From the IMG/VR virus record IMGVR_UViG_3300028534_000514, positions 1 to 64,000 of that record: a DNA stretch of 64,000 nucleotides; one strand, 5' to 3'. The notes beneath the pieces are model-generated. The model saw nothing but the letters and a program-made list of their open reading frames with translations. It searched no databases and had not been told where the DNA came from. Origin of the DNA: a virus (Duplodnaviria; Heunggongvirae; Uroviricota; Caudoviricetes). Positions within the stretch are counted from its first letter, which is position 1; every line of letters begins with the position of its first letter. Shown here piece after piece: positions 1-64,000 of this stretch. Both the position numbers and the translations under genes were made by a program.

Positions 1-644
1 AAAGGGTGTCTCTTTTCCGTAGATGACATCGACACACGCTTTTGCCGAGGGGATAACTGCATCGAGAATCTCCTGTGGTGCAGGAAGACTTTCATCTTCG
101 AGTCCTGCAGAGGTCATGTTGATGATCAGATCGTAAGCTTCAGGTTTGAATGTATCGAATGTGGCTGTTTGAAACCCTTCCTGTACAAACCTCTCCAACC
201 TTCCGGCACTACGGTTGAGGATGGTCACTGCATAGCCTGCCTCTTTGAGAATGACAGAGGTGGACTGTGCCGTACCGCCAGCACCCAGAAAGAGAACCTT
301 TTTCCCTTCCAATTCATTTACTGCCTTGAGAAAACCAGGTGCATCGGTATTGTACCCGTAGAGTTTACCGTCTCTTTCAACAATGGTATTGACTGCACCG
401 ACCTTCTGTGCAAACGGGCCAAGCACATCACACGCTTCAAATGCTGCCTCTTTGTGCGGTACGGTGATGTTGATACCTTTGAGCTTCAGATTGAAAAAGG
501 TCTCTTTGAGTCTTTCCCCGTCTTCAAGCTTGTAGCGGTTGTAGCAGCCGTCAAACCTAAGCCCTTTAAAGGCAAGGTTGTGCATGAGCGGTGATTTGGA
601 GTGGGATACGGGGTTTCCGAAGATCGAAAAGAGGTATTTTGGTT
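1..644 (-). CDS. aroE: shikimate dehydrogenase (AroE), 3'-truncated by window edge
   Basis: Reverse-strand translation from ATG at 642-644 gives MGLQPKYLFSIFGNPVSHSKSPLMHNLAFKGL...NTIVERDGKLYGYNTDAPGF...LFLGAGGTAQS, the classic AroE SxS/K..N..D and GAGG NADP motifs. ~47% GC versus ~30% for the rest of the window. Not in the ORF track because it runs off the window end. Confidence 0.8.
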
Positions 645-657
645 GTAACCCCATTTT

Positions 658-903
658 TTATCCTTTTTTTAATTTTTTCCAAGAGATAAATCTTATTTTC
701 GGATCATCGATTTCTGGACCATTAAATAAAATTCCGTCTTCGATAATTTGAAAAGAATTATATTCCTTTAGACTTTCGCGCGACTGTTTATACGTTTCGA
801 TCATCTGAAATAACGCATTTTCTTTTTCAGAAAGGGTAGCTGTTAACTCTTGGATACCAGCTTTCGTTTCTTCGATTTCTCTATATAGACGCTTAGGATT
901 CAT
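658..903 (-). CDS. hypothetical protein (81 aa)
   Basis: ORF track. Tightly spaced after aroE. No recognisable motif. Confidence 0.4.
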   Translation of the reverse strand: MNPKRLYREIEETKAGIQELTATLSEKENALFQMIETYKQSRESLKEYNSFQIIEDGILFNGPEIDDPKIRFISWKKLKKG

Positions 904-920
904 TTTTTATCCTTTTATAT

Positions 921-1868
921 TTATTTTTTAGTGACCGTTGGTATTGTAACCAAAGGTTGAGCATCACCGGTCATCATAACTTTTGGTTTTACACCATCCC
1001 ATCGATCGATTTCCGCTTTATCGTTTTCAAGTTTTTTATAAGCAAGAACCTCTGGTGTTAGTGACTCAGAAATTTTGCGGTTAGCTGTTGCAATAGCAGT
1101 CGCTTCAATAATACGGGCATCAGCAATACCCTGTGCATTTACACGTTTGGCTTCCGCCTCACCTTTCTCTTTTGCAACACGCTGTTTAGCCTCAGCCTCT
1201 GTCTTTTTAATCTCTAGCTCTTTACGAGCAACTTCTTCATTCATTTGCTGTTTCTTCATGATCGATTGTTTTAACTGATGAGGAATATAAATTGCTTGGA
1301 TACTCGCAGTGGTAACGTTTACACAACCTTCGCCGAAAATATTACTAAATTGCTGATTAAGATGTTCTTTAATCTTTGCACCATACATATCCCGTTTTTC
1401 ATTAAGATCATACACTGTAGCCGTTCCAATAACTCCACGTGCAACCGAACGAACTTTAGGAACTACAATTTTTTCATCCCAAATCATATCAAGACCGTAT
1501 TTTTTACGCATATCTGGTGCACAACTTCTCGCAAGGCTATAGTTAAGAACCATATCGAGTGGCACTTCCATGCTTTCTTTTGTAAGGATAGTAAGGTGCG
1601 TATCATAGATAATTTCATTACTATCTTCTAGCCTCGCAGTTTTATTATTCATAATTAGTGCGCGAACTTTGATATTATAGATATCCAAGTCTGCCAAAGG
1701 ATTAACACTAAAATGAAATCCTTCTGCAAGTGGCTCACTGGCTACCGAACCGTTTACTACTTCAACCCCGGCTTCTCCACTATCGACAGTGTTCATATAA
1801 CACCCCTGCATTGCGAATGTTGCGACCAGACCCACGATTACCATTTTCATTGTTTTCATTGCTTTCAT
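921..1868 (-). CDS. SPFH/band-7 (prohibitin/HflC-like) domain protein, probable lipoprotein
   Basis: 315 aa. N-terminal signal ending AMQGC. Central SPFH-like region followed by a long charged coiled coil (EEVARKELEIKKTEAEAKQRVAKEKGEAEAKRV), the typical band-7 architecture. Confidence 0.7.
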   Translation of the reverse strand: MKAMKTMKMVIVGLVATFAMQGCYMNTVDSGEAGVEVVNGSVASEPLAEGFHFSVNPLADLDIYNIKVRALIMNNKTARLEDSNEIIYDTHLTILTKESMEVPLDMVLNYSLARSCAPDMRKKYGLDMIWDEKIVVPKVRSVARGVIGTATVYDLNEKRDMYGAKIKEHLNQQFSNIFGEGCVNVTTASIQAIYIPHQLKQSIMKKQQMNEEVARKELEIKKTEAEAKQRVAKEKGEAEAKRVNAQGIADARIIEATAIATANRKISESLTPEVLAYKKLENDKAEIDRWDGVKPKVMMTGDAQPLVTIPTVTKK

Positions 1869-1903
1869 TGTTTTTCCTTTATATTTTTAATTTTTATTTT
1901 GCT

Positions 1904-2125
1904 TTAGTTACTTTTATTGTTTCCGCCGAAACGAAAAAACCACTGTTTTGTCTTTACCCACACGTGTTTTTGTACATTGAACATTGCATCCGCCAGCTGA
2001 TTTAGATTCAGCTGTTGAGCAATAAATCCGATAATAAATGTTGCGAAAACTATCATCATCATTGCACTGAAAAGCATCACTATCCCTAGCATTATCGCTG
2101 CTATCAATTTATATAAAATTTGCAT
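1904..2125 (-). CDS. small membrane protein (73 aa, 2 TM)
   Basis: ORF track. Two hydrophobic helices. Confidence 0.4.
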   Translation of the reverse strand: MQILYKLIAAIMLGIVMLFSAMMMIVFATFIIGFIAQQLNLNQLADAMFNVQKHVWVKTKQWFFRFGGNNKSN

Positions 2126-2163
2126 TATTGTTCCTTTTTGAGTTTTTGATTTTTATAATAAAA

Positions 2164-2550
2164 TCACCAATCTATATCAATACCATATTCTCCTTTTTCG
2201 AGAAGTCCTCGTTTATATAAATTATCTAGGATCATAGAAACGTCTGGATAAAAATTTCTATGCCAGAATAGTTTTGTCTTCCAACTAGTATTAAAATTCT
2301 CGTCGAATTTATTGGATGGAGTGTTTCTCCAAGTTTCGAAAGAAACACCCATAATATTACCATTGAGCTCTACTGGTATTTCTGTTCTATCTATATCTTC
2401 GAGATCAGTAACCGGAATTGTAAAATAGAAAATCCCTCTATCCTTACAACCATCTTGTTGCTGGAAGGAATATGGTTTACCATACGTTTCCTTCACCAAT
2501 TTATCAAATTCTTGAACATCTACTATTGAAACCTGTTTTTTTCTCATCAT
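2164..2550 (-). CDS. hypothetical protein (128 aa)
   Basis: ORF track. Upstream context aataatgatgagaaaa. No motif. Confidence 0.45.
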   Translation of the reverse strand: MMRKKQVSIVDVQEFDKLVKETYGKPYSFQQQDGCKDRGIFYFTIPVTDLEDIDRTEIPVELNGNIMGVSFETWRNTPSNKFDENFNTSWKTKLFWHRNFYPDVSMILDNLYKRGLLEKGEYGIDIDW

Positions 2551-2557
2551 TATCCTT

Positions 2558-2695
2558 TTATTTGAAAAGCATAATAATAATTAGGAGCAACAACGATATC
2601 GCGCCGAACTGAACCATAGTTTCCTGGAATGGCGACAATGATTCTGGATCCAAATTAGTAAAGGTTTCGATTGTCCATCTTGCAAAATCGGTCAT
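2558..2695 (-). CDS. small protein with C-terminal TM helix (45 aa), not in ORF track
   Basis: Hand translation MTDFARWTIETFTNLDPESLSPFQETMVQFGAISLLLLIIIMLFK. Fills the gap between flanking genes. Below the track's 60-aa cutoff. Confidence 0.3.
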   Translation of the reverse strand: MTDFARWTIETFTNLDPESLSPFQETMVQFGAISLLLLIIIMLFK

Positions 2696-2737
2696 TTTTC
2701 ACCCGCTTTGTATTTACTTTCATCCATTTTTTATCCT

Positions 2738-2974
2738 TTATTCTAAGCTCTTCAAGCTTTCGATATATACTTTACAATTCTTAACCCAGATTGTTTGAAT
2801 TGATAATGAGCCAGGTCTAACAGGGCATTCTTCAAGGCCAGCCCTCGCTTTCTCGATATCCGCTTTTTCTTCATACGATGAAACTACCGCAACAGCACCA
2901 AAAGTGCATATCATAAAAAGCCCCAACCCTATGGAAATTAATCCTTTTTCATTTTTAGCAATTTTTTCAAACAT
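2738..2974 (-). CDS. small secreted/membrane protein (78 aa)
   Basis: N-terminal hydrophobic segment MFEKIAKNEKGLISIGLGLFMICTFGAVAVV. Confidence 0.35.
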   Translation of the reverse strand: MFEKIAKNEKGLISIGLGLFMICTFGAVAVVSSYEEKADIEKARAGLEECPVRPGSLSIQTIWVKNCKVYIESLKSLE

Positions 2975-2998
2975 TTTTTCTCCTTGTTGGTTTGGTTA

Positions 2999-3109
2999 TT
3001 AATCACGAAATAAAACCTGGATTAAGAAACCTATGAAAATTGAGGTTGCTACTCCATCTAACCCATTTGCAATCGCAGTTGCAATTATTTTTGCACTTTC
3101 CACCTCCAT
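2999..3109 (-). CDS. very small membrane peptide (36 aa), not in ORF track
   Basis: SD aaggataaataATG. Translation MEVESAKIIATAIANGLDGVATSIFIGFLIQVLFRD, a single hydrophobic hairpin. Confidence 0.3.
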   Translation of the reverse strand: MEVESAKIIATAIANGLDGVATSIFIGFLIQVLFRD

Positions 3110-3120
3110 TATTTATCCTT

Positions 3121-3354
3121 CTAAATTTTTTCTATTGAGTATGAACTCCATACAATCTTTTTTTGTCCGAGATGAAAGGTAATGCCTCCATAATTACTTT
3201 CAAAGTATTTATCGTCTTGCAAAATATGGCATTCGCCCGTGTTTACATTGCATATCTCGTAAGATGCTTCTATTTTTTTGGTATGGCGCTCATTATCATA
3301 ATATATAAATGAACCCAGTATTACAATTATCATTAAGAAAAAGATGTGTCTCAT
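3121..3354 (-). CDS. small membrane-anchored protein (77 aa)
   Basis: ORF track. N-terminal TM MRHIFFLMIIVILGSFIYY. Confidence 0.4.
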   Translation of the reverse strand: MRHIFFLMIIVILGSFIYYDNERHTKKIEASYEICNVNTGECHILQDDKYFESNYGGITFHLGQKKIVWSSYSIEKI

Positions 3355-3356
3355 TT

Positions 3357-3785
3357 TTACTCCTCGTTTTCTTCGATAAATGTTTGAAGATTTGCTACAA
3401 TATACTTTGCTTCTTTTACCGAGATTTGAATCCCAGTATCTTCATATCCCGTATCTCCTGCGATTAAAGCATAGAATTTACCATCAGATCCGATTGTAAA
3501 TCCATATCCTTTCTTAAGAGCTTCACAGTTAATACCATTGATTTTTTCGACTTCGATCCAACCGCGGCCTCCTCCATCATCCCATCGATCAGCCCATGGT
3601 TTTTTGATTTCTTCGACGATTTCAGGGATCGTAATTCCTCTTTCAAATAAATCTTCAGGATATTCCACCTCCCATTCGTCAAGAGTCTCTTTGATCTGCA
3701 TTTCATTGGTGACCGTTTCTGTTTGGGTACCATCTCGCAGTAGCTCATAACCACCAATATGATTCATTTTGATTCTGTATTCCAT
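3357..3785 (-). CDS. hypothetical protein (142 aa)
   Basis: ORF track. Stop/start juxtaposed with neighbours (operon-like). Confidence 0.5.
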   Translation of the reverse strand: MEYRIKMNHIGGYELLRDGTQTETVTNEMQIKETLDEWEVEYPEDLFERGITIPEIVEEIKKPWADRWDDGGGRGWIEVEKINGINCEALKKGYGFTIGSDGKFYALIAGDTGYEDTGIQISVKEAKYIVANLQTFIEENEE

Positions 3786-3804
3786 TTCTAATTTCCTTTA
3801 TTTT

Positions 3805-4155
3805 TTAAAGTTTAAATTGTTTAATTATAGTTCCTTTCGGAATTTCTAAAATTCTTTTGGGTTCATTCTCCAAACATTCTTTTGCCTTTGGGTTCGACTT
3901 CAAGAATTTTTCCATAAAGAAGGATTGCGTACTGCATAATTGTTCCCAAAAAATTGCATGGTCTATATCCTTTTCAATTTTAATAGTATCCTCTGCAGGT
4001 ACAATATATTGTACATAACCACCATCTTTTTTTACTTCCCCTATATATACCCTATTAGTTTTAATCATCCCGGTACCAAGATAGAACTCACCACTAATGT
4101 CAGCTGAATGGCCGTTAAGAGCGTAGAGATGAGTCTGGGAATATTCCTTCATCAC
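3805..4155 (-). CDS. hypothetical protein (116 aa)
   Basis: ORF track. The start codon is likely GTG. Confidence 0.4.
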   Translation of the reverse strand: MMKEYSQTHLYALNGHSADISGEFYLGTGMIKTNRVYIGEVKKDGGYVQYIVPAEDTIKIEKDIDHAIFWEQLCSTQSFFMEKFLKSNPKAKECLENEPKRILEIPKGTIIKQFKL

Positions 4156-4258
4156 CTAAAGTTGTAAAAATGACGATCGCTATTATGCCAATAAGTATTA
4201 ACCCTGCGACCATAAAGTCCGAATAACCTAACATTTTTTCTCCTTAATATTAAAAGAT

Positions 4259-4531
4259 TTATTTGAATCTAATAGTTGTCGATCCAACTAATGTCTCACA
4301 AACCACACCCTTAACACGACTTCCGTTCTGACCATTCGCTATGAATTGTATTTGATAGAATTCGCCTTTATGACAAGTAAACCAATCTCGTTCGGGATTG
4401 GTTTCTATATTTTTATAGCCATTTGCCTCTAGAATTCTGAGTGCTTTGTCTTTTGACATTTGATAATTGAAAAATATGGTATATACCATAAAGCCCACTA
4501 ATCCCATCAATATTATATTTATAATACGCAT
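4259..4531 (-). CDS. small membrane-anchored protein (90 aa)
   Basis: N-terminal TM. Preceded by the conserved leader ATTAAAAACAGTAAAGG. Confidence 0.5.
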   Translation of the reverse strand: MRIINIILMGLVGFMVYTIFFNYQMSKDKALRILEANGYKNIETNPERDWFTCHKGEFYQIQFIANGQNGSRVKGVVCETLVGSTTIRFK

Positions 4532-4673
4532 TATTTAACCTTTACTGTTTTTAATTTTTAATATATGAACCGAGCAGCGGTATAATTGTGTGGTGCATCA
4601 GGCTTTCACCTCCCACAACAATAAGTTTCTTAAACTCTGTCGTCCGCCAACCGCCCAGTTCTAAGTTTAGTCC

Positions 4674-5174
4674 TTAATCCATTGTGTTATAGACAACCTC
4701 ACCATATTCTTCATCATCTCCTGCTTCATCTGAAACATAGATAATTTTGATTTTGGCGTTGAATGCTTCTGCGACATCTGTAACCAAACTAAGATGAGCA
4801 TCATAGTTATCATTAAAATAGGGATTACTGATAACTAAACCTTCTTTCTCTTCCGAATATTTAAAATCAAGATTTGACCCTTCATGCCCGGGAATAAAAG
4901 CAGTCTTTCTAAAGAGATCGACATACAATGCAGCCTCCTCGTCATACAAGGATTTTGTCGTAATTGTTACACCGTTGAAATCGATGGTTTTTTCTTTTGC
5001 ACCTTTTCTGAGAGCTTCAAGCTCTCGCAATTGTGCAACAGTCATTGTTTCATCATCTAGAATCTCAAGCTCTTTAATTCTAGCCTGCTCCTCTGGAGTA
5101 GTCGTTAAACGACTTAGTACAGAACCATCAATGATAATATCACCCTTGACTTTATAGGTTACCACGTAACTCAT
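4674..5174 (-). CDS. hypothetical protein (166 aa)
   Basis: ORF track. Confidence 0.5.
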   Translation of the reverse strand: MSYVVTYKVKGDIIIDGSVLSRLTTTPEEQARIKELEILDDETMTVAQLRELEALRKGAKEKTIDFNGVTITTKSLYDEEAALYVDLFRKTAFIPGHEGSNLDFKYSEEKEGLVISNPYFNDNYDAHLSLVTDVAEAFNAKIKIIYVSDEAGDDEEYGEVVYNTMD

Positions 5175-5473
5175 AGGAAAACCTCTCTTTTATTACCATC
5201 TTCATCGATAATATAGATATCTTCGATCCAGATTGTATGCAATTCGGCATTATCTGGATACCCAGAAGGTAAATCACAACTGTCGTAATTTTCATCACGA
5301 AGTTGCTCAATCAGTTCATCAGTGATATCCTCAGTTAAAAAGGTCGTCGTACTATAGACATAATCACCATCGTTCCAATCGCCTCCAATTTCTACATAAA
5401 GACCAACTTCCAAATGCTCAGCATTTTCACCAATCTTTACGTCGAGTTGTGCCATTTTTTCTTCGATTTTCAT
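5171..5473 (-). CDS. acidic hypothetical protein (100 aa)
   Basis: ORF track. 4-nt overlap with downstream gene. Confidence 0.45.
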   Translation of the reverse strand: MKIEEKMAQLDVKIGENAEHLEVGLYVEIGGDWNDGDYVYSTTTFLTEDITDELIEQLRDENYDSCDLPSGYPDNAELHTIWIEDIYIIDEDGNKREVFL

Positions 5474-5730
5474 AGTTTATCCTTTAATTGTTTTAGGGAT
5501 TCGGGTTCATCAATTTGCTTGATAATTTCAAATGGAAGATGTGGTTCGTAGTTATCGATCACATTAACCTTTCCATTACTTTTATACGGAATTTTCTCGG
5601 TGCTAGATATTTCCATAATGTGTCCATGTAAAATATGGACATTATTCGCAGCTAGCACCTTCTCCTGAGGTGGAAAATAAACGATATATCCACCTCTGGT
5701 TTCATACCACGAATTTTCCTGGATAGTCAT
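5470..5730 (-). CDS. hypothetical protein (86 aa)
   Basis: ORF track. Overlapping stop/start. Confidence 0.45.
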   Translation of the reverse strand: MTIQENSWYETRGGYIVYFPPQEKVLAANNVHILHGHIMEISSTEKIPYKSNGKVNVIDNYEPHLPFEIIKQIDEPESLKQLKDKL

Positions 5731-5978
5731 TATTGTCCTCCTTTCGTATCTTTGGTTTCTTTCAATTCGTAGTATGACACTTCGCCATACATATCCTCCA
5801 TTTTTTTGCTACTTGGAACAACAGATATTTCTCTAATATCCAAACTTCCCGGCATATTAATTTTACCGATGAGTTCGTGCCATCTTTTCATAGCATCTGC
5901 ACGATCTTCGTAGAACCCGAATTCGGCCACTTCATGACCGAGGGCATCTAAAAATCGGACTTTATAAATTTTTTTCAT
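5730..5978 (-). CDS. hypothetical protein (82 aa)
   Basis: ORF track. Confidence 0.45.
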   Translation of the reverse strand: MKKIYKVRFLDALGHEVAEFGFYEDRADAMKRWHELIGKINMPGSLDIREISVVPSSKKMEDMYGEVSYYELKETKDTKGGQ

Positions 5979-6339
5979 CTATATCTCCTTTACGATTTTT
6001 AACTTTTAAATATCTCTTAGCAATTTCATGAGCTTTATAGAAGTCATCCGTCGCGAATCTTTCAATCACATCTTCGAAGTTTTCCCCGCTATTCTTATAC
6101 CCTTTATCATAAACAACCAGGAGATATTTTTTGAAATCTTCTGAAGTTTGACCAATAATTGCTTCTATTCCTTCTTTAGGAAGAGTCCACTCAACCCAAT
6201 CGGCTCGGCTTTCAATTAAAAGAGGCCGGCCGCGTATAACCCATCTTTCGCCTTCCGGTGATTTATAGGTCACCTCATACAGTCGATCATTACAATCAAC
6301 TATGTCGCCGATCTTAATTTTATAGTAATTAACCACCAC
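5962..6339 (-). CDS. hypothetical protein (125 aa)
   Basis: ORF track. Confidence 0.45.
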   Translation of the reverse strand: MVVNYYKIKIGDIVDCNDRLYEVTYKSPEGERWVIRGRPLLIESRADWVEWTLPKEGIEAIIGQTSEDFKKYLLVVYDKGYKNSGENFEDVIERFATDDFYKAHEIAKRYLKVKNRKGDIDEKNL

Positions 6340-6353
6340 TGATCCTTTAATAC

Positions 6354-6611
6354 TTAATTACTATTAGCGGCAATCTCAACACCTTTGCCTTCATCCAATT
6401 TCCGCAGAATTTCGTCTATCATACCTGAAGATAGTCCAAGGCTGGTTAGACGCTCTTTTGAAAAAGTATAAGTTAAATGATTTGAAAATCTCTCAAGCGA
6501 GTGTTTTAGTTTAACGTAGGGTTTTTTGTAAGAATCCAGTGCTCCTATTACGATTCGTGAATCCTCTAAAACAAGCACATAGTCCCCTGTATTTAATTGA
6601 TCTAGTTCCAT
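6354..6611 (-). CDS. hypothetical protein (85 aa)
   Basis: Preceded by conserved leader ATTAAAAACAGTAAAGGaaaaaatATG. Confidence 0.5.
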   Translation of the reverse strand: MELDQLNTGDYVLVLEDSRIVIGALDSYKKPYVKLKHSLERFSNHLTYTFSKERLTSLGLSSGMIDEILRKLDEGKGVEIAANSN

Positions 6612-6639
6612 ATTTTTTCCTTTACTGTTTTTAATGTTT

Positions 6640-7101
6640 TTAAACTTTTAGAGTCGAAACAGATCTTATAAAATAAATCTTTTCGTCGTACTCCCAAACT
6701 GATTTGCCATTATTTGGAAACGAACCTCGCTCCAACCCATCTGGAGTCGCTGTCCAAATTTCATCTTCTGTGACCCCTTCAATTATATGGAAGGAATCTC
6801 TTGTCATTTTTTGATCATTTTTTAGCAAACATCCCAAAATAAATCCAATTTTATTTATGGAATCCTTTTCAAATTTAGGTATATCTCCTATATCAAGTTG
6901 TTCTACATCGAAGTCGATATCGATTTGATCCTTGCCCAAAAACCAACCCTCGGTTGAAGGTATATCCTCCATATAAAAATGAAGAGGGATTTCTTCTCCA
7001 ACCATCTCGTGCTGAGGGTGCTTTCTAATTGCTCTTGAAAAGCATACTTTTTGTGTGTCCTTATCCGTAATTTTATAAATGCTACCTACTACAACTTTCA
7101 T
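6640..7101 (-). CDS. hypothetical protein (153 aa)
   Basis: ORF track. Confidence 0.5.
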   Translation of the reverse strand: MKVVVGSIYKITDKDTQKVCFSRAIRKHPQHEMVGEEIPLHFYMEDIPSTEGWFLGKDQIDIDFDVEQLDIGDIPKFEKDSINKIGFILGCLLKNDQKMTRDSFHIIEGVTEDEIWTATPDGLERGSFPNNGKSVWEYDEKIYFIRSVSTLKV

Positions 7102-7121
7102 AATTTCTCCTTATCTAATTT

Positions 7122-7694
7122 TTACCATGAATTCCATACACGAACCCAATTCTTTTTTTTATCGTGAGATAAATGTATAAAAATATTCCTCCAAATTCTC
7201 TGGAGAACTTTTTCGAAAGGGGTTGGTTTTCTACCGATCTTTTTTTCTATATATTCCCAATCAAGGCCAATATAAATACTATTACCCTGATCATTACACA
7301 TTTGGTGGCGGAATAGTTTATATTGAAATTCTGACCAAAAGTCATCGTGAACTACTGCCGTAATTTGTACACCGTCGTAAAGCATAGGCACTGAACATTC
7401 TTTAAAGTTTTCGAATGCCTCCGAATAGTGTCGGCGATCACACGCCAGTATTCGATCAAAAAGTTTAGACATTTCACCGAAATCATAGCGGGTTAAATTA
7501 TCACTTACACGCCTTGACCAAATACGATTATTTTTGTCATATTTGCTTATTGATTTATATGAAAGATCTAATTTGGTTATTAGATCTGGCTGTTGGAAAA
7601 CTCCATTCATATCATGATAACCGGGGCGCAACTTATTGGCGTACGCCAACTGATGAATCCTACTGATCGGTTTCATCTTCGCTATAATTTTCAT
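7122..7694 (-). CDS. hypothetical protein (~190 aa; start revised to MKIIAKMKP)
   Basis: The track ORF extends to 7748. The conserved leader ATTAAAAACAGTAAAGGagattaatATG places the real start at 7694. Confidence 0.5.
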   Translation of the reverse strand: MKIIAKMKPISRIHQLAYANKLRPGYHDMNGVFQQPDLITKLDLSYKSISKYDKNNRIWSRRVSDNLTRYDFGEMSKLFDRILACDRRHYSEAFENFKECSVPMLYDGVQITAVVHDDFWSEFQYKLFRHQMCNDQGNSIYIGLDWEYIEKKIGRKPTPFEKVLQRIWRNIFIHLSHDKKKNWVRVWNSW

Positions 7695-7749
7695 ATTAAT
7701 CTCCTTTACTGTTTTTAATCTGACACAGAGACGTAAAATAATTTCCACA

Positions 7750-8076
7750 GGAAATTACCCATGAACCTTTGGTTCATGGGTTGCTAAAAGCAATTTTACG
7801 TGAGGAAAATATGTCGCTCAACTATCCTTAGATAATTCAGTGACATATTTTGGTTTGTGTTTCTGTTTTCTAGAGTATATTTTTTTACTCTTGATTGTTT
7901 TAGTCTTTAACGATATTTCACGCTTAATAGACAACTCTATGTTTCTGTCTCTAGCTTTTGGCTTTTGTTTTCGTTTGCGTGCCATTGTTCGCTCCTGTAA
8001 TTAATATCGCGGGAGTAATCCCGCGTCAGCTCCGTATCGATAATCATTTCCTTAAAGTTGTTAACTGACCATGTCT
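7750..8076. other. structured non-coding region downstream of the GIY-YIG gene
   Basis: No credible ORF. GC-richer than surroundings. Several stable hairpins (cccatgaacctttggttcatggg; cgcgggagtaatcccgcg; tttccacaggaaa). Confidence 0.35.
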
Positions 8077-8733
8077 TTAAGGCGCATTGGTTTCCTTTTT
8101 TAAAATTCGTCCTCGTTTCCAACCTTTTGGGATTGATGTATCTTTTTTTATTTTTCTATTTTCGGAGCCGTTTGTTATCCATATTGTGCCATATTGAGAA
8201 TTTTTGGGACCTTTAGAGTGATTTATTTTTTTAAAAGTTTCTTTTTGTTTCCGCAACGATTCTTCAGAATGCTTCCAATTTGGATGAAGTTCTTGCTTTC
8301 TTCTTTGACCTTTTTGTCCATTTTTTCTTAATTCCTTTTTGGACAGTCCGATTACACCCAATTTCTTTTCAACACAAATTAACCCACCCTTACGAGATTT
8401 TTCTCGATATTCTTCAGTAATAGTCGGTTTCCAAGTTCGCTTTAAAGAATTAATAAAATCAAAACCCCCATGTCCTCCCAGTTTTATATTATAATTATTT
8501 TTATCTTTGATATGATCCTCGTCAACCAACATACGTTCAATCCAATACGTTATCTCTTTTGAGCGTCCTACAAAAATAGGTAATTTATAGAAATTTTCTC
8601 TTCCATATTTATTTAAGGCCCTTTGAAAATAAGTACCTGAACCCAAGTACTCATCGTCAAAAGACCCTTTATGCACACCTATGTATGTTTTATTATTAAC
8701 TAAATTAGTTGTCTCATAAACATACCAATGCAT
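8077..8733 (-). CDS. GIY-YIG homing endonuclease (T4 Seg-like) with C-terminal NUMOD-like DNA-binding region
   Basis: N-terminus HWYVYETTNLVNNKTYIGVHKGS...YLGSG is a textbook GIY-(10-11)-YIG motif. C-terminus is basic (KKDTSIPKGWKRGR). Confidence 0.8.
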   Translation of the reverse strand: MHWYVYETTNLVNNKTYIGVHKGSFDDEYLGSGTYFQRALNKYGRENFYKLPIFVGRSKEITYWIERMLVDEDHIKDKNNYNIKLGGHGGFDFINSLKRTWKPTITEEYREKSRKGGLICVEKKLGVIGLSKKELRKNGQKGQRRKQELHPNWKHSEESLRKQKETFKKINHSKGPKNSQYGTIWITNGSENRKIKKDTSIPKGWKRGRILKKETNAP

Positions 8734-8755
8734 AATTAATTCCTTTATTTTTTGG

Positions 8756-8841
8756 TGGTCTCGCGAGGGGGATTTGAACCCCCAATCCCTTACGGGCGAA
8801 AGATTTTAAATCTTTTGTGTATACCGTTCCACCACCGCGAG
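8756..8841 (-). tRNA. tRNA-Leu (anticodon UAA), type II, CCA encoded
   Basis: Reverse strand reads CTCGCGG...anticodon loop cuUUAAaau...variable arm...GGGGGTTCAAATCCCCC-TCGCGAG-A-CCA. Acceptor stem pairs with one G-U. Confidence 0.7.
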
Positions 8842-8864
8842 TTTTAATAAAAAATTTATATAAT

Positions 8865-8914
8865 TCCTAAATATTAAACTGTTTGTTAAGTGTCTACCAT
8901 TCCACCACCGCGGC
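8865..8914 (-). pseudogene. tRNA 5'-half remnant (diverged duplicate of the tRNA-Leu 5' half)
   Basis: Reverse strand GCCGCGGTGGTGGAATGGTAGACAC matches acceptor + D-arm of the adjacent tRNA-Leu (CTCGCGGTGGTGGAACGGTATACAC). No intact anticodon or T arm follows. Confidence 0.4.
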
Positions 8915-8920
8915 TTAAAT

Positions 8921-9036
8921 CCAGGTCTTTAAGGCGCCTCGGTTTCCTTAATTACATTTTTAATGATAGTTCACAATTCCATGTCTTTAAGGCGCATTGG
9001 TTTCCTTAATTGCATTTTTAATGATTATTCACATCC
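8921..9036. repeat. tandem 58-nt direct repeat (2 copies, ~85% identical)
   Basis: caggtctttaaggcgcctcggtttccttaattacatttttaatgatagttcaca / ccatgtctttaaggcgcattggtttccttaattgcatttttaatgattattcaca. Confidence 0.7.
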
Positions 9037-9339
9037 ATCGATATGTACTTCGATGGCTTTTTTTGGCGACACGTATATGAAAGTCGCCGATACATTGAGA
9101 AGCTGCAAAGCTTCTCTTAGGTTCTTGTCTTCGCACGTCCCTTTATAAAGGGTGTCTCTCAACGCGTTTACGTCGAAACCCTCGAGATCGTCAACATAAT
9201 AAATGTTGACGATCTCTTTGCCAGTCATAAATTGGCCGGCTTTTGTTGGTCCACTCTTTGTCAACTTTGTTTGATAAAGAGTAGGCGAAGCAACGAGCAA
9301 CGCTCCTGCGGCTAAAAAAAATAAAAGTATTCTTCTCAT
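9025..9339 (-). CDS. small secreted protein (~104 aa; start revised to MRRILLFF)
   Basis: The track ORF (to 9408) overlaps tRNA-Ser. The internal start has SD aaaaggaagagaaATG and a signal peptide MRRILLFFLAAGALLVASPTLY. Confidence 0.5.
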   Translation of the reverse strand: MRRILLFFLAAGALLVASPTLYQTKLTKSGPTKAGQFMTGKEIVNIYYVDDLEGFDVNALRDTLYKGTCEDKNLREALQLLNVSATFIYVSPKKAIEVHIDGCE

Positions 9340-9384
9340 TTCTCTTCCTTTTTTCTCAATTTTTTTAATAGGGAATATCTTCTT

Positions 9385-9471
9385 CCGAGGATGTTGGATT
9401 CGAACCAACGGTAAGCTTACGCCTACTCTCAGTTAGCAACCGAGTGGATTAAACCTCTCTCCCAATCCTCG
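9385..9471 (-). tRNA. tRNA-Ser (anticodon GCU), type II
   Basis: Reverse strand CGAGGAT...cggTTGCTAActgag (anticodon GCT)...long variable arm...GGTTCGAATCC...ATCCTCG-G. 87 nt. Confidence 0.7.
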
Positions 9472-9489
9472 ATATAAAATAAACAATTG

Positions 9490-9566
9490 TGGTGGGTGCG
9501 GAGGGACTCGAACCCCCGACCATTCGGTTATGAGCCGAATGCTCTAACCAGCTGAGCTACACACCC
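9490..9566 (-). tRNA. tRNA-Met (anticodon CAU; initiator, elongator or Ile-lysidine not resolved), CCA encoded
   Basis: Reverse strand GGGTGTGTAGCTCAGCTGGTTAGAGC...ggCTCATAAcc...GGTTCGAGTCC...CGCACCC-A-CCA. Confidence 0.75.
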
Positions 9567-9571
9567 TTGAT

Positions 9572-9646
9572 TGGCTTCGGAGGCAGGATTCGAACCTGCG
9601 ACAACCTGATTAACAGTCAGGGATTCTACCACTGAACTACTCCGAA
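9572..9646 (-). tRNA. tRNA-Asn (anticodon GUU), CCA encoded
   Basis: Reverse strand TTCGGAGTAGTTCAGTGGTAGAAT...ctgaCTGTTAAtcagg...GGTTCGAATCC...CTCCGAA-G-CCA. Confidence 0.75.
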
Positions 9647-9681
9647 AAAATGATATATATTGTATAATCTAGTAATATATA

Positions 9682-9760
9682 AGGGACAACAACCTTTAGT
9701 TGTCCCTTCAATGTTAATATATTTATAGTTTTTTACTTTATTCTAAAGTAAAAAATATCG
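9682..9760. promoter_or_regulatory. hairpin + conserved 45-nt element (copy 1), containing TATAAATA on the minus strand
   Basis: agggacaacaacctttagttgtccct hairpin then caatgttaatatatttatagttttttactttattctaaa. Near-identical copy at 45028-45070. Lies upstream (minus sense) of the tRNA cluster. Confidence 0.4.
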
Positions 9761-9769
9761 ATGTTATAT

Positions 9770-10774
9770 TTAAAATACAAAGGTATATACAATAGCATAT
9801 ATTAATATTAATAGTTGCCATAAAATAATCACGTTAAAGTAATCATTAATTGGTGTATTAAAATACATTCTGCCTATATGTATACATTTATGGGTTGGGC
9901 TAAGATTATAAGCAATGAATTCAATTGTTAGAAACCATACCAAATAATGTATACCAAAGATTGAAATTATTATTGAAGCTAACCCGGCATATTTTCCGCT
10001 TGAACCCATAAGCCAACTAGCAGTAAAAGAAAAAAAACTAGCATAAACTAGGCTATGATTATTTTTGAGCAATTGCTCGAAAAGAGCAAAATGTTCTTTT
10101 ATAAAGAGTGAAACTATTAAAATAATAAATAATAATAAAACCAATTTCCAGTTTATGTATTTAAATATTTTTTTAATAGAGGAGTTACTTATTAATATAT
10201 AATACCCAGCGATTGGTATAAAGGTCAAAGCTGGAGAGTACCCAAAGCCTAATAGGATAATACCAAAAAATAATGGAAATGCTTTTAAAAAAAAAGATTT
10301 CAATGAAAATTTTTTCGTGGAAATCTTTAATTCAATATCCTCCTCTTTTATTATAAAAAAAATATATCCAAAAATAAAAAGAAAGGATATCACAATTACT
10401 GGCCACATATATTCAAAATATTCCTGGTAGGTTATACTAAGTACGGCCATTGGTAATATTACGGTTTTTTCAAGAGGACTCCAGAGATAATAATGATGAC
10501 TACTTAAATAATCAATTATTCCGAATTTTTTTCTTGATTTACCAGGTTTTGCCATAGAGTCTAATATACTAGCACTTACTGTTACCCTGCCTGGAATAGG
10601 AAGAATCCCCCCAATTAAAGACACCAAAAAAAGCTGCAGTCTCTTACTGCTAATTCTTGAAAGAACTATAAATATATCACTCAAAAATCCATAAGTTTTA
10701 ACGATTCCTGATATAATCATTATAGCGATCAAAAAGATAATATATTGAAATGGTAATATGTAATTTAATTCCAT
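9770..10774 (-). CDS. polytopic integral membrane protein (334 aa, ~9-10 TM)
   Basis: Extremely hydrophobic throughout. No catalytic motif recognised. Contains an in-frame copy of the GAGCAATTGCTC element. Confidence 0.55.
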   Translation of the reverse strand: MELNYILPFQYIIFLIAIMIISGIVKTYGFLSDIFIVLSRISSKRLQLFLVSLIGGILPIPGRVTVSASILDSMAKPGKSRKKFGIIDYLSSHHYYLWSPLEKTVILPMAVLSITYQEYFEYMWPVIVISFLFIFGYIFFIIKEEDIELKISTKKFSLKSFFLKAFPLFFGIILLGFGYSPALTFIPIAGYYILISNSSIKKIFKYINWKLVLLLFIILIVSLFIKEHFALFEQLLKNNHSLVYASFFSFTASWLMGSSGKYAGLASIIISIFGIHYLVWFLTIEFIAYNLSPTHKCIHIGRMYFNTPINDYFNVIILWQLLILIYAIVYTFVF

Positions 10775-10779
10775 CTAAT

Positions 10780-11172
10780 TTAGAATCCTTTCGCTTTAAT
10801 TGCTCCTGTATCTAAACTTGAGGTTGAACACCAGATTATGTCTTGGCCCGGATATTTTGGTGAATAAGGGGGACATTGATCAAAATACGGGTTTCTTGTC
10901 ATGGTTTGACTTGATCGCAAGGAAGCAACCTCCAACCTCAATCTAATTAGTTCAATATCATTTTCTCTAGCCTCTTTACGAAGTTCTTCAATCTCTTTAC
11001 GAAGTTCTGCATTCTCTTCTTTGAATTTTTCCCCTCTGCGAAGTTCCTCCAATTCAAAAAGTTTCTGTTGAAGAACGGTAATCGAATCATAGTCCCCTTT
11101 TACAAAAAGATTTCCACTGCCGTCACCAACACCCATTATAAGTTCACCAGGTTCTAGTTTAAAATTAGACAT
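10780..11172 (-). CDS. coiled-coil protein (130 aa)
   Basis: ELEELRRGEKFKEENAELRKEIEELRKEARENDIELIRLRLE heptads. Confidence 0.5.
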   Translation of the reverse strand: MSNFKLEPGELIMGVGDGSGNLFVKGDYDSITVLQQKLFELEELRRGEKFKEENAELRKEIEELRKEARENDIELIRLRLEVASLRSSQTMTRNPYFDQCPPYSPKYPGQDIIWCSTSSLDTGAIKAKGF

Positions 11173-11253
11173 TACATCTCCTTTATTATTTGAATATGTG
11201 TGTCTTGGGAATTAACTTTATCTTTTAAAGATTTAATTTTATTCCCAAGTTCT

Positions 11254-11508
11254 TCATTTTAATTCTTTATTCTTAATCTTATGCCAATCACTTTTATATA
11301 TCTCTTCTGGAATATCAGGATATACCCTTCGTACTTTTAAAGTTATCTTCCCAAATTTTTTATAGGTTGATGGCATTTCATCTATCAATATCTTAGCCCA
11401 TTCTATAATACTATTAATATTTTGATATTTTGAATCAGTATAATATGTTTTAAAAAAATTTTCCCCCAATTTAACCCGAAGTTTGCCTTCAATATAACTA
11501 CTACTCAT
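11254..11508 (-). CDS. hypothetical protein (84 aa)
   Basis: ORF track. Confidence 0.45.
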   Translation of the reverse strand: MSSSYIEGKLRVKLGENFFKTYYTDSKYQNINSIIEWAKILIDEMPSTYKKFGKITLKVRRVYPDIPEEIYKSDWHKIKNKELK

Positions 11509-11764
11509 TATATAATCTTTTATGAATTAATTTTACTGCTTCTAATATAATTTTATCTTCTCTGGTCGCTTTCCTGACTTCTTCATCACTATACCAACTA
11601 TGACTTGTAACATATTCAACTTCTTCCATTAATTTACCATTTTTAATCCACATATGGGGATGAATTCCAAAAGTATTTTTAATATGAGCGATTGCTATTT
11701 CCGCTGATTGGTCATCCGTAAGATTTATTTTTCTTTTTTTGGTTTCAGTAATTGTAATTTCCAT
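11501..11764 (-). CDS. hypothetical protein (87 aa)
   Basis: ORF track. Overlaps neighbours by a few nt. Confidence 0.45.
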   Translation of the reverse strand: MEITITETKKRKINLTDDQSAEIAIAHIKNTFGIHPHMWIKNGKLMEEVEYVTSHSWYSDEEVRKATREDKIILEAVKLIHKRLYNE

Positions 11765-11765
11765 A

Positions 11766-12119
11766 TTATGTCTCCATTAATAACTTTAATTTTTCATCAA
11801 TTGATAATAATTTCTGTTTAAGTTCATTGATTTCCTCTTTAGCCATATTTAATTCTGTTTTTGTTTTAATTAGATCCATCTCTAAGCTATTGAGGCCCGA
11901 AGATATTTCTCGATGTCTATCTACATCTGTGCTTCCAAATGCATTTACATTTCCAACATCCCCAAACACAGAATCAAAATCAACATTAGGAACAGAGGCT
12001 GTTCTCTCCATAGCAGCTGTTATATCTTCAATAGTAATTGTTCTACCTATAGTACTCGGTCTTTCGAAAGTTGTTCTTTCTTCCGTAATATATATTGCTC
12101 TAGTATTATTTTCTTCCAT
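11766..12119 (-). CDS. hypothetical protein with C-terminal coiled coil (117 aa)
   Basis: ORF track. Confidence 0.5.
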   Translation of the reverse strand: MEENNTRAIYITEERTTFERPSTIGRTITIEDITAAMERTASVPNVDFDSVFGDVGNVNAFGSTDVDRHREISSGLNSLEMDLIKTKTELNMAKEEINELKQKLLSIDEKLKLLMET

Positions 12120-12121
12120 AT

Positions 12122-13765
12122 TTAATTCCTTATATTATCAATTTTTTCAAAGGCCTCAGCCATTAGTTTTATATTTTCACCACCTTTATAATCATCTTTA
12201 TCAATTGTGAAATACACTTTATACTTTTGACCTTTTTCAGGAACGTTTGTTTCAAAGAATTTTACACCATCAAATTTAACTAGTCCTTTTTCATCCGTAA
12301 TTACAAACCTAAGATGGTTTCTATTTTTACCCATAAGACTTGCTGATTTAAGAATTCCTTCTGTGAGAAAAACTGGTTTACGAAAACGATGACCAAATGG
12401 CTCAAATTCTCGAATAACCTCAAAAAAATCCCAGTTAATTTTATTAATTGGGATTTTTCCCATAACTTTACGTTTTGGCTTAAGAATTTCCGGAGGTACT
12501 TTTTGTATATCAGATTGTAGTTGGAGGTAAAAATCTTCGAATTTTTCCTCCTCGATTGTTATACCAAGTGCCTGCTTATGACCACCAACCTGTTTTATAT
12601 AGGGATTATCACGTAAAACATCCAAAATATTTAAGTCACCAATTGATCTCCCGCTCCCACTATATTCTTTGGTTTCGGGATTATAATTTAAAACTATACA
12701 TGGTTTATTATTTGATTGAGCCAAATTGCCCGAGATAACACCAAGAACTCCTTTAAATTCTTTTTGAAATTTGCCAGGAATTACTATAAAAGGTGCATTT
12801 ATATACTCTTTATAGTATTTTTCAATATATGATAATAGATTTTGCTGCTTTTCTTTCCGTGCTTCATTTAAACTTTTAAGATATTCAAACCATTGTTTGC
12901 TATTTTCTTTGGTGTTTGAAATAAGAAACATTGCTCCATGATCTGCTTTTGTCATTCTTTGAGTTGCGTTAATCATAGGCACTAAACCAAAGCTGAAAGA
13001 TTCGGCTGTTGGATTAGCATTAACTTCTTCCCTGAATATATTTAAATATTCTCTATGACAACTATCACTCGAACAAAATTTATCTACAAAATCTTTTACA
13101 ACATATCTATTAATATGTTTATTAATTGGCATAACATCACTTATCGTTGTTAAAGCAATTTCTGGAAGAAATTCGTCGTATACGTCGATCGGCACCTGAT
13201 ATTTTTCGACGAGCGCTTTAATAAAAAACCATAAAACGAAGGTACCACTAATATCTTTATAGGGGAAGGTATCCTCTGGATGATATGGATCGACAATTGC
13301 GTCCGCCTCAGGTAGCCCCATATCTAAATCTGGTTGATGATGATCGCATATAATTACCTTCGCTCCTTTTTTATGAGCAGCTTCTGTTGCAGGTATTGAA
13401 GTAATTCCATTATCTGATGTTATGTATAGTTTTGTATCATCATCGATGTATTCTGGTATAAATCCGTACCCTTTTTTGCGGTCTGTGATAAGCAATTCAA
13501 TATTACTATAAGGAAAATGGATAAAAAAATTATACCAAAGAGTATATGTACCCAAACCATCCATATCACTATCGCAAACCAATTTAATTTTTTCATTATT
13601 AGCAACCGCCTTTGTAAAAATATCTACAGCTTTGTCCATATCATGCAACTCATATGGATTTGGAAATTCTTTATAGGAATATACCTGAGGATACTGTTCC
13701 AATTCTTTTTCCAGAAGTTCCTTAAGGTCATCCGGCTCATTAAATACACGTATATTATCTTGCAT
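12122..13765 (-). CDS. DHH-DHHA1 family phosphoesterase (RecJ-like exonuclease or NrnA-like oligo/cyclic-nucleotide phosphodiesterase)
   Basis: DHH motifs VCDSDMDGLGT and ICDHHQP. DHHA1 motif VGGHKQALG near the C-terminus. 547 aa. Confidence 0.7.
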   Translation of the reverse strand: MQDNIRVFNEPDDLKELLEKELEQYPQVYSYKEFPNPYELHDMDKAVDIFTKAVANNEKIKLVCDSDMDGLGTYTLWYNFFIHFPYSNIELLITDRKKGYGFIPEYIDDDTKLYITSDNGITSIPATEAAHKKGAKVIICDHHQPDLDMGLPEADAIVDPYHPEDTFPYKDISGTFVLWFFIKALVEKYQVPIDVYDEFLPEIALTTISDVMPINKHINRYVVKDFVDKFCSSDSCHREYLNIFREEVNANPTAESFSFGLVPMINATQRMTKADHGAMFLISNTKENSKQWFEYLKSLNEARKEKQQNLLSYIEKYYKEYINAPFIVIPGKFQKEFKGVLGVISGNLAQSNNKPCIVLNYNPETKEYSGSGRSIGDLNILDVLRDNPYIKQVGGHKQALGITIEEEKFEDFYLQLQSDIQKVPPEILKPKRKVMGKIPINKINWDFFEVIREFEPFGHRFRKPVFLTEGILKSASLMGKNRNHLRFVITDEKGLVKFDGVKFFETNVPEKGQKYKVYFTIDKDDYKGGENIKLMAEAFEKIDNIRN

Positions 13766-13850
13766 TTATAAATCCTTATATTATTCTGCGTTAGAATTAT
13801 AATTTCTATATTTGCTCTAAAAAAATTAGCACAGGAAAATACCCTGCCAA

Positions 13851-14438
13851 TTAAGGCAAGGTATTTCCAACTTCGTCAAAATACTGATAACTTCTGCATT
13901 CGGGACAAAAAATTCTTCCTGTCGGATTTCCATTTGAATCCATCTCACAAGCCTTAAAAATAATTTTTGTAAGAGTTTTTGAACCTCTATCCGTTGGGTC
14001 ATCACCATCTGTATCTGTTAGCTCGGTACAATTTCCTTCGAAAATATCTCCAAAAGTAAACCCTGGTTCATAGTAATAAGGAACATCTTTTGAAACTTCA
14101 AATCCACATTTTGAATTTGTACAAAAGATATATTGATCAGCATCAATTTTAGTTACTGAGTCTAATTTATCAATACCCATATTATCACCATATCTTCTAG
14201 ATCTACCATCCAACGTTGTTTGTATTTTGATACCACTTCCCGGACGTTCTGGGTCTTCAATAACTAAAGTAGTATTAAATACCTTCCGATGCGGCTCATA
14301 AGCAGCAAGAATTGTTTCTTTACCAGCAATTTTTTTTAGAAAGGATTCAAACTCCTGGTCCATTTCACCATTATTTTCATCATAACCATAGGCCTCTTTT
14401 AGACCATCGATATCTTTAAAAATACCTCTTAATTCCAT
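13851..14438 (-). CDS. zinc-ribbon protein (195 aa)
   Basis: CTNSKC ... CPEC Cys4 arrangement in the C-terminal half. Preceded by an AACAAAGAT motif ~30 nt upstream. Confidence 0.5.
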   Translation of the reverse strand: MELRGIFKDIDGLKEAYGYDENNGEMDQEFESFLKKIAGKETILAAYEPHRKVFNTTLVIEDPERPGSGIKIQTTLDGRSRRYGDNMGIDKLDSVTKIDADQYIFCTNSKCGFEVSKDVPYYYEPGFTFGDIFEGNCTELTDTDGDDPTDRGSKTLTKIIFKACEMDSNGNPTGRIFCPECRSYQYFDEVGNTLP

Positions 14439-14522
14439 ATAGTATCCTTTATATAAATGTATTGAATCTTTGTTATCATAATCTAACCCGCGCAGGAAAA
14501 ACTATTGGCCAAAGCCAATAGT

Positions 14523-15215
14523 TTATAGAATATTTTTAGCGTCTTTAGCTGCCATTTTTATAATAAGATCTCTAAATTTTTCCATATCCGTTTCTTGGAT
14601 AATATTTTTAAATATTTCTAAAAATAGATTTTGTTTTTTAACATGTTCATCAAGAAGTTCGATATTTTCTTCTACCAAATTCTTTTTGGCCACCTTTTCA
14701 AAATGTAACAGTGTTTTTACAAAATCGTCAAATTGTGTCATATTATGATCTAATTCCTCTATAACTAATTCCCTTAGATTTATGAGATTTAAATCATCAC
14801 TTAGAAAATTATTTAAATTTTCAGGGGTATCTATTCCTTGATTTTTAAATATATTTCTAAGTATTTGATAAGGTAATAAAAACATAATAAAATTTACAAT
14901 TTTAAGAAGAAAAACTCTTTTTTCATCCTGATTATTAAATTTATAATAAATATTTTCAAAATCTATATCTAAATAGTTTTCATCCACATCTCTAAGCCAT
15001 GGTTCAAAAGTCTCTTCATACCACCATTCGAATTCAGTCGAGCTCATGTCTGTAATATCATGCTCGAAACTAAAATAATTAAAATTCTTAAAGTCATAAT
15101 CCCTAAGAAATTCAAATTCCGGGGCAAGAAGAATTGCTTCATTATAATCTGGCTTTAATGGTAAAACCGTTAAGGAATCCTGTTGATCCCCTCCGGTATC
15201 CTTATAATATATCAT
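14523..15215 (-). CDS. acidic hypothetical protein (230 aa)
   Basis: ORF track. Confidence 0.5.
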   Translation of the reverse strand: MIYYKDTGGDQQDSLTVLPLKPDYNEAILLAPEFEFLRDYDFKNFNYFSFEHDITDMSSTEFEWWYEETFEPWLRDVDENYLDIDFENIYYKFNNQDEKRVFLLKIVNFIMFLLPYQILRNIFKNQGIDTPENLNNFLSDDLNLINLRELVIEELDHNMTQFDDFVKTLLHFEKVAKKNLVEENIELLDEHVKKQNLFLEIFKNIIQETDMEKFRDLIIKMAAKDAKNIL

Positions 15216-15277
15216 TTACTTCCTTTTCACTTTATATTCTTTATATTCTTTATATTATAAAAATATATAGATTGTTG

Positions 15278-15556
15278 CTATGTTTGAGCATGACGTTTAT
15301 GTACGATCTCTTTAGCACGATTTACTTTCGCCCTAATCTCTGGAGGTATATTTTTTCCTCCACGATTTAAAAAGAAGTTTAATCTAGCCATCGTTGTTTT
15401 AAGGCTGGCTTTACCGTGCTGGGAAATTATATTCGCGATTTCTTCAGCAGATTTCTCTTTAAATGTTCCAGCTGGCGGATGAAATTTTTCACGGACTTTA
15501 TTTGCCCATTTTTCTTCAGCTTCCTCAATAAGTCTTTCAATTTTTTGCTCTAGCAT
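15278..15556 (-). CDS. small basic protein (92 aa)
   Basis: ORF track. Overlaps the upstream gene by 20 nt. Confidence 0.45.
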   Translation of the reverse strand: MLEQKIERLIEEAEEKWANKVREKFHPPAGTFKEKSAEEIANIISQHGKASLKTTMARLNFFLNRGGKNIPPEIRAKVNRAKEIVHKRHAQT

Positions 15557-16655
15557 TTTTTATCCTTTTATTTTTCTTAGTATTTTTTATCCTTTGCTGT
15601 TCTTCGATATAATCATCAATGGTACGTTTTAAATCGAGCCATGCTTCTGTAACATACTTTGGTTTTTTAGGAAGAGTTCTGCGATTCGGAAAAACTTTAA
15701 AGTAATATTTCTTTACTTTATTCCACTCTCTTAATCCAACTTTTTTTCTTTTAGGTATTTCTATTGGATGAATAATGTCTTTTTGGTCCTCGAGATAATC
15801 AGCCATTCTTCTAAGTACATCAGGCAATTCTTCGTTTGAGATGCCATGACGAGCAGCGTTGTTTTCCGAACGAGCTAAAAATGTGTTACACATACTACAG
15901 ACTGCCCCACGAATACGCCCGGTACCTTTAACTCGCTTTTGATGCATATGATCCAAAGTTGGATCTTTTACGGGTTTACCACAAATTGTACATTTACCTT
16001 TCTGTTTATGTAAAAGAGCATCTCTTAAAGGTTTAACAGCTTTTGATTTACAAACCCACATAAAATGAGGCAAATAAGTTTTATTAATATTGAACCCCAA
16101 GTCGTTAGGAACTGTAATTTTATTTTTTGTATTTCGCTGTTGGTAAAGAGCTTCAATAGTATGTGCTTCTAAAAGAGCGCATTCGATTTTATCGATTGGT
16201 TCTATTTTAAAAGATTTCCATTTATGAGGATTCCATAACTTATCGAAATCTTCTAGAAAATTTCCCTCTGATTTTTCATCGAGATTTGACAATATCCCTA
16301 TTTTCTCAAACATCATGCCTGTCTCTTTATGAGTAACAAGAATACGATAATAGAGAGCTCGAGTCTCAAAGATTTCAGGTTGATCTTTATTTTTCTTGAA
16401 GAAATCTAACCAGAAATCTCCGCCAGAGTATTTCAATTCATCTTTAATTGTTTTTTGAGCTTCTTCTAAAATATTCATCATACGAGACGATTTTAAGAAT
16501 TGACACCGAGGACAATCACCGTTCCCCCGTTTTACTTCCTTAACTTTTTTATAATATAAGCCATGCTCTTCACAGGTAATCGAAATAAAATCTTCATCAG
16601 AATTTATCTCTTTAGGAATGAAGTGCATGCTTTCTGGAAGTTGTAATACGTTCAT
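15537..16655 (-). CDS. HNH endonuclease of the endonuclease VII type, with N-terminal Zn-ribbon region
   Basis: C-terminal half KGKCTICGKPVKDPTLDHMHQKRVKGTGRIRGAVCSMCNTFLARSENN matches the T4 endo VII DHxH...G.IRG.LC..CN signature. Confidence 0.65.
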   Translation of the reverse strand: MNVLQLPESMHFIPKEINSDEDFISITCEEHGLYYKKVKEVKRGNGDCPRCQFLKSSRMMNILEEAQKTIKDELKYSGGDFWLDFFKKNKDQPEIFETRALYYRILVTHKETGMMFEKIGILSNLDEKSEGNFLEDFDKLWNPHKWKSFKIEPIDKIECALLEAHTIEALYQQRNTKNKITVPNDLGFNINKTYLPHFMWVCKSKAVKPLRDALLHKQKGKCTICGKPVKDPTLDHMHQKRVKGTGRIRGAVCSMCNTFLARSENNAARHGISNEELPDVLRRMADYLEDQKDIIHPIEIPKRKKVGLREWNKVKKYYFKVFPNRRTLPKKPKYVTEAWLDLKRTIDDYIEEQQRIKNTKKNKRIKNARAKN

Positions 16656-16743
16656 TTATTTCCTTTATAAAAATGTAAGATTATTTTCGAGCAATTGCTC
16701 AGAAATAATCTTTTAGATTATTTCTTCTCAAAGGGAGCAAACC

Positions 16744-19700
16744 TTATAGATCTGGATCTAATATAGCTCCCCTGAAAAAGGTTTCAACCAATTTCTTAGT
16801 TTTTCCCTCTGCCGAATCGACATGTAAATCAAATATTTTTGGCATTTTACCAGTTTTAAGAACTTCTTTTTGGAATTTTCTTTTTGCCTCTTTATTATCA
16901 GAATGTAGTCCGTGAACTTCTTTTATAAGTAGACCAGGTTCTTTATAAGACATTCCAAATAAATCATATAATCCTAGCTTAATTGCTCCGGCTCCTACTC
17001 TAGTTCCGGAGCGTCCTTGTCCTGTAGTAAACTGACTTTTGACAGATAACGACCCCCGCGCACCAGCCATTGCCTTAGGAAAATGTTCCAAATAATTTAC
17101 AGGCATTATTCCAACAGGAACCTCTTTCTCTGTAAGAATATCTTCCTCTGGTACATATACCTTTTCATTAAGCGGAATACCCAAAACATTAGCAGCTTTC
17201 TGTATATTTTCAATAGTTATTTTATTTTTATGCGGAGGTACTAATAAAGGAAATGCCGGTCTTGATAGAGGATCACTTCCTAAAATATATTTCTTAATTT
17301 CTTGTGAAGAGCGGCTATCAAAGAAACCCATTACTTCATTTATTAAGAATTTATCTTTTGATTCATCCATATGGGTAAATACTTCTAGGATAAGTTCTCT
17401 AGCTTTTGATATTTGATCAGCTTTCGCTAATTCTTGAAGCTTCTTATTTAAGAAGTAAATAACTTTTCCACTATACATTAATAGAAGAATACTTACGTTT
17501 TTTCTTGATACAATCGAAAGTGGAGTTGGTATAAATTCAATCTTCATATTGGTTTTTTCCGAAACGGGTTCTTTACCTTTTGGTATGATGTATTGAACTG
17601 TTCCTTTACCACCGGTTGCTGCTAACGTAAACTTAGATCCATTTGCTATTTTATTTGGTTTTTCTATATAAATTTCGACAACTGCTCCATCGAATTCTGA
17701 GCCATTTACCGAATGCCCTCCGATTTTTATAATCTCTGTATTTGGGATATCAGAAATACAATCAACGTATTCCTTATGATTATGTTTTAAAAGTTGACAT
17801 TCTTGTTGTCTAGCTTCAACATCCTTTGCCATTTTTTTCCACTCTTTAAAAACTGTACTATCAACATTTTTATTATTTATTTTAATAACAATATCCGTAA
17901 TTTTTCCTCCGGGAGAACGGTAGTTTGTCTGCTGGCCGCTAAATTCAACTCCGGTTAAAACATCGTCTGATGTTGACTCGTCATCCTCTTCCTCGACAAT
18001 AAATCTATCAAGATTATTGCTTCCGGAAAAAGAAATTAAAATATCACCAGGATCAGTCTCTTTGCCAGATAAAAGATTCCAATCAACTATTTTTGCATCA
18101 ACTGGTATAACAACTATAACTTTTTCAAGAATTTTTTGCTCGTATTTATCCTGAACGCTTTCAGTGACTACCCAACCATCTTCATAATTCATTCCTCTAT
18201 ACGACATTTCAGCAACTACCAGGTTTTTACCACTAGCCAATTTTCCAGTTTTTAGACTCGAAGTTGTTGCTAATAAATCACCTTCTTTTACTCTTTGTCC
18301 GTCTTTAGCAATTACGTGGTATTTCATTGGGATATAAATACCACGTTTAGTTCTAGCTCTGGTTGGTTTAATACTATACTTAGATTGGGTTCCATCTCTA
18401 TTCTTAATAATAATTGTTTCATCAGTTATACTTGAAATAATTCCATCTTTTTTAGCTTTAATAGCAAATCTATCAGAAACAAGATGAGGTATAATACTTT
18501 CAAAAGAGGTTTGAACAAGAGGTTCATCTGGATTATCTAATTGAACGAATTGTCCAAATTGTTGGTTACCCATAACCCTTCTGGTAGTATCATCATATTC
18601 GTAGAATGGTTGAAGTGATTCACTCGCGGATAATAAATCGAACGGGTTAATATCATCAGTAAATTCTCTCTGCATAATAGATCCAAATCGATCAGTAATG
18701 GTTGCTTTATTAGTTAGTGTTTGGGTACTACCAACATTTCCATACTCATTTGTAGATACTGGAGCGATTACACCATAATATGAAGGATTCAAATCCCTTT
18801 TCTTTAGGGTAACTTGATCGGCCTTCATATTATTAACACCTGTTTTTGTAATCTTAGAACTAAAGTTAATCTCTTCAAGTGGATTTGTAGTTTGAGTATA
18901 TTGTAACATACCGCTTGCTTGCAATCGCTTAACGATCGCCAATGGATCTAAAATAAGTTTAAGATCATAAGCGTTTCCGGACTGTTTAAGATTTCTAACT
19001 CTACCTAAAGCTTCTCCAAATACGTTATACGCACTATTAGAAATCGCCTCAGCCATACGAATACGTTGGGTATTCAAATCGTTAAAATCTTCTTCTTTAG
19101 CATTCATTAAATATTTTGGAATATATTTACCAAGAACATCCATCATATTCGATGGAATATTATACATTTTTAAAATTTTAGCTGTTGTTTGGTCAATAAA
19201 TTGCCTATTTAATGTCTCTAAATTTTTACCAAAGGATTCACCTTTCATTTTAAAAAAAGGATTCCATAAATCTTTAGAAGACAATTCTTTCTTTTCAACT
19301 GGAAAAATTAACTTCATACCATCGAGAAGTCCATTAATCATATATTCTTCGATAACGCTGGTTGCGAAAATAGAAAGATAATTATCTTTATCGTCTATTA
19401 ATTTAAGATGTAGGTGAGCCCCAGGAGCTTTTTTCTCTCCAAATTGATAACGAAATCCAAAAAATTTAAGAGTATCCATTAATCCAAGATTTGCTATAAA
19501 AAAATGAATAAGATTAATAGTTTTACCCTGTATCTTTAATCCAAATCGAGGTTTTGAACTCTTGGCCTTTAAATCTATTCTTTCGCCAAATACTTCTTTT
19601 GAAATATTTGTATATAAATTTATAAGAAATGAAACAATTTCTTCTTTTGGCCATTTTTTAAAGTCACCTTCTTCTGTATGAAAATGAATATCAGGATCAT

Positions 19701-19800
19701 CTGGTGTTATATAAGCATATTCGACAACCTTAGAACCATTTAATTTTTCATAAAAATATAGTTTATCTTTTTTTTCATTTTCAAAATTAATTCGATACAT
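16744..19800 (-). CDS. multisubunit RNA polymerase beta-subunit homologue, C-terminal part (Rif-region to C-terminus), highly diverged
   Basis: TTNPLEEINFSSKIT ~ QNNPLSEITHKRRIS. PSYYGVIAPVSTNEYGNVG ~ THYGRVCPIETPEGPNIGL. GKNLVVAEMSYRGMNYEDGWVVTES ~ [25 protein letters not shown]. 1018 aa. Own AACAAAGTAT promoter-like motif. Confidence 0.7.
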   Translation of the reverse strand: MYRINFENEKKDKLYFYEKLNGSKVVEYAYITPDDPDIHFHTEEGDFKKWPKEEIVSFLINLYTNISKEVFGERIDLKAKSSKPRFGLKIQGKTINLIHFFIANLGLMDTLKFFGFRYQFGEKKAPGAHLHLKLIDDKDNYLSIFATSVIEEYMINGLLDGMKLIFPVEKKELSSKDLWNPFFKMKGESFGKNLETLNRQFIDQTTAKILKMYNIPSNMMDVLGKYIPKYLMNAKEEDFNDLNTQRIRMAEAISNSAYNVFGEALGRVRNLKQSGNAYDLKLILDPLAIVKRLQASGMLQYTQTTNPLEEINFSSKITKTGVNNMKADQVTLKKRDLNPSYYGVIAPVSTNEYGNVGSTQTLTNKATITDRFGSIMQREFTDDINPFDLLSASESLQPFYEYDDTTRRVMGNQQFGQFVQLDNPDEPLVQTSFESIIPHLVSDRFAIKAKKDGIISSITDETIIIKNRDGTQSKYSIKPTRARTKRGIYIPMKYHVIAKDGQRVKEGDLLATTSSLKTGKLASGKNLVVAEMSYRGMNYEDGWVVTESVQDKYEQKILEKVIVVIPVDAKIVDWNLLSGKETDPGDILISFSGSNNLDRFIVEEEDDESTSDDVLTGVEFSGQQTNYRSPGGKITDIVIKINNKNVDSTVFKEWKKMAKDVEARQQECQLLKHNHKEYVDCISDIPNTEIIKIGGHSVNGSEFDGAVVEIYIEKPNKIANGSKFTLAATGGKGTVQYIIPKGKEPVSEKTNMKIEFIPTPLSIVSRKNVSILLLMYSGKVIYFLNKKLQELAKADQISKARELILEVFTHMDESKDKFLINEVMGFFDSRSSQEIKKYILGSDPLSRPAFPLLVPPHKNKITIENIQKAANVLGIPLNEKVYVPEEDILTEKEVPVGIMPVNYLEHFPKAMAGARGSLSVKSQFTTGQGRSGTRVGAGAIKLGLYDLFGMSYKEPGLLIKEVHGLHSDNKEAKRKFQKEVLKTGKMPKIFDLHVDSAEGKTKKLVETFFRGAILDPDL

Positions 19801-19825
19801 TATTATTCCTTTTAATATTAATAAT

Positions 19826-19837
19826 ACTTTGTTGAAT
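19826..19837 (-). promoter_or_regulatory. late-promoter-like motif TTCAACAAAGTA (minus strand) upstream of beta-C
   Basis: Same AACAAAG core as the other 10 copies, ~30 nt before the ATG. Confidence 0.45.
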
Positions 19838-19857
19838 GCTTAGATTTTGGGACAGGA

Positions 19858-19885
19858 AATCATAAGCCCGTAGGCTTATGATTTA
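19858..19885 (-). terminator. hairpin (aaatcataagcc-cgta-ggcttatgattt) followed by TTCCTGTCCC
   Basis: Perfect 12-bp stem. Follows the 92-aa gene. Part of the recurrent hairpin+TCCTGT architecture. Confidence 0.5.
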
Positions 19886-19963
19886 TTTTTTGGTTGCCCA
19901 ATCAGCGACGGCCTTCTGGATATCCATTTCCTTTTTACACTAAGGTATCTATTTTCATTTTAT

Positions 19964-20242
19964 TTAAAGAGTTTTCGCCGATTGTCTCATAACCTCAGCA
20001 TGATTTTTACCATAGAGTTTTTCACCCTCTTTTGCAAACTTTTTTATTTCATCCGGGGTCATTTTTTGCATCGATTTTAAATTTGCATAAATCCCAAGAC
20101 CACTACCAAGACCAAGACCAGTTCCCATGGTAGTGGCACCGAGAGCAGCCCCAACAGGACCTGCTGCTAGTCCGCCTCCAAGAGCCCCACCAAGAGCCCC
20201 GAAAGCACCAGCTTTTAAACCCTGTTTACCAGCAATTTTCAT
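19964..20242 (-). CDS. glycine-zipper small membrane protein (92 aa)
   Basis: GAFGALGGALGGGLAAGPVGAALGATTMGTGLGLGSGLG. An in-frame upstream 34-codon ORF is separated from it only by a TAG codon. Confidence 0.4.
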   Translation of the reverse strand: MKIAGKQGLKAGAFGALGGALGGGLAAGPVGAALGATTMGTGLGLGSGLGIYANLKSMQKMTPDEIKKFAKEGEKLYGKNHAEVMRQSAKTL

Positions 20243-20436
20243 CTTCCCAATTGTAGTTTGTAACTCAGCAATCTATTCTGGAGACATTCCTTGAAGCTGC
20301 AAAGCCATATTTCTATTACGCATATCATCCCAAGCTTCCTCAATTAATGAAGCAATTTTATTTTCAACAATATTCATCTATTTTTCCTTTTTTTTCATGG
20401 TATTTTTTTATCCTTATTTTGTTCAAAACTATCAAA

Positions 20437-21282
20437 TTATATTTTATTTAATTTAAGAATATCTTCTTTAAAGAATTCTGTCCGCCCACCTTTAGTTTCA
20501 GGCCAGCTTGGGTTCTCGCAACGTATATAATTAAAAGCTTCTAATATTTCTTGCTCTGCTAGATATGCATCCTGTCCATTTTCATAAGTTTGCTCAAACA
20601 GAGCAATTGCTCGTTTAGAGCAAAATTCCTTACCAAAACGTTCTTCTATACTATTGTTAGTAATACCTATTTTATATAGATCTTCTTGTGGATCCCAAAT
20701 ATAATATAAGATAGCAGGCTTATCTGGATTAAAGCCATTTTTAGAACATCTTGGGCAACCAGCACCCTTATAAAGATGATTCATCGCAAAAACCTCGAAA
20801 TTACCATGAATTTCACAATTTAATTTAATTTTATCAAAAATATTATTATAATTTATATCGCTATAATTATATTTATCTCCATGAATAGCTTTCGATTCTC
20901 TAATAAACTCATTTCTTCTTTTATTCAGATCGCATGATGGACACCCACTTCCTTTTAAATGTAAACGTGCAGTTGTTTTAAAAACTCCACATTCGCATAC
21001 AATACTAAGAGTTCTATTCCACAGGCGGTCATAACCAATTAAATCATAGTTATATTTATCTCCATGAATATCTTTAAATCTTATTATTAATTTATCTCGT
21101 TTTTCTTCTTTTTTACAATGTGGACATCCACTTCCTTTTAAATGATCAGAAGGAGTTTTTTTAAATATACCGTGCTTTTCACACTCTATATTTATAGGAG
21201 AATGAGCTCCGAAATATTCGCTATAACTATATTTATTATTATGAATTCCATTTGCTCGCTCCACAAAATCATTTAAAGTCAT
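20437..21282 (-). CDS. homing-endonuclease-like protein: three Zn-ribbon repeats + C-terminal T5orf172/GIY-YIG-like domain
   Basis: Three repeats of H(G/N)DKYNY...C..HG.F......HLKGSGCP.C. C-terminus ILYYIWDPQEDLYKIGITNNSIEERF. Start codon overlaps the beta-N stop (TAATG). Confidence 0.6.
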   Translation of the reverse strand: MTLNDFVERANGIHNNKYSYSEYFGAHSPINIECEKHGIFKKTPSDHLKGSGCPHCKKEEKRDKLIIRFKDIHGDKYNYDLIGYDRLWNRTLSIVCECGVFKTTARLHLKGSGCPSCDLNKRRNEFIRESKAIHGDKYNYSDINYNNIFDKIKLNCEIHGNFEVFAMNHLYKGAGCPRCSKNGFNPDKPAILYYIWDPQEDLYKIGITNNSIEERFGKEFCSKRAIALFEQTYENGQDAYLAEQEILEAFNYIRCENPSWPETKGGRTEFFKEDILKLNKI

Positions 21283-22931
21283 TATTTTATCTCAATATTA
21301 GTAAAAATATCTGAGTTTATAAATTCAGGAAGATTATATTTTTCTTTAATATTATTAATCTTTTCCTCGGATATTTTTTCTGGAGCCTTCTTAAGTTTTT
21401 TAGTTCGTTTAAGACTTTGCTCAAAATTATTAAGTAAATCTTTTACACCTTCATTTTCATTAAATACATGTGTTTTAAGTATTACAGCCGCTGTACCATA
21501 ATGGGTGTAAAGTCTAACTGTTTGTGGAGCAACCTTAATAACAGGTTTAGGAAAAAACTGATTAATCATGATCCAGTCGTTGCCACCAAGCTTAAGATAT
21601 TTACCCTTGGACGGGATGGGAACATGAAAAGAAACAGTATATGGTTTACTATGACCAAAATCTTTATGTTGCAATTTAATTTTATATGTTTTGTATCTGT
21701 CGCGATTAGTGTCCGTAATTTCAGTTCTAATATTTAATACTTTAATACCAACCTCTTTATCTGCCTCAATCGATTTAATTAAATCAAAGATAGCCTGATC
21801 AAGATTTTCCCCAAATTCGGTATCCTGTTTATTATAAGCATTAAACGTTTTAAACCCAATGATATTAAATGGATTATAAAATGTTTTTGTATTTTTTAAT
21901 ACTGTCGACTCATTTAATTCAATTGCACCATTATATTGTTTTTGTAGCTTCTCGAGTTCTTCAGATATTTCAGAAACTATTTTCACTTCTTTTGATTTTT
22001 TATCCGGCCCAGATTGGTCAGTTTTTTCATTAAATAAATTACTTAATTTCTCTTCAAAGGATTTGCCTTTTATATGCGGATTCCTAATAACTTCATTTTT
22101 AATAAGCTCTAACGGATTTTCTTCTATATTATCTGATTTTTTTGTGATCCCTGAGATATCGTTTACTGCAGATCTAAGCTGTTCTTTATGCAATTCATAT
22201 AGAGCTTTAACCGTGTTTTTTGTATCTTCAATCGCCTCTTCCGGGGTCTGCTCCTCTTCTATTTCTGAATTATGGACTTCCTTCATAAACCGTGTAAATA
22301 TACTCATATTTATTTTAAAGAAGGTTCCCTCTTTATCTTCATCTTTAATGGTTAGGGGCCAAAATCTTTTTGCACCGTATAAAGCAATTCCTTCTATACC
22401 ATTAATTCTTAATTTATTACCATTTAATCTAGAATAATAATGAATTGCCTCGGCCATTTCTGATTCGTCACCAATAGAAGAATCTATTACAAGATATGTA
22501 TCTTTTCCAGTAGCTTTACTATCCTCAGCAAATTTCTGAATGAGCTCAAAAAAAGCTTCCATTGTCATTTTTTTAGATCTACTTTTACTAAACGCCGTAA
22601 AATTCTCACTTAGAGGAGTTAAATCAATAACAGTTGATTTTGACTCGTTACTATTTTTCATAAAACGTCTCTGTATTCTTATCATCGGTATAGCTTTTTT
22701 AAAGCTTTTATAATAATTATTGGTATATATTTTATGAAACAGAAAGGTAAATGTCATTGGAATTATAACATAATCCCAATAATTTTTTTTGCGATATTTA
22801 TTAATAAAATTAATACCGGAATTCCCGAGCTCTGGGTAATATATTACATTAACCCCTTTATTTTCAGCATCTCTAAAAATAAGATTGGTAGTAACCACCC
22901 TATTTTTAAAAAAAGTTGTTATTTTTAACAT
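21282..22931 (-). CDS. multisubunit RNA polymerase beta-subunit homologue, N-terminal part
   Basis: PIPSKGKYLKLGGNDWIMINQFFPKPVIKV aligns with beta [24 protein letters not shown]. 549 aa. Lies directly upstream of the HEG and beta-C. Confidence 0.55.
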   Translation of the reverse strand: MLKITTFFKNRVVTTNLIFRDAENKGVNVIYYPELGNSGINFINKYRKKNYWDYVIIPMTFTFLFHKIYTNNYYKSFKKAIPMIRIQRRFMKNSNESKSTVIDLTPLSENFTAFSKSRSKKMTMEAFFELIQKFAEDSKATGKDTYLVIDSSIGDESEMAEAIHYYSRLNGNKLRINGIEGIALYGAKRFWPLTIKDEDKEGTFFKINMSIFTRFMKEVHNSEIEEEQTPEEAIEDTKNTVKALYELHKEQLRSAVNDISGITKKSDNIEENPLELIKNEVIRNPHIKGKSFEEKLSNLFNEKTDQSGPDKKSKEVKIVSEISEELEKLQKQYNGAIELNESTVLKNTKTFYNPFNIIGFKTFNAYNKQDTEFGENLDQAIFDLIKSIEADKEVGIKVLNIRTEITDTNRDRYKTYKIKLQHKDFGHSKPYTVSFHVPIPSKGKYLKLGGNDWIMINQFFPKPVIKVAPQTVRLYTHYGTAAVILKTHVFNENEGVKDLLNNFEQSLKRTKKLKKAPEKISEEKINNIKEKYNLPEFINSDIFTNIEIK

Positions 22932-22950
22932 TATTTTTTCCTTTAAACTT

Positions 22951-22988
22951 ATTGTTAATTGAGCCGTTGCTCAAAAGTAGCAATTGCT
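22951..22988. repeat. GAGCAATTGCTC palindromic element copy (reverse orientation), intergenic upstream of beta-N
   Basis: gagccgttgctcaaaagtagcaattgctctaaaataat. Confidence 0.7.
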
Positions 22989-23097
22989 CTAAAATAATCT
23001 ATATTATTTTTACAAAGATCAATTGCAGTTGATCTTTAGTTTTATACATTTTTTGAAGCCAAAGAAACTTCCCAAAATTCTCGTATTTACCTATGAA

Positions 23098-23847
23098 TTA
23101 ATTTAAGAAAAATATAAAATCATCTGGTGGTAGATTTTTCATAGATTCAATTGTATCTCGTCTTAATTGATTTCCTTCGTCTATCCAAGATCTACTTGCG
23201 ACTTGAACTTCTCCATAAGGACTTGAAAAATTTTCAAATTTAGAACGAATTCTACCAATATATATCATTATATCCGCCAGAGCTAAATCTCTTAAATATA
23301 CATATAAATCTGGATTTACCGTTGTTGGGTCAGGATGTATACACGCAACATCAACAATAAAATCTTGAGAAAATGTAATACTATCTGTTGTTCTGGTTAT
23401 TTCGATTTTGTCTGGGGCAAAAAATCTCCAAGTATGAGGAGCAACCGCTATATTCGACATATGTAAATAATTCATATTCATTAGCATTTCTGTAACATCC
23501 TGCATATTTGTACGCAAGGCTTGCGAATAAAACATATTTAAATCTTCAACTGAAGAGGTCGGGATTATGTTATTAATCTTCATTATTTGATAACAGAAAT
23601 TTTTAAATTGGTAAATATAGGTCGGATTTTCGGTTATACAATTTTCAGAGTATGTCATACGATAATATCTAATTAATGGGTTATATTTGCTAAAAAGAGG
23701 CAGCGTATGTTCTTTTATAATATCAGTCATTTCCTCATCAGTGAATTCGAAGGTATTAGTGCTCGCTCCTAAATTTAACTTAATGTAATCAATTAAGTTA
23801 GCAAAGTTTTGCCAACTACATGTTGATGTTCCACAGGTATCTGCCAT
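23098..23847 (-). CDS. hypothetical protein (249 aa)
   Basis: ORF track. Lies between the beta' and beta genes. No motif recognised. Could be an additional RNAP-associated subunit. Confidence 0.45.
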   Translation of the reverse strand: MADTCGTSTCSWQNFANLIDYIKLNLGASTNTFEFTDEEMTDIIKEHTLPLFSKYNPLIRYYRMTYSENCITENPTYIYQFKNFCYQIMKINNIIPTSSVEDLNMFYSQALRTNMQDVTEMLMNMNYLHMSNIAVAPHTWRFFAPDKIEITRTTDSITFSQDFIVDVACIHPDPTTVNPDLYVYLRDLALADIMIYIGRIRSKFENFSSPYGEVQVASRSWIDEGNQLRRDTIESMKNLPPDDFIFFLN

Positions 23848-23965
23848 AAAATATCCTTTTTATCTTTTTTATTTTTATATTACAATTTGTTGCTAGAGGC
23901 AATATGTTCAGGTATTCTTCAATTTTTTGGCACAGGAAAAAATTAGAGACTTCTGTCTCTAATTT

Positions 23966-24547
23966 TTATGGACGATAAAATACACCGATTGAAGAGCGAA
24001 CTGTCGTATCTTTTTTTCTTTCAATGGGTTTTACTGTTTTTTCTTTTCTTGGATGTACTGGAAGATCATCTTCTGGTAAAACAATTTCCATTGGTTTAGG
24101 ATTTCTTTTTGGTTTTTTATTTCCAACAGCAGAGGTATTATTTTTTTTGGCGACTGGTCTTACGCTCCTCTCGGCGTGCACGGATTCGTTCAACTCTTTT
24201 GTCTTCTCCTGTGCTGTTTCCTGATTTGTCTTTGGTGTCGACTGGTTCGGGCTTTCTTGCTCGGATTCTTCCAAATCTTTCTTTGGCTTCTCTGATTCTT
24301 TTTTGGAAGCCTTCTTTTTTTCTTGTTGCCCTGTTGGTTCCTGCAGATTTTCCTCGCATTTTTCTTCACCTTTTTCTTCTAGTATTTCAAGGGAGGAATC
24401 CTCCTCGATTCTTGACTCGACCTCTGTAACTTCGATTTCTTTAAGTTCATTTTCTTCGATATCAGGTATACCAATATCTGTTAGATCTTTTAATTCACTA
24501 TTTTCAATTTCGTTGTCTACAATTTCTTCTTTCTTTTTTCTTGCCAT
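23966..24547 (-). CDS. highly charged, low-complexity protein (193 aa)
   Basis: E/K-rich disordered sequence. Confidence 0.45.
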   Translation of the reverse strand: MARKKKEEIVDNEIENSELKDLTDIGIPDIEENELKEIEVTEVESRIEEDSSLEILEEKGEEKCEENLQEPTGQQEKKKASKKESEKPKKDLEESEQESPNQSTPKTNQETAQEKTKELNESVHAERSVRPVAKKNNTSAVGNKKPKRNPKPMEIVLPEDDLPVHPRKEKTVKPIERKKDTTVRSSIGVFYRP

Positions 24548-24578
24548 AGTATTCCTTTATTAATTTAATACCGATTTG

Positions 24579-24842
24579 TTAATCTAATTCTAGGGACATG
24601 ATCCCAACAGCATTTCTTCTAATATCTTTTATAATATGGTTTGTTTCTTTTAAAAAATTTCCATTTATATCATAATACATAACTTTTATTTTATAATTTT
24701 CAAAACCTTTTAATTTTTCAAAAAATTCTTCATTTGGATGTAGTTTTGAGTTAAAAGAATACTTATAAACCTTATCATCGATAATAAGTTCGATCGGTTT
24801 TTGAGTTCCATCCTGATGTTTTTCCATTTTTAAAATAATCAT
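24579..24842 (-). CDS. hypothetical protein (87 aa)
   Basis: ORF track. Confidence 0.4.
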   Translation of the reverse strand: MIILKMEKHQDGTQKPIELIIDDKVYKYSFNSKLHPNEEFFEKLKGFENYKIKVMYYDINGNFLKETNHIIKDIRRNAVGIMSLELD

Positions 24843-24870
24843 CTTATTTCCTTATCCATATGTTTAAATT

Positions 24871-26043
24871 CTATTCGCTAAATTCAAAAATATCTGTAGT
24901 TAAATCAACTTCTGTTTTATCGAGACTTAACCCAGTATGTGCCGCTTTAAGAGTCATCGCTGTCAACATATTTGCTTGGGCAGTACTCGACAAAAGACCA
25001 ATACCAGCATTTTCTGTAAGATTCATACGCTCTATAAAATCAGGGTTATAACAGGTATGACAAATACCATCTCTTGTTTTACAATATAAAGGACTTCTTA
25101 ATTTAATAGTTTTACCAATTAATTCTGTTCTATCCGGACCAATAATTCCTTGATCAGATACTTTTCCTTTCATCGAGACCAACATATCCTTGTTTAGAAT
25201 TTTTACGCCCAACCTGCCTGATGTTTTACAATCAATTGTTTTTGATAACTTAACTCCGGCCATAATTGTATTAAGCTGCCTAATCAAATATCCTGGAGCA
25301 GCTGTTTCTCTTGATTTTTTATATTGTGAGACAATAGCTTGGGAGGTATAATTAAAAAATTGAGTCGGTGTTAATCCTTCTGCTCCGGAGCGTGGAATAA
25401 CGTCATTAATTTCACCCTTTGCATTAATAGATAAACCAATCGCTACTAAAAGTTTACGTAGATCGTCTGGAGAACCTTTTGCACCGGAATCAAAGCTATC
25501 AATGATCGGATAATCATCCTTGTGTTCGCGAAAATACTCAAGAACCTCTTTCGTTAATTTTTTAAATTGATTATCAACCCATAAAATTGCTGCTTCTTTC
25601 TGATTCTCGGTATTGGCTTCATCTACTTTAGTCTGATATTCATCGATTATTTTTTGGCGCTTAATTCTGAATTCTTTCGGAAGAACTAATGATTCTGGAG
25701 TAAATGAACTAGCAGTATAAGTGCTAAGAAAAAATCCAACTTTATATACCAGCATGTATCTCCACTGAAATTCTTCGTCTGTAAATACATTATACATTTT
25801 ATCCAATAAAATACTTACATTTTTTTTATTTAATGGATAGGGAGGTGAAATTTTATTATCAAGAATAATTTCTTTAAAAAGTTTTCTAATAAGAGAGGTA
25901 TTGATATTTCCTGATGTATCATAATTTCTTTTTACTTCTTTTTGAAATTTGGCGAAAGTTTCTTCGACCCAATCCGGTTGTTTAAATGCTTCTGGGATAA
26001 TAACACCGGGTAGCGTTGTTGTATCAGCATTGGAATATGTCAT
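24871..26043 (-). CDS. multisubunit RNA polymerase beta'-subunit homologue, middle/C-terminal part (bridge helix through trigger loop)
   Basis: [20 protein letters not shown] ~ [29 protein letters not shown] ~ [32 protein letters not shown] ~ [42 protein letters not shown] ~ GEPGTQLTMRTFHIGG. C-terminus ...DIFEFSE ~ DLFEAR. Confidence 0.7.
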   Translation of the reverse strand: [390 protein letters not shown]

Positions 26044-26102
26044 AGGTTAATCCTTTTTTACTTTTTACTTTTTTATTTTTTAAAATCTGACTTACAGGAA
26101 AA

Positions 26103-26134
26103 TCCCGAGTAATAAATATTAACTTTCTACTCGG
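26103..26134 (-). terminator. hairpin between the beta'-N and beta'-middle genes, followed by TTTTCCTGTAAG
   Basis: cccgagta-(16 nt)-tactcggg inverted repeat in a 110-nt spacer. The next gene has its own SD aaaaggattaacctATG. Confidence 0.5.
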
Positions 26135-26153
26135 GATTTGAGAAGCAAAATTG

Positions 26154-35741: not shown

Positions 35742-36104
35742 ATGCTAGAAGCTAAAATCGAAAAACTATTAGAAGAAACTTTTCAAGAACTACAGGAGGG
35801 GAGAGATACCTCTAATGTTATTGCTGCTGTGACCGGACTTCCTGGTCTTTATACGGGTATGTATAATGGTATGTACAATAAACATAAGGAATCTTTAGTA
35901 AAAGCAGATCTCCAAGCTTTAAATGGAGAACCCGGAGCATTAACTAAAAATGATAATATGCTTGGTAAAATAGGTTATAGTCTTGCCGGAGCTATTCCGG
36001 TTGTTGGTTCTATTACAAATACTATGGCTGCAAATCAGCGATGGGATGCTGTCGACAAGCTTAATGCCGCTAGAGCCAAAAAAGGATTACCTCCTATTGA
36101 TTAA
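35742..36104 (+). CDS. hypothetical protein (~120 aa; start revised to MLEAKIEKL)
   Basis: The track ORF starts at 35703 inside the terminator hairpin. The internal start has SD aaaaggatttacaATG. Confidence 0.5.
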   Translation: MLEAKIEKLLEETFQELQEGRDTSNVIAAVTGLPGLYTGMYNGMYNKHKESLVKADLQALNGEPGALTKNDNMLGKIGYSLAGAIPVVGSITNTMAANQRWDAVDKLNAARAKKGLPPID

Positions 36105-36114
36105 GGATTAATAA

Positions 36115-36423
36115 ATGAATTATGACATTGAAAGAAAAATTGAAAGTCTAATAGAAGAGAGCCTATGGCAGGCTGTTAAAGCGAATCCTGGTAAATCAGC
36201 GGCCGCTGGTGGTGCTATGGGATTACTTGGACATAGAATCGGATCTGGTAAGATTTCTGGAGATATCGATTATCTTAAGAATACACCAGTCAAAGAAATG
36301 GGCAATGATTTAATGGATAATATTAGTAAAGGCACTGATAAAGTATTGAATACAACAGCAGGTGAAGCTGTTGATAGTGCGAGTAGCAGTTTATCGGATA
36401 TTTATCATTCAGTAGCAGGTTAA
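36115..36423 (+). CDS. glycine-zipper protein (102 aa)
   Basis: KSAAAGGAMGLLGHRIGSG. Confidence 0.5.
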   Translation: MNYDIERKIESLIEESLWQAVKANPGKSAAAGGAMGLLGHRIGSGKISGDIDYLKNTPVKEMGNDLMDNISKGTDKVLNTTAGEAVDSASSSLSDIYHSVAG

Positions 36424-36449
36424 AGATTTCTGGGTTCGCCCAGAAATCT
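36424..36449 (+). terminator. hairpin agatttctggg-ttcg-cccagaaatct followed by TTCTGTCTTTT
   Basis: Perfect 11-bp stem with a UUCG tetraloop directly after the stop codon. Confidence 0.6.
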
Positions 36450-36463
36450 TTCTGTCTTTTATT

Positions 36464-36480
36464 TTTTAACAAAGGTATAA
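36464..36480 (+). promoter_or_regulatory. late-promoter-like motif TTTTAACAAAGGTATAA
   Basis: AACAAAG core, 24 nt upstream of the ATG at 36504. Confidence 0.45.
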
Positions 36481-36503
36481 TTTAGACTAAAAAAGGAATT
36501 TGT

Positions 36504-36824
36504 ATGGGATTTAAAGAAAGATATTTGGAAGAGGCTGACGTTGAGAGCACGCAGAGCACAATTAATGGTCCATCGGACGCAATGAATTTTATTCAAAATG
36601 AAGTCCAAAAATTGGATATTCCGGATCAAAATAATACTCAGGTTGGATTATCCCAATTTCCATCCGCCCAATCTCAAAAAGAATTACAACCTAAGGGATT
36701 AATAGACAATTTACAAACAATTAAAAGCGAGCAAGAGGCGCCGGAAGGGAATCCACCTACAGATAATGATATTATTAAAAAGCAGGATGCTATTGATAAC
36801 TTTAGAAGACGTCTTGGACATTAA
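36504..36824 (+). CDS. hypothetical protein (106 aa)
   Basis: ORF track. SD aaaaaggaatttgtATG. Confidence 0.5.
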   Translation: MGFKERYLEEADVESTQSTINGPSDAMNFIQNEVQKLDIPDQNNTQVGLSQFPSAQSQKELQPKGLIDNLQTIKSEQEAPEGNPPTDNDIIKKQDAIDNFRRRLGH

Positions 36825-36855
36825 ATGTAAAATATAAAGAGAAAAAAGGATTAGC

Positions 36856-37557
36856 ATGAATAAAGAAGAACGTTCAAATATAGCATTACCTCCAAAAATG
36901 ATAAAAAGTATTGGTCACCGAAAATTTCAACTCGGGCTATCAAAAGTTAATTCCGGTATGAATGCCGTCACCAATTCAATGAAAAAACAAGAGTCAAATA
37001 CTGCAAAAAGAGGATTGGGGTTAATGCCAGGCCAAAAGGAAAAATCATTGGAAACAGATACCAAAGAGATCAAAAAATCTATCGGTATTACAGAAAATGC
37101 AATTAATATGATTGATAAGATTCTCGAAGAATCTAATATCCCAAAAAATATTGTTAACCAGGAGTTTGCTATTTTAGAGCAATTGCTACAAGAGAGCAAA
37201 GCTTTTATATTGCATGAAAATAATTCAAGTTCCAGTCATATCGGTTCGGCTCCATCTGCTGGAGGTAGAATATATCAAGAGCCTAGACAAAGATATACGG
37301 TTAATGATCTTAATAGAAATATTCGTAAGAAAATAGAATTAGATGAAAAGCAAACTAAAGATGCGCAAAAAATAGCTTCGAAAATTGAACCGGGTACAGA
37401 AATGACAGCTAGAGAAAATGTTATTGGAATTACACAAGGAGCTACTAATAAATATTCGGCAGGCCGTTTACTTGGTGCTCAAAATAGAGCACGTTATCTG
37501 GATCTAAAAGAAAAAGAAATGCAGCAAGAAGCAGGCAGAGAGCAGGGAGGAAATTAA
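36856..37557 (+). CDS. hypothetical protein (233 aa)
   Basis: ORF track. Carries an in-frame copy of the palindromic element (FAILEQLLQESKAFIL). Confidence 0.5.
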   Translation: MNKEERSNIALPPKMIKSIGHRKFQLGLSKVNSGMNAVTNSMKKQESNTAKRGLGLMPGQKEKSLETDTKEIKKSIGITENAINMIDKILEESNIPKNIVNQEFAILEQLLQESKAFILHENNSSSSHIGSAPSAGGRIYQEPRQRYTVNDLNRNIRKKIELDEKQTKDAQKIASKIEPGTEMTARENVIGITQGATNKYSAGRLLGAQNRARYLDLKEKEMQQEAGREQGGN

Positions 37558-37559
37558 TT

Positions 37560-37946
37560 ATGGCTTTAGCACAATCATTTACCGTAAATGAAAATCCTCT
37601 ATATAAAGATACTCAAATAATAGATATGTATATCGAACCACATATTTTTATGAATAAAATGATAACACAGAGAGCTGAATTAATCGCTAGTTCCATAATT
37701 ACAGAAATTGATTCGCGTTATGATTATCGGCCAGATAGATTAGCCTATGATCTTTACGGGCAGGATTTTTGGTATCCAGCAATATTAATTGCAAATAATA
37801 TGGGGAGTTTACTTCAATTTAAAGCGGAAACCTTAAATTTTAAATGCAAAGTACCAAGTATAGAAGCTATACAAAATATAATTGCTGCTCCAGCAGCTGA
37901 ACATATAAATATAGATGAAATGGTAGAAGAAATTTTTAAACCATAA
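37560..37946 (+). CDS. hypothetical protein (128 aa)
   Basis: ORF track. TAATTATG junction with the upstream gene. Confidence 0.5.
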   Translation: MALAQSFTVNENPLYKDTQIIDMYIEPHIFMNKMITQRAELIASSIITEIDSRYDYRPDRLAYDLYGQDFWYPAILIANNMGSLLQFKAETLNFKCKVPSIEAIQNIIAAPAAEHINIDEMVEEIFKP

Positions 37947-37979
37947 TCAATATCAATATAAACATAAAAAGGAAATAAA

Positions 37980-39014
37980 ATGAAAAGATTGGAAAGAGTT
38001 CCAAAAAATTCTGGTATCATAGCAGTTGACCTAACACAGGAGGTGTATGATGAATTCAAGAAAAAGTTATTTACTGCTTTAAGAAAATTTGGCTCGGGTA
38101 AAAAAACAAGAGCAGTTCATAAAATTATTGATAAAAACGTTGTAATGCCAGGTCTATTTTCAGGGGAGGCCGCCGAGGCATTAGTTGCACCAGGCGTTAA
38201 AGATAATGCATTAAGATATATTCTTATGAATTTAACATTTTTCGATGATTCGGTATCCGGACAGGGTTCGGTTAAATTGGGTACCGAATTAGAGCATATT
38301 AAAAAGAAAATATCAAAAGAAGAAACTTTTGTAAATGAAGCGCGTTTAAATAATATCGAAAAGCTTCAGGAAAAACAGAAAGAAACTTATGAAAAATTCT
38401 TAAAATCATTAGATTATATAAAAATGGTTGATGGTATTTACTTTGCTTGGTTGCTTACATTATCTAGACATTCTATAACAGAAAATAGTGCCGGCAAACC
38501 AAAAATAATTACGGTAGCCGCCGACATTTTAGCGGATATTCTTAAAAAATTATATTTATCCATTAAAAATAATATGGATAAAGATATTCATCAATTAATA
38601 GAAGCGATAGCAATTTACTTTATACGCATGTATTATTATGGCGAATCATCAACATATGCTTTGAACCTACTAAAAAAAGCGTTTAGTGATGAAATCATTG
38701 ATGCTATCAAACGAGCAAAAATCAATAAAATTGATAAATTTAATGATTTAGCGAGATTATTATCTGAAACGGAATTGCTTCCAATTACACCGAATACCTT
38801 TGATCTACAAATGGCGAGAATGTTTGGTAAATATGGATATGAAGAGTATATACAACCATCTCTAGTTGATTATTTAGCGTTTATGGCTAATTTAGCGCAT
38901 CCAAATCAGTTATTTAAAGATAGTTACCCAGTTGATGAAAAACTTCATGAGAGACTAGAGGAGCTTCTTCTCAATGAGCAAAAACAAATGATAATTAGAG
39001 AGCGAGAGCTCTAA
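37980..39014 (+). CDS. hypothetical protein (344 aa)
   Basis: ORF track. SD aaaaggaaataaaATG. Confidence 0.5.
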   Translation: MKRLERVPKNSGIIAVDLTQEVYDEFKKKLFTALRKFGSGKKTRAVHKIIDKNVVMPGLFSGEAAEALVAPGVKDNALRYILMNLTFFDDSVSGQGSVKLGTELEHIKKKISKEETFVNEARLNNIEKLQEKQKETYEKFLKSLDYIKMVDGIYFAWLLTLSRHSITENSAGKPKIITVAADILADILKKLYLSIKNNMDKDIHQLIEAIAIYFIRMYYYGESSTYALNLLKKAFSDEIIDAIKRAKINKIDKFNDLARLLSETELLPITPNTFDLQMARMFGKYGYEEYIQPSLVDYLAFMANLAHPNQLFKDSYPVDEKLHERLEELLLNEQKQMIIREREL

Positions 39015-39027
39015 AAAAGGATAAATA

Positions 39028-40086
39028 ATGACATTCGTAAAACGATTTTTGGAAGAAGGAAAGATTGCCAAAACCCTTGGTGGGCTTGGTACCATTGGGG
39101 CTCTTGGGGCTGGGGCATATTTAATGTCTCGTGGGGATGATAATGGAGAGGGCACCTCAAAGGTTGCTACCGAGGTAGCCCCTGAAGCAACCAACACGAC
39201 TACCCAGGTGATTGAACCGGTATCCAAAGTGGCTGATCAAATAAAGATTCCAACAGGTATTTCATCAATAGGTAATGAGGACTTCTCTACTAATTTAAAT
39301 CCAAAAGAATTAGAAAGATTAAATTATCTTAATAAATTCATCGGGGATGTACCCGAGGAGGATCCAGCGGCAGCAGGAACTCCATCAGACGAAAATCAGT
39401 TAGATATTAATGCAGAAGAATTTAAAGACCAAACTGCTAATAAAATGATCGGTATACCAGAAGCTGGGGATTTTACACCGGCAGAGGAGAAATCATTTGA
39501 TAAAGGTTTTAATATTGATAGATTAAACGCACTTCAAAAAGCTAAAGAAATTCAACAGCAAGGTATTTTTGACCCACAAATTAATGAACTAAAAGAAAAA
39601 GTCGGTGGTATAATTGATCAAGCGAAAGGGGCAGGTAAATATCTAGTTAATGATATTACAAATACTGTTAAAGAAGGGCCTATCGGACAAGCATATAGTG
39701 AAGTTAAAAATGGTGTTCATCAAATTGCAGATAAGTTTGATGCTTATCAGCAGCAGCTTGCTGCTCAAGAAGCGGCAAAGGCTCAAGCTGAGGAGGCTGC
39801 TAGACAGGCGGAAGAAGCAGCTAAAGCACAAGCGGAAGAGATTGCCAGACAAAAAGCAGAGGTACTTGCTGCAGATAAAGCAGAAGTACAATCAGCTGAG
39901 CAATCACTTAGAAATCAAGGAATTATACAAGGAATGCTGGATAGAAGAGATTTTGAGGCAGTTAGAGAACTTGTTAAATCTGGGGATCCAGAAGCAACTA
40001 AGCTCTGGGCAGATTGGCAACAGAACCTTATTCTTCCTAAAGAAATGGGTGGCGAGATTAGAGGATTCCAGGATAGATATCGATAA
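39028..40086 (+). CDS. glycine-zipper N-terminal anchor + Ala/Glu/Gln-rich repeat protein (352 aa)
   Basis: TLGGLGTIGALGAGAYL near the N-terminus. AAQEAAKAQAEEAARQAEEAAKAQAEEIARQKAEV low-complexity repeats. Confidence 0.5.
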   Translation: MTFVKRFLEEGKIAKTLGGLGTIGALGAGAYLMSRGDDNGEGTSKVATEVAPEATNTTTQVIEPVSKVADQIKIPTGISSIGNEDFSTNLNPKELERLNYLNKFIGDVPEEDPAAAGTPSDENQLDINAEEFKDQTANKMIGIPEAGDFTPAEEKSFDKGFNIDRLNALQKAKEIQQQGIFDPQINELKEKVGGIIDQAKGAGKYLVNDITNTVKEGPIGQAYSEVKNGVHQIADKFDAYQQQLAAQEAAKAQAEEAARQAEEAAKAQAEEIARQKAEVLAADKAEVQSAEQSLRNQGIIQGMLDRRDFEAVRELVKSGDPEATKLWADWQQNLILPKEMGGEIRGFQDRYR

Positions 40087-40088
40087 AA

Positions 40089-40112
40089 TTTGTAGGCCTT
40101 CGGGCCTGCAAA
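40089..40112 (+). terminator. hairpin tttgtaggcc-ttcg-ggcctgcaaa followed by TCCTGTCTTTT
   Basis: 10-bp stem with a UUCG loop after the 39028 gene. Confidence 0.6.
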
Positions 40113-40136
40113 TCCTGTCTTTTAAAAAACCGAAGA

Positions 40137-40171
40137 TTATTTTTGAGCAATTGCTACTTCTGAGCAAAAGC
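40137..40171. repeat. GAGCAATTGCTC palindromic element copy, intergenic upstream of nrdA
   Basis: attatttttgagcaattgctacttctgagcaaaagc. Confidence 0.7.
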
Positions 40172-40285
40172 AATGTTAAAAGATAGCAACAACATATATA
40201 ATTGATACTTAATAAAATTTAGTATGATAAAATGATAAAATGATAAAAATAACGACTTTAATACCTAATAATACAAAGGATAAAA

Positions 40286-42553
40286 ATGATTGAGCTAGTT
40301 GAAGGGCGACGACACAACGTAATTAAAAGAGATGGGAATATTGAAAAATATGATCCTGATAAAATGTTTAGAGTATTAATGTGGGCATGTGATGGGAAAG
40401 CAGTTCTTGCCTCGGAATTACTTAAAGATATTGATATTAAAGTATTTGACAAAATATCAATTAATAAATTATTTGATGAGGTCATTGAAACCGCTGCTAA
40501 TAAAATTAGTGATATGTTTCCAGTTTGGGACTCAGTTGCACGGAATCTTTTTCTCCAAAAGATTTATAAAGAAGTTTGGGGAATAAAGAGAAATGAATAT
40601 CCGGATTATGGTGATGTTCTTAAAAAAGGTGTCCAGTATGGCATCTATGATAGAGAAGTTATTGAAAGCTTTAGTGAAAGAGAAATTAAAGAGATTGGTA
40701 ATTATATTCGCCCATCCAGAGATTTTAATTTATCTTATTTAGGATTGCGTGTATTTATGGATAAATACAGTATGCATTATACGACTACTAAAAATCTTGA
40801 GCTTCCCCAGCATGGTTTTATGCGTCTAGCATTATACGCTTTTTGGAAAGAAGATAAGTCCATTCGTCTTGAACTTATTAAAAAACGATATGATCATATG
40901 AGCCAATTGATATATTCGGAAGCAACCCCAAAATGGTTAAATTCATTGACTCCGAATGCACAGATGGCATCATGTGTGGTAACTAAACTTCCTGACGATA
41001 GTTGGGGTATTAATAAAACTATGTCGAACCTTGGGTTATTTTCGAAATATGGAGGCGGACTGGCTACTGATGTATCATCCTTGAGAGCTACCGGTTCTAA
41101 GATTAGAAAAGCTGGAGAGAGTTCAGGGCCGATTCCATTTATTAGAATGATTGAATCAGTTGTTAGCGCTTATAACCAGCTTGGCAAAAGAAATGGTGCT
41201 TGTGCTGTGTATTTCCCTTGGTGGCATTTCGATGCTCCAGAAATGATTGAACTTAAAGAGGAGGGTGGTACCGAAGATAGACGAGCCCGTAAATTGCAAT
41301 ACGGAGTTAAATGGAATAAATTATTTACTGAAAGAATTACAAATAATGAAGAGATTACTCTCTTTGATCCAAAGGATACCCCGGAACTTTTGGAAACTTG
41401 GGGTGAAGAATTTGAAAAATGGTATTTATACTACGAAGAGAAAAAAGGAATTAAGAAAAAAAGAATGCCTGCGTTGGATCTTGCATATCAAATTGCTAAA
41501 CACCGAATTGAAACAGGCAATATTTATTTATTCTTTGAAGAAAATGTTCAAAGTCAGAATAATTTCGATCTGAAGATTAACTCAAGTAATCTTTGTAATG
41601 AGATCTTTCTCCCGACAATTGAGCCGAAGCTTAAGAAAGCGGAATTAAATCAAAACATTATGTCAAAAGATATTGAATTGATTGAAAAAACAGAGCCGGG
41701 CCAAATTGCGTTATGCAACCTATCTAGTATTAATTTAATGGCTTGGGATAATCTAAGACCTGAGGAAAAGGATGAAGTCGCTTATAATCTTCTTCGGGCG
41801 AGTGACAATCTTTTAGATTATGCTTATTATCCAGCACTTGAAGGCGGATTGTTTAATGAGAGATTTCGCGCGATTGGAGTCGGTATTACCAACTTAGCCC
41901 AAATCCTAGCGGTTAAAGGTTATAGTTGGGGATCAGAAGAAGCGTTGAAATTCATGCATAAAATCATGGAAGATATCTACTGGTATCTTATGAATGCAAG
42001 TATTAATTTAGCCAAGGAGAGAGGTAGATTTGATGAATTTCAAAATACTAAATACGCCCAAGGATTGTTTAGTTTTGATCTTTATAAAGGACCATTTGAT
42101 TATGATTTAGAATATGATTGGAATGGTCTAAGAAAAGATCTAGTCTCATGCGGTACAAGATTTTCGACAGTAATGGCTATAGCTCCTACTGCTACAAGTG
42201 GACTTTTGCTCGATAGTACAGAAGGTATCGAGCCAATACGCCAACTTATTTCTGTTAAAACGGGAACATACAGTTGCGCTCAGCTGGCTCCGCAATTAAC
42301 TAAACTACGTAGCGCATATGAACTTGCTTGGAATTTAGAACCAGAAGATATGATGAATTTGGCAAGTATCCGCCAGAAGTTCGTTGACCAAGGACAAAGT
42401 TTCAGTTTATATTATAAAGACAGAAATGACAGCGCTTATGAAGTTCTTCGTGATATTATGTACGCAGAAACAGTTGGACTTAAAGGATTATACTATGCAC
42501 ATTCTTTTAAAGAAGGTGAAGACGAAGAGAAATGTGAAAGTTGCGCATCATGA
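40286..42553 (+). CDS. nrdA: ribonucleoside-diphosphate reductase large subunit (class I, NrdA-like) with N-terminal ATP-cone
   Basis: ATP-cone VIKRDGNIEKYDPDKMFRVL. Catalytic-site motifs SNLCNEIFLPT and ALCNLSSINL. C-terminal Cys pair CESCAS. 755 aa. Confidence 0.85.
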   Translation: MIELVEGRRHNVIKRDGNIEKYDPDKMFRVLMWACDGKAVLASELLKDIDIKVFDKISINKLFDEVIETAANKISDMFPVWDSVARNLFLQKIYKEVWGIKRNEYPDYGDVLKKGVQYGIYDREVIESFSEREIKEIGNYIRPSRDFNLSYLGLRVFMDKYSMHYTTTKNLELPQHGFMRLALYAFWKEDKSIRLELIKKRYDHMSQLIYSEATPKWLNSLTPNAQMASCVVTKLPDDSWGINKTMSNLGLFSKYGGGLATDVSSLRATGSKIRKAGESSGPIPFIRMIESVVSAYNQLGKRNGACAVYFPWWHFDAPEMIELKEEGGTEDRRARKLQYGVKWNKLFTERITNNEEITLFDPKDTPELLETWGEEFEKWYLYYEEKKGIKKKRMPALDLAYQIAKHRIETGNIYLFFEENVQSQNNFDLKINSSNLCNEIFLPTIEPKLKKAELNQNIMSKDIELIEKTEPGQIALCNLSSINLMAWDNLRPEEKDEVAYNLLRASDNLLDYAYYPALEGGLFNERFRAIGVGITNLAQILAVKGYSWGSEEALKFMHKIMEDIYWYLMNASINLAKERGRFDEFQNTKYAQGLFSFDLYKGPFDYDLEYDWNGLRKDLVSCGTRFSTVMAIAPTATSGLLLDSTEGIEPIRQLISVKTGTYSCAQLAPQLTKLRSAYELAWNLEPEDMMNLASIRQKFVDQGQSFSLYYKDRNDSAYEVLRDIMYAETVGLKGLYYAHSFKEGEDEEKCESCAS

Positions 42554-42700
42554 CGTCTATGGAGATCACATTATGTTTGATATTTTTATATCCGACTATC
42601 TCCATAATATATAGTATTTTCGATCCACATGAATATGAAGAAAATACAGAAGTTCTTCTTAAAATTTTTGAGGAAGCTAGTAAAATTAATAAGGAATTAA

Positions 42701-43786
42701 ATGAAACAGATTATTGAATTAAATCAACCAACTCAAGAAACATATAAGTTATTCTTTGGGGATCACGGGGGCATGCTCCGTGTTGATCAAGTGGATTATC
42801 CGGTTATTATGAATACATTCAAAAAAATGTTTAGTGATGTCTGGTCTTGGACAGTCGTTGATTTTAAAGCCGATATTATCGGATGGGGAAAAATTGATGA
42901 ACAAGGACAGAGAATATTTTTATTGAATAACGGCTATCAGACCGTTATGGATTCAGGTGTTGTAAATATTTATAATTATTTAGCAATGATTGCGACAAAT
43001 ACGGAAACCAAACTAGGCTATCAATATATCGCTCAGAATGAAAGTATTCACGCCGGTTCATATAGTTATGGTTTAAGTCAGATGTTTGGCTCGGAAGCCG
43101 AAGCTAAAATTAATATTGTTTACGAAGATGAATTCATTCAAAATCGTATGACCAATGAAATTGATTTCAGTGACGAGCTTATTAATAGTGTAATTATTCA
43201 GGGGGAAGAGAATAGAGAAGCCGTATTTAAAGCAATTGTGGCAACATATGTTCTGGAGCATATTAAATTCCCTTTCAGCTTCTTTACAACATGGACAATC
43301 AATAGAATTTATGATAATGCAATTAATGGTTTTAGTCAATTATTGAAATTGATTGCTCAGGACGAACTCGATGGACATGTTCCTATGAATAAAAATGTTC
43401 TGCGTATCCTTAAGAGAGAAGCACGCCAAGGATTTAATGATGTTTGGGATGAGCAATTCGTTTATGATTATGTTCGTAAAGTAGCAGAAGATGAAAAGAA
43501 ATGGAGCGCCTATTTATTGAAAGAAGGTGAATTACCCGGATATAACACCAATATAAATAATAATTTTATAGAGTATCAAGCGGATAAAGCTCTTATTGAT
43601 CTTGGTCTTAAACCGATTTATAAAGCAGAAAAAACAGATACAATTGATTGGTTTAATTCCTACCGCAGGATTAAAAACCAGAATTCAGCTTTACAAGAAG
43701 TGTCAAATATCAGTTATAATAAAGGAATTGTCCAGAATGATATTCTGGCAAATTTAGATAAACTTAAAAAGGTTGCTAACCTATGA
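42701..43786 (+). CDS. nrdB: ribonucleoside-diphosphate reductase small subunit (NrdB-like, ferritin fold)
   Basis: 361 aa. Di-iron/tyrosyl radical region NNGYQTVMDSGVVNIYNYLAMIATNTETKLGYQYIAQNESIHAGSYSY and further E..H pairs. Immediately downstream of nrdA. Confidence 0.8.
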   Translation: MKQIIELNQPTQETYKLFFGDHGGMLRVDQVDYPVIMNTFKKMFSDVWSWTVVDFKADIIGWGKIDEQGQRIFLLNNGYQTVMDSGVVNIYNYLAMIATNTETKLGYQYIAQNESIHAGSYSYGLSQMFGSEAEAKINIVYEDEFIQNRMTNEIDFSDELINSVIIQGEENREAVFKAIVATYVLEHIKFPFSFFTTWTINRIYDNAINGFSQLLKLIAQDELDGHVPMNKNVLRILKREARQGFNDVWDEQFVYDYVRKVAEDEKKWSAYLLKEGELPGYNTNINNNFIEYQADKALIDLGLKPIYKAEKTDTIDWFNSYRRIKNQNSALQEVSNISYNKGIVQNDILANLDKLKKVANL

Positions 43787-44109
43787 ATAAAAAAGTATCA
43801 AAAAAAGAAAAAAAGCTGTTAAAAGCTGCTAAAAGATTGGAGAAGGCTACCGCAAAATATATGGAAGAACTCGCTGAGATTGATGAAATATTCGAGAATC
43901 TTCCCACTAAAGTAACACGAAAATATTCTTTAGATGATAAATATTTTCGTATTGTACCAACAGTTGCCTCTGCCGCAGTTAAATTCGAATTACTATATAG
44001 TTATATTTTATCTGAAATTGGTGACCTGCAAAAAGAAATACCTATCTGGGATTTGGAAGAACATTCAGTAACCTCAACAAAAGGAAAGAAAAATAAAAAA
44101 AGAAGTTGA
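43783..44109 (+). CDS. basic hypothetical protein (108 aa)
   Basis: ORF track. ATGA overlap with nrdB. Confidence 0.45.
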   Translation: MNKKVSKKEKKLLKAAKRLEKATAKYMEELAEIDEIFENLPTKVTRKYSLDDKYFRIVPTVASAAVKFELLYSYILSEIGDLQKEIPIWDLEEHSVTSTKGKKNKKRS

Positions 44110-44118
44110 GGGATATTT

Positions 44119-44352
44119 ATGGAAAGAATGAAACATTACCTAGAATATTGTGAATTGATGGAGTATTGGAGTCACGAAGAACTTGCTTTTGCTTGGGAAG
44201 CCCTCCATAATCATGAGATACAAGAAGAATTATATGAAAAGGAAAGTCCATTATTAGTATTTTTAATAGACAGTAGCCTCCAGGAACAACTATTTCTATA
44301 TTTTGAAGATATAGAGAGAGATAAAAATTTACCAAATATTTATGATTGGTAA
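44119..44352 (+). CDS. hypothetical protein (77 aa)
   Basis: ORF track. Confidence 0.4.
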   Translation: MERMKHYLEYCELMEYWSHEELAFAWEALHNHEIQEELYEKESPLLVFLIDSSLQEQLFLYFEDIERDKNLPNIYDW

Positions 44353-44370
44353 TAAAATAATAAAATAAAA

Positions 44371-44402
44371 AAGGTAAAGAGGATGATGAGGGCTAGCCCT
44401 CA
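44371..44402. terminator. bidirectional hairpin gaggatgatgagggc-ta-gccctcatcatcctc between convergent genes
   Basis: 15-bp perfect stem. Sits between the + gene ending at 44352 and the - gene ending at 44393. Confidence 0.6.
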
Positions 44403-44923
44403 TCATCCTCCTGTGATTTTCTAGAAACGCTAGCCTCTATTACGAGACCAGTAAGGTGCTTCATAAGCACCTCATCAATAGCCGTTTCTATTTCTTCCTC
44501 TGATAGTTTTTCACCGGGAATTATACGAATGGTAACCACTCGCGTTTTCCCGGTGAAATTAACAGGGATTTTCTTCTCGTACGCCTCCCCGTTTTTAATA
44601 GTTTTCGAGGGAGTACTTTCCATCTCAGAAAGCACTTCCTTTGCAATATTTTGAAGATCTTCCAAAGGAAGATCTTTAATAGCGTTTAGGGTTTTTTTCA
44701 TTTTAACCCATCGGTATATCGCGAGCATCATAATAGCGATTACGCTTGATACCAGCACCTCGCCTGGTGCCAAGTATACTACACCTAGATTTTCCATTAT
44801 ATAGGCAAACCCAGAACCCACGATAAAGACTAATCCGGTTGCCCAGATTAGCCCGACTATAAGCCATTGTATTTGAGTAGATCTTGATCTACTCATAATA
44901 TCTTTTGGTAATTTTGGTAACAT
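44393..44923 (-). CDS. membrane protein (176 aa, N-terminal 2-3 TM + soluble C-domain)
   Basis: ORF track. SD aaggagataaaATG. Upstream (minus sense) of it lie the conserved 45-nt element and a TATAAT-like box. Confidence 0.45.
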   Translation of the reverse strand: MLPKLPKDIMSRSRSTQIQWLIVGLIWATGLVFIVGSGFAYIMENLGVVYLAPGEVLVSSVIAIMMLAIYRWVKMKKTLNAIKDLPLEDLQNIAKEVLSEMESTPSKTIKNGEAYEKKIPVNFTGKTRVVTIRIIPGEKLSEEEIETAIDEVLMKHLTGLVIEASVSRKSQEDDEG

Positions 44924-44992
44924 TTTATCTCCTTATATAATTTAGATTAAAGACTGTGACCAGCCTGAGTATTATAACTCAAAGCATTACGA

Positions 44993-45070
44993 GGCGCTTA
45001 AGCGCCGGAAACAAAACTGTTGTTTCCTACTAATGTTAATATATTTATAGTTTTATGCTTTATTCTAAAA
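44993..45070. promoter_or_regulatory. two hairpins + conserved 45-nt element (copy 2)
   Basis: ggcgcttaagcgcc and ggaaacaaaactgttgtttcc hairpins, then ctaatgttaatatatttatagttttatgctttattctaaa. Matches 9711-9760. Confidence 0.4.
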
Positions 45071-45097
45071 TTTTTAATACTACTATTTAATGTAATT

Positions 45098-45114
45098 CTA
45101 AACAAAGATTTACA
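45098..45114 (+). promoter_or_regulatory. late-promoter-like motif CTAAACAAAGATTTACA
   Basis: ~25 nt upstream of the fibre gene ATG at 45134. Confidence 0.5.
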
Positions 45115-45133
45115 ATAAAATTAGGAGAAAATA

Positions 45134-48100
45134 ATGAGACGAAATCCAATATACGTATTCGAAGATTTACAGTCAATTGGAATTTACAATGTTCCTGTTG
45201 GTTCAACTGTTCAAATTAACGATGCGGATGACTTAACCCCAGGTAGCCAGCCATTGCTGGTACAAGTAGTTTCAAAGAATGGTTTAAGTACCGGTTCTAC
45301 GGTTGCTGAATTTTTAAGCAATTCTGATAATTATTCAAATGCAAGTGATTCAACTGAGATACCATCAGAGCTTGAAAAAATTGAGCAGAATGGCAAAATT
45401 GGTTGGAGAATTCTTGGTGCAGATAATACTAAATATGGTGAAATTGGTTTAAAAGCTATTGATCTAACCCAGGTTAATACTGGTGCTTCTGGTGTTGCCA
45501 GTTTCGGGGCTACTGGCGATTATGCCTTTACCGCTGGTTTCGAAACTCAGGCTTCAGGAGAGAAATCTACTGCTTTAGGGAGAGGGACTAAAACCCAAAC
45601 TCTTGGAAAAACGGTTATTGGTTCATATAATACAGATTTAAATAATACAGCATTGGTTGAATTCGGTATTGGACAGGCTGATTCCGAAAGAAAAGATGGA
45701 TTGGTTCTTTATGCTGACGGTTCTGTCGAAGCACCAAACTCCACAATGACAGCCATTGATAATAGAGGCCAATATGCCTTGATTACAAAAGAGTACCTTG
45801 ATACTATCGATGCTAAAAAAGTAAATAGATCAGGTGACCATATGGTAGGCGATTTATTCATAGATGGCGCTAGTCTTTTTGTAAGAAAAGATAATAATAT
45901 TGGTGGAGACATTTCCCTTGATGGAAGTCTAACTGTGGGTAATGGTTCTAATGGTTATAGTTATGTATATTTTAACGCTGGTAATGCGAATATAGTATAT
46001 AATACTGTTTCCAATGAATTTCAATTAGAAGGACCATCTACTTCTGGCGCACAAAGAATTTGGCATAGCGGCAATATGGGAACACAATCGGGACTTGATG
46101 CAGATTTATTAGATGGACTGCAGCCTAATGAGTTACCAATCTCGGATGCAACTTCTGCTGAACTTGATTTAAAATATGATAAAGCCGGTGGGACTATTAG
46201 TGGAAGTGTTGCTATTGAAGGAGAATTAGGCGTTACTTCAACCGCGAGATTTGGTGGTAACGTTGAGCTTGGAACGGTTACAACAGAGGTTACCTTTATT
46301 AATGATATTACAATTAATGGTGGGCTAACCGTAGGTCAATATATTTCTGGACTTGCACTGGAATTAGGTCTAGACCAAAATCAATCAAAAATTATTTTTA
46401 CAGATACAGCATCAGCTGACCCTGCTTTTTATTGGGATGCTAATAATGGATATAAAGATTTCTTTGTAGATACAGATGTTTCTGTTGGTAATGTTGTATG
46501 GCATGCTGGAAATTTCTTACCAAATGATAAATATGATAAGACCGGTGGACCTATTTCTGGAGATGTTTCAGTAAGTGGTAATATTGATGTAACCCAGAAT
46601 ATTAATGCTGATGGTGATTTAACTATTGGTGGAACGGCTATTATTTCTGGTGATTTAAGAGGAAATGCAAATCTAAATATTCTTAATAACATCACATCCG
46701 ATACTCTAAATACAACAACAGCCTCAGTTGATGGAGAATTTAATCTTGGCGGAAGCGCCCATGTTTCTGGTACAGGTATTTTTGGTAGTGGATTAAATAT
46801 TACAGGCGATAGTTCTTTCGCTAATAACCTAAATGTCGATGGTATATCAACATTTAATAATGATGTTGTAATTACAGGAAATCTTGATATAGATAAATAC
46901 TTAAGAGTTGTTGGAGATGCTTATTTCGATAAAACCGTTAGTATTGGTTATGACGCCGATAATAATTCAACAATATATTTTACAGATATTTCTGGTCGCG
47001 TTCCAGCTTTATATTGGGATAAAGACACTGCCGATTTCTTCGTAAATATAGATACTGCTACTACTACTGGTACTAAAATTTGGCACGCAGGAAATCTAGA
47101 TCCAAATGATGAAACTATATTTCCTAAACATTTTGATACCTTAGCCGATACACCGGCAAGTAAAACGAATGCTGCTGGGAAATACTTAAGAGTTTCAACT
47201 GATGAAACTAAAATAGAGTATGTTGATGTTCCTGATAATAGCGCTCTATGGGGTAATATTACTGGAGATATAAATAATCAAACAGATTTAATTGATAAAT
47301 TAAATCTTAAATTTGATAAGTCAGGCGGCACAATTAGTGGTACTTTACAAGTCGATGGTACCTCTGTATTTAATGATTTAGTAACCTTTAATAAAAAATT
47401 AACTGCTCGTGATATTGCTGAATTCGAGCAAAGTGTAACTTTTGATTTAGATATAACTGTTCAGGGCGAATCAACATTTAATGAAGATAGTACATTTGGG
47501 GCTAAAGTAAATATTTTGGGAGACATTGACGTTTCCGCTGATAGTTATTTCCGTGGGGATACTTGGATTACCGGCGACCTCGGGGTACAGGGTAGCTCGA
47601 CTCTTCAAGGAAATGTTGCTGTGCAAAATGATCTCCTTGTTCAAAATAACTTAAATGTTATGTTATCAACACAATTAACAGGTAGTACTTCTATAGGTAG
47701 CACACTTACTGTTAGTGATGAAACAACATTAAATGATAAATTATCAGCGAATGGTGATGTTGATATCCAGGGTCTTACCAGAATCTATAATGATATCCAA
47801 ATTCAAGGAGATATTTATGGTTATAGTGATGCTAGTCTTACAGGAGATTTGCGTGTAAGCGGAACTAGTTCTCTAACTGGAGACGTTGTAGCTGGGGCTA
47901 ATGTAACAGTTACTGATAACTTAACAGTTAATAAGCAGACAAATCTAATTGAAGCAGCTCACCTTCAAGACACATTAGACGTAGCCGGAACAACTTCACT
48001 AGTTGGCGATGTTAGCATGTCTAATTCTTTAACCGTTGGTACAACCTTGGATATAGGCACAAACACTACAATCGGAGGAGATTTAACGGTCAATGGTGCA

Positions 48101-49834
48101 TCTACCCTTACTGGTAATGTTTCTCTTGCAAATAATCTTTCTGTTGGTGGAGACCTAGATGTAACTGGGATTAGCACCTTTGGTGATAATATTAATATTA
48201 CAGGAAGCGGAAGCTTCACCGGGGATATTATTGTCGCTGGTACTAGTACACTTACAGGTTTGGTTACAGCAAATGATAATGTAGTTATTGATAAAAATCT
48301 TAATGTTAAAACTGACACTGATATCGATGGATTATTAAATGTTGATAGTGATGCAACCTTTGGTAATAATATAGACGTTAATTCAAATGTTTATGTTCAC
48401 CAAAATTTAATTGTTGATTATAACTCGACAGTTGATGGACTAACTGTTGGTCGTGGAGCTGCCTCATTTGAGGATACTCTAACAGTTTCCGGTTTAATTA
48501 CCGCTAATGATGGCTTGCAGGTTAATGGTGATACCACCCTAAATGGAAAGTTAGACGTATCTTTTGATACAACTATTGGTGGTAATCTTAGTGTAACAGG
48601 TGACATTACTGAAAATGGTGATAGAGTAGCAACCCTTGATAGCTCAACAGGTAAACTCAAAACCTCTCAGTTACCTGCATTGGCGATTACTTCTGTATAT
48701 GTAAAAAATACTATCTCAGAAAGAGATCAATTAGTAACAGATGGCGTTGTTGAAGAAGGGGATGTTTGTAAAGTAATTGATAGTGATGGTAACGGTAATC
48801 CTCAAACTTATATTTTGGATTCAACTGATACCTGGATTGATATTCAAGAAACATCTAATGTGATTTCTGTAAATGGACAGACTGGAGCAGTAGTTCTTTC
48901 AACAGATGATATTGCAGAAGGAACAACCAATCTTTATTATACAGATGCCAGAGCAGATGCACGCGTTCAAGCAGCTATTGACGATAACGCATGGACTGGA
49001 GACACTGATAAGATTCTTTCGGCAGATAAAATTTCAACAGAATTTACTGGAATAGATAATAGAGTATCAACAAACGAAGTAGATATTTCTAATCTTTCAA
49101 ATGAGGTTGACGCTACCCAGGCTGGTGCTGGTTTAGGAAGCGATGGTAGTTATACAGCTGATAGTACCACAAACTATATCTCTGGAGCGACTGATTTATT
49201 TAATGCTGATACGTTATTGGATTCCGCTATTAAAACTAATAGTGATAATATTACTACAAATAGTAACGATATTTCTACCTTACAAACAGATAAGCTTGAT
49301 AAAACAGGTGGTTTAGTTACTGGTGATTTAAATATTGATAATGAATATCACTTGTTAGTTAATCCATGGACATCCGGAGGCAATGTTTCTGCTCAAATTC
49401 TTGGTGATAGATTCGAATTTATCGATGGTGATAATAATATTACCGCTGGTATAATCTATGATATAACCAATAAACATGTTGATATTAAAGTAAATGATAT
49501 TACATCTATAAGTCTTGTTGAAAATGAGGCACCAAGCACTCAATTCCAACCTACGGCTACTAATCACTTAACTCGTAAAGACTATGTTGACAGTGAAATA
49601 GCTTCTATTCCTACACGTCATACTCAAGATGAGGATGGTGATGGAACAACAGTCGAGTATACAATCTCTGGAATTATACTTACAAATTCAGATATTGATG
49701 TATTTATCGATGGGGTAATGCAGCGCCCAGATGGGTCAATTTATACTGTTTCTGATAATGGTACAGATACAAAAGTATCATTTAATACCGCGCCTGCAAA
49801 CGGTGCATGGATTAGATTTAATTATTATAATTAA
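45134..49834 (+). CDS. large tail-fibre / tail-spike-like protein (1566 aa) with beta-helical repeats
   Basis: Conserved N-terminal domain MRRNPIYVFEDLQSIGIYNVPVGSTVQINDADD shared with 3 downstream paralogues. Long runs of degenerate G/N/T/D/V-rich repeats (NLNVDGISTFNNDVVITGNLDID...) typical of fibre shafts. Confidence 0.7.
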   Translation: MRRNPIYVFEDLQSIGIYNVPVGSTVQINDADDLTPGSQPLLVQVVSKNGLSTGSTVAEFLSNSDNYSNASDSTEIPSELEKIEQNGKIGWRILGADNTKYGEIGLKAIDLTQVNTGASGVASFGATGDYAFTAGFETQASGEKSTALGRGTKTQTLGKTVIGSYNTDLNNTALVEFGIGQADSERKDGLVLYADGSVEAPNSTMTAIDNRGQYALITKEYLDTIDAKKVNRSGDHMVGDLFIDGASLFVRKDNNIGGDISLDGSLTVGNGSNGYSYVYFNAGNANIVYNTVSNEFQLEGPSTSGAQRIWHSGNMGTQSGLDADLLDGLQPNELPISDATSAELDLKYDKAGGTISGSVAIEGELGVTSTARFGGNVELGTVTTEVTFINDITINGGLTVGQYISGLALELGLDQNQSKIIFTDTASADPAFYWDANNGYKDFFVDTDVSVGNVVWHAGNFLPNDKYDKTGGPISGDVSVSGNIDVTQNINADGDLTIGGTAIISGDLRGNANLNILNNITSDTLNTTTASVDGEFNLGGSAHVSGTGIFGSGLNITGDSSFANNLNVDGISTFNNDVVITGNLDIDKYLRVVGDAYFDKTVSIGYDADNNSTIYFTDISGRVPALYWDKDTADFFVNIDTATTTGTKIWHAGNLDPNDETIFPKHFDTLADTPASKTNAAGKYLRVSTDETKIEYVDVPDNSALWGNITGDINNQTDLIDKLNLKFDKSGGTISGTLQVDGTSVFNDLVTFNKKLTARDIAEFEQSVTFDLDITVQGESTFNEDSTFGAKVNILGDIDVSADSYFRGDTWITGDLGVQGSSTLQGNVAVQNDLLVQNNLNVMLSTQLTGSTSIGSTLTVSDETTLNDKLSANGDVDIQGLTRIYNDIQIQGDIYGYSDASLTGDLRVSGTSSLTGDVVAGANVTVTDNLTVNKQTNLIEAAHLQDTLDVAGTTSLVGDVSMSNSLTVGTTLDIGTNTTIGGDLTVNGASTLTGNVSLANNLSVGGDLDVTGISTFGDNINITGSGSFTGDIIVAGTSTLTGLVTANDNVVIDKNLNVKTDTDIDGLLNVDSDATFGNNIDVNSNVYVHQNLIVDYNSTVDGLTVGRGAASFEDTLTVSGLITANDGLQVNGDTTLNGKLDVSFDTTIGGNLSVTGDITENGDRVATLDSSTGKLKTSQLPALAITSVYVKNTISERDQLVTDGVVEEGDVCKVIDSDGNGNPQTYILDSTDTWIDIQETSNVISVNGQTGAVVLSTDDIAEGTTNLYYTDARADARVQAAIDDNAWTGDTDKILSADKISTEFTGIDNRVSTNEVDISNLSNEVDATQAGAGLGSDGSYTADSTTNYISGATDLFNADTLLDSAIKTNSDNITTNSNDISTLQTDKLDKTGGLVTGDLNIDNEYHLLVNPWTSGGNVSAQILGDRFEFIDGDNNITAGIIYDITNKHVDIKVNDITSISLVENEAPSTQFQPTATNHLTRKDYVDSEIASIPTRHTQDEDGDGTTVEYTISGIILTNSDIDVFIDGVMQRPDGSIYTVSDNGTDTKVSFNTAPANGAWIRFNYYN

Positions 49835-49851
49835 TCATATAATTCTGTTTT

Positions 49852-49879
49852 AAACCATTGAGCTCGAGCTCAATGGTTT
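49852..49879 (+). terminator. perfect 28-nt palindrome aaaccattgagctc|gagctcaatggttt followed by TTTCCTGTCC and AACAAAGAT
   Basis: Directly after the fibre gene stop. Confidence 0.55.
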
Positions 49880-49919
49880 TTCCTGTCCAAACAAAGATAC
49901 ATAATAAAAAGGAGAAATA

Positions 49920-51158
49920 ATGAGACGAAATCCATTATATGTTTTTGATAATCTGGATTCTAAAGGAATCTATAATGTTCCTCTTGAATCAACTGTCCAA
50001 ATTAATGATGCGGATGGAAACGGATCAACATTGATTGTCCAAGTTAGTTCTAAAGATAATATGGATGTGAATACGACCATCCGAGATTTTTTACAGCTTG
50101 AGGACAATTATGAAAGACCTGGCACTATAGGAATGCTTACTGATGATGCAAAAGGGCAACCAGATGGTGTAGCACCTCTCGATGAGAATGGTTTAATTCC
50201 TGGACGTTATATCCCAACGATGGATATTAATAATGCTTACGTTGTAAATACTGTACAGGATATGTTAGATATATCAAATACTAGCCAGGCTAATATAGGG
50301 GATGTTTGTATTGTCACGGATACAAATGAGACTTATATTTACAATGGCGATCATACAGGTACTGTTGCAGACTGGACAAAACTTATTATTAATATAGGAG
50401 ATGTTCAATCTGTAAATGGGAAAACGGGTGTTGTTGTATTAAATGCTGATGATATTGATGAAGGCGCAATTAATCGTTATATGAATCCAACGTCTTTTAA
50501 AGATTATTTTAGACAGGAGCCCATTCAAAATTTATCGAATGTAATTGATGGTCCTGCTAATGTTGGAGACGCCTTAACTTTTGATGGAACGAATTGGGGA
50601 GCTGCCCAGATCCCACAAAAAGTAGTTTCTGTTAATGGATTTGATGGGGTTGTTAATCTAACCACTTCTGAAATTTCTGAAAATGGAAATCTTTATTATA
50701 CAGATGATAGAGTAGATAGCCGTATTCAAACTGAATGGATCGACCCAATTTCTGGTATAGGTGATTATAATAAAATATGGTCAGCTGACAAGATTGCTAC
50801 TGAATTATCATATTTAACTACTAAAGATTATGTTGATAATGGACTAGAATTGAAATTTGATAAAGTTGGTGGGACAATTACAGGGGATGTTTTAATCGAT
50901 GGACAATTGACATTATCAAATGGCGATATTAAAATTGGCGATAGTAATGGTATTTCTTTATATCCAGATGCTGCCCCAACGACAGACTGGGAACCAACCG
51001 AACCAGATAGTTTAGTAAGAAAAGACTATGTTGATGGGGAAATTGCATCAAGAGTTGCAGTTGATCCTGGAGATTCAATAGCTACTGATATTGAACAGTT
51101 AGTATCAGATTATAATGACCTTCTTTCTAATTTAAGAAATGCTGGTATTATAGCATAA
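49920..51158 (+). CDS. tail-fibre paralogue (412 aa)
   Basis: N-terminus MRRNPLYVFDNLDSKGIYNVPLESTVQINDADGNG. SD aaaaaggagaaataATG. Shares SVNGQTG.VVL..DDI.EG..NLYYTD motif with the 1566-aa protein. Confidence 0.6.
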   Translation: MRRNPLYVFDNLDSKGIYNVPLESTVQINDADGNGSTLIVQVSSKDNMDVNTTIRDFLQLEDNYERPGTIGMLTDDAKGQPDGVAPLDENGLIPGRYIPTMDINNAYVVNTVQDMLDISNTSQANIGDVCIVTDTNETYIYNGDHTGTVADWTKLIINIGDVQSVNGKTGVVVLNADDIDEGAINRYMNPTSFKDYFRQEPIQNLSNVIDGPANVGDALTFDGTNWGAAQIPQKVVSVNGFDGVVNLTTSEISENGNLYYTDDRVDSRIQTEWIDPISGIGDYNKIWSADKIATELSYLTTKDYVDNGLELKFDKVGGTITGDVLIDGQLTLSNGDIKIGDSNGISLYPDAAPTTDWEPTEPDSLVRKDYVDGEIASRVAVDPGDSIATDIEQLVSDYNDLLSNLRNAGIIA

Positions 51159-51171
51159 AAAAAGAAAGATT

Positions 51172-51212
51172 ATTTTCGAGCAATTGCTACTTTTGAGCAA
51201 AAGCTCGAAAAT
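51172..51212. repeat. GAGCAATTGCTA palindromic element copy with palindromic flanks, intergenic
   Basis: attttcgagcaattgctacttttgagcaaaagctcgaaaat. Confidence 0.7.
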
Positions 51213-51230
51213 CTTCCTGTGCTTTATATT

Positions 51231-51246
51231 TCAACAAAGATATATT
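51231..51246 (+). promoter_or_regulatory. late-promoter-like motif TCAACAAAGATATATT
   Basis: ~25 nt upstream of the ATG at 51269. Confidence 0.5.
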
Positions 51247-51268
51247 ATTTAAAACTTAGGAGATTCAA

Positions 51269-54067
51269 ATGAAACGAAATCCGTTATACGTCTTTGATAA
51301 TTTACAATCGACCGGTATATATAATGTACCAGTCGATTCTACTATACAAATCAATGACGTAGATTCGCAAGGTACCCCAAAAATTATTCAGTTAACTTCC
51401 AAAGAAGGATTGACTCCTGATTCAACTATAGCACACTTTTTATCATTAAATGATAATTATGTTGATCTCAACGAAGCTACTGAGATACCATCAGAGCTTG
51501 AAAAAATTGAGCAGAATGGCAAAATTGGTTGGAGAATTCTCGGTAGAGAAGAAACAGATTATGGTCCAATAGGAAAAGAGGCTTTTGATTTTAGTAAAGC
51601 TTTTAATATCACAGATCCCTCTGCTAATTATGGAGCCACTGGCGATTACTCCTTCGCTGAAGGATACAGAACTAAAGCCGTTGGCTGGGCTTCGCACGCC
51701 GAAGGGTTAGGCACGATTGCTTTGGGAAAGGCAAGCCATGCCATGGGATTATATAATGTTGGTCAAAATCCAAATAATATTCTCGAGATTGGTTGTGGGC
51801 TTGGTATCGGTACACGAGAGAACGCTCTTGAGATAACAACCGACGGGGAAATAACAGCACCAAATTTATCAATTAATAAAATTAATAATAAAGGACAACA
51901 ATCCCTTGTTACAAAAGAATACAGTGACCAAAATTTAAATTCTAAAGTTAATAAAGCTGGAGATACAATAACAGGAAATCTTTATGTTATAGGAGACAAT
52001 CCGAGTTTTGATTACTCGTTCACCAATGAAGGGTTAGCCCTATTTAAAAATGGGGTAACCCTTGAAAAAACTATCAAGATTGGTTTAAATAGTTCTTTTA
52101 ATTCCGAAATTATCTTTACTGATAATAATCAAAATTTAAATCCTTCTATTTATTGGTCAGATACATACAAAGATTTTTATATTAAAAATAGTATTCGGCC
52201 GGATAATAAGATATGGCATAGTGGTAACGATGGTGAAAACTCTGAACTAAGTGCAGGATATTTAGGGACTTATCGTTGGGATGAAATTGCTCCAAAGACA
52301 TACGTTGATAATGGATTAGAATCGAAATTTGATAAAATTGGCGGTCAAATAACAGGAGATGTATCTATAGATGGTGATTTACTTGTTTTTGGAAGAACCC
52401 AAACTCAAAGTCTTCGTATATTAGATAATGTTGTAGTTGACGGAACAAGTACGTTTAGACAACAGGTAATATGTGATACCAATTTTATTTCGAATTCAAG
52501 AGTATATTTAAACGAGTTATATGCCGCCTCCGGTACTATAAAAACAATATCTGATATTGAATTTAATAAATCGTATTTTAATGATATTCCTGAATTTGCT
52601 TTTGGTTTATTTATTAAATCAAATAATGGGAAATCATCTGTTGATTTTGAAAACCCAAATACTGGAAATAATACTTCCATCTTTTGGAGCACGACCGATA
52701 ATGCATTCATGGTAACTGATTCCGATGGTAATGATTATAAATTATATCATGGAGGGGAACTTCCACCGTCTTCCGGGGTTTCGGAATTTGACCAATTAAC
52801 AGATACACCCTCATCAAAAGTTGGTAATAGTCAAAAATATCTAAGAGTATCTACAGATGAATCAACTCTTTATTATGATGAGTTAGATGCAACACAAATA
52901 ATTGATGATACTGCTGGGAATAATATTACTGATAAAACCTGGTCAGCAAATAAGATATATGATGAATTACTTACAAAACTTAATATAAATGGTGGTAGCA
53001 TTTCTGGTTCACTTGCTATCTCGAATAATCTGACCGTAAATGTTGATGCGTATATCGCGAATTCATTACAGGTAGATGGTGGTTTAGCTGCAGATACCTT
53101 TACTTCGAATGAAGTTGACTTTTTAGGAAAAGTTGTTATATCTAATGATTTAAATGTAAATTCTATAACTAGAACACAAGGGTTATTTATATATGCCGAT
53201 TCAAATAATAATGATCGTTCAAGTATAGCTTTCGAAGAACTTGCTAACCCTGTTGGTGTAAAGCCAGCTTTATATTGGGATAATACAGATGAACTTTTTA
53301 AAATAGATGATAATTATGGAATTGGGCAAGAGCTTTGGCATAATGGTAATCTAAATTTAGATGGTTTTGTGCGTACTGATCAACAAAATTCATTTGCCGA
53401 GCTAAATTACTTTAATGGTGGGTTAGATGTTACACAATATCCATTAACTACTGACGAATTAGAAGTAAAACTTGGGAGAATTTTCATAGGCCCTGATGGA
53501 AATTATGAATCAGGTATAGAATGTGATGATTATGACACAAGCACTACCCCACCAACAGCAACTGGAGATATTCCAAGATTTTATTGGGATCCTAATGCTA
53601 AACAATGGGCAGTAAATGCATGGGACTTTTTAAATCAGGATGCGAATGGAGATCCAGATCCAGTATTTAGTCAAAATTTACGTGTTTGGCATATGGGGAA
53701 TTTTAATCCTGATACAAAATTTGAGGTTATCGGTGGGGATATTTTTGGTGATGTTCATATTCAAGCTAGTCCAACTAACAATGGTAATGGCGATTTAACT
53801 GTTGATGGTGATTTAACTGTTGGTGGCGCGGTTGTTTATGATGATATTGGTACTGTAAATCTTACAGTTTCCGGTAATGTTTCTTTCGATGGAACGGAAA
53901 CTGGAGATCAAGATTTTTCTATCGCAGGAGATGTTAGAATTACAATTGATTCAGACGAGGTTAATTTTAATGGGACACAAATCTTTATGAATAATTTACC
54001 AACAAGTGATCCTGGAAATTCTGGTCAATTATGGAATGATGCTGGGACTCTAAAGATTTCATTATAG
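51269..54067 (+). CDS. tail-fibre paralogue (932 aa)
   Basis: N-terminus MKRNPLYVFDNLQSTGIYNVPVDSTIQINDVDSQG. Contains a 62-nt stretch identical to 45353-45414 (TEIPSELEKIEQNGKIGWRIL). Confidence 0.65.
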   Translation: MKRNPLYVFDNLQSTGIYNVPVDSTIQINDVDSQGTPKIIQLTSKEGLTPDSTIAHFLSLNDNYVDLNEATEIPSELEKIEQNGKIGWRILGREETDYGPIGKEAFDFSKAFNITDPSANYGATGDYSFAEGYRTKAVGWASHAEGLGTIALGKASHAMGLYNVGQNPNNILEIGCGLGIGTRENALEITTDGEITAPNLSINKINNKGQQSLVTKEYSDQNLNSKVNKAGDTITGNLYVIGDNPSFDYSFTNEGLALFKNGVTLEKTIKIGLNSSFNSEIIFTDNNQNLNPSIYWSDTYKDFYIKNSIRPDNKIWHSGNDGENSELSAGYLGTYRWDEIAPKTYVDNGLESKFDKIGGQITGDVSIDGDLLVFGRTQTQSLRILDNVVVDGTSTFRQQVICDTNFISNSRVYLNELYAASGTIKTISDIEFNKSYFNDIPEFAFGLFIKSNNGKSSVDFENPNTGNNTSIFWSTTDNAFMVTDSDGNDYKLYHGGELPPSSGVSEFDQLTDTPSSKVGNSQKYLRVSTDESTLYYDELDATQIIDDTAGNNITDKTWSANKIYDELLTKLNINGGSISGSLAISNNLTVNVDAYIANSLQVDGGLAADTFTSNEVDFLGKVVISNDLNVNSITRTQGLFIYADSNNNDRSSIAFEELANPVGVKPALYWDNTDELFKIDDNYGIGQELWHNGNLNLDGFVRTDQQNSFAELNYFNGGLDVTQYPLTTDELEVKLGRIFIGPDGNYESGIECDDYDTSTTPPTATGDIPRFYWDPNAKQWAVNAWDFLNQDANGDPDPVFSQNLRVWHMGNFNPDTKFEVIGGDIFGDVHIQASPTNNGNGDLTVDGDLTVGGAVVYDDIGTVNLTVSGNVSFDGTETGDQDFSIAGDVRITIDSDEVNFNGTQIFMNNLPTSDPGNSGQLWNDAGTLKISL

Positions 54068-54203
54068 CAAATATAAATATTAATTAAAGACTCGAGATAG
54101 AGTCGGTGGGAAAATTCGGGCAATAGGCTCGGGGCACCCCACCACCCTTTCTTGTTCCCAATTTTTTTACTCAATTGGGTGGTTTTGCTCTAAAGTAGCA
54201 GAA
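54068..54203. other. GC-rich structured non-coding region
   Basis: Nested inverted repeats (gactcgagatagagtc; ggtggg...cccacc; ccaccc...gggtgg) in an otherwise AT-rich genome. No ORF. Confidence 0.35.
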
Positions 54204-54206
54204 ATG

Positions 54207-54243
54207 ATTATTTTCGAGCAATTGCTCAAAAAGAGCAAAGCCC
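54207..54243. repeat. GAGCAATTGCTC palindromic element copy, upstream of the sulfotransferase-like gene
   Basis: attattttcgagcaattgctcaaaaagagcaaagcc. Confidence 0.7.
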
Positions 54244-54263
54244 TATTTTTAAAAGGAATACTA

Positions 54264-55025
54264 ATGTATACAATCGAATCGAATAATGAAATAAAGACTT
54301 TTATGCACCCAGTTAAATCCGCTGGAATTTCTGTTCATACCGGAATTATTAGTGCAAGCAATAACTATAATTATAGAGTCCATGTTAATCAACGACATGC
54401 ACATATTAGAAATTTACCGGAAATTTATAGAGACTATCCAAAATATACTGTATTACGCGAACCACATAAATGGTACAAGAGTTTCCAATCTTTTTTCACA
54501 GGGGTTGAGGGGTATCTTTCTTGGGCGTTGACGGACCCAAAAGAAGATGGTTATATCTATCCAATTAAGCCAGATGAGTTCATAAGACGCATGATGAATA
54601 TGAAAAATACTCTGATCGAATTTCCGAATAAAGCTAGAGTCTTTCGTAATCTTCTTCGCAGTCAAGGGAATATGCACTTTATTACGGGATATTTTGAAAG
54701 CGATTTTCATCCTGAAGATGAGCAATCAATGGAACAATTTGATATGTCATTATATAGATGGTTTACGAATCCGATGGGAGAAGATACTATTTTCATACCA
54801 ATGAATCGTCTTGATATTATAGAAAAAGTATTCAATATAAAGATTCCACATGTTAATAGAACTGACCCTAATAAACAGAATTTTGAATATTCAGAAGAAT
54901 CCATTGAATTAATTAAAAGGGTTGATGTTGAATACTATAAAATGATTGAAACTTTTGATGAAAATAATCTATTGACCTTTAAAGAATGGAGGGAAAAATA
55001 TGGCGAGGTGTTTAACGACCGATGA
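54264..55025 (+). CDS. possible sulfotransferase-fold protein (253 aa; start revised to MYTIES)
   Basis: The track ORF starts at 54204 inside the repeat element. The internal start has SD aaaaggaatactaATG. Weak PAPS-binding-like motifs: HPVKSAGIS (5'-PSB PKxGTT-like) and TVLREPHKWYKSF (3'-PB R.P....S-like). Weak call. Confidence 0.35.
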   Translation: MYTIESNNEIKTFMHPVKSAGISVHTGIISASNNYNYRVHVNQRHAHIRNLPEIYRDYPKYTVLREPHKWYKSFQSFFTGVEGYLSWALTDPKEDGYIYPIKPDEFIRRMMNMKNTLIEFPNKARVFRNLLRSQGNMHFITGYFESDFHPEDEQSMEQFDMSLYRWFTNPMGEDTIFIPMNRLDIIEKVFNIKIPHVNRTDPNKQNFEYSEESIELIKRVDVEYYKMIETFDENNLLTFKEWREKYGEVFNDR

Positions 55026-55097
55026 ATTCATAAAAAAAGCTAGGAAAACAGAATTCTTTAAAGAAGATATTCTTCAATTAAATAAAAAAGGAAATAA

Positions 55098-55958
55098 ATG
55101 ATAGTTGCATTATTGGGTAAAGCTGGAGCTGGTAAAACTACGATCGCCGAAGCCCTTGAAAGAATTACACCAGATAGTTTTATTATTGATGGGGATGATC
55201 TAAGAGCCGAGACAAATAACAATGATATTGGTATTGATGGCCGAGAAAAGAATATGCATTTGGGATATAGTAGAGCGCACTGGCTTTCTGATCTCGGATT
55301 TACGGTTTTTGTCGCAATGCAGGCACCAATTAAAGAAATTCGTGAAAAATATCTAGATGAAAATGATATTCAAATAGTAATTAATAATAGCGGACCGAAC
55401 CCAAAAGATGATAAAGGGTATAATAAAAATTTCTCCGCCGATTATAGTGACGTTGATATGGAAATCGAATTTGTAGATTTCAATGCCGAGGAACTATACA
55501 ATAAAATTTTTCCAAAAGTGTTGGTAATTGCACGATTTCAAGGCATTCATAAAGGACATAAAATTGTTATGGAGGTCGCGAAAAGATTATCTCCAAATAT
55601 TACTCTTGCCTTAAGAGTAGATGAAGATGATGAAATTGATCTCGAAAAAAATATACTACTTGCCTCAGAAGTATTTCCATTTGCTGATGTTATCAAATCT
55701 CCTGATCTTGATGATCCTAATGAAGAATGGGAAAATTTTGTATCTCAATATGATATCGTTGTTCAAGGCAACCCCATGGTAATTGAAAAATTTCAAAAAG
55801 CTATTGATGATAATAAGATTAAACTAAAGTTTGTCCCGAGAGTCGGGCATGTTTCAGCAACCAAAATTAGGGAAGCTGTTAAAAATGGGGACGAAGAATT
55901 TGCAAGAAGAAATATAGCAGATCCAAAAGTTCTAGAATTATTAAAGGAAATTAAATGA
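55098..55958 (+). CDS. fusion protein: APS-kinase-like P-loop kinase + HxGH (cytidylyltransferase-like) nucleotidyltransferase
   Basis: N-domain LLGKAGAGKTTIA ... IIDGDDLRAETNNNDIGIDGREKNMHLGYSRAHWLSDLGFTVFVAMQAP matches the APS kinase (CysC) LDGDN.R...dLgF...dR.ENiRR....ISP signature. C-domain ARFQGIHKGH (HxGH) and VSATKIRE (ISSTxIR-like). Confidence 0.55.
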   Translation: MIVALLGKAGAGKTTIAEALERITPDSFIIDGDDLRAETNNNDIGIDGREKNMHLGYSRAHWLSDLGFTVFVAMQAPIKEIREKYLDENDIQIVINNSGPNPKDDKGYNKNFSADYSDVDMEIEFVDFNAEELYNKIFPKVLVIARFQGIHKGHKIVMEVAKRLSPNITLALRVDEDDEIDLEKNILLASEVFPFADVIKSPDLDDPNEEWENFVSQYDIVVQGNPMVIEKFQKAIDDNKIKLKFVPRVGHVSATKIREAVKNGDEEFARRNIADPKVLELLKEIK

Positions 55959-56161
55959 CAAATATAAATGAAGAGACCAGATTTTATACAGCAACTGCTG
56001 AATATTTTAATGAGGTTGAGGATAAATTGGATACCATTACCTGTGGTATCTTTGCAAAAAGTGCGATAGATGCAGAAACTCAAATTAGAGAGGATTTTGG
56101 AAATCATTTTTCAAGAATTAAAACAATTGAGGTTATTGACCACATTACCCCAATCTTTTAG
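55955..56161 (+). CDS. hypothetical protein (68 aa)
   Basis: ORF track. ATGA overlap. Confidence 0.35.
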   Translation: MTNINEETRFYTATAEYFNEVEDKLDTITCGIFAKSAIDAETQIREDFGNHFSRIKTIEVIDHITPIF

Positions 56162-56170
56162 GACTCGGAA

Positions 56171-56416
56171 ATGCAATCATGTGAACCACCTTCTTTATTA
56201 TGGTTGAAAGCTATAATTTATAGAATAGTTAGAATATGTATAGTATTTATTTCCGGTTATTTTATTCTCGGAGATACATCAACTGCGATGGAAATAGCTG
56301 GGGTTGACCTAATTGCGGCCACTTTATTCTATTATTATTTTGATAAGTGGTGGTGTCATCTAGAAAGAAAAATAAGACAATTATATTTAAAATGGAAATA
56401 TAGAAAACTTGGTTAG
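56171..56416 (+). CDS. small membrane protein (81 aa)
   Basis: Two hydrophobic helices. Confidence 0.35.
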   Translation: MQSCEPPSLLWLKAIIYRIVRICIVFISGYFILGDTSTAMEIAGVDLIAATLFYYYFDKWWCHLERKIRQLYLKWKYRKLG

Positions 56417-56424
56417 TAACTAAA

Positions 56425-56444
56425 CGAGAGGGAAATTCCTCTCG
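56425..56444 (+). terminator. hairpin cgagaggg-aaat-tcctctcg followed by TTTTCCTGTGCC
   Basis: Directly after the stop at 56416. The AACAAAGAT motif follows at 56461-56477. Confidence 0.55.
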
Positions 56445-56504
56445 TTTTCCTGTGCCTGGGATTTCAACAAAGATAAGAAAGAATAAAGATAAAAGGAATA
56501 TAAA

Positions 56505-57368
56505 ATGCCTAAAATTCTAATGAAGAGAAATGATATATCAGGCGTGGCTCCAGATGTGTCAGAAATAGAGCTTGGCGAAATAACTATTAATACCTATGAC
56601 GGAAAATTATATACAAAAATAAATAATGGTACGGAAGCGATTATTGAAATTGGTGGTTCTGGTGGTACCCCAACGGGTTTAGAATTAATAGATGAAGGAA
56701 GAGGTCCGGGTTGGCGTTTGATTGGGCGAGACCCAGATAACTACGGAGAGATGGCTCGAGATGCAGTTGATGTTTCATCAAGTTATTCTCATAGCTTGGC
56801 TAATGGCGCCACAGGGCAGGCTTCATTCGCCGCAAATATTAATACGAAAGCAATGGGACTTGGTTCAGCCGCTTTTAATAATGAAAATTATGCTATTGGG
56901 GACTATTCCTTTGCTATAGGGACAAAAACCAAAGCGACAGGTATGGCCTCTTTTGCTGCTGGTTTCGCATCAGAGGCTTCTGGATACTGCGCAATTTCTA
57001 TGGGGTACGGTGCAACAGCAAGCGCGAAAGCTTCGTTTAGTTGTGGTAGAAACACAAATGCTAAAAATGAAAATAGTGTTGCAATGGGCTCTTATAATCT
57101 TGGTAGTTCTGATGATACACTATTTGAATTTGGTATTGGTTATTTTGATAGTTCTACAGGCGCACATAAAAAGAATGCTTTCGAGATATATAATGATGGA
57201 AAATTAACTGCCCCTGAATTAACACCGGATATTGTCGATACTGATCTTAATAATTTAGTTCCGGTTAGTTATCTACTTAGTCCAGAATTTGGTAATAGAT
57301 TGCCAACTATACCTGGAGATCCAGGAACATTATATAAAGATGAAAATGGTTTTGTAAAGGTCTCTTAA
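56505..57368 (+). CDS. tail-fibre-like protein (287 aa), second paralogue family
   Basis: N-terminal domain MPKILMKRNDISGVAPDVSEIELGEITINTYDGKLYTKINNGT, then a G/A/S-rich region with YSFA.G repeats. Confidence 0.55.
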   Translation: MPKILMKRNDISGVAPDVSEIELGEITINTYDGKLYTKINNGTEAIIEIGGSGGTPTGLELIDEGRGPGWRLIGRDPDNYGEMARDAVDVSSSYSHSLANGATGQASFAANINTKAMGLGSAAFNNENYAIGDYSFAIGTKTKATGMASFAAGFASEASGYCAISMGYGATASAKASFSCGRNTNAKNENSVAMGSYNLGSSDDTLFEFGIGYFDSSTGAHKKNAFEIYNDGKLTAPELTPDIVDTDLNNLVPVSYLLSPEFGNRLPTIPGDPGTLYKDENGFVKVS

Positions 57369-57370
57369 GT

Positions 57371-57388
57371 TTTTAACAAAGATTTATA
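57371..57388 (+). promoter_or_regulatory. late-promoter-like motif TTTTAACAAAGATTTATA
   Basis: ~30 nt upstream of the ATG at 57418. Confidence 0.5.
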
Positions 57389-57417
57389 GTAGAAAAAGAT
57401 AAAGATAAAGGATAAAT

Positions 57418-59826
57418 ATGCCTCGCATTATACTTAAAAAGAATTCAAGTGCTGGTAGTGTCCCATTAAATTCTGAATTGGAATTGGGTGAATTAGCAAT
57501 AAATACAAATGATGGTAAATTATTTACTAAAAAATTTGATGGTGTTCGTGAGTCGGTCGTTGAGATCGGTGGCGGAGGAACCCCTACTGGATTGGAGGCT
57601 CTAGATGAAGGTAATGGAATCGGTTGGCGTTTAATCGGTCGAGATCCAAATGTTTATGGCGATATCGGATTCCAAGCAGTCGATTTTAGTTATAAAGATC
57701 CGACAAATGAAGTGTCTACTTTAAGGGGAGCAACCGGTCAAGGATCAACGGCATTTGGTTATGATACTATAGCCAGTAATAATGATTCATTTGCTGTTGG
57801 TTATAAAACTAATGCTAATGGCGATCATTCCTTCGCTGAAGGAAATTTTACATCAGCAGATGGCATTGGTTCACATGCCGAAGGGTTAGGTACAAAAGCC
57901 ACTGGTAATTATAGTCACGCAGAAGGACGCAATACTTATGCTGCAGCTTATTATAGTCACGCCTCTGGTTCGTACACAACTGCGGGTTATATTAACCAAT
58001 TTGTAATTGGTACAAATAACCTTAATAAATCAACTACTTATTTTGAGGTCGGTAACGGTACAGGTGGTTCGGGCGGCGATGATAGCAATGCCTTCGAGGT
58101 TTATAGAACAGGTGAGATTTTTGCACCGGTGTTAACACCTTCTTTAATTGATAATGCTGACAATAAAGTTCTTGTTACTAAAGAATGGGTTCAAGCTAAT
58201 GCTGGGTCCGGTGGGAATCTAATTAATATTGATAATGGTTATGGAATTCCAGAAGCTGTTGATAATACAGGTACCGTTGGAACAAGAGCTATTGATTTTT
58301 CTGTTAACGGTGACGGCGCTACAGGAACAGGAAGTTTAGCCGTCGGAGAATATAATGAAGCTTCAGGAAATTACGCAGTAGCGTTTGGAGGATACGCAAC
58401 AGCAAGTGGAAATTATTCCTTCGCCGTTGGTTATGGTATAAAGGCAAGTGAAAGTTGCTCAATAGCCACTGGGTATAATACAACTGCCTCAGGTAGCTAT
58501 TCAAGTGCTTCTGGGTATTATACAACGGCTAGTGGTGATTATTCAACAGCTTTTGGATATTATGCAACAGCAAGTGGTGATTATTCAACAGCTTTTGGTG
58601 TGAATACGAGCGCATCCGGGACAAACTCATTTGCTATTGGTTATAGAACAGTAGCTAATAAAGAAAGTATGGTTGCTGTTGGTAAATATAATGCAGCCTT
58701 CGAAGATAATCAAATATTTGTAGTTGGTATTGGTACCGCTATGGAAGATTATAGGAATGGACTTGAGGTATTTACTGATGGGCGTGTTCAGGCACCGGAA
58801 CTATCTATTGCTTTAATTGATGATGCTAATACAAGCGATAGAGTTCTCGTTACACGAGAATGGGTTCAAGCTAATGCTGGTGGAGGAAATCCAACTGGAT
58901 TGGAAGCTCTGGATGAAGGTAATGGAATCGGTTGGAGATTAATTGGCCGAGATCCAGATAACTATGGTGACATCGGACTGAACGCTATTGATTTAAGTTA
59001 TTATGATCAATCTAGCACAGATCGTGGAGCAACAGGTACCGGATCATTTACTGTTGGCTACGCTGTTCGTGCACAAGCTGATTATTCAGCAGCTTTTGGT
59101 TATTCGACCACAGCTAAAGGTAATTATACAATTACTCAAGGTTATCATACTACAGCTTACGCTACAGGATCACATTCTGAAGGTAAAGGAACAGCTACTT
59201 ATGCAGATTATTCCCACGCTGAGGGTGTAAATACATATACTTATAATACCGGTGCTCACTCTGAGGGTTATCAGACAAACGCCGCGGCTGAATACAGTCA
59301 CGCTGAAGGTGTCCATACCCAAGCTAGTGGCTATGCTTCGCACGCTGAGGGATTCTATACACAGACAAGTAATGACTACTGTCATGTTATGGGTACCTAT
59401 AACGTAGATACTGATTATACAGTTATGCAAGTTGGTATCGGTGATAGCTCAACACGAAAAAATGCTTTTGAAGTATTTACAGACGGAACATTATATGCAC
59501 CTGAACTATCAACGACTGTTATAAATAATGCTGATCCACGAGTTCTTATCACAAAAGAATACGCTGATGCGAACTACGGTGGTTCTGGCGGAGTTGCTTC
59601 TCTTAACGACATCGGGGATGTCGACGTTGCAGGTGTAACCGATGGTCAAATTATTCAATGGAGTGCTGGTTCAAGCACTTGGTTAGCAACTGATCTTCCG
59701 GGTGGTGGAAACCTTCTATCAGATGGTAGTGTTCCGATGGATACAGGTTATACACCAGTAAATGATCAGGATATTGCTACAAAATATTATGTAGATAATC
59801 ATGATGTTGATGGAGGAACGTTCTAG
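57418..59826 (+). CDS. tail-fibre protein (802 aa) with YadA/Hep_Hag-like 14-residue repeats
   Basis: N-terminus MPRIILKKNSSAGSVPLNSELELGELAINTNDGKLFTKKFDG. Dozens of (S/Y)SHAEG..T.A.G.YSHA repeats. Internal duplication of GTPTGLEALDEGNGIGWRLIGRDP. Confidence 0.6.
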   Translation: MPRIILKKNSSAGSVPLNSELELGELAINTNDGKLFTKKFDGVRESVVEIGGGGTPTGLEALDEGNGIGWRLIGRDPNVYGDIGFQAVDFSYKDPTNEVSTLRGATGQGSTAFGYDTIASNNDSFAVGYKTNANGDHSFAEGNFTSADGIGSHAEGLGTKATGNYSHAEGRNTYAAAYYSHASGSYTTAGYINQFVIGTNNLNKSTTYFEVGNGTGGSGGDDSNAFEVYRTGEIFAPVLTPSLIDNADNKVLVTKEWVQANAGSGGNLINIDNGYGIPEAVDNTGTVGTRAIDFSVNGDGATGTGSLAVGEYNEASGNYAVAFGGYATASGNYSFAVGYGIKASESCSIATGYNTTASGSYSSASGYYTTASGDYSTAFGYYATASGDYSTAFGVNTSASGTNSFAIGYRTVANKESMVAVGKYNAAFEDNQIFVVGIGTAMEDYRNGLEVFTDGRVQAPELSIALIDDANTSDRVLVTREWVQANAGGGNPTGLEALDEGNGIGWRLIGRDPDNYGDIGLNAIDLSYYDQSSTDRGATGTGSFTVGYAVRAQADYSAAFGYSTTAKGNYTITQGYHTTAYATGSHSEGKGTATYADYSHAEGVNTYTYNTGAHSEGYQTNAAAEYSHAEGVHTQASGYASHAEGFYTQTSNDYCHVMGTYNVDTDYTVMQVGIGDSSTRKNAFEVFTDGTLYAPELSTTVINNADPRVLITKEYADANYGGSGGVASLNDIGDVDVAGVTDGQIIQWSAGSSTWLATDLPGGGNLLSDGSVPMDTGYTPVNDQDIATKYYVDNHDVDGGTF

Positions 59827-59828
59827 TT

Positions 59829-60524
59829 ATGTCTGATAAACTATTCGGTCCGTGGATTCGGACTAAACCAAAATATATTTTTGATATTTTTGAGGATAAT
59901 AGTTCCGTTGCGTTATACCCTTTTGATAATAGTTTAGTAGACTATGGAAATGTTCATCATCTTCATGTTCATGCCGGTATAAATCAATTCGGTTCAGGAG
60001 TATTATCCACTTCAGAGATATCGTCAGGAGTAGTTCTAAGAACTGCCCCAAATGATTATTTATTCCAAAATAATCATTATACAGTTTCCTTTTGGATTCG
60101 AGGACATTCGGAGATGAGTACAGATAATTGGCCAGGTATTTTTGCACAAGGACCAGATGGTCCTTATGGCACACAATTAATTATAAATGACAGTTTAGAG
60201 TTAAGAATATCGTATGGACACGCCGTAACCTATTTAACTGGTGCTTTTATCGTCGAAGGAGAGTGGCATCATGTTATTATATCATCGGATGGAGCCAATG
60301 GTGCTGATGTATATTACGATGGTAGCGCCATTAAACATCTTGATGAATTAGAAAGTAATACTGATAGTAATAATAACATTGGGTGTACATCAATAAAAAG
60401 TTATTATAATGCCTATTATGATACAGAATATATGATAGACGCAGATATTGATCATTTTAGAATTTTTAACAGAGGAATATCCTCAGAAGAAGCTCTTGCT
60501 CTTTACCAAGAAAAAAAATTATAA
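59829..60524 (+). CDS. concanavalin A-like lectin / LamG-like domain protein (231 aa)
   Basis: EGEWHHVIISSDGANGADVYYDGSAI is the LamG-type W.HV..T.DG....LYVDG pattern. ATGA-type coupling to the upstream fibre gene. Confidence 0.5.
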   Translation: MSDKLFGPWIRTKPKYIFDIFEDNSSVALYPFDNSLVDYGNVHHLHVHAGINQFGSGVLSTSEISSGVVLRTAPNDYLFQNNHYTVSFWIRGHSEMSTDNWPGIFAQGPDGPYGTQLIINDSLELRISYGHAVTYLTGAFIVEGEWHHVIISSDGANGADVYYDGSAIKHLDELESNTDSNNNIGCTSIKSYYNAYYDTEYMIDADIDHFRIFNRGISSEEALALYQEKKL

Positions 60525-60535
60525 TAATTATTAGA

Positions 60536-60552
60536 ATAACAAAATATTACAA
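60536..60552 (+). promoter_or_regulatory. late-promoter-like variant AATAACAAAATATTACA
   Basis: ~22 nt upstream of the ATG at 60574. Confidence 0.35.
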
Positions 60553-60573
60553 TTAAATATAAAAGGATTTTAA

Positions 60574-62061
60574 ATGGCTATTAGCATTCAATTAAAAAGA
60601 GGACCAAGTACTAATCTTGGAAATATTACTGCGAAAGATGGAGAACTCGTTTGGTTAACGGACGAAAAACGTTTTAGAGTCGGTTCAGACGATGGTACTA
60701 CTCAATCTTGGCAAACCCTTAGTTATGCACAGATTGATTCAAATGGTTTAGTTCCATCAACTCAGCTGCCAATTGACGATACAGCTGGTGTTGGAGATAC
60801 TGGAAAATTACTTTCTGCTGATGAAATTGCAAATAGATTAACTTCTGGTGCTACTTATCTTGGATTATGGAATCCAGACGGTTCAGGTGGACCAGGTACA
60901 CCAGCCCTTAGTGATGGAACTGGGGATAATGGAGACTTCTATATTGTTGAAACTGGTGGCGACGCTGATTTCGGTAGCGGAACAATTACCTTCATCGAAG
61001 GTGATAGAGTTATGTATCAAACAAGTGATAATACTTGGAAAAGAATTGTTTCTGCAAATAGTGTTGACTCAGTAAATGGTCAAACAGGTGTAGTTATTCT
61101 TGGAATGAATGATATTAATGATGTCATCATTGATAGCGGAACATTGGCTGCTGATGACTATATTAAATGGGATCCAACAGCTGATGGTGGTAATGGAGCT
61201 TGGGTAAATGCAGCACCACAATCAGTTGCTATTGATGACTTGAGTGATGTTGATACAACTACTGTTGCCCCAACTGTAGGTCAAACACTTAAATGGGACG
61301 GAACAAACTGGACTCCACAAGATGACAACAACTCAATTGCTAGTCTTGATGATATCGGCGATGTTAATGTTACTGGTGTAACTGATGGACAGATTATTGT
61401 TTGGGACGATGCTTCCGGCGAATGGCAGGCAAGTGATCTTCCAACTGGTGTTGATGGTACCTTTATTGGATTAACAGATACCCCAAGTGCATACAATAGT
61501 GGTGATGCCGGCAAATTTGTAAAAGTTAATGCTGCAGAAGATGGACTTGAGTTTGTAGAAGTAACTACTGATGGTATTGCTGAAGGTTCTACAAATCTAT
61601 ATTATACAGATGCTCGTGTTGATGGTAGAATTGCCGCTGCTAATATTGAAGACCTAGCTAACGTAACTGTTACTAGTGTTTCAGATAATGAAATTCTTCA
61701 GTGGAATTCAAGTACAAGTCAATGGGAAAATGTAGCAATCTCTAACGTAACTGTTCAAAGCATTGATGATCTTGATGATGTTGATACTTCTACAACTGCA
61801 CCTACTGATGGTCAAACACTTAAATGGGATGCAGCCAACAGTCAGTGGGTACCTGCTGATGATATTGATACAGATACAACTTATACTTCTGGCACAGGAA
61901 TCTTTATCGATGAAGAAGGCGGAAATTCAATTAATCTTGATGCTGGAATTGATCTATTGACTGATGTTGATACAACAACTACTGCTCCGAGTACAGACGA
62001 TGTTCTTTCATGGGATGGTACAAACTGGGTACCAACTGCTATTGATGGTGGACAATTCTAG
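60574..62061 (+). CDS. tail-fibre-like protein (495 aa) with D/T/V-rich repeats
   Basis: Repeats D(D/V)DTTT(V/T)AP(T/S)(V/D)GQTLKWDG(T/A)NW and NLYYTDARVD, also present in the 1566-aa fibre. Confidence 0.55.
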   Translation: MAISIQLKRGPSTNLGNITAKDGELVWLTDEKRFRVGSDDGTTQSWQTLSYAQIDSNGLVPSTQLPIDDTAGVGDTGKLLSADEIANRLTSGATYLGLWNPDGSGGPGTPALSDGTGDNGDFYIVETGGDADFGSGTITFIEGDRVMYQTSDNTWKRIVSANSVDSVNGQTGVVILGMNDINDVIIDSGTLAADDYIKWDPTADGGNGAWVNAAPQSVAIDDLSDVDTTTVAPTVGQTLKWDGTNWTPQDDNNSIASLDDIGDVNVTGVTDGQIIVWDDASGEWQASDLPTGVDGTFIGLTDTPSAYNSGDAGKFVKVNAAEDGLEFVEVTTDGIAEGSTNLYYTDARVDGRIAAANIEDLANVTVTSVSDNEILQWNSSTSQWENVAISNVTVQSIDDLDDVDTSTTAPTDGQTLKWDAANSQWVPADDIDTDTTYTSGTGIFIDEEGGNSINLDAGIDLLTDVDTTTTAPSTDDVLSWDGTNWVPTAIDGGQF

Positions 62062-62072
62062 GAATAAGCTTT

Positions 62073-62086
62073 GCGACTTCGGTCGC
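62073..62086 (+). terminator. hairpin gcgac-ttcg-gtcgc followed by GGGCTTTTTCCTGTGCT
   Basis: After the stop at 62061. The AACAAAAGAT motif follows at 62111-62127. Confidence 0.5.
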
Positions 62087-62252
62087 GGGCTTTTTCCTGT
62101 GCTTAAAAATTTTCAACAAAAGATTACGATATATATCGTATCTAAAGTGAATAAGTCCTCTGGACTTATCTAAAAACCTGCGGTTTTTAGATTGTGAAAA
62201 ATTCACTTTTCAAAATAAAATCAAAAGTTATTTGATTTAAAAAATCAAATGA

Positions 62253-62303
62253 TTATTTTAGAGCAATTGCTCAAAAGGAGCAATTGCTCTATTATAGCAA
62301 AGC
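62253..62303. repeat. double copy of the GAGCAATTGCTC palindrome, intergenic
   Basis: attttagagcaattgctcaaaaggagcaattgctctattatagcaaagcc. Confidence 0.7.
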
Positions 62304-62320
62304 CTAAATAGGAGAGACAT

Positions 62321-63424
62321 ATGGCACAAACAATAAAACTAAAAAGGTCAGCGACTGCTGGTAAAGTACCAGCTACAACAGACTTAGAACTGGGTGAAAT
62401 AGCAATTAATACTTATGATGGAAAAGTGTTTATTAAAAAAGATGATGGTTCTGAATCTATAGTAGAGGTAACATCCGCTTCGGGTGGAGGAGAACTTATT
62501 AAAGACGGTGTTGGGTATCGTATTAATGGTTTATCTAATGATACCTTGGGTACAAATGCGGTTAACTTAGCTGTCGGAGGTATAGCGAGCGATTATGCTT
62601 CTTTTACTGAAGGTTATCAAACTGAAGCGCGTGATGATTACGCGCATGCAGAGGGGAATGCAACCCTTGCTTCTGGAAAAGGTTCACACGCTGAAGGATA
62701 TTATACAGAAGCAAGCGGTAATTACTCGCACGCGGAAGGCTATAAAACAAAGGCAACCAATGATTATGGTTCTCACGCTGAAGGTAATTATACAACGGCT
62801 AGTGGAGTATCGTCTCATGCAGAAGGTTATAAAACTGAATCTGGTGGAATTTATTCACATGCTGAAGGTAATGTAACAACAGCTGAGGGATATGGTTCCC
62901 ATTCAGAAGGTGGGTTAACTAAAGCGAGCGGTTATTACTCTCATGCTGAAGGATATTTTACAATTGCTCAAAATGATCATATGCATGTCGAGGGTAAATA
63001 TAACGTAGGAACAGCCACTGATACAATTCATGAAACAGGTATTGGTGCCGATGGTGATAAGAAAAATGCTTTCGAAATCTATATTGATGGTAAAGTAGTT
63101 GCTCCAGAATTAACAACTACTTTAATTGATGATACCAATACTTCCAATAAAGTTCTTGTTACTAAAGAATGGGTTCAAGCTAATACCGGGGGCGGCGGAG
63201 TCTCTAGAACAGTTGAGAAACTTACAGGTGACGGTTCAACAACAAGCTTTACTTTAACTAACACTTATGTTGTGGGTTCAGAAACCCTAGTAGATGTATA
63301 TGTTGATGGTCTTCTTAAAATAGAAGGTAGTTCTGAAGATTATACATTATCTAACGGGGATACACTGGATTTTACAACTGCACCAAGTAATGGTTCGGCT
63401 ATTATTGTAAAAATTTTAAGTTAA
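62321..63424 (+). CDS. tail-fibre-like protein (367 aa) with Hep_Hag-like repeats
   Basis: N-terminus MAQTIKLKRSATAGKVPATTDLELGEIAINTYDGKVFIKKDDG. Repeats YSHAEGY.T.A. Confidence 0.55.
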   Translation: MAQTIKLKRSATAGKVPATTDLELGEIAINTYDGKVFIKKDDGSESIVEVTSASGGGELIKDGVGYRINGLSNDTLGTNAVNLAVGGIASDYASFTEGYQTEARDDYAHAEGNATLASGKGSHAEGYYTEASGNYSHAEGYKTKATNDYGSHAEGNYTTASGVSSHAEGYKTESGGIYSHAEGNVTTAEGYGSHSEGGLTKASGYYSHAEGYFTIAQNDHMHVEGKYNVGTATDTIHETGIGADGDKKNAFEIYIDGKVVAPELTTTLIDDTNTSNKVLVTKEWVQANTGGGGVSRTVEKLTGDGSTTSFTLTNTYVVGSETLVDVYVDGLLKIEGSSEDYTLSNGDTLDFTTAPSNGSAIIVKILS

Positions 63425-63433
63425 ATAAGTAAC

Positions 63434-63465
63434 TAAAGAATAAAGAATAAAGAATAAAGAATAAG
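63434..63465. repeat. tandem heptamer repeat (aagaata/aataaag x4.5) in the promoter/leader region
   Basis: aaagaataaagaataaagaataaagaataagg. Confidence 0.6.
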
Positions 63466-63473
63466 GATAGAGA

Positions 63474-63713
63474 ATGGATACAAAACCAATATATCATTTT
63501 AATGACGCGACCGAAACAGGTATAGATAAAGTGCCAGCTAACGCAAAGGTCTATATTTTAGATAGCGACGGGAGCGGTACTCCAAAAGAAGTAACTAAAG
63601 TCGCAATGGGAACCTTAGATGGAACAAGTACTATTGCTGATTTTCTTAACGATAGTACTCTTTTTAAAGAAGTAACTGCATCTGTTGGTGATATTTCAGG
63701 AGGAACATACTAA
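63474..63713 (+). CDS. short paralogue of the fibre N-terminal domain (79 aa)
   Basis: MDTKPIYHFNDATETGIDKVPANAKVYILDSDGSGTPKEV parallels MRRNPIYVFEDLQSIGIYNVPVGSTVQINDADD. Confidence 0.4.
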   Translation: MDTKPIYHFNDATETGIDKVPANAKVYILDSDGSGTPKEVTKVAMGTLDGTSTIADFLNDSTLFKEVTASVGDISGGTY

Positions 63714-64000
63714 TGATTGAAAAAAAATTAACAGAAGTAAAAACGGGACATTTTAAAAATGTTCCTGTTTTTAAAGAAGACCAACCTGAGGGTTCAAAAG
63801 CAATTCGTGCCGAAGATTTAAATGGTTTAACTGTAACTATAGATAATGGTAAAGTTTTTGATGCTGATGAAATGTCTCAAAATAGAATTTCCAGAACTAT
63901 TCAAGCATTGGAATTTGCCGGATTGACCTCTACGATTTGGAGATTGGCTGATAATACTGATAGTGAAGTTACTTTAGATGAATTCAAAGAAGCACTTTTA
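63713..64000 (+). CDS. hypothetical protein, 5' part only (runs off window)
   Basis: TAATG overlap with the previous gene. Translation MIEKKLTEVKTGHFKNVPVFKEDQPEGSKAIRAEDLNGLTVTIDNGKVFDADEMSQNRISRT... Possibly a fibre-associated/assembly protein. Confidence 0.35.
   Translation, partial: MIEKKLTEVKTGHFKNVPVFKEDQPEGSKAIRAEDLNGLTVTIDNGKVFDADEMSQNRISRTIQALEFAGLTSTIWRLADNTDSEVTLDEFKEALL

Follow-up and report, generated by a model that had tools for sequence, protein, structure and literature searches.

Introduction

The SegB proteins of phages T4 and T6 are GIY-YIG homing endonucleases resident in phage tRNA clusters (PMC2330249, PMC13096335). Homing by SegB takes flanking tRNA genes along, and the T4 enzyme cleaves at the T-arm, with GGTTCRANTCC as the recognised core (PMC2330249). 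In T6, a 718-bp unit composed of tRNA-Tyr and segB is amplified in a SegB-dependent manner via homology that the 5' region of the tRNA shares with the 3' end of segB, and mutation of Y17 and G19 inactivates the enzyme (PMC13096335). SegB-type endonucleases are widely associated with phage tRNA genes, and the tRNA gene amplification that they bring about counters tRNA-cleaving defences (PMC13096335).

Here, we describe a locus of this type in a 64,000-nucleotide stretch of DNA (the window) from a jumbo phage that is uncultivated and has a multisubunit RNA polymerase. In place of the tRNA-Leu(UAA) gene of its relatives, the window has a cassette of approximately 0.8 kb, consisting of an AT-rich spacer, a tRNA-Leu(UAA) of the T4-phage type and a selfish homing endonuclease gene (HEG) of the SegB family. 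All genes at the locus are carried on the minus strand, and tRNA-Ser, tRNA-Met and tRNA-Asn lie 0.5-0.9 kb upstream of the HEG.

Results

Assembly of the locus

The arrangement is not a quirk of one contig's assembly, because a Logan assembly that is independent of the window record (L005) is 100% identical to it across positions 6199-9732. Assemblers can be misled by short exact repeats and tandem units such as those described below, but a misjoining of two loci via the repeats is hardly credible here, given that this separate contig is identical over 3.5 kb across all three repeat copies and that relatives share the gene order on both sides. A megablast search of positions 6000-11000 against INPHARED phages returned no match, and neither did an IMG/VR search with a 190-aa flanking protein as anchor.

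A SegB-family endonuclease gene and a foreign tRNA-Leu(UAA)

The cassette and the sequence at its left edge comprise the following features.

8077-8733, minus strand: predicted SegB-family free-standing GIY-YIG homing endonuclease gene, 218 aa (phrog_314 at 5e-30)
8756-8841, minus strand: intact tRNA-Leu(UAA) of the foreign, T4-phage-like type (ARAGORN, Rfam)
8842-8889, minus strand: 48-nt AT-rich spacer, the left edge of the cassette (from the sequence)
8890-8914, minus strand: remnant of the resident tRNA-Leu(UAA), its first 25 nt, GCCGCGGTGGTGGAATGGTAGACAC (alignment with relatives)

The GIY-YIG gene of the original prediction is borne out, as the 218-aa open reading frame (8733-8077) encodes a homologue of SegB. 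In BLASTP it aligns with T6 SegB over residues 1-212 of 218 at 37% identity (E 1e-38); the VYE...YIGVH signature and the R, E and N residues are matched, the catalytic Y17 and G19 are kept, and the C-terminal half aligns as well, including the WITNG...P.GW..GR motif. Homologues were found in 893 phage records, mostly T4-like and many annotated as segB or Seg-like, and the tblastn matches include the annotated segB of T6 and of Yersinia phage PST. The family profile matches the I-TevI catalytic domain (1LN0) across the whole domain at E 0.03. Family members match Pfam GIY-YIG, for which the window protein alone gives a weak match (SegE_GIY-YIG, E 0.009), and three of four match NUMOD3 (6.5e-7), to which the window protein has no match at E <= 1. 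A PDB search with the window protein alone produced spurious matches to designed 'Pizza' repeat proteins and nothing else. Taken at the level of sequence, the open reading frame is a SegB-family free-standing GIY-YIG homing endonuclease.

The gene starts 22 nt after tRNA-Leu, free-standing and within the tRNA cluster. All fetched relatives of the HEG likewise sit within tRNA clusters, and the closest two (52% and 49% identity) are next to other tRNAs. The HEG is missing from the homologous tRNA-Leu locus of three relatives (L006, L020 and L021), and in L024 a HEG lies elsewhere in the tRNA cluster. No donor genome bearing the tRNA-Leu and HEG cassette was found among the homologues searched. 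Near the locus, the T6 SegB motif RAWTSGAAC is limited to two T-arms, those of tRNA-Ser and tRNA-Asn, and its frequency in the window is that expected by chance. Since the resident and the foreign tRNA-Leu both fit GGTTCRANTCC, no argument from immunity is possible.

The intact tRNA-Leu(UAA), recovered at 8756-8841 as predicted (Rfam tRNA, 54 bits), shares only 68-70% identity with the resident type of the clade and is closer to those of L004 (80%) and Citrobacter phage CF1 (85%). Resident-type genes are 94-97% identical among L006 and L024. Upstream of the intact gene, the 5' half of a tRNA-Leu had been reported as a diverged duplicate of its neighbour. A 5' fragment is indeed present at 8890-8914 and matches the intact copy at 21 of 23 positions, but it comprises the first 25 nt rather than the 5' half, and it is left over from a different, resident allele, being identical at 25 of 25 positions to the tRNA-Leu 5' end of L006, L020 and L024. 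Because the remnant is of the relatives' type and the intact copy is a divergent, T4-phage-like one, the cassette of about 0.8 kb displaced the resident gene. Judging from these alignments, the resident tRNA-Leu was truncated and replaced by a foreign allele together with the HEG. Just upstream of the intact tRNA, the spacer contains a sigma-70-like TTAACA-18-AATTAT pair, a consensus match whose count is not above that in shuffles. Comparable remnants of tRNA 5' ends also adjoin homologous HEGs in two other sources: that of L024 is from tRNA-Gln (40 nt, 100% identical), and that of L027 is a 5' half which, by eye, is Tyr-like.

As a separate observation, the tRNA-Leu of L020 is interrupted exactly after U34, by an insert whose match to RF00028 is sub-threshold (21.4 bits, E 0.0026).

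The direct repeats are copies of a resident element

The repeats were assigned to three units, which were scored with R1, a covariance model of the repeat unit.

8975-9032, minus strand: unit A, a 58-nt tandem unit with its 29-nt core at 9007-8979, aaggaaaccaatgcgccttaaagacatgg (R1, 53.7 bits)
8917-8974, minus strand: unit B, the second 58-nt tandem unit, 88% identical to A (R1, 53.0 bits)
8069-8097, minus strand: unit C, a 29-nt core standing alone, with the same sequence as the core of A (R1, 49.2 bits)
8040-8068, minus strand: tentative leader-like stretch, tcagttAACAACTttaaggaaatGATTAT, short and resembling by eye the spacer between unit and tRNA-Leu in L020 and L006

The 29-bp direct repeat ccatgtctttaaggcgcattggtttcctt is perfect, as claimed, with 29 of 29 nt shared between 8069-8097 and 8979-9007 and no such match in 100 shuffles. 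The picture of two copies flanking the HEG is nevertheless incomplete. A third copy (26/29) lies at 8949-8921, within the flanked segment, as the core of unit B, which adjoins unit A in a 58-nt tandem pair; the differences of unit B preserve the pairing of the stem proposed below. Additionally, the copy at 8069-8097 is not outside the HEG, since it encodes the final six codons and the stop of its reading frame (KETNAP*).

The copies belong to a clade-specific element of approximately 30 nt with the consensus GGAAAC-N5-CGCC-N1-2-TAAAGA. Two HEG-free relatives, L006 and L020, provided the comparison with 'empty' versions of the locus that had been proposed as a check. L006 has at least two tandem copies, identical to each other, upstream of tRNA-Leu(UAA), and L020 has one copy in the same position. 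These genomes already carry the element upstream of tRNA-Leu, and the repeats are therefore not a mark made by the insertion. The original prediction, a HEG-mediated event at a tRNA locus, therefore stands with regard to a HEG-associated rearrangement and to the existence of HEG-free loci, but the repeats are not its signature: as the relatives' sequences indicate, they are copies of a resident element and not an insertion footprint.

It is very improbable that the repeats are a target-site duplication or an endonuclease recognition site created or selected by insertion, as first supposed from the exact repeats on either side of the HEG and tRNA segment. Homing by double-strand-break repair yields no target-site duplications, the element is present, and already in tandem, in HEG-free genomes, one copy lies inside the 'flanked' segment, and the element is unlike the GGTTCRANTCC core recognised by SegB (PMC2330249). 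In terms of copy number, the empty sites are not consistently single-copy as a target-site duplication would have them (at least two in L006, one in L020). That A and C are exactly identical need not point to a recent event, since gene conversion or selection could also account for it.

The repeat is also not the widespread promoter motif that it might have been: in the 64-kb window, which has three copies, and across the 15 sources searched, it is confined to the HEG/tRNA-Leu locus. R1 located six copies over 224 kb of window and related DNA, all in the window, L006 and L020 and none elsewhere, and the idea of a general promoter was rejected on these counts. Scans of IMG/VR with the exact window-type pattern and with a variable-gap pattern gave no copies in either case; the pattern fitting the window-type gap is GGAAACNRAKRCGCCN{1,2}TAAAGA. 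The variable-gap scan of GTDB genomes gave one match, inside a Pedobacter chromosome, which was taken as chance. A metagenome scan, using a pattern with two fixed bases in CGCC-TAAAGA, gave 11 chance matches in GC-rich contigs; this two-base gap fits L006 and could not match window-type copies, so absence from that scan is weak evidence. Neither the unit nor the 55-aa gene described below occurs in the fetched parts of L021, L023, L024, L025, L033 and L034, and the sample of units could therefore not be enlarged.

Three other identities were considered for the unit and rejected. It is not the T6 SegB motif, since RAWTSGAAC near the locus is confined to tRNA T-arms. On inspection it is not an anticodon-arm mimic or tRNA fragment, as its flanks are unpaired and it has no similarity to tRNA-Leu. 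Nor do the copies form a CRISPR-like mini-array: with 88% overall identity between the 58-nt units, the stretches before core A and between the cores of A and B are near-identical and are not unique spacers.

Predicted RNA structure of the element

The element is probably a structured RNA, with a 5-bp stem that contains a bulged A, together with a conserved CGCCYYTAAAGA loop; it may be a pseudoknot of the H type. In an alignment of five sequences from three genomes, the same sequences from which the structure was derived, 93% of cells are paired and both sides are changed in four of nine pairs. The alignment scores 0.49 for covariation and shuffles score 0.25 (1/500); in slid controls, pairing does not exceed 51%. 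This covariation is suggestive of a hairpin or pseudoknot, and the G-U pairs fall on the transcribed strand only; the free energy of the unit hairpin is no better than that of shuffles (z ~0). The element would be transcribed within the pre-tRNA-Leu leader.

One might go further and regard the ~31-nt unit, UUAAGG-AAA-CCAAUG-CG-CCUUAA-AGA-CAUGG, as an undescribed structured RNA (conceivably an H-type pseudoknot) of the pre-tRNA-Leu leader in a small jumbo-phage clade that doubles as homology for SegB-like deletion or amplification of tRNA-Leu and HEG. We regard this combined reading as doubtful. If true, it would make the locus a natural, pre-wired counterpart of the T6 laboratory amplification.

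A small gene downstream of the HEG

The region downstream of the HEG (7750-8076) contains the following features.

8008-8025, minus strand: GC-rich, terminator-like hairpin CGCGGGATTACTCCCGCG between unit C and the small open reading frame
7818-7985, minus strand: gene for a very basic 55-aa protein (MARKRKQKPK...), with an AGGAG ribosome-binding site
7806-7851, minus strand: 21-bp hairpin (inverted repeat) across the stop codon of the small open reading frame, kept in L006
7757-7781, minus strand: 11-bp terminator-like hairpin, ACCCATGAACC aaa GGTTCATGGGT

This region had been described as a non-coding, GC-richer and hairpin-rich tail, possibly a ribozyme or intron remnant. It is strongly structured as a minus-strand RNA, with a minimum free energy of -86.7 compared with -52.5 +/- 4.2 kcal/mol for shuffles (z = -8.1). 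It is GC-richer by a narrow margin only: its GC content is 36.4%, that of the HEG 32.3%, that of the next gene 36.0% and that of the window 34.2%. It is also not non-coding, as positions 7985-7818 are the gene of a conserved protein. The suggested covariance-model scan gave no support for a ribozyme or intron remnant. With Rfam 15 at E <= 10, positions 7700-8120 returned noise only (preQ1-II at 2.9, snoR144 at 3.9 and an S15 leader at 1.4), no group I intron or other RNA family was matched in 7750-8076, and the tRNAs alone were significant over 7000-10000.

The 55-aa protein has a homologue at the same position in L006, with nine synonymous and nine non-synonymous codon differences, and 40 homologues of 38-160 aa at E < 1e-3. 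Residues 12-44 match phrog_18092 (E 4.5e-6), and the match to Pfam DUF7230 is below threshold. The hairpin at 7757-7781 falls in a 76-nt stretch missing from L006. On these results, most of the tail is taken up by an ordinary small gene of the phrog_18092 family, accompanied by conserved hairpins and a stem of the terminator type.

The position of unit C ahead of this gene raises an alternative in which the repeats are an independent cis-regulatory element, either an RNA leader or a protein operator, placed before both tRNA-Leu and the small basic gene; the cassette would then have fallen between pre-existing copies and the flanking would be coincidental. The element is kept in HEG-free relatives and covaries, the leader after unit C is like the one before tRNA-Leu in L020 and L006, and element and 55-aa gene occur together in the window and L006 and are both missing from the fetched L021, L024, L025, L033 and L034. 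However, L006 has no unit between its second tRNA-Leu and the small open reading frame, the cores of A and C agree at 29 of 29 positions yet the neighbouring B differs at three, and the resident tRNA expected after the unit C leader is missing. The HEG frame also continues into unit C, indicating that a recombination junction lies exactly at the unit edge. On balance we think this alternative unlikely, while granting it some weight.

A proposed replacement account of the locus

Recombinational repair is the most likely origin of the flanking copies. Our favoured account, which we hold to be probable though by no means assured, is that a SegB-like cassette replaced the resident tRNA-Leu and that repair left the resident element on both sides. 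The SegB-like enzyme of a co-infecting relative would have cut the resident tRNA gene, and the break would have been repaired from the HEG-bearing genome, through homology on the side of the small open reading frame and an illegitimate or microhomology join on the other. The product would retain units A and B and the tRNA 5' end of the recipient and gain unit C and its leader from the donor, so that the cassette would come to be flanked by the element, to which the HEG frame would be fused at its end. By analogy with T6, homologous recombination between the identical 29-bp copies, which bracket a 910-bp segment of tRNA-Leu and HEG, could lead to its deletion or tandem amplification.

The replacement account carries two additional assumptions. 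Taking the cassette out does not give back a sequence like that of L006, and the leader of unit C has no tRNA behind it, so the account needs one more deletion at the least, or else a donor with an unseen arrangement. Resection must also be invoked, because T4 SegB cuts the T-arm whereas the remnant ends at nt 25. The order of events at the locus is not uniquely reconstructable.

The likeness to T6 also raises the prospect that SegB drove a tandem amplification of tRNA-Leu and HEG which has since collapsed to leave the present locus, or that the assembler collapsed a population still heterogeneous in copy number. The amplified T6 unit is likewise tRNA plus segB with its junction at the segB 3' end; the window has direct repeats that precede the tRNA and recur at the 3' end of the HEG, with an altered HEG C-terminus, and in L024 a 300-bp duplication bounded by tRNA-Gln 5' copies lies next to the HEG. 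We consider this improbable, as the segment is single-copy in two assemblies (the window and the Logan contig), tandem duplication alone makes no 29-bp flanking repeat, and HEG-free relatives already have the repeat.

Discussion

The locus is an ordinary yet neatly documented case of the known SegB type, and it leaves current understanding unchanged; its value is that of an annotated example rather than a discovery. It extends the association of SegB with tRNA genes to an uncultivated jumbo-phage clade and offers a natural example of what a SegB-type event leaves behind, namely a truncated resident tRNA, a foreign replacement allele and a HEG frame fused to flanking DNA. The flanking homologies could support amplification, and the locus points to a small conserved element upstream of tRNA-Leu.

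The closest known counterparts are T4 and T6 SegB. Like them, the window HEG is free-standing, lies straight after a tRNA gene in a phage tRNA cluster, is present in some relatives and absent from others, and moves with adjacent tRNA genes; it is a full-length homologue of the same length with Y17 and G19 kept. As in the T6 amplification unit, the tRNA-upstream region and the HEG 3' end share homology, here 29 of 29 nt (9007-8979 and 8097-8069). In contrast to T4 and T6, the host genome is not T4-like but that of an uncultivated jumbo phage, one that has a multisubunit RNA polymerase; the HEG adjoins tRNA-Leu(UAA) rather than the tRNA-Tyr of T6, the homology at the flanks consists of a resident element, in a 29-bp copy, and not of microhomology, and the tRNA and HEG segment is single-copy in both the window and the Logan contig, unlike the amplified T6 unit.

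The comparison extends to I-TevI and other GIY-YIG endonucleases, with which the window HEG shares the catalytic domain by profile match and, in members of its family, NUMOD3-type C-terminal motifs; unlike I-TevI, it is not intron-encoded, and no group I intron was detected at the locus. The tRNA-Leu(UAA) group I intron of cyanobacteria and plastids (RF00028) is a parallel in that the same gene is targeted by mobile elements in this clade, but the window tRNA-Leu is continuous and its tail (7750-8076) carries no intron signal. Finally, the 55-aa open reading frame resembles phrog_18092/DUF7230 proteins, sharing the ...RD.NI...EI.L.TK.IKSKK.YSRKQKHK motif with about 40 small proteins.

Layout and genomic setting of the tRNA-Leu locus

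Every feature of the locus lies on the minus strand, and the layout is given 5' to 3' on that strand in plus-strand coordinates:

9339-9025, minus: 104-aa ORF with a signal-peptide-like N-terminus
9032-8975, minus: unit A of a repeated element, 58 nt, in tandem with unit B
8974-8917, minus: unit B, 58 nt, 88% identical to A
8914-8890, minus: 25-nt tRNA-Leu 5' fragment
Between this fragment and the intact tRNA-Leu, minus: 48-nt AT-rich spacer
8841-8756, minus: intact tRNA-Leu(UAA)
Between the intact tRNA-Leu and the 218-aa ORF, minus: 22-nt gap with a ribosome-binding site
8733-8077, minus: 218-aa ORF, the homing endonuclease gene (HEG)
8097-8069, minus: unit C, a 29-nt core copy overlapping the last six codons and stop of the 218-aa ORF
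Between unit C and the GC-rich hairpin, minus: short leader
8025-8008, minus: GC-rich hairpin
7985-7818, minus: 55-aa ORF
7851-7806, minus: long hairpin over the stop codon of the 55-aa ORF
7781-7757, minus: terminator-like hairpin, then the next gene

Over 6199-9732 the window is matched at 100% identity by a Logan contig from SRR8439170, and 6000-11000 had no DNA-level match in INPHARED. Phage-type gene content (multisubunit RNA-polymerase beta-like, primase, RecJ-like exonuclease, ribonucleotide reductase and tail genes) and the 285-kb contig containing the window (GC about 34%) show that this is an uncultivated jumbo phage. The window also encodes an SPFH/Band 7 protein (921-1868) and an endonuclease VII-like protein (15537-16655). 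A DUF401/CitMHS-like membrane protein gene (9770-10774) is conserved directly upstream of the tRNA cluster across the clade (L021, L023, L024 and L033), and Tad2-like (PF11195), ClpP, GGDEF and QueC genes occur nearby in relatives. On the plus strand, 9035-9056 forms a good intrinsic-terminator-like hairpin with a T7 run within the 3' end of the minus-strand 104-aa ORF; there is no plus-strand gene near it. An 18-nt exact repeat, ATTAAAAACAGTAAAGGA (minus strand), lies at 6618-6635 and 7702-7719 (plus-strand coordinates), each time just upstream of a start codon, and AAAAAYAKTAAAGGAG-like strings precede many genes in the related loci L006, L021 and L023. This repeat is probably an extended ribosome-binding or promoter-proximal motif of the clade.

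The repeated element is older than the endonuclease gene

The 29-mer reported at 8069-8097 and 8979-9007 is exact at both positions, with a further, 26/29 copy at 8921-8949; matches of such quality occurred in 0 of 100 shuffles. The original prediction took these repeats as the signature of an HEG-mediated insertion or duplication, a reading that the related loci, recovered with two anchors (the flanking 190-aa protein and the RecJ-like protein), do not bear out. The HEG is present in some relatives and absent from others. HEG-free L006 (RecJ 63% identical to that of the window) has the order tRNA-Met, tRNA-Leu(UAA), tRNA-Ser, assembly gap, two identical tandem 58-nt units, second tRNA-Leu(UAA), tRNA-like stretch and 55-aa ORF homologue; in HEG-free L020 (RecJ 85% identical), tRNA-Asn is followed by one unit, a leader and tRNA-Leu(UAA). 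The core GGAAAC-N5-CGCC-N1-2-TAAAGA-N3-5 is common to the three window copies, the two of L006 and the one of L020, and a covariance model of these six found no further copy in 224 kb (the window and 14 related or HEG-bearing loci). Since HEG-free relatives carry the unit and it occurs nowhere else in this 224 kb, the element is older than the HEG, specific to the clade's tRNA-Leu leader and of resident origin. The same two observations rule out a target-site duplication and a widespread promoter, respectively.

The tRNA-like stretch of L006 (5230-5310), between the second tRNA-Leu and the small ORF, has acceptor- and T-arm-like parts and was called as a tRNA by neither ARAGORN nor Rfam. In L020 (13219-13549; JGI 3300033146 Ga0366841_1002817), the tRNA-Leu(UAA) is interrupted exactly after anticodon U34, where the group I intron of cyanobacterial and plastid tRNA-Leu is classically inserted. 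For the interrupting sequence, Rfam gives a sub-threshold match to a group I intron (RF00028, 21.4 bits, E 0.0026); the contig stops within this sequence, and an ORF on the reverse strand extends beyond the contig end.

CCAAUG...CAUGG can pair on the transcribed strand into a predicted 5-bp stem that has a bulged A and encloses the conserved loop CGCCYYUAAAGA, and UUAAGG...CCUUAA could add a second stem to give an H-type pseudoknot. Over five distinct unit copies from three genomes, the same sequences from which the structure was derived, 93% of cells were paired versus 82% in shuffles, with both-sided changes in four of nine pairs and a covariation score of 0.49 versus 0.25 (reached by 1 of 500 shuffles). 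Slid controls gave at most 51% pairing, and G-U pairs were confined to the transcribed strand; the predicted stability of the unit was no better than that of shuffles. The modelled structure is a lead, not a result.

A resident tRNA-Leu remnant beside a foreign allele

The 25-nt fragment, originally described as a diverged duplicate of the tRNA-Leu 5' half, is identical to the first 25 nt of tRNA-Leu in L006, L020 and the related jumbo phage L024. The intact tRNA-Leu(UAA), present between the repeats as proposed, shares only 68-70% identity with the resident type of L006 and L024 (94-97% identical to each other), against 80% with that of the unrelated viral contig L004 and 85% with that of the T4-like Citrobacter phage CF1. 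The fragment is therefore what is left of the resident gene, and the intact one is of outside origin: the resident tRNA-Leu was truncated and a foreign allele is present, which most simply arrived together with the adjacent SegB-like gene. A sigma-70-like TTAACA-18-AATTAT pair (8860-8889, minus), a consensus match only, begins exactly at the remnant/cassette junction, so that transcription of the foreign tRNA-Leu and the HEG may start from a promoter that the cassette brings with it.

5' tRNA remnants also adjoin homologous HEGs at two other loci. In L024, nt 1-40 of tRNA-Gln recur, 100% identical, 300 bp ahead of the complete gene; 8703-8745 and 9003-9045 mark a 43-nt exact-type duplicate of the tRNA-Gln start. 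In L027, the 5' half of a tRNA-Tyr-like sequence, which stops in the anticodon loop (28-70, judged by eye), immediately precedes the HEG start, and an intact, different tRNA-Tyr directly follows the HEG.

The region downstream of the HEG

The tail (7750-8076) is hairpin-rich, as first described, and its predicted fold is much more stable than those of shuffles (z = -8.1), but it is not non-coding. Its 55-aa ORF has a homologue at the same position in L006 (37 identical codons, 9 synonymous and 9 non-synonymous differences, three of the latter K/R exchanges), about 40 small basic homologues with an RD.NI...EI.L.TK.IKSKK.YSRKQKHK motif and a phrog_18092 match (4.5e-6). The 3' half of the ORF (7806-7930, minus; L006:5400-5515) is near-invariant in nucleotides despite the RecJ identity of only 63%; its two conserved hairpins are AGAGUA...UACUCU and a 21-bp stem that spans the stop codon. 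This suggests RNA-level constraint in addition to coding. The proposed ribozyme or intron remnant found no support, as an Rfam scan of the tail matched no family.

A SegB-type endonuclease and a probable repair event

The predicted GIY-YIG endonuclease is well supported. The 218-aa ORF matches phrog_314 'homing endonuclease' (5e-30) and aligns end to end with T6 SegB (residues 1-212, 37% identity, E 1e-38), conserving Y17 and G19, residues whose mutation abolishes SegB activity (PMC13096335). When the window protein and three relatives were combined into a profile, it matched the I-TevI catalytic domain, and family members matched Pfam GIY-YIG and NUMOD3; the Pfam match of the window protein alone was weak (E 0.009). 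Homologues stop at the position equivalent to ...GWKRGRILK, the native endonuclease end, and the terminal KETNAP* is read from unit C. The HEG frame is thus fused to unit C, with a recombination junction at the unit edge. The stretch after unit C (AACAACT...GATTAT) resembles the unit-to-tRNA-Leu spacer of L020 and L006, so that C resembles an original 'unit + leader' from which the tRNA is missing, unlike units A and B, which the tRNA remnant follows almost directly.

SegB cleaves within tRNA genes, with co-conversion of flanking tRNA genes (PMC2330249), and tRNA+segB amplification is recombination-dependent, via homology of the tRNA 5' region with the segB 3' end (PMC13096335). From this behaviour we infer that a break in the resident tRNA-Leu was probably repaired from an HEG-bearing relative, by a homologous join at one edge and an illegitimate one at the other; the units upstream of the cassette would then be those of the recipient, and the one downstream that of the donor. 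No donor genome was found among the recovered related and HEG-bearing loci. Flanked by the two identical 29-bp copies, the 910-bp segment can now be deleted or amplified through them.

By its sequence, the 218-aa ORF belongs to a known class of element, the SegB-type homing endonucleases of phage tRNA clusters; the locus adds an instructive scar pattern and a small conserved element. All placeable HEG relatives sit within tRNA clusters: those of four IMG/VR contigs, L024 (44% identity), the two closest homologues (52% and 49%), T6 and an Acinetobacter phage. This is the same pattern as the strong co-localisation of SegB homologues with tRNA genes already published (PMC13096335).

Follow-up and report, generated by a model that had tools for sequence, protein, structure and literature searches.

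A bipartite AT-rich element followed by a stem-loop, a candidate early-type promoter in an uncultivated jumbo phage and its relatives

We describe here an AT-rich element that occurs twice in a 64-kb stretch of phage DNA (the window) and that is composed of an (AC)TTTAGAAT box, a spacer of 12-13 nt and a 19-nt AT-rich core, with a stable hairpin following directly. The window and six related uncultivated phages together provide 11 independent full copies plus 1 truncated copy; the full copies derive from the window and five of the relatives, the sixth relative (L101) contributing the truncated copy only. Judged from its conservation and placement, the element very probably functions as a promoter. 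Our preferred model, to which we assign a probability of about 0.6 on the basis of sequence comparison and analogy with characterised jumbo phages, regards it as an early-class promoter that would be read by a virion RNA polymerase (vRNAP) and would give rise to RNAs beginning with a 5’ stem-loop; promoter activity, start point, reading polymerase, early timing and the role of the hairpin are what we infer here. The element can be viewed as a variant of the known jumbo-phage early promoter, the TTTAGAAT box and the hairpin at the start being new relative to the AR9 promoters examined.

According to this model, for which AR9 and phiKZ serve as analogues, the multisubunit RNA polymerase packaged in the virion would recognise box and core as soon as the DNA has been injected, and would initiate at the purine just past the core, at about 9708 for copy 1 and about 45030 for copy 2. 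The resulting RNA would start with a stem-loop, preceded by at most a few unpaired 5’ bases. Stem-loops with almost no unpaired 5’ tail are known to protect against 5’-end-dependent decay, and the 5’ stem-loop would protect the transcript in the same manner. Copy 1 would drive a tRNA cluster and probably the small-ORF block behind it, and copy 2 an accessory gene for a membrane protein that stands alone amid late tail-fibre genes. How virion-packaged multisubunit polymerases find their promoters is poorly understood, and early promoters have been mapped in a few cultured phages only; the element adds an early-type signal, well defined and validated by comparison, from a lineage that is uncultivated and branches deeply.

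Box, spacer and core of the element

An earlier note on this DNA had reported a duplicated AT-rich element, and the element is indeed present twice, with minus-strand positions 9747-9709 and 45069-45031 identical at 36 of 39 positions. The coordinates given there were shifted by 1-2 nt: on the plus strand, caatgtt...ctaaa of copy 1 spans 9709-9747 (previously 9711-9749) and ctaatgtt...ctaaa of copy 2 spans 45030-45069 (previously 45031-45070). The minus-strand string AACTATAAATATATTAAC pointed out there is contained in both copies. The exact 23-mer AATGTTAATATATTTATAGTTTT (plus strand) is found in the window at positions 9710-9732 and 45032-45054 only, at an expected count of 0.01, and it occurred twice in 0 of 100 dinucleotide shuffles of the window. 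Beyond the edges of the block, the flanks of copies 1 and 2 share no similarity. A position weight matrix (PWM) built from all copies detected exactly 2 sites in the 64-kb window and 0 in 20 shuffles.

Read on the minus strand, copy 1 carries an exact TTTAGAAT box (9740..9747) at the fixed spacing to its core TATAAATATATTAACATTG (9709..9727), with the predicted start at the purine at about 9708-9707. The corresponding parts of copy 2 are a TTTAGAAT box at 45062..45069 and the core TATAAATATATTAACATTA at 45031..45049 (both minus strand), with a predicted start at about 45030-45028. Across all copies the core is near-invariant, reading TATAAATATATTAACATT(G/A) in the window and TATATAAATATTAATAAT(G/A) in the relatives, and includes ATATTA(A/T) in a fixed register. 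A purine is located 7 nt after ATATT(A/T) in 10 of the 11 copies (7-8 nt when counted from ATATTA), the position being occupied by U in the diverged core of L110. The box is exactly TTTAGAAT in nine of the 11 full copies and deviates by one base in the other two (TCTAGAAT and GTTAGAAT); some sites have more than one box, with three in L078, two in L109 and two in window copy 2. The conserved positions thus comprise the 19-nt core and the 8-nt box (27 positions), held at a constant distance of 12-13 nt, while the sequence of the spacer is free to vary. A fixed distance bridged by a free spacer is the behaviour of a protein-read signal. The bipartite nature of the signal was pointed to by the strain variant L062, which is identical to the window from the 176-aa gene downstream of copy 2 through ACTATAAATATATTAACATT and then diverges upstream; it has a different divergent neighbour gene and a different 12-nt spacer, yet TTTAGAAT is kept at the same distance.

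Both copies lie upstream of minus-strand units, as had been stated before (tRNA-Asn/Met/Ser at 9646-9384 and the 176-aa gene at 44923-44393). Copy 1 comes after the stop codon of a DUF401-family gene of 334 aa (9770-10774, minus strand) and before the genes for tRNA-Asn, tRNA-Met and tRNA-Ser (9384..9646, minus strand; identified by ARAGORN and Rfam), behind which the unit continues with tRNA-Leu (8756-8841, minus strand) and small ORFs. The minus strand of positions 1-9700, a region of mostly small ORFs, is devoid of exact AACAAAGAT, the motif of the late-type class discussed below, which suggests that copy 1 probably heads an early block. Copy 2 lies in a divergent gap between the lone minus-strand 176-aa gene (44393..44923) and a plus-strand 1566-aa tail-fibre-like gene; because this is a divergent intergenic region, the lone gene needs a promoter at copy 2. 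Its product is an ORFan with two hydrophobic helices in the translation, for which a search of 5.8 billion proteins returned no homologue but itself and which gave no Pfam or PHROG match. A bidirectional terminator hairpin (44377..44412) with a stem of 14-16 bp and T runs on both strands closes the 176-aa unit. Overall, genes in the window are directed along the minus strand up to 32.7 kb and along the plus strand beyond. They include RNAP beta/beta’-like genes (16744-19800, 24871-26043 and 26154-27419), RecJ, primase and ribonucleotide reductase, as well as homing endonucleases, genes for which are found near the tRNA cluster.

The hairpin at the predicted start

All 11 full copies are followed by a stem-loop that starts 0-7 nt past the last core base. 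Over 45 nt, the mean minimum free energy (MFE) is -14.2 kcal/mol for the copies versus -5.0 kcal/mol for random windows from the same loci, and each individual hairpin falls within the top 0.3-6.7% of random windows. The stem-loop of copy 1, AAGGGACAAC-N8-GUUGUCCCUU (9681..9708, minus strand), comprises 10 bp with an MFE of -16.6 to -17.3 kcal/mol and a fold z-score of -3.2, with 0 of 200 shuffles being as stable. Copy 2 is followed by two stem-loops (44993..45027, minus strand) that together reach an MFE of -17.9 kcal/mol over 45 nt (top 0.7% of random windows; fold z-score -3.45): GGAAACAA-N5-UUGUUUCC with 8 bp (45027-45007, minus strand) and GGCGC-UUAA-GCGCC (45006-44993, minus strand). That both copies adjoin hairpins had been noticed before. 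The adjacency is borne out (9681-9708 for copy 1; 45007-45027 and 44993-45006 for copy 2), but the hairpins are not mere neighbours; they rather belong to the element itself, as its third part, and are conserved in structure. Their sequences are unrelated among copies and far less conserved than box, spacing and core, whereas the structure is retained. Compensatory changes were seen at orthologous sites, with UAUAGAAUC/GAUUCUAUA in L109 versus UAUAGUGUU/AAUACUAUA in L110, and for the window with GGGACAAC/GUUGUCCC versus GGAAACAA/UUGUUUCC. The constant pairing of promoter and 5’ stem-loop gives rise to a testable hypothesis on early-RNA protection or promoter escape, and the compact promoter-plus-leader module could be tried with recombinant polymerase.

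We also considered the element hairpins as intrinsic terminators and discarded this assignment: they have no U run, a terminator scan of the window did not call them, and the phage’s own terminator signature, a hairpin then TTTTCCTGT, is missing. An Rfam search of the long leaders behind the motif returned tRNAs and no other RNA family.

A more far-reaching joint reading, doubtful at the present stage, combines a hairpin that is an obligatory working part of this promoter class, instead of a stabiliser, with a shared box-binding factor. The nascent RNA hairpin, or a cruciform in the injected DNA, may be needed by the virion polymerase for promoter clearance or RNA release; as an alternative, the hairpin may mark early RNAs and thereby let them evade RNases or RNA-sensing defences of the host. 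The TTTAGAAT box, in turn, may bind a factor common to the early and late classes; its reverse complement is found inside some late promoters (ATTCTAAACAAAGAT), as for ATTCTAAA within the late-type promoter ATTCTAAACAAAGATTTA (45095..45112, plus strand) of the divergent 1566-aa gene. If this reading were true, it would amount to an initiation mode not described for multisubunit phage polymerases.

Copies in related phages and the genes behind them

Nine more independent full copies were identified in five related uncultivated phages; protein identities of the relatives to the window are 52-64% or less. Homologues of the DUF401 gene led to L076/L105 (a 273.7-kb scaffold, 52% identity), L078 (59%) and L101 (62%), where the stop codon of this gene is followed by TTTAGAAT, 12-13 nt and TATATAAATATT(A/T)ATAATG, in synteny with window copy 1. 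The copy in L101, which reads TATAAATATATTAT, is truncated where the contig stops; both L101 and L063 are short contigs that end inside the element. Additional copies were identified in further stretches of the L076 genome, in L109 and in L110/L111. Scanning IMG/VR with the bipartite pattern gave 22 matches, of which L099 alone is genuine; the others were dismissed as AT-rich giant-virus sequence or chance matches.

Outside this group the element was not encountered. Neither AR9 nor more distant relatives (687 kb in total) contain the strict pattern, and 596 Gb of bacterial genomes, scanned with its strict bipartite form, had 0 matches. None of 61 IMG/VR loci with DUF401 homologues of about 40% identity carries the motif; it is also absent from the more distant 221-kb relative L102-L104, which we counted against the early reading. 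The exact 23-mer had no match in IMG/VR, a near-identity search of both copy regions against 50,697 phage records returned no DNA-level match, and a literature search with the motif string led to unrelated primer sequences only. Twelve matches of a 20-mer in JGI metagenomes, with neither box nor hairpin, were set aside as chance.

Several kinds of genes are found behind the copies, all 11 of which point toward the downstream gene(s). tRNA genes follow in three lineages: besides the window, these are L105 (position 2404, plus strand; box TTTAGAAT, core TATATAAATATTAATAATG), with a tRNA cluster, and L109 (2903, plus strand; the same box and core), with tRNA-Lys and then an HNH gene. An operon led by a 129-aa gene is likewise located behind the motif in three lineages. 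It runs into RNAP beta’/beta-like genes in L105 (12298, plus strand; box TCTAGAAT, core TATATAAATATTAATAATA) and into an RNAP beta’-like gene in L109 (12071, plus strand; box GTTAGAAT, core TATATAAATATTAATAATA); the synteny is the same in L110 (12511, plus strand; box TTTAGAAT, core TATAGAAATATTAAAGTAG), where the contig ends before any RNAP gene. The remaining four copies all have the exact TTTAGAAT box. The one in L078 (1844, plus strand; core TATATAAATATTTATAATG) precedes an ORF at 2329-2553, and three with the core TATATAAATATTAATATTG precede a ClpB-like AAA+ gene in L099 (985, plus strand), 24 small ORFs with no strong Pfam match in L107 (9815, minus strand) and, also in L107 (18354, minus strand), 3 small ORFs, this last copy lying back to back with a late-type promoter. 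tRNA genes, the 24-gene small-ORF operon and the operon with RNAP beta’/beta-like genes are the kind of surroundings in which AR9 and phiKZ have their early genes. None of the 11 copies has a structural-looking gene directly behind it. Window copy 2, the L099 copy and both L107 copies (4/11) are situated in divergent intergenic regions with no co-directional gene upstream, and the downstream unit must therefore have a promoter there. One relative has four copies in about 53 kb, and the window two in 64 kb. The number of just two copies in the 64-kb window was counted against the reading as an early promoter.

The phage to which the window belongs is a jumbo phage of roughly 285 kb. It encodes a multisubunit RNA polymerase, and AR9, phiR1-37 and Staphylococcus S6 are very distant from it. 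Matches of its large RNAP subunit to isolates are all below 25% identity, the best being AR9-clade or uracil-DNA phages (Listeria LPJP1, Fusobacterium JD-Fnp, Yersinia phiR1-37 and Staphylococcus S6-like jumbo phages). As the earlier note had held, the element is distinct from the AACAAAGAT late-type class, a motif observed 7 times in the window versus 1.7 expected. With its context, AACAAAGAT(N2)TA, this motif fits the late consensus AACA-N6-T(A/G) of AR9, which is read by the non-virion polymerase (nvRNAP). The promoter ATTCTAAACAAAGATTTA of the 1566-aa tail-fibre-like gene fits AACA-N6-TA, and the 1018-aa beta-like gene of the window carries the late-type promoter AACAAAGTATTA; the block with AACAA-type promoters holds this beta-like gene, a virion-protein gene and two more RNAP-subunit genes. 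The variants AACAAAT and AACAAT are found ahead of replication-type genes in the window.

The beta-like gene behind the motif in a relative and the 1018-aa beta-like gene of the window share 29% identity and are therefore paralogues, the two paralogous RNAP sets being seen in different genomes, one in the window and the other in the relative. In BLAST searches against isolates, the beta’-like protein of the relative was too distant to be labelled nvRNAP or vRNAP; from paralogy and promoter type alone, the motif-headed RNAP operon would be that of the nvRNAP. In AR9, an early promoter precedes each of the five nvRNAP subunit genes, of which four are expressed continuously and one early, and the vRNAP genes are late. 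The split in promoters of RNAP genes would mirror that in AR9 if the motif is an early promoter. In line with two separate classes, AACAAAGAT is absent from a 22-kb region of L105 with two early-type copies. L107 has it twice, once inside a minus-strand ORF and once in an intergenic region back to back with an early-type copy, where the genes behind it show an Ig-like surface domain and, weakly, a match to Mtd_N; window copy 2 shares this back-to-back early/late layout. The early-type motif and AACAAAGAT thus appear to have complementary distributions in L105, L107 and the window. With genes sorted this cleanly by promoter class, of which there would be two, it should become possible for early/late regulons and nvRNAP/vRNAP sets of metagenomic jumbo phages to be predicted from sequence alone.

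Alternative readings and known systems

A polymerase other than the virion enzyme could be envisaged to read the element. Recognition by the host RNAP, either at a sigma-70 promoter with a -10 element only (TAGAAT or TATAAA) or in a T4-middle-like, activator-dependent mode with TTTAGAAT taking the place of a MotA box at a distance of 12 nt upstream from a TATA -10, would be conceivable for accessory, moron-like genes, and several downstream genes are indeed accessory or host-like (tRNAs, the ClpB-like gene, the ORFan membrane protein). TAGAAT is invariant and matches TATAAT at 5 of 6 positions, a promoter scan reports ATAACA-16-TAGAAT at copy 1, the box-to-TATA spacing of 12-13 nt resembles the geometry of T4 middle promoters, and the TTTAGAAT repeats in L078, L109 and window copy 2 are what a factor-binding site might show. 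We nevertheless consider this reading unlikely: no -35 element is conserved 16-18 nt upstream of any candidate -10 across copies, the hexamers TATAAA and TAAATA are without the key T6, and TATAAA shifts by 2 nt between window and relatives while the remainder keeps its register. Sigma-70-like sites are locally unenriched (3 versus 3.2 and 4 versus 3.5 expected), the 27 conserved positions far exceed the needs of sigma-70, and the units behind the copies include a phage RNAP-subunit operon and a small-ORF operon of 24 genes, in phages whose characterised counterparts of AR9/phiKZ type are independent of host RNAP. The element might instead define a middle or other non-early class, for which the non-virion polymerase of the phage would employ another specificity factor. 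Such a class, to which we give a small chance, would agree with the three promoter classes of phiKZ, with the AACAAAT/AACAAT variants of the window as a hint at more than two classes, and with a tRNA gene in AR9 that is not early. However, the motif is without an AACA-type element, and it is long, AT-rich and nearly invariant, as is characteristic of promoters read by vRNAP; the middle and late motifs of nvRNAP are short or weak. Moreover, the motif heads an RNAP-subunit operon that has no late-type promoter, so that something besides its own product must transcribe this operon first.

Other explanations shift function away from initiation by a phage polymerase at this site or assign the element to a different promoter type. 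If the hairpin itself were the functional part, as a terminator, insulator or RNA-processing site, the location of copy 1 and its syntenic counterparts directly after the DUF401 stop codon would make sense, as would L078, where a second hairpin and then UUUUAUUU follow the first; and if the element worked on the plus strand, hairpins would precede the AT-rich block. This is very unlikely in our view, since the hairpins have no U run, were not flagged as terminators and do not show the TTTTCCTGT signature, since four copies head operons in divergent regions with no co-directional upstream gene, and since box, spacing and core are conserved far above hairpin sequence; in the plus-strand orientation, copy 1 would aim into the antisense of a real gene. 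Even less weight is due to a recombination or mobility boundary, that is, a short repeat flanking exchangeable cassettes or a homing site. The identity of L062 from the 176-aa gene through the core, followed by divergence with a different neighbour gene, the contigs L063 and L101 ending inside the element and the homing endonuclease genes near the tRNA cluster could be explained on this basis. Promoters, however, are common mosaic boundaries, so the L062 pattern fits a promoter equally well; position and orientation are kept at syntenic sites across 52-64% protein identity, and bipartite conservation, a free spacer and a hairpin conserved in structure only point to a signal that is read rather than to a scar. 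A role as recombination boundary is possible as a side effect of the element. A promoter class different from the late-type one, as surmised in the earlier note, is upheld by the co-oriented homologous copies, four of 11 in divergent regions. The analogy with T4 late promoters drawn there is not supported, and we regard a T4-type late promoter, read by host RNAP with a gp55-like factor, as extremely unlikely. The T4 late promoter TATAAATA is read with gp55/gp33/gp45, and this octamer is contained in the core of nearly every copy; yet it is not enriched (18 in the window versus 14 +/- 3.8 expected), its other 16 occurrences have no common context, its register relative to the box and to ATATTAA shifts by 2 nt between window and relatives, and L110 has TATAGAAATA in its place. 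Conservation extends 11-13 nt past the octamer and to the box 12 nt upstream, that is, to a longer bipartite signal, and the late genes of this phage use AACAAAGAT. Among 22 window ORFs scanned against PHROGs or Pfam, none matched gp55/gp33-like late factors. The resemblance to T4 late promoters is superficial.

The early-promoter model draws its main analogy from AR9 (PBS1-like), whose early promoters, AAATATATATTAT-N6-G(+1), are read by the virion multisubunit RNAP (PMC5312081, PMC7598289). The early motif of the AR9 clade is long, AT-rich and nearly invariant around the core TATATTAT, with the AR9 start 8 nt after TATATTA. Our element is likewise long, AT-rich and near-invariant, is centred near -10 and has an ATATTA core; it coexists, as in AR9, with a separate late class of the AACA-N6-T(A/G) type. 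Behind both motifs there are uncharacterised small ORFs as well as genes of nvRNAP type, the latter being putative here, and both motifs are present in many copies per genome: AR9 has 41 early promoters in 251 kb and phiKZ 28-32 in 280 kb, a density comparable to the four in about 53 kb of one relative. Outside ATATTA, however, the sequences are unlike; the full 13-mer AAATATATATTAT is unmatched, although TATATTAT is present in L101. The conserved TTTAGAAT box 12-13 nt upstream is an extra feature: the eight annotated AR9 early promoters that we examined have neither this box nor a hairpin at the start and are followed by short unstructured leaders. The RNAP subunits of the phage are also less than 25% identical to those of the AR9 clade, and the sole tRNA gene of AR9 is late, a point we counted against the early reading. 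For phiKZ, a study of the early infection phase found start sites at tRNA genes as well. Its early promoters consist of an extended -10-like AT-rich element and a T-rich part upstream of -19 (PMC8244752). The two-part architecture is thus shared, as would be reading by a virion RNAP, presumed in both cases. The sequences differ, however, phiKZ leaders are 31-40 nt long with no 5’ hairpin reported, and phiKZ belongs to the thymine-DNA, nucleus-forming branch.

Hairpins near the start are also a feature of more distant systems. In early promoters of the N4 virion RNAP, a short hairpin whose sequence is conserved lies upstream of +1 and is recognised as DNA. A virion-carried polymerase (presumed in our case) and a promoter-associated hairpin would be common to both, but here the hairpin is at or after the predicted +1 and varies freely in sequence and size. 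An N4-type hairpin promoter was rejected as an assignment, the hairpins being located downstream of the core and unrelated in sequence and size. The T7 phi10 leader and the E. coli ompA 5’ UTR are examples of messages stabilised by a stem-loop near the RNA 5’ end. They resemble our element in that a stable hairpin lies within a few nt of the predicted RNA 5’ end, directly after a putative phage-polymerase promoter; the difference is that the hairpin described here, with its putative stabilising role, is a family-wide attribute of one promoter class and is conserved in structure only.

Late-type promoters and terminators

Besides the early-type element, the window carries a separate class of late-type promoter, AACAAAGAT, at positions 14466, 32750, 45101, 49890, 51233, 56466 and 57375. 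The consensus of these sites, TTYAACAAAGAT-N2-TA, fits the late promoter recognized by the non-virion RNA polymerase of jumbo phage AR9, AACA-N6-T(A/G), a match that is notable because the RNAP subunits share <25% identity with their AR9-clade counterparts. Several minus-strand genes are preceded by AACAAAT, AACAAT and similar variants of the late motif.

The usual terminators of this phage consist of a GC hairpin followed by a conserved tail, TTTTCCTGT(G/C)C, as exemplified at 35675-35702, 36430-36465, 49855-49885, 56425-56455 and 62070-62100 on the plus strand and at 13820-13850, 14480-14522, 19860-19900, 23925-23965 and 26090-26140 on the minus strand. Such conservation beyond the hairpin is unusual. 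As a rule, the terminators are positioned 10-30 nt upstream of a late-type AACAAAGAT promoter.

Where an early and a late unit diverge from a common gap, the sequence of the late promoter is ATTCTAAACAAAG(A/G)T, as seen at 45095-45102 (+) of the window, at about 18347-18354 in L107 (part of a related uncultivated phage of 273.7 kb) and at about 346-353 in L062, a strain variant of the window phage. Over its first eight bases, this late promoter is reverse-complementary to the early-type box TTTAGAAT, and in L107 one 8-base stretch is common to the early-type and the late promoter. Additional upstream copies of TTTAGAAT occur in two other relatives, three in L078 and two in L109.

Tail-fibre locus and contig ends

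In L062 (ENA ERZ27262639), the 176-aa gene and its promoter are identical to those of the window, and comparison of L062 1-400 with window 45070-45460 revealed that the 1566-aa tail-fibre-like gene is replaced by a different gene. The breakpoint maps just upstream of the promoter core, which indicates a gene swap at the tail-fibre locus. The 1566-aa protein contains a bactofilin-like beta-helix segment, and window 45134-63424 harbors a row of tail-fibre-like genes that have both N-terminal segments and repeats within the genes in common (families D5-D19).

L063 and L101, two short contigs that come independently from metagenomes, both stop within the early-type element (L063 at the equivalent of window 9724), which would be expected if this motif is a multi-copy repeat at which assemblies break.

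tRNA cluster, structured leaders and a dispersed palindrome

A 58-nt unit occurs three times around tRNA-Leu (8065-8122, 8917-8974 and 8975-9032), and a tRNA-like 3' fragment, GGTTCAAATCCCCCTCGCGAGACCACCA (8734-8760), closely precedes the gene for the HNH endonuclease (8077-8733); together, these two features suggest that the tRNA cluster was rearranged in association with the endonuclease. Within the cluster, flanked by tRNA-Ser and tRNA-Leu, lies a small ORF (about 9025-9339, minus strand) with a signal-peptide-like N-terminus, MRRILLFFLAAGALLVASP...

Downstream of the promoters of several relatives, we observed highly structured leaders of 230-500 nt that are GC-richer than the genome (L105 12337-12560, L099 1027-1350, L076 11037-11530 and L078 1883-2328). 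These had no Rfam match and may represent unrecognised non-coding RNAs or regulatory leaders. The 273.7-kb relative also encodes LAGLIDADG intein-type domains in an AAA ATPase and in a helicase (L105 10001-12061 and L107 10001-12778).

Finally, the window holds about 12 copies of the palindrome GAGCAATTGCTC, at intergenic as well as intragenic sites (approx. 10067, 16689, 20601, 22979, 27516, 30962, 37177, 40145, 51178, 54217, 62260 and 62278). The palindrome may serve as an operator, or it may represent a mobile mini-element or a structural repeat. Frequently it takes the extended form TTGCTC-N4-GAGCAATTGCTC-N4-GAGCAA or has GATTATTTT in front of it.

What the first reader, a model, noticed from the sequence alone, without database searches (positions are those of the whole stretch)
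10061..62303. Dispersed ~35-45 bp element built on the perfect palindrome GAGCAATTGCTC, in at least 10 copies including 4 in-frame inside unrelated genes
Consensus ATTTTnGAGCAATTGCT(C/A)-N5-GAGCAAAGC, i.e. three GAGCAA half-sites, and in fuller copies a fourth inverted arm GCTTTGCTC. Copies are at 10061-10093, 16681-16708, 22951-22988, 27514-27539, 30948-30988, 37171-37202, 40137-40171, 51172-51212, 54207-54243 and 62253-62303 (the last a double).

Six copies are intergenic, mostly just upstream of late-type promoters or genes (beta-N, nrdA, two fibre genes, the sulfotransferase-like gene).

Four copies lie inside coding sequences: the membrane protein, the primase-helicase C-terminus, the nuclease-like gene and the 36856 virion gene. 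There they keep the frame and translate to (F/I)(A/L)xEQLLxxSKAF-like peptides.

Nucleotide-level conservation inside unrelated proteins argues for a DNA-level function: a regulator or partition operator, a recombination or packaging site, or a miniature mobile insertion selected to be a multiple of 3. It is not an accidental shared peptide.
Basis: seen in the sequence. Interest (0 to 1): 0.75.

Follow-up and report, generated by a model that had tools for sequence, protein, structure and literature searches.

The report
Conserved palindromic DNA sites in jumbo phage
A giant uncultivated phage carries a 35-60 bp palindromic DNA motif at 11 places, kept by selection on the DNA even inside genes and shared with related phages, and it most likely marks binding sites for an unidentified phage DNA-binding protein rather than a jumping element.

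Summary
GAGCAATTGCTC with at most 1 mismatch occurs 12 times at 11 loci, against 0.08 expected by chance.

The invariant part is AGCAATTGCT, flanked by T-rich and A-rich 5-nt spacers. Each side then carries either a (G/T)AGCAA hexamer (A flank) or GATTA/TAATC (B flank). Units repeat with a 17-bp period.

The window is part of a 285-kb AR9-like jumbo phage with a multisubunit RNA polymerase.

- **Not insertions.** The copies inside genes align through their orthologues without a gap.
- **Selection acts on the DNA.** Rare codons are used. Half-sites are 96% identical between orthologous copies, against 66% in the flanking sequence. In one gene the peptide changes (QESKAF vs ENNLSF) exactly as the flank type changes.
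- **Conserved position.** Seven loci keep an element in related phages. A sister lineage uses GAGCAC-N6-GTGCTC.
- **No RNA signature.** There is no base-pair covariation and no common RNA fold.
- **No fixed place** relative to late promoters or terminators.

Best reading (about 0.4): operator-like binding arrays for an unidentified phage DNA-binding protein, probably regulatory. Rivals are a phage RNA polymerase promoter, a genome-organisation, replication or recombination site, and an RNA hairpin. A mobile element is unlikely.

The parts
10057..10091 (+). Element with flanks B and A: GATTATTTTT-GAGCAATTGCTC-GAAAA-GAGCAAAA. It lies inside the DUF401 membrane-protein gene 9770-10774(-), about 420 nt upstream of the tRNA cluster.
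   Evidence: The same arrangement sits at the same codons in relative L155.
16679..16740 (.). Element with B flanks on both sides. It is a near-perfect 32-bp palindrome, GATTATTTTC-GAGCAATTGCTC-AGAAATAATC, followed by TTTTA-GATTATTTCT and a weak TTCTC-N5-GAGCAA unit. It is intergenic, between the RNA polymerase beta-like gene 16744-19800(-) and the HNH/EndoVII gene 15537-16655(-), with the core 34 nt upstream of the HNH start codon.
   Evidence: A counterpart follows the beta gene in L007 (17505/17522), where a different gene comes next.
20588..20625 (.). Element with A flanks on both sides: TTTGCTC-AAACA-GAGCAATTGCTC-GTTTA-GAGCAAA. It lies inside the T5orf172/HNH endonuclease gene 20437-21282(-), in frame RAIAL.
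   Evidence: This endonuclease gene is absent from L007, which has a SNase gene at that place.
22961..22999 (-). Degenerate core GAGCCGTTGCTC, then AAAAG, then core TAGCAATTGCTC, then T-AAAATAATC.
   Evidence: An element lies upstream of the orthologous gene in L007 (11989) and L008 (18960), and a partial unit in L217.
27504..27539 (.). Element with A flanks on both sides and weaker outer sites: TTGCTA-CCATA-GAGCAATTGCTC-TTCTT-GAGCGA. It lies in the acidic C-terminal linker of primase-helicase 27462-30374(-), 97 nt upstream of the RNA polymerase-like gene 26154-27419(-).
   Evidence: It is absent from the 88%-identical orthologue in L007. The local ~54-nt patch differs without a net length change.
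30948..30988 (.). Element with A flanks on both sides: GCTTTGCTC-TTTTT-GAGCAATTGCTC-CTTTG-TAGCAAAAGC. It lies inside the Hef-like homing endonuclease gene 30458-31468(-), in the stretch preceding the conserved NHLQG motif.
   Evidence: It is conserved at the same codons in L007 (4158) and L008 (9384), with changes only in the spacers.
37164..37203 (.). Element with A flanks on both sides: TTTGCTA-TTTTA-GAGCAATTGCTA-CAAGA-GAGCAAAGC. It lies inside gene 36856-37557(+), which has no known function.
   Evidence: Orthologues carry an element with another flank type (L215), at a site about 22 codons upstream (L216, L008), in similar form (L217), or as a split variant (L009).
40135..40171 (+). Element with flanks B and A: GATTATTTTT-GAGCAATTGCTA-CTTCT-GAGCAAAAGC. 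It is intergenic, after a terminator-like hairpin and 130 nt upstream of nrdA (40286-42553).
   Evidence: An element lies upstream of nrdA in L217 (1405, A flanks), and at the syntenic intergenic place in L215 (5070, A flanks) and L216 (3512, B-like plus A), where the downstream gene was not identified.
51168..51213 (+). B box, core GAGCAATTGCTA, CTTTT, degenerate core GAGCAAAAGCTC, then GAAAATC. It sits where the terminator hairpin normally lies, directly before TTCCTGTG and the late-type promoter TTCAACAAAGAT of gene 51269-54067.
   Evidence: L027 has the same order, element then hairpin then TTCCTGT, in its tail-fibre gene cluster.
54184..54243 (+). Weak unit TTTGCTC-TAAAG-TAGCAG, then B box, core GAGCAATTGCTC, AAAAA and GAGCAAAGCC. 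It lies just upstream of the probable true start (ATG 54264) of the gene annotated as ORF 54204-55025.
62251..62303 (+). Double element: B box, core, AAAAG, core, TATTA, TAGCAAAGC. That is three 17-bp periods. It lies 32 nt upstream of tail-fibre gene 62321-63424 and about 120 nt downstream of a terminator plus AACAAAAGAT promoter-like site.

Best explanation
The elements are operator-like arrays of binding sites on double-stranded DNA for a sequence-specific phage-encoded protein that has not been identified.

The invariant module is the 22-bp palindrome TTTTn-GAGCAA|TTGCTC-nAAAA. Each side carries a second site 11 bp from the inner hexamer. That site is either another (G/T)AGCAA hexamer or the AT-rich GATTA/TAATC box. 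Units can be chained with a 17-bp period, which would let two or more dimers, or one oligomer, bind side by side.

Most intergenic copies lie within about 20-130 nt of a start codon. The genes they precede include RNA polymerase subunit genes, nrdA, tail-fibre genes and a homing endonuclease gene. Further copies lie inside genes upstream of the primase-helicase gene and of the tRNA cluster. The likeliest role is therefore control of expression of this gene set, by repression, activation or a roadblock to the polymerase.

Where no intergenic room exists, the site has been written into permissive stretches of coding sequence, and the protein sequence follows the DNA.

**Shown here:** the motif, its architecture, selection at the DNA level, conservation of position with site turnover, and absence of insertion.

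**Inferred:** that a protein binds it, that binding is to duplex DNA, and that the effect is on transcription.
For: **Architecture**
- Enrichment is extreme and the score distribution is bimodal.
- The hexamers are dyad-symmetric at fixed spacing, and the core is invariant in 30/30 copies across phages.

**Selection on the DNA**
- Rare codons are used.
- Half-sites are 92/96 identical in orthologous pairs, against 303/456 in flanks (Fisher p = 1e-10).
- In gene 36856 the peptide switches between QESKAF and ENNLSF as the flank switches between A and B. The site also moves by about 22 codons between lineages while staying in the gene.

**Evidence against base pairing as the constraint**
- Position 1 of the hexamer is G or T with no compensation. 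By my count from the listings, TTGCTA..GAGCAA or TTGCTC..TAGCAA occurs about 10 times and TTGCTA..TAGCAA never.
- Predicted RNA folds differ from copy to copy.

**Evidence for a trans-acting reader**
- In the sister lineage L009, several loci share GTGCTC next to the AAAA(T/G)AATC box, with a 6-nt split core. This concerted change is what co-evolution with a trans factor would produce.
- L220 keeps looser (G/T/A)AGCAA arrays upstream of the beta-N and primase genes.

**Position**
- Six of 11 loci are intergenic although only 9.5% of the window is (p = 2e-4).
- Seven loci are conserved in position in relatives.
Against: - No binding protein was identified. Pfam scans of about 50 ORFs of the window, and PHROGs scans of some of them, gave only two sub-threshold hints. 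An AlphaFold model of one of them was useless.
- The position relative to the AACAAAGAT promoter-like sites and the terminators is not fixed: about -61, inside the 5' leader, or with no such site nearby. That is unusual for a classical operator.
- Five copies lie 97-730 nt from the next start codon.
- A change of inner half-site spacing from 0 to 6 bp (L009) is hard for one rigid dimer, and easier for hairpin or cruciform recognition or for independent outer-inner units.
- Intergenic enrichment may only reflect tolerance of non-coding DNA for a 35-45 bp constraint.
- Only 64 kb of a 285-kb genome was seen.
Confidence: 0.4

Rival explanations
1. The element is a promoter for one of the phage's own multisubunit RNA polymerases, of the early or middle class. 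The AT-rich GATTATTTT box would play the role of the conserved AT-rich block of jumbo-phage early promoters. The palindrome would be the start region, or would encode a hairpin at the 5' end of the transcript.
For: - Jumbo-phage early promoters are highly conserved AT-rich motifs of about 10 nt that can be found by over-representation. AR9 has 41 in 251 kb, a density similar to 11 loci in 64 kb (PMC5312081, PMC7598289).
- The element is the most over-represented motif in the window.
- In intergenic copies the B box is on the upstream side in 12 of 13 cases with a single B flank, often preceded by an A-tract (my tally).
- Several downstream genes (RNA polymerase subunits, nrdA) are typical early or middle genes and have no exact AACAAAGAT site upstream.
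- The HNH gene sits directly behind element 16689 and the shared leader, as a freeloader on expression signals would.
Against: - 5 of 12 cores in the window have no B box.
- Flank types swap at orthologous sites. Upstream of nrdA, or at the syntenic place, the flanks are B,A in the window and L216 but A,A in L215 and L217. In gene 36856 they are A,A or A,B or B,B.
- In the membrane-protein gene the B box points antisense, and this is conserved in L155.
- The invariant part is a perfect palindrome.
- Copies occur in leaders downstream of late-type promoters and in front of tail-fibre genes.
- None lies in the 9-kb block of small genes at the left end.
Confidence: 0.2
2. The elements are binding or loading sites for a protein that acts on the genome as a whole rather than on single genes. 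Possible roles are DNA organisation or condensation of the parS, matS or Noc-site type, replication initiation, or a recombination or nicking hotspot possibly recognised as an extruded cruciform.
For: - Palindromes of 12-16 bp scattered through a genome, lying inside genes and conserved at DNA level, are the hallmark of parS, matS and Noc-binding sites (my own knowledge).
- The element behaves as an autonomous module with no fixed relation to promoters or terminators.
- Spacing is fairly even, 2.4-11 kb.
- Long perfect palindromes such as 16679-16710 and 62251-62303 can extrude.
- An EndoVII-domain gene adjoins 16689.
- All three homing endonuclease genes hold or touch an element.
Against: - No ParB, MatP, Noc or initiator homologue was found among the roughly 50 ORFs of the window scanned.
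- Strong intergenic and start-proximal bias.
- None in 1-10 kb or inside the 4.7-kb gene 45134-49834.
- The link with endonuclease genes can be explained by their weak constraint.
- Intact sites next to endonuclease genes argue against their being cleavage targets.
Confidence: 0.17
3. The element works as RNA. The hairpins in the transcript would act as processing sites (like RNase III sites of T7), as stabilisers, as terminators or attenuators, or as translational operators next to the ribosome-binding site.
For: - Every unit is an inverted repeat with a 4-6 nt AT-rich loop.
- The change from an unsplit core to a 6-nt split core in L009 is natural for a stem-loop.
- In several copies the last hexamer abuts or overlaps the ribosome-binding site (L008:20975, L177).
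- At 51178 and in L027 the element sits at or next to the terminator position before TTCCTGT.
- Sense-strand folds reach -8 to -25 kcal/mol, with z down to -7.8.
Against: - No compensatory changes in about 10 variant stems.
- Bases are conserved, not pairs.
- The predicted structures differ between copies, and two (27516, 40145) are no better than shuffles.
- The symmetry is exact on both strands, with no G-U asymmetry.
- One copy is in the opposite orientation relative to transcription, and this is conserved (10067 and L155).
- No Rfam family matches.
- The polarity of the GCTA core variant (9:0 by my count) can be explained by the purine-rich sense strand.
Confidence: 0.1
4. The element is a miniature mobile or copy-and-paste element, like a MITE, the bacterial REP/BIME repeats or the Rickettsia palindromic elements, that spreads through the genome and is tolerated in frame.
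For: - Terminal inverted arms (GCTTTGCTC...GAGCAAAGC).
- Non-orthologous copies share spacers, for example GCTACTTTTGAGCAA at 22978, 51178 and L172, which suggests descent by copying.
- The primase copy lies in a ~54-nt patch that differs completely from the 88%-identical relative, while the surrounding sequence is ~90% identical.
- Alternating-orientation units resemble BIMEs (my own knowledge).
Against: - No insertion-sized gap in any orthologue alignment.
- No target-site duplications seen.
- No decayed copies.
- Position is conserved at seven loci across phages whose primase-helicase proteins are only 65-88% identical.
- Half-sites are under purifying selection.
- No transposase was seen in the window.
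- Spacers are A/T runs, so shared spacers are weak evidence.
Confidence: 0.05

Closest known systems
Adjacent dyad-symmetric operators bound cooperatively by small dimeric regulators (lambda/P22 operators, Arc/Mnt and other ribbon-helix-helix operators, controller-protein boxes of restriction-modification systems)
   Same: - Hexamer half-sites in inverted orientation at fixed spacing (11 bp between outer and inner hexamers).
- Two or more sites side by side within about 34 bp.
- Location near gene starts.
- Conservation of bases rather than of pairs.
   Different: - At least 11 loci per 64 kb instead of one or two control regions.
- Copies kept inside coding sequence.
- Two interchangeable flank types.
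- A 17-bp period, which is not a whole number of helical turns.
- No fixed relation to a promoter.
- The binding protein is unknown.
Early promoters of jumbo phages with multisubunit RNA polymerases (AR9: AAATATATATTAT-(6N)-G; PMC5312081)
   Same: - A lineage-specific, highly conserved motif found by over-representation, at a similar density.
- An AT-rich block (GATTATTTT) on the upstream side of most intergenic copies.
- The host phage is of the same broad kind, and its late-type motif TTCAACAAAGAT fits AR9's AACA-(6N)-TA/G.
   Different: - The invariant part is a G+C-containing perfect palindrome, not the AT-rich block.
- The AT-rich block is missing from 5 of 12 cores and flips side at orthologous loci.
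- Copies occur in leaders of late-type transcripts.
PeSL promoter/stem-loop cassettes of T4-like phages (PMC2839356, PMC4122927)
   Same: - Short composite motifs repeated in intergenic regions of a large lytic phage.
- They combine an AT-rich signal with a stem-loop.
- They are found at borders of variable gene content. Here the HNH gene is inserted right after 16689, and a variable block ends at the element upstream of beta-N.
   Different: - No sigma-70-type -35/-10 was seen by eye upstream of the B boxes; no formal promoter scan was run.
- Nearly half of the copies are inside genes.
- A separate hairpin + TTTTCCTGTG + AACAAAGAT cassette in this phage is the better PeSL analogue.
Chromosome-organisation sites: parS (ParB), matS (MatP), Noc- and SlmA-binding sites
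   Same: Palindromes of 12-16 bp dispersed over a genome, often inside genes, with DNA-level conservation and conserved positions.
   Different: - Much higher density.
- Strong bias to intergenic, start-proximal positions.
- Extra outer half-sites.
- No homologue of those proteins in the part of the genome seen.
Rickettsia palindromic elements and bacterial REP/BIME repeats
   Same: - Palindromic repeats.
- In Rickettsia they are found in frame inside unrelated protein genes.
- In BIMEs the units are of two types in alternating orientation.
   Different: - Here nothing is inserted: the orthologues have the same length.
- Copies are few, uniform and conserved in position.
- Half-sites are under purifying selection.

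Membership tests
Mobile palindromic insertion (MITE / Rickettsia palindromic element type) | Presence/absence polymorphism as a clean insertion relative to orthologues | tested here: not met
   The membrane protein, the Hef endonuclease, the primase-helicase C-terminus and the 36856 family all align through the element without an element-sized gap.
Mobile palindromic insertion (MITE / Rickettsia palindromic element type) | A spectrum of decayed copies, and target-site duplications | tested here: not met
   The nhmmer profile gives 15-36 bits for the 12 cores and less than 9 bits for everything else. No flanking direct repeats were seen in the aligned copies.
Mobile palindromic insertion (MITE / Rickettsia palindromic element type) | A cognate transposase in the genome | not testable with these tools
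   Only 64 kb of the 285-kb contig is available. None was seen among the ORFs scanned.
Jumbo-phage virion-RNA-polymerase early promoter | An invariant AT-rich block of about 10-13 nt in every copy | tested here: not met
   GATTATTTT is present at 7 of 12 cores. The invariant block is AGCAATTGCT.
Jumbo-phage virion-RNA-polymerase early promoter | A fixed orientation towards the downstream gene | tested here: inconclusive
   The B box is upstream in 12 of 13 intergenic copies that have a single B flank. However, it is antisense at 10067 and L155, downstream at L007:17522, and replaced by an A flank at orthologous sites.
Jumbo-phage virion-RNA-polymerase early promoter | A transcript start about 6 nt downstream of the motif, with early, translation-independent expression | not testable with these tools
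   No transcript data exist for this uncultivated phage.
Dyad-symmetric operator array for a dimeric regulator | Inverted half-sites at fixed spacing, conserved as bases rather than as pairs | tested here: met
   The column profile of 30 copies shows it, and there are no compensatory changes at the variable position.
Dyad-symmetric operator array for a dimeric regulator | Overlap with, or a fixed distance to, the regulated promoter | tested here: inconclusive
   Intergenic copies lie 22-130 nt (core end to start codon) upstream of start codons. The position relative to AACAAAGAT sites varies: about -61, in the leader, or no such site.
Dyad-symmetric operator array for a dimeric regulator | An identified cognate DNA-binding protein | tested here: not met
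   Only sub-threshold hints were found: 11501-11764 is Arc-like with E = 0.006, and its AlphaFold model has pLDDT 46; 5730-5978 is RTP-like with E = 0.002. The remaining ~220 kb of the genome was not seen.
parS / matS / Noc-site type organisation sites | Dispersed 12-16 bp palindromes conserved at DNA level, including inside genes | tested here: met
parS / matS / Noc-site type organisation sites | A cognate ParB, MatP or Noc homologue encoded by the genome | tested here: inconclusive
   None was found in the window's ORFs. About 78% of the genome was not available.
Structured RNA element (processing site, terminator, translational operator) | A common secondary structure supported by covariation | tested here: not met
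   Minimum-energy structures differ between copies. Variant stems are never compensated. There is no Rfam match.
PeSL-type promoter/terminator cassette | A stem-loop joined to a host sigma-70-type early promoter in intergenic DNA | tested here: inconclusive
   By eye, no -35/-10 pair is visible upstream of the B boxes. scan_promoters_terminators was not run. Five of 11 loci are inside genes.

The most novel reading that the evidence does not exclude
The elements are not gene-by-gene operators. They would be a genome-wide system of structure-prone palindromes read by a dedicated phage protein or polymerase. One form would be cruciform or hairpin-type start sites for one of the multisubunit phage RNA polymerases, comparable to the hairpin promoters of phage N4 and in line with AR9 polymerase working on single-stranded promoters. 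Another would be a parS/Noc-like array that organises, replicates or partitions a 285-kb phage chromosome. The change from an unsplit core to a 6-nt split core in a sister lineage, the interchangeable flanks and the lack of a fixed relation to promoters are all compatible with this reading.
Probability: 0.15. Interest if true: 0.8.

Novelty: new variant of a known kind. Interest (0 to 1): 0.55.

Why it matters
How AR9- and phiKZ-like jumbo phages regulate genes beyond their early and late promoters is poorly understood. For phiKZ, the factor needed for middle transcription is still unknown (PMC7598289).

This clade of uncultivated jumbo phages offers a sharply defined, conserved 22-45 bp DNA site, with natural variants:
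- interchangeable flanks;
- a sister lineage with an altered half-site and altered spacing;
- lineages with only loose hexamer arrays.

Such a site is a ready bait for finding the protein that reads it.

It is also a clear natural example of a DNA-level constraint overriding a protein sequence. The same codons encode QESKAF in one phage and ENNLSF in another, because the underlying binding-site flank differs. This matters for interpreting 'conserved peptides' in phage genomes.

If the site proves to be an ordinary operator, the result is a useful regulon map and nothing more.

Tried and rejected
- **Close relatives among sequenced phages.** Megablast of 20 kb found none. Protein-level relatives of the RNA polymerase beta subunit are only about 23% identical.
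- **Source contig.** It is on record at 285 kb, but only short Logan fragments were returned.
- **Pattern scans of public collections.**
  - The viral scan for B+core found nothing.
  - The viral scan for core+A gave 24 hits, of which only L027 is a relative.
  - The metagenome scan gave 60 hits, of which only 5 short contigs are relatives.
- **Protein-based search of viral contigs** found no relatives.
- **Literature.** A search for the 12-mer returned two unrelated papers.
- **Rfam.** Only four tRNAs matched.
- **Search for the binding protein.** Pfam and PHROGs scans gave only two weak hints. The AlphaFold model of ORF 11501-11764 was too poor to use (pLDDT 46). The RTP-like hint at 5730-5978 had no PDB sequence match and only a small family of nine homologues, so it was not pursued.
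- **Small ORF starting at ATGATTATT.** Considered and dropped: only some copies have the ATG.
- **Endonuclease cleavage target.** Considered and dropped: intact consensus sites sit in and beside the endonuclease genes of the same genome.
- **Polarity of the GCTA core variant (9:0 on the sense strand by my count).** Not used as evidence for an RNA role, because the purine-rich sense strand explains it.

Full report
**1. Observation**

The 12-mer GAGCAATTGCTC, allowing one mismatch, occurs 12 times in the 64-kb window. Dinucleotide-preserving shuffles give 0.08. With two mismatches there are 15 matches against 2.0 expected.

The cores start at 10067, 16689, 20601, 22978, 27516, 30962, 37177, 40145, 51178, 54216, 62261 and 62278. 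The copy at 20601 was missed.

The everted unit TTGCTC-N5-GAGCAA with at most two mismatches occurs 24 times against 2.3 expected. AGCAATTGCT is the most over-represented long word of the window. A profile built from 30 sense-oriented copies, from the window and from relatives, scores the 12 cores at 15-36 bits and nothing else above 9 bits. The family is therefore sharply bounded and has no decayed members.

**2. Anatomy**

The column counts over 30 copies and the aligned copies show the following.
- An invariant AGCAATTGCT. The outer base is G on one side, and C or A on the other.
- On the left, a T-rich 5-nt spacer (TTTTn). On the right, an A-rich one (nAAAA).
- Beyond each spacer, one of two outer sites:
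  - type A, another hexamer (G/T)AGCAA, often extended to GAGCAAAGC;
- type B, GATTA on the left or TAATC on the right.

In the window the flank pairs are:
- A,A at 20601, 27516, 30962 and 37177;
- B,A at 10067, 22978, 40145, 51178, 54216 and 62261;
- B,B at 16689.

Units chain with a 17-bp period. There is a double core at 62261/62278, and degenerate second cores at 22961 and 51195. B boxes often form their own inverted repeat with a 0-5 nt gap, as at 16701-16725 and in L177 and L007:11989.

**3. What the window is**

The window has 33% G+C and two divergent gene arms that meet near 32750. It encodes:
- four tRNAs;
- ribonucleotide reductase, a RecJ-like nuclease and a DUF5906 primase-helicase;
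- tail-fibre-like proteins;
- several split beta/beta'-like RNA polymerase genes, at 16744-19800, 24871-26043 and 26154-27419.

The beta-like protein is only about 23% identical to those of the AR9/phiR1-37/phiKZ-type jumbo phages. The source contig is 285 kb. This is therefore an uncultivated jumbo phage with its own multisubunit polymerase.

Seven exact AACAAAGAT sites, all intergenic and co-oriented with the genes, fit AR9's late consensus AACA-(6N)-TA/G. A second recurring signal is a G+C-rich hairpin followed by TTTTCCTGT(G/C), often directly before that promoter-like site. The element studied here is distinct from both.

**4. Not an insertion, and selected as DNA**

*No insertion*
- The membrane protein (9770-10774) aligns with its Ralstonia-phage and cyanophage homologues through the element without an insertion.
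- The Hef-like endonuclease (30458-31468, 49% identical to Campylobacter-phage Hef) aligns likewise. The element covers the family's variable stretch before the NHLQG motif, with at most a two-residue difference.
- In the primase-helicase the element lies in the hypervariable acidic linker before the poly-proline tail. The 88%-identical orthologue (L007) has a different sequence of the same length there.

*Selection on the DNA*
- GAG, TTG and CTC are minority codons (25%, 13% and 5% of their families). The chance that EQLL is written GAG CAA TTG CTC is about 0.001. All four EQLL in the window's proteins are written that way, one of them with CTA.
- In orthologous pairs (Hef in three phages, the membrane gene in two), the 24 half-site bases are 92/96 identical. 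The surrounding 114 nt are 303/456 identical (Fisher p = 1e-10). The differences fall in the spacers, including non-synonymous ones.

*The clearest case: gene 36856-37557*
- The window encodes EFAILEQLLQESKAF, from A'-N5-core-N5-A.
- L215 encodes EFATFEQLLENNL, from A'-N5-core-B' (GAG CAA TTG CTC GAA AAT AAT CTT).
- L216 has a double core 17 bp apart, about 22 codons upstream (SAIALIEQLLEESK). L008 has a single core with an A flank at that same upstream site (IEQLLEESK). There the window and L215 are degenerate.
- L009 has GATTATTTCT-GAGCAA-AATATT-GTGCTC-GAAAATAATC.

The peptide follows the DNA, not the reverse. All sites inside genes are in variable, permissive stretches. A native helix I(E/D)xLLEES in this protein family probably offered a ready starting point.

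**5. Relatives**

The primase-helicase has a family of metagenomic orthologues. Elements with the same core are present in:
- L007 (88% protein identity), L008 (67%, from a 290-kb contig) and L217 (65%);
- the short contigs L027, L155, L172, L175, L177, L202, L215 and L216.

Seven loci keep an element across phages:
- inside Hef;
- upstream of the 'beta-N' gene;
- just after the beta gene;
- inside the 36856 gene;
- upstream of nrdA (confirmed in L217; L215 and L216 carry an element at the syntenic intergenic place, where the downstream gene was not identified);
- inside the membrane-protein gene;
- in the fibre cluster before a terminator hairpin (L027, as at 51178).

Flank types differ between orthologous sites. 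Upstream of nrdA, or at the syntenic place, the flanks are B,A in the window and L216 but A,A in L215 and L217.

L009 (64%) lacks the 12-mer. It has GTGCTC next to AAAA(T/G)AATC at three loci and cores split by 6 nt. L220 (67%) has only loose (G/T/A)AGCAA arrays upstream of the beta-N and primase genes. L218 (62%) and L219 (47%) show nothing comparable.

The system is therefore lineage-limited, and it changes in a concerted way across the copies of one genome.

**6. Weighing mechanisms**

*Mobile element.* Rejected as the main explanation, for the reasons in section 4 and because there are no decayed copies. Copy-and-paste of whole units may still contribute to spread. Some non-orthologous copies share spacers, and the primase copy sits in a ~54-nt replaced patch.

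*RNA structure.* The variable hexamer position (G or T) is never compensated in about ten variant stems (my count). Minimum-energy folds differ between copies, and two are no better than shuffles. The symmetry is exact on both strands. The copy in the membrane gene has the opposite polarity, and that polarity is conserved. The 9:0 sense-strand bias of the GCTA core variant (my count) matches the purine-rich sense strand and is not evidence of polarity.

*Promoter.*
- For: the B box is upstream in most intergenic copies, and the density matches that of AR9 early promoters.
- Against: the B box is dispensable and flips side at orthologous loci, the invariant part is a palindrome, and copies lie in leaders downstream of late-type promoters (62261; L008:20975) or before them (51178, core centred about 61 bp upstream of the predicted start).

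*Protein binding to duplex DNA.* This fits the fixed half-site spacing, the base-level conservation, the A-tract spacers, the chaining, and the concerted change in L009.

Six of 11 loci are intergenic against 9.5% intergenic DNA (p = 2e-4). Intergenic copies lie 22-130 nt (core end to start codon) upstream of start codons. This favours a role in expression, although tolerance of non-coding DNA could also produce that bias.

All three homing endonuclease genes contain or adjoin an element (p about 0.02 for the two internal ones). The simplest reading is that these weakly constrained genes are permissive hosts, and that the HNH gene has landed behind an existing element and leader. That leader resembles the one in L007, where it precedes a different gene.

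**7. Conclusion**

The best-supported account is an operator-like array for an unidentified sequence-specific phage protein, probably regulating a set of genes. That set includes RNA polymerase subunit genes, nrdA and tail-fibre genes. The primase-helicase gene and the tRNA cluster may belong to it as well, through the copies lying inside the genes upstream of them. I give this about 0.4.

| Alternative | Confidence |
|---|---|
| Phage-polymerase promoter | 0.20 |
| Genome-organisation, replication or recombination site, possibly read as a cruciform | 0.17 |
| RNA hairpin | 0.10 |
| Mobile element | 0.05 |

No binding protein could be named. Two sub-threshold hints (11501-11764, Arc-like; 5730-5978, RTP-like) did not hold up or could not be tested.

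**8. Comparison and novelty**

No paper, Rfam family or sequenced phage carries this motif. In kind it belongs with dispersed cis-acting palindromes of phage and bacterial genomes: operators, jumbo-phage early promoters, PeSL cassettes and parS/matS/Noc sites.

It differs from each of them by the combination of:
- a 12-bp invariant palindrome;
- two interchangeable flank types;
- 17-bp chaining;
- maintenance inside coding sequence, with site turnover.

I rate it a new variant of a known kind, of moderate interest.

**9. Limits**

- Only 22% of the genome was visible.
- Relatives are few and mostly short contigs.
- Strand calls on short contigs rest on ORF heuristics.
- Copies related by descent inflate the counts.
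- Nothing here is experimental.

Noticed in passing
window 35660-35705, 49845-49890, 56415-56455, 62062-62102, 51203-51222; minus strand 13831, 19852, 23932, 26094: Terminator-like G+C-rich hairpins are followed directly by TTTTCCTGT(G/C). By my count, about 11 of 23 TTCCTGT occurrences are intergenic, co-oriented with the genes and preceded by a hairpin. The box is often followed within 5-20 nt by the late-type promoter motif. This looks like a composite terminator-promoter cassette with a sequence-specific termination or processing box.
   Followed up: partly
window 32750, 45101, 49890, 51233, 56466, 57375 (+) and 14466 (-): TT(C/T)AACAAAGAT occurs 7 times exactly. All copies are intergenic, co-oriented and 30-45 nt upstream of start codons, mostly of structural genes. 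The motif fits the AR9 late-promoter consensus AACA-(6N)-TA/G, which suggests an AR9-type non-virion polymerase specificity. Whether the DNA contains uracil, as in AR9, cannot be told.
   Followed up: partly
window 15537-16655(-), 20437-21282(-), 30458-31468(-): Three free-standing homing endonuclease genes (HNH/EndoVII, T5orf172 with zinc fingers, Hef-like) lie among the RNA polymerase and replication genes. The T5orf172 gene is absent from the close relative L007, which has a SNase gene there. The HNH gene follows a leader resembling the one that precedes an unrelated gene in L007.
   Followed up: partly
window 54204-54264: ORF 54204-55025 probably starts at ATG 54264, which follows AAAGGA at the usual distance. 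The longer ORF begins inside the B box (ATGATTATT) and would translate the element as MIIFEQLLKKSKALF.
   Followed up: partly
window 8842-9384: Between tRNA-Leu and tRNA-Ser there are two direct repeats of about 45 nt (…tcattaaaaatg(c/t)aattaaggaaacc(a/g)a(t/g)gcgccttaaagac…), followed by two similar stretches resembling the start of a tRNA (…gcggtggtggaa(t/c)ggta(g/t)acac…). These may be remnants of duplicated tRNA genes.
   Followed up: no
window 40240-40275, 14440-14522(-), 63425-63473: Short A-rich tandem repeats lie just upstream of ribosome-binding sites: gataaaat x3 before nrdA, aatataaag x3 before 14523-15215, and aataaag x4 before 63474.
   Followed up: no
window 44353-45133: A 780-bp gap in the plus-strand gene arm holds one opposite-strand ORF (44393-44923) and a long AT-rich leader before the 1566-aa gene. 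This is unusual for an otherwise tightly packed arm.
   Followed up: no
window 27462-27500, and all orthologues: The primase-helicase ends in a conserved poly-proline tail (PPPPP(P)) after a hypervariable acidic linker in nearly all close relatives examined. It may be a docking motif.
   Followed up: no
L009 20850-20875: The sister-lineage phage has a perfect 22-bp palindrome, GTGCGCGATTATAATCGCGCAC, between two GTGCTC sites upstream of its beta gene. L008 carries the standard element upstream of its beta gene.
   Followed up: no
window 11501-11764(-) and 5730-5978(-): There are weak, sub-threshold similarities to an Arc-like regulator family (PHROG, E = 0.006) and to the replication terminator protein (Pfam, E = 0.002). 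These are the only hints of DNA-binding proteins among the small ORFs, and neither is convincing.
   Followed up: partly
window 45134-49834 and 57418-59826: The 1566-aa protein has bactofilin-like repeats. The 802-aa protein has YadA-head repeats. Several fibre-like genes share N-terminal modules (phrog_25468).
   Followed up: no

Follow-up and report, generated by a model that had tools for sequence, protein, structure and literature searches.

The locus described here raises the question whether a DHH-DHHA1 phosphoesterase encoded by an uncultured phage acts as a RecJ-like recombination nuclease or as an enzyme that degrades cyclic or short oligonucleotides and thereby depletes signaling or defense nucleotides of the host. 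Both possibilities had been left side by side in the initial annotation. The second one draws on the fact that the DHH-DHHA1 core is common to NrnA, GdpP, Pde2, and MAD. The last of these is a cellular protein that degrades cA4, and DHH nucleases were also found to be associated with type III CorA (PMC8284326). Throughout this text, the window denotes the whole stretch of 64,000 nucleotides that was analyzed.

The open reading frame proposed for this locus proved to be real. It extends from an ATG to a stop codon (Table 1), and the three motifs by which it had been recognized were all located in the encoded protein, namely DSDMDGLGT (residues 65–73), DHHQP (residues 141–145), and GGHKQALG (residues 394–401). 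An AAGGA ribosome-binding site is found 7 nt 5′ of the start codon. The surrounding motif ATAATATAAGGA recurs as the direct repeats D1 and D7 and yielded six matches versus 1.9 expected, five of which are positioned directly before start codons. Matches to sigma-70-like promoters occurred at chance level (29 versus 30.4 expected), and the six terminator-like hairpins obtained by the consensus scan of the region, compared to 2.9 ± 1.6 expected, are to be read as weak evidence. Nothing supports the plus-strand open reading frames of 60–84 codons that overlap the gene.

Table 1. Positions of the RecJ-family gene, its encoded domains and residues, and its upstream neighbors within the window.
Feature	Position	Strand	Details
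RecJ-family gene	12122..13765	minus	547 aa plus stop codon, ATG-to-stop ORF
RecJ_OB domain (Pfam PF17768)	12155..12457	minus	aa 437-537, E 1.8e-19, 70.3 bits versus cut-off 27
DHHA1 domain (Pfam PF02272)	12527..12754	minus	aa 338-413, E 8.2e-8
Linker helix between catalytic lobes	12815..12910	minus	aa 286-317, carries gateway residues R303 and K304; predicted (AF2 model)
DHH catalytic domain (Pfam PF01368)	13217..13588	minus	aa 60-183, E 1.2e-12
Phe102 codon	13460..13462	minus	two residues past Tyr100; GYGF versus GYG[L/I/V]
Ser66 codon	13568..13570	minus	clade replacement of motif I aromatic (D. radiodurans RecJ Tyr80)
Upstream motif ATAATATAAGGA	13773..13784	minus	holds the ribosome-binding site; common to neighboring gene starts
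Terminator-like hairpin, then T-run	13831..13847	minus	between RecJ and upstream gene; consensus scan only
g27, conserved upstream neighbor	13851..14438	minus	195 aa, two C-terminal Cys pairs; syntenic homologues in L002 (53% identity) and L017
g28, conserved upstream neighbor	14523..15215	minus	230 aa, acidic; syntenic homologues in L002 (75% identity) and L017
T4 endonuclease VII-like nuclease	15537..16655	minus	372 aa, endonuclease VII core aa 208-301

Domain architecture and predicted fold

The assignment to the DHH-DHHA1 family was borne out by Pfam. The DHH domain holds motif I (D65, D67, D69), motif II (D118), and motif III (D141-H142-H143), with motif IV (D210) following just downstream, and the DHHA1 domain holds motif VI (G370-S371-G-R373-S) and motif VII (G394-G395-H396). 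In addition, the protein contains a third domain that had been overlooked, RecJ_OB, which was also found in 120 of 120 homologues among the matches listed. Each of the three domains scores above its Pfam gathering threshold, and at E ≤ 1 they are the sole Pfam domains of the protein. At the same threshold, the domains of the anti-defense proteins Acb1, Apyc1, AcrIII-1, and Tad1/Tad2 (2H phosphoesterase, MBL fold, DUF1874, and Tad sponge folds, respectively) are absent.

A comparison of RecJ and NrnA profiles likewise placed the protein on the RecJ side. The model TIGR00644 (recJ) aligned over positions 28–544 of 546 with 330.2 bits; since the equivalog cut-off of 396.9 is not reached, the protein has to be regarded as a divergent member of the RecJ family and not as a certified equivalog. 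PHROG 2484 (“RecJ-like ssDNA exonuclease”) matched with an E-value of 5e-74, and the top sequence matches in the PDB were all RecJ proteins, from S. aureus, D. radiodurans, and T. thermophilus. NrnA-type models of NCBIfam yielded no match at E ≤ 1, which argues against a signaling phosphodiesterase, and archaeal-type profiles remained far below their cut-offs (NF053576, 47.9 bits versus 360; NF053575, 33.2 bits versus 850).

The AF2 model of the protein (pLDDT 92, pTM 0.88) contains five predicted β-strands at residues 466–541, which would form a C-terminal barrel, and a linker helix of 32 residues, the same length as helix α15 of D. radiodurans RecJ (residues 296–327). In bacterial RecJ, the two lobes and the linker helix form a ring around a hole that accommodates ssDNA, and the model predicts the same for the phage protein. 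Foldseek searches returned RecJ structures with TM scores of 0.72–0.84 (S. aureus 8y30, TM 0.84, E 3e-37; 5f55, TM 0.74; 2zxo, TM 0.76), whereas NrnA, Pde2, GdpP, and the T. maritima PDE reached only 0.31–0.39 (E ~1e-9 to 1e-8) and archaeal RecJ, GAN, and Cdc45 0.32–0.50.

With bacterial RecJ (8y30; 5f54–5f56; 2zxo; E. coli) the phage protein thus shares the order of DHH domain, long linker helix, DHHA1 domain, and OB fold as well as the seven motifs, the 5′-phosphate pocket, the ribose-gating Tyr, and the gateway Arg/Lys residues, at an identity of only 20–23% in structural alignments. The extra C-terminal domain of D. radiodurans RecJ, which binds the C-terminus of SSB, is missing in the phage protein, which ends just past the OB fold and in this respect resembles short forms of RecJ (~520–580 residues). 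The same three domains are found in phage RecJ-like exonucleases (PHROG 2484; 0305phi8-36 gp79; SPbeta YorK), the genes of which are located in replication and recombination neighborhoods. NrnA, Pde2, GdpP, the T. maritima PDE, and Sulfolobus MAD have the DHH and DHHA1 lobes and the two-metal chemistry in common with the phage protein. However, these enzymes lack an OB fold, connect their lobes by a short linker, span ~310–340 residues in their catalytic part, and use short RNA or cyclic ribonucleotides as substrates. Archaeal RecJ, GAN, and Cdc45 are likewise built on a DHH-family core, and ssDNA binding is known for some of them, but their domain organization differs.

Catalytic residues and a clade-specific nucleoside pocket

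Residue conservation was scored on 25 clade and outgroup sequences. All seven RecJ motifs are kept. Residues D65, D67, D69, D118, D141, H142, H143, and D210 do not vary in any of these 25 sequences, the metal-ligand residues align to the metal ligands of D. radiodurans RecJ, and G370, S371, R373, G394, G395, and H396 are invariant as well. The same applies to R96, R270, S371, and R373, which correspond to R109, R280, S371, and R373 of the 5′-phosphate pocket of D. radiodurans RecJ, and to Y100 within G99-Y100-G101, the equivalent of its Tyr114. In D. radiodurans RecJ, the 5′-phosphate pocket sets the 5′→3′ polarity, Tyr114 clashes with the ribose 2′-OH and thereby confers specificity for DNA, and mononucleotides are released processively (PMC4846377). 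Residues that proved important in the mutagenesis of D. radiodurans RecJ have counterparts in the metal ligands, the 5′-phosphate pocket, Y100, V211 and F259 (stacking), and R270, R303 (invariant), and K304 (nearly so) at the gateway, most of them invariant across the clade; the gateway residue K353 of D. radiodurans RecJ is replaced by N347.

Conservation of the pocket together with the ribose-clashing Tyr predicts a linear, 5′-phosphorylated DNA substrate and not cyclic ribonucleotides, the hydrolysis of which would be unlikely. A Mg2+/Mn2+-dependent, processive 5′→3′ ssDNA exonuclease activity, including its polarity, may be deduced from these residues and the structural model. As the OB domain, motifs V–VI, the 5′-phosphate pocket, and the ribose-excluding Tyr can all be read from the protein, a decision between RecJ and NrnA is possible at the level of sequence, contrary to what had been assumed initially.

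Two coupled changes in the nucleoside pocket set the phage clade apart from D. radiodurans RecJ, with Tyr80→Ser66 and Ile116→Phe102 among its clade-specific substitutions. At the level of loci, motif I reads D[S/C]D in 16 of 16 clade loci and D[Y/F]D in all other loci examined except L085 and L086, which have V or P. In a larger alignment, residue 66 is Ser in 80 of 87 clade sequences, while among the 94 others it is Tyr in 92 and Tyr or Phe in all; residue 102 is Phe in 79 of the 87 and Leu, Ile, or Val in 88 of the 94. An extra invariant residue of the clade, Phe504, is located in the OB fold. Tyr80 of D. radiodurans RecJ stacks on the +1 base and its exchange in Y80A lowers kcat/Km ~15-fold (PMC4846377), so that a Ser at this position may imply different kinetics or base preference. 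The motif I aromatic residue is conserved but not catalytic, and its loss at Ser66 may be compensated by Phe102.

It seems rather unlikely that Ser66, Phe102, and Phe504 represent an adaptation of the +1 pocket to non-canonical bases in the phage DNA or serve the discrimination between phage and host DNA. Circumstantial support for such an adaptation comes from two sides. Judged by RNA polymerase, phiR1-37 and Staphylococcus S6, both with uracil-containing DNA, are among the closest cultured relatives. A Gat-QueC-type gene is found ~3–8 kb from RecJ in six clade loci representing five distinct contigs (L006 and L008 being on the same contig), and genes of this type are part of phage pathways for the modification of DNA with 7-deazaguanine (PMC6884629). 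Within the 64-kb window no DNA-modification gene, Gat-QueC included, was found. A pattern scan of JGI contigs for Gat-QueC, which required exact matches to degenerate patterns, picked up clade contigs with lengths of 272,602 and 281,328 bp and not the 285,272-bp contig that carries a 100% identical copy of the RecJ protein.

Phage clade and gene neighborhood

The window covers 22% of the genome. The phage origin of the DNA is confirmed by the gene content of the window, which comprises genes for baseplate, tail-fiber, and virion proteins as well as split genes of a multisubunit RNA polymerase. Megablast of positions 10000–16000 against GenBank phages gave no match, and GenBank phage records contain RecJ proteins of at most 28% identity across most of the protein (32% in partial matches only); this is a phage without close cultured relative. 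In a neighbor-joining tree, the clade is monophyletic (95 of 100 bootstraps), and its members are confined to contigs from uncultured phages, up to 224–290 kb in length. The gene thus defines a RecJ clade that is specific to uncultured jumbo phages encoding multisubunit RNA polymerases.

The closest cellular RecJ proteins show ~28–32% identity and mostly stem from Campylobacterota, the mean identity to RecJ of this phylum being barely higher than to that of other bacteria (29.0% versus 27.1%). The sister group of the clade is unstable in the neighbor-joining tree, in which saturated distances gave numerical warnings. A donor of the gene is not claimed, and the hint at a host is weak.

Upstream of RecJ, the window contains g27, g28, and an endonuclease VII-like gene. 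For g27 and g28, no match was found in Pfam, PHROG, PADLOC, or the PDB. The endonuclease VII-like protein is recognized by Pfam Endonuclease_7 (E 4.9e-12) and PHROG 423 (E 5e-24) and aligns to residues 9–110 of T4 endonuclease VII, a stretch in which both the Cys pairs and the D-H/H/N residues are matched; still, it could be a homing-type nuclease instead of a junction resolvase. The block of RNA polymerase β, endonuclease VII-like gene, g28, g27, and RecJ is kept in a 71%-identical relative. The position of endonuclease VII beside RecJ is conserved in L002/L003 and L017, homologues are located at most 10 kb away in L011–L014, and altogether seven clade loci have it within this distance. A clamp-loader-like AAA+ gene is near RecJ in nine clade loci; outside the clade, L048 gave one further match that is weak (E 5e-6). 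In relatives of 41–44% identity, SF1 and SF2 helicases are encoded nearby, accompanied in L004 by a ligase and in L007 by a Metallophos nuclease-like protein. The terminator-like hairpin stands between RecJ and the upstream block, so that the two are not necessarily co-transcribed.

Similar surroundings are known from other phages. Bacillus phage 0305phi8-36 has its RecJ gene (gp79) ~4 kb from RecQ (gp70). Among the three nearest large neighbors of RecJ at 46 non-redundant loci of distant phages, DnaG-type primase (14 of 133 neighbors) and RecA (13 of 133) are the commonest families. In SPbeta-like phages, a RecJ-like gene travels en bloc with DnaB, DnaG, and DNA polymerase (PMC11348598). A clear RecJ OB fold and recombination genes near the relatives (endonuclease VII, RecA, and RecQ, in addition to DnaG), the two observations named beforehand as favoring a plain recombination role, were thus both made, and the view of the protein as an NrnA/GdpP/Pde2-like enzyme for pAp, nanoRNA, c-di-AMP, or defense nucleotides was abandoned. 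Five distant huge phages carry a separate NrnA-sized DHH-DHHA1 gene adjoining RecJ, the products of which do not match the RecJ protein of the window at E ≤ 1e-3. A second DHH protein was found neither in the window nor in the clade loci. The window did not contain a recombinase, SSB, or RecQ-type helicase gene; it does encode a primase/helicase (27462–30374) in the same gene block as RecJ, and the large and small subunits of a class I RNR (40286–43786).

Proposed function and its alternatives

From the domain architecture, fold, conserved catalytic and substrate residues, and gene linkage, all computed in silico, we conclude that the gene product is quite probably a RecJ of the bacterial type, acting as a metal-dependent processive 5′→3′ ssDNA exonuclease in recombination-dependent replication and repair. 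The recombination nuclease considered from the beginning is thus strongly supported by the RecJ_OB domain, the recJ profile, the RecJ fold, and the gene context, and recombination is the most likely role in vivo. According to this proposal, ssDNA would enter with its 5′-phosphorylated end into the opening bounded by the two catalytic lobes (DHH and DHHA1) and the linker helix. R96, R270, S371, and R373 would bind the terminal phosphate, and dNMPs would be cleaved off singly by two metals on D65, D67, D69, D118, H142, H143, and D210. Tyr100 would keep ribose out, and the C-terminal OB fold would grip the downstream strand at the junction of single- and double-stranded DNA. In the infected cell, RecJ would resect 5′ ends at phage DNA ends and gaps, including breaks made by phage homing endonucleases, leaving 3′ tails for strand invasion, recombination-dependent replication, and repair. 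A helicase and a recombinase would be its partners, and branches formed in the process would be resolved by the endonuclease VII-like product of the linked gene.

It is unlikely that the main task of RecJ lies in scavenging, i.e., in turning the host chromosome, with the help of an endonuclease and a helicase, into dNMPs for phage DNA synthesis. Such a task would make use of the processive release of mononucleotides known from RecJ (PMC4846377), the RNR genes testify to an investment of the phage in nucleotide supply, and the NrnA-sized enzymes of the five distant huge phages could finish the short oligonucleotides. Nevertheless, RecJ works solely on ssDNA and requires a helicase, and the linked genes are those for endonuclease VII, RecA, DnaG, RecQ, and a clamp-loader-like protein, not host-shutoff nucleases. 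Scavenging and recombination are compatible roles.

Housekeeping at the replication fork, such as the removal of lagging-strand 5′ flaps, or base-excision or mismatch repair of phage DNA, appears quite improbable as the primary role. It would fit DnaG-type primase as the top neighbor of phage RecJ genes, the joint movement with replication genes in SPbeta-like phages (PMC11348598), and the primase/helicase of the window, and D. radiodurans RecJ participates in base-excision repair (PMC7515722). On the other hand, conservation of the ribose-excluding Tyr100 speaks against a direct removal of RNA primers, and linkage to RecA, RecQ, and endonuclease VII is equally frequent. Since replication and recombination are mechanistically coupled in large phages, the distinction from the recombination role is partly semantic.

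In the 71%-identical relative, the sixth gene downstream of RecJ is Tad2-like; no protein of the window matches it, and a window open reading frame of the same size (11501–11764) is unrelated. An anti-defense island context was rejected, as the Tad2-like gene has no counterpart in the window, and PADLOC found nothing for RecJ and nine neighbors. Full-text searches of the literature on DHH-family phage anti-defense enzymes and jumbo-phage RecJ did not reveal a relevant phage precedent. With the known enzymes being two-domain proteins without OB fold, as opposed to the RecJ_OB domain, long linker helix, and RecJ-specific pocket residues of the phage protein, and with NrnA-sized DHH-DHHA1 proteins kept as separate genes in distant huge phages, the suggested role against CBASS, Thoeris, or type III systems finds no support, and a degradation of c-di-AMP, pAp, nanoRNA, CBASS cyclic oligonucleotides, or type III cOA is very improbable.

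The RecJ reading provides a clean negative for the search for phage anti-defense enzymes: a phage DHH-DHHA1 protein with a RecJ OB fold, a 5′-phosphate pocket, and a ribose-excluding Tyr should not be taken for a candidate degrader of immune signals, and RecJ can be separated from NrnA-type enzymes by architecture alone. The protein is a new, divergent member of the known RecJ family, and its substitutions S66 and F102 offer a small, testable structure-function question on base recognition by RecJ. Together with the endonuclease VII-like nuclease, RecJ belongs to a conserved DNA-processing block in this jumbo-phage clade, which fits the picture of large phages carrying their own RecF-pathway-style resection enzymes.

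RecJ architecture, fold and active site

The minus-strand ORF spanning exactly 12122-13765 (547 codons, ATG start, ribosome-binding site AAGGA 7 nt 5′ of the ATG) encodes a real, well-conserved and ordinary predicted exonuclease of the RecJ family. The initial annotation had left open whether this DHH-DHHA1 protein is a RecJ-like nuclease or an enzyme degrading signaling or defense nucleotides. The motifs quoted there were all recovered (DSDMDGLGT at aa 65-73, DHHQP at aa 141-145, GGHKQALG at aa 394-401) and are no chance matches, as Pfam assigned the same two domains; however, a third domain, RecJ_OB, had been overlooked. In contrast to RecJ of D. radiodurans, which carries an extra C-terminal domain binding the SSB C-terminus, the window RecJ ends right after the OB fold.

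A comparison of RecJ and NrnA profiles, proposed earlier together with a search for the OB fold, placed the protein on the RecJ side. In NCBIfam, TIGR00644 (recJ) was matched over model positions 28-544 of 546 with 330 bits (E 1.8e-98), short of the 396.9 required for an equivalog; the remaining matches were weak ones to archaeal RecJ/GAN models, and no NrnA-, GdpP- or Pde-type model matched at E<=1. In PHROGs, phrog_2484 ("RecJ-like ssDNA exonuclease") was hit with E 5e-74, and the best PDB sequence matches were RecJ from S. aureus (8y30, E 1.9e-38), D. radiodurans (5f54, E 1.2e-26) and T. thermophilus (2zxo, E 5.6e-22). The AlphaFold2 model, generated from an alignment of 25 sequences, was confident (mean pLDDT 92, pTM 0.88); in it, the two lobes are connected by a helix of 32 residues (286-317), and five strands form a C-terminal barrel (466-541). 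Foldseek against the PDB ranked bacterial RecJ first (8y30, TM 0.84, E 2.6e-37; 5f55, TM 0.74; 2zxo, TM 0.76), whereas archaeal RecJ/GAN/Cdc45 reached TM 0.32-0.50 and NrnA, Pde2, GdpP and T. maritima PDE TM 0.31-0.39 (E ~1e-9 to 1e-8).

Residues were mapped by alignment to D. radiodurans RecJ and its structure-function data (PMC4846377, eLife 2016). In that enzyme, the 5′-phosphate pocket sets the 5′→3′ polarity, Tyr114 clashes with the ribose and thereby confers DNA specificity, and the helical gateway keeps dsDNA out (PMC4846377). Among 25 sequences with 26-79% identity to the query, all mapped residues but V211 and N347 were invariant or nearly so. This conservation predicts linear, 5′-phosphorylated DNA as substrate; judged from the sequence, cyclic or ribo-oligonucleotides are not predicted substrates.

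Locations of the features discussed (nucleotides of the window unless given as residues of the window RecJ or preceded by the number of a RecJ-bearing locus in another phage)
Feature	Location	Strand	Remark
DHH domain	aa 60-183		Pfam, E 1.2e-12
DHHA1 domain	aa 338-413		Pfam, E 8.2e-8
RecJ_OB domain	aa 437-537		Pfam, 70.3 bits vs gathering score 27, E 1.8e-19
Metal ligands	D65, D67, D69, D118, H142, H143, D210		D. radiodurans D79, D81, D83, D135, H159, H160, D223
5′-phosphate pocket	R96, R270, S371, R373		D. radiodurans R109, R280, S371, R373
Ribose clash	Y100		D. radiodurans Tyr114
Base stacking	V211, F259		D. radiodurans V224, F269
Helical gateway	R270, R303, K304, N347		D. radiodurans R280, R313, R314, K353
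g27	13851-14438	minus	C-terminal Cys pairs
g28	14523-15215	minus	acidic
ATAATATAAGGA copies	12127-12138, 13773-13784, 15199-15210, 15247-15258, 35724-35735, 44930-44941		
Split multisubunit RNA polymerase beta/beta′-like genes	16744-19800, 24871-26043, 26154-27419	minus	jumbo-phage type
Primase/helicase	27462-30374		
tRNA cluster	8756-9646	minus	four: Leu-TAA, Ser-GCT, Met-CAT, Asn-GTT
Homing-endonuclease-like genes	20437-21282, 30458-31468, 8077-8733	minus	
Transporter-like and SPFH/Band-7 genes	9770-10774 and 921-1868	minus	
P-loop kinase-like gene	55098-55958	plus	286 aa
YadA-head gene	57418-59826	plus	802 aa
Lectin gene	59829-60524	plus	
QueC-like genes	L006:14496-15911, L007:20025-21377, L011:15162-16634, L012:15350-16765, L014:14294-15733		
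Radical-SAM gene	L004:13970-14791		
NrnA-sized DHH-DHHA1 genes	L022:11748-12731, L026:11693-12715, L027:11779-12756, L042:11975-12907, L028:13038-13985		contigs of 103-504 kb
Tad2-like gene	L002:13235-13498		87 aa

A clade-specific nucleoside pocket

The motif I aromatic of D. radiodurans RecJ, Tyr80, is replaced by Ser66 (codon 13568-13570). Tyr80 stacks on the +1 base, and the exchange Y80A lowers kcat/Km from 17.1 to 1.1 uM-1 min-1 (PMC4846377). Motif I reads D(S/C)D in 16 of 16 loci of the clade formed by the relatives on uncultured jumbo-phage contigs and D(Y/F)D in all other phage RecJ loci except two (L085 and L086); in an alignment of 184 sequences, 87 clade members carry S or C and 94 others Y or F. 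Coupled with this change is F102 (codon 13460-13462), where other sequences have L, I or V; it lies two positions past the ribose-gating Tyr100. Eight more positions are signatures of the clade (P104, F167, T206, W292, L310, P330, G376 and F504), the last being located in the OB fold and invariant in the clade. The pocket looks repacked rather than decayed.

Six clade loci on five distinct contigs (L006 and L008 share one), from relatives with 38-48% RecJ identity, encode a QueC-like protein of 450-490 aa ~3-8 kb from RecJ. From its Met-Cys start, QueC PP-loop and Cys cluster we infer a Gat-QueC-type fusion. In phages, genes of this type are a marker of 7-deazaguanine modification of DNA (PMC6884629), which hints at DNA modified in this way in part of the clade. 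A radical-SAM gene was seen in one relative. No such modification gene was found in the 64-kb window, and a Gat-QueC pattern scan of contigs, covering exact degenerate-pattern matches only, did not return the window's contig. A relation between the remodeled pocket and modified bases appears rather improbable.

Gene neighborhood and carrier phage

Two genes upstream of RecJ, the window encodes a 372-aa endonuclease VII-like protein, whose core (aa 208-301) aligns to residues 9-110 of T4 endonuclease VII, with the zinc cysteines and D-H/H/N residues of the latter kept. The gene order from RNAP-beta through endo VII-like, g28 and then g27 to RecJ is retained in the 71%-identical relative (GCA_029935855.1), and synteny of g27 and g28 immediately upstream of RecJ is kept in the closest relatives; neither matched any library searched. 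That 71%-identical relative also contains a Tad2-like gene (PF11195) six genes downstream of RecJ; the window has no equivalent of this gene. Within 10 kb of RecJ, clade loci contain endo VII homologues (seven loci), RNAP beta (eight) and a clamp-loader-like AAA+ protein (nine), the latter also matching weakly in one non-clade locus (L048, E 5e-6). Relatives at 41-44% identity encode SF2 (DEAD/ResIII, SNF2) and SF1 (PIF1/RecD-like) helicases close to RecJ, accompanied by a ligase in L004 and a Metallophos protein in L007, and in Bacillus phage 0305phi8-36 the RecQ helicase gp70 is encoded ~4 kb from RecJ gp79. A Pfam census of more distant viral loci (46 non-redundant) covered, for each RecJ, the three closest ORFs no shorter than 180 aa (133 proteins). 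The families seen most often were Toprim/DnaG primase, with 14 members, and RecA, with 13 (best E 4e-94); topoisomerase, terminase and DNA polymerase III alpha came next. In SPbeta-like phages, a RecJ-like gene is swapped en bloc with DnaB, DnaG and DNA polymerase (PMC11348598). The motif ATAATATAAGGA (at most one mismatch) occurs six times in the window compared with 1.9 expected, five copies lying directly 5′ of the start codons of g25, RecJ, g28, g47 and g59, and may be a common promoter and ribosome-binding-site element.

The window is phage DNA, encoding, in addition to polymerase, primase/helicase and tRNA genes, both subunits (large and small) of a class I RNR as well as baseplate, tail-fiber and virion proteins. 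Homing-endonuclease-like genes are intermingled with the polymerase and primase genes; one is T5orf172/GIY-YIG-like with a treble-clef zinc finger, one HNH-type (PHROG 3339, E 1.5e-105) and one a weak SegE-like match. Unusual auxiliary genes are those for a transporter-like membrane protein (DUF401/CitMHS, E 3.9e-13) and for a protein of the SPFH/Band-7 type (E 1e-19). A protein whose N-terminal region resembles a P-loop kinase (APS_kinase, E 1.7e-6), and which also gave weak cytidylyltransferase-like matches under the Pfam cut-offs, is a candidate enzyme of the NadR-like or nucleotide-cofactor salvage type. The gene with seven YadA-head repeats (E 4.9e-32) and the concanavalin-like lectin (Laminin_G_3) gene directly after it are probable receptor-binding genes.

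An identical RecJ was found on a 285,272-bp contig, and relatives at 40-90% identity, all with the same three domains, on contigs reaching 224-290 kb. Megablast against GenBank phages yielded no match to the RecJ region, and the protein shares at most 28% identity with GenBank phages over most of its length. The RNAP beta-like protein is only ~23% identical to that of Listeria LPJP1, Fusobacterium JD-Fnp phages, Yersinia phiR1-37 and Staphylococcus S6, indicating a deep uncultured lineage. The RecJ clade was monophyletic in 95 of 100 neighbor-joining bootstraps, with unstable deeper branching. The closest cellular RecJ proteins (28-32%) stem mostly from Campylobacterota MAGs and isolates, which is only a weak hint at the host.

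Alternative readings and proposed role

Nucleotide scavenging and replication-fork or repair housekeeping are both possible as secondary roles compatible with recombination. It is very unlikely that the window protein acts as an anti-defense or second-messenger phosphodiesterase, since RecJ_OB, the RecJ-type profile and fold and the DNA-type active site all point to RecJ, PADLOC gave no match for RecJ or nine neighbors, the DHH-DHHA1 protein known to degrade cOA is cellular, membrane-associated and made of two domains, and the separate two-domain DHH-DHHA1 proteins of NrnA size (310-340 aa; putative nano-oligonucleotidases) encoded immediately downstream of RecJ in five distant huge-phage loci do not match it. 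The earlier suggestion of a signaling- or defense-nucleotide degrader is also contradicted by the two observations named at the time as favoring plain recombination, an OB fold and RecJ beside recombination genes in relatives, both of which were found.

As a recombination nuclease, the window RecJ would act as a processive 5′→3′ exonuclease on ssDNA, the single strand being supplied by a helicase, and would resect the 5′ strand wherever phage DNA has an end, a gap or a break made by an endonuclease. Double-strand breaks from the phage's homing endonucleases would likewise require 5′ resection. The resulting 3′ tails would let a recombinase load and would serve recombination-dependent replication or repair, and branched products would be resolved by the endo VII-like nuclease. 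The window RecJ is a new and divergent jumbo-phage representative of the RecJ family.
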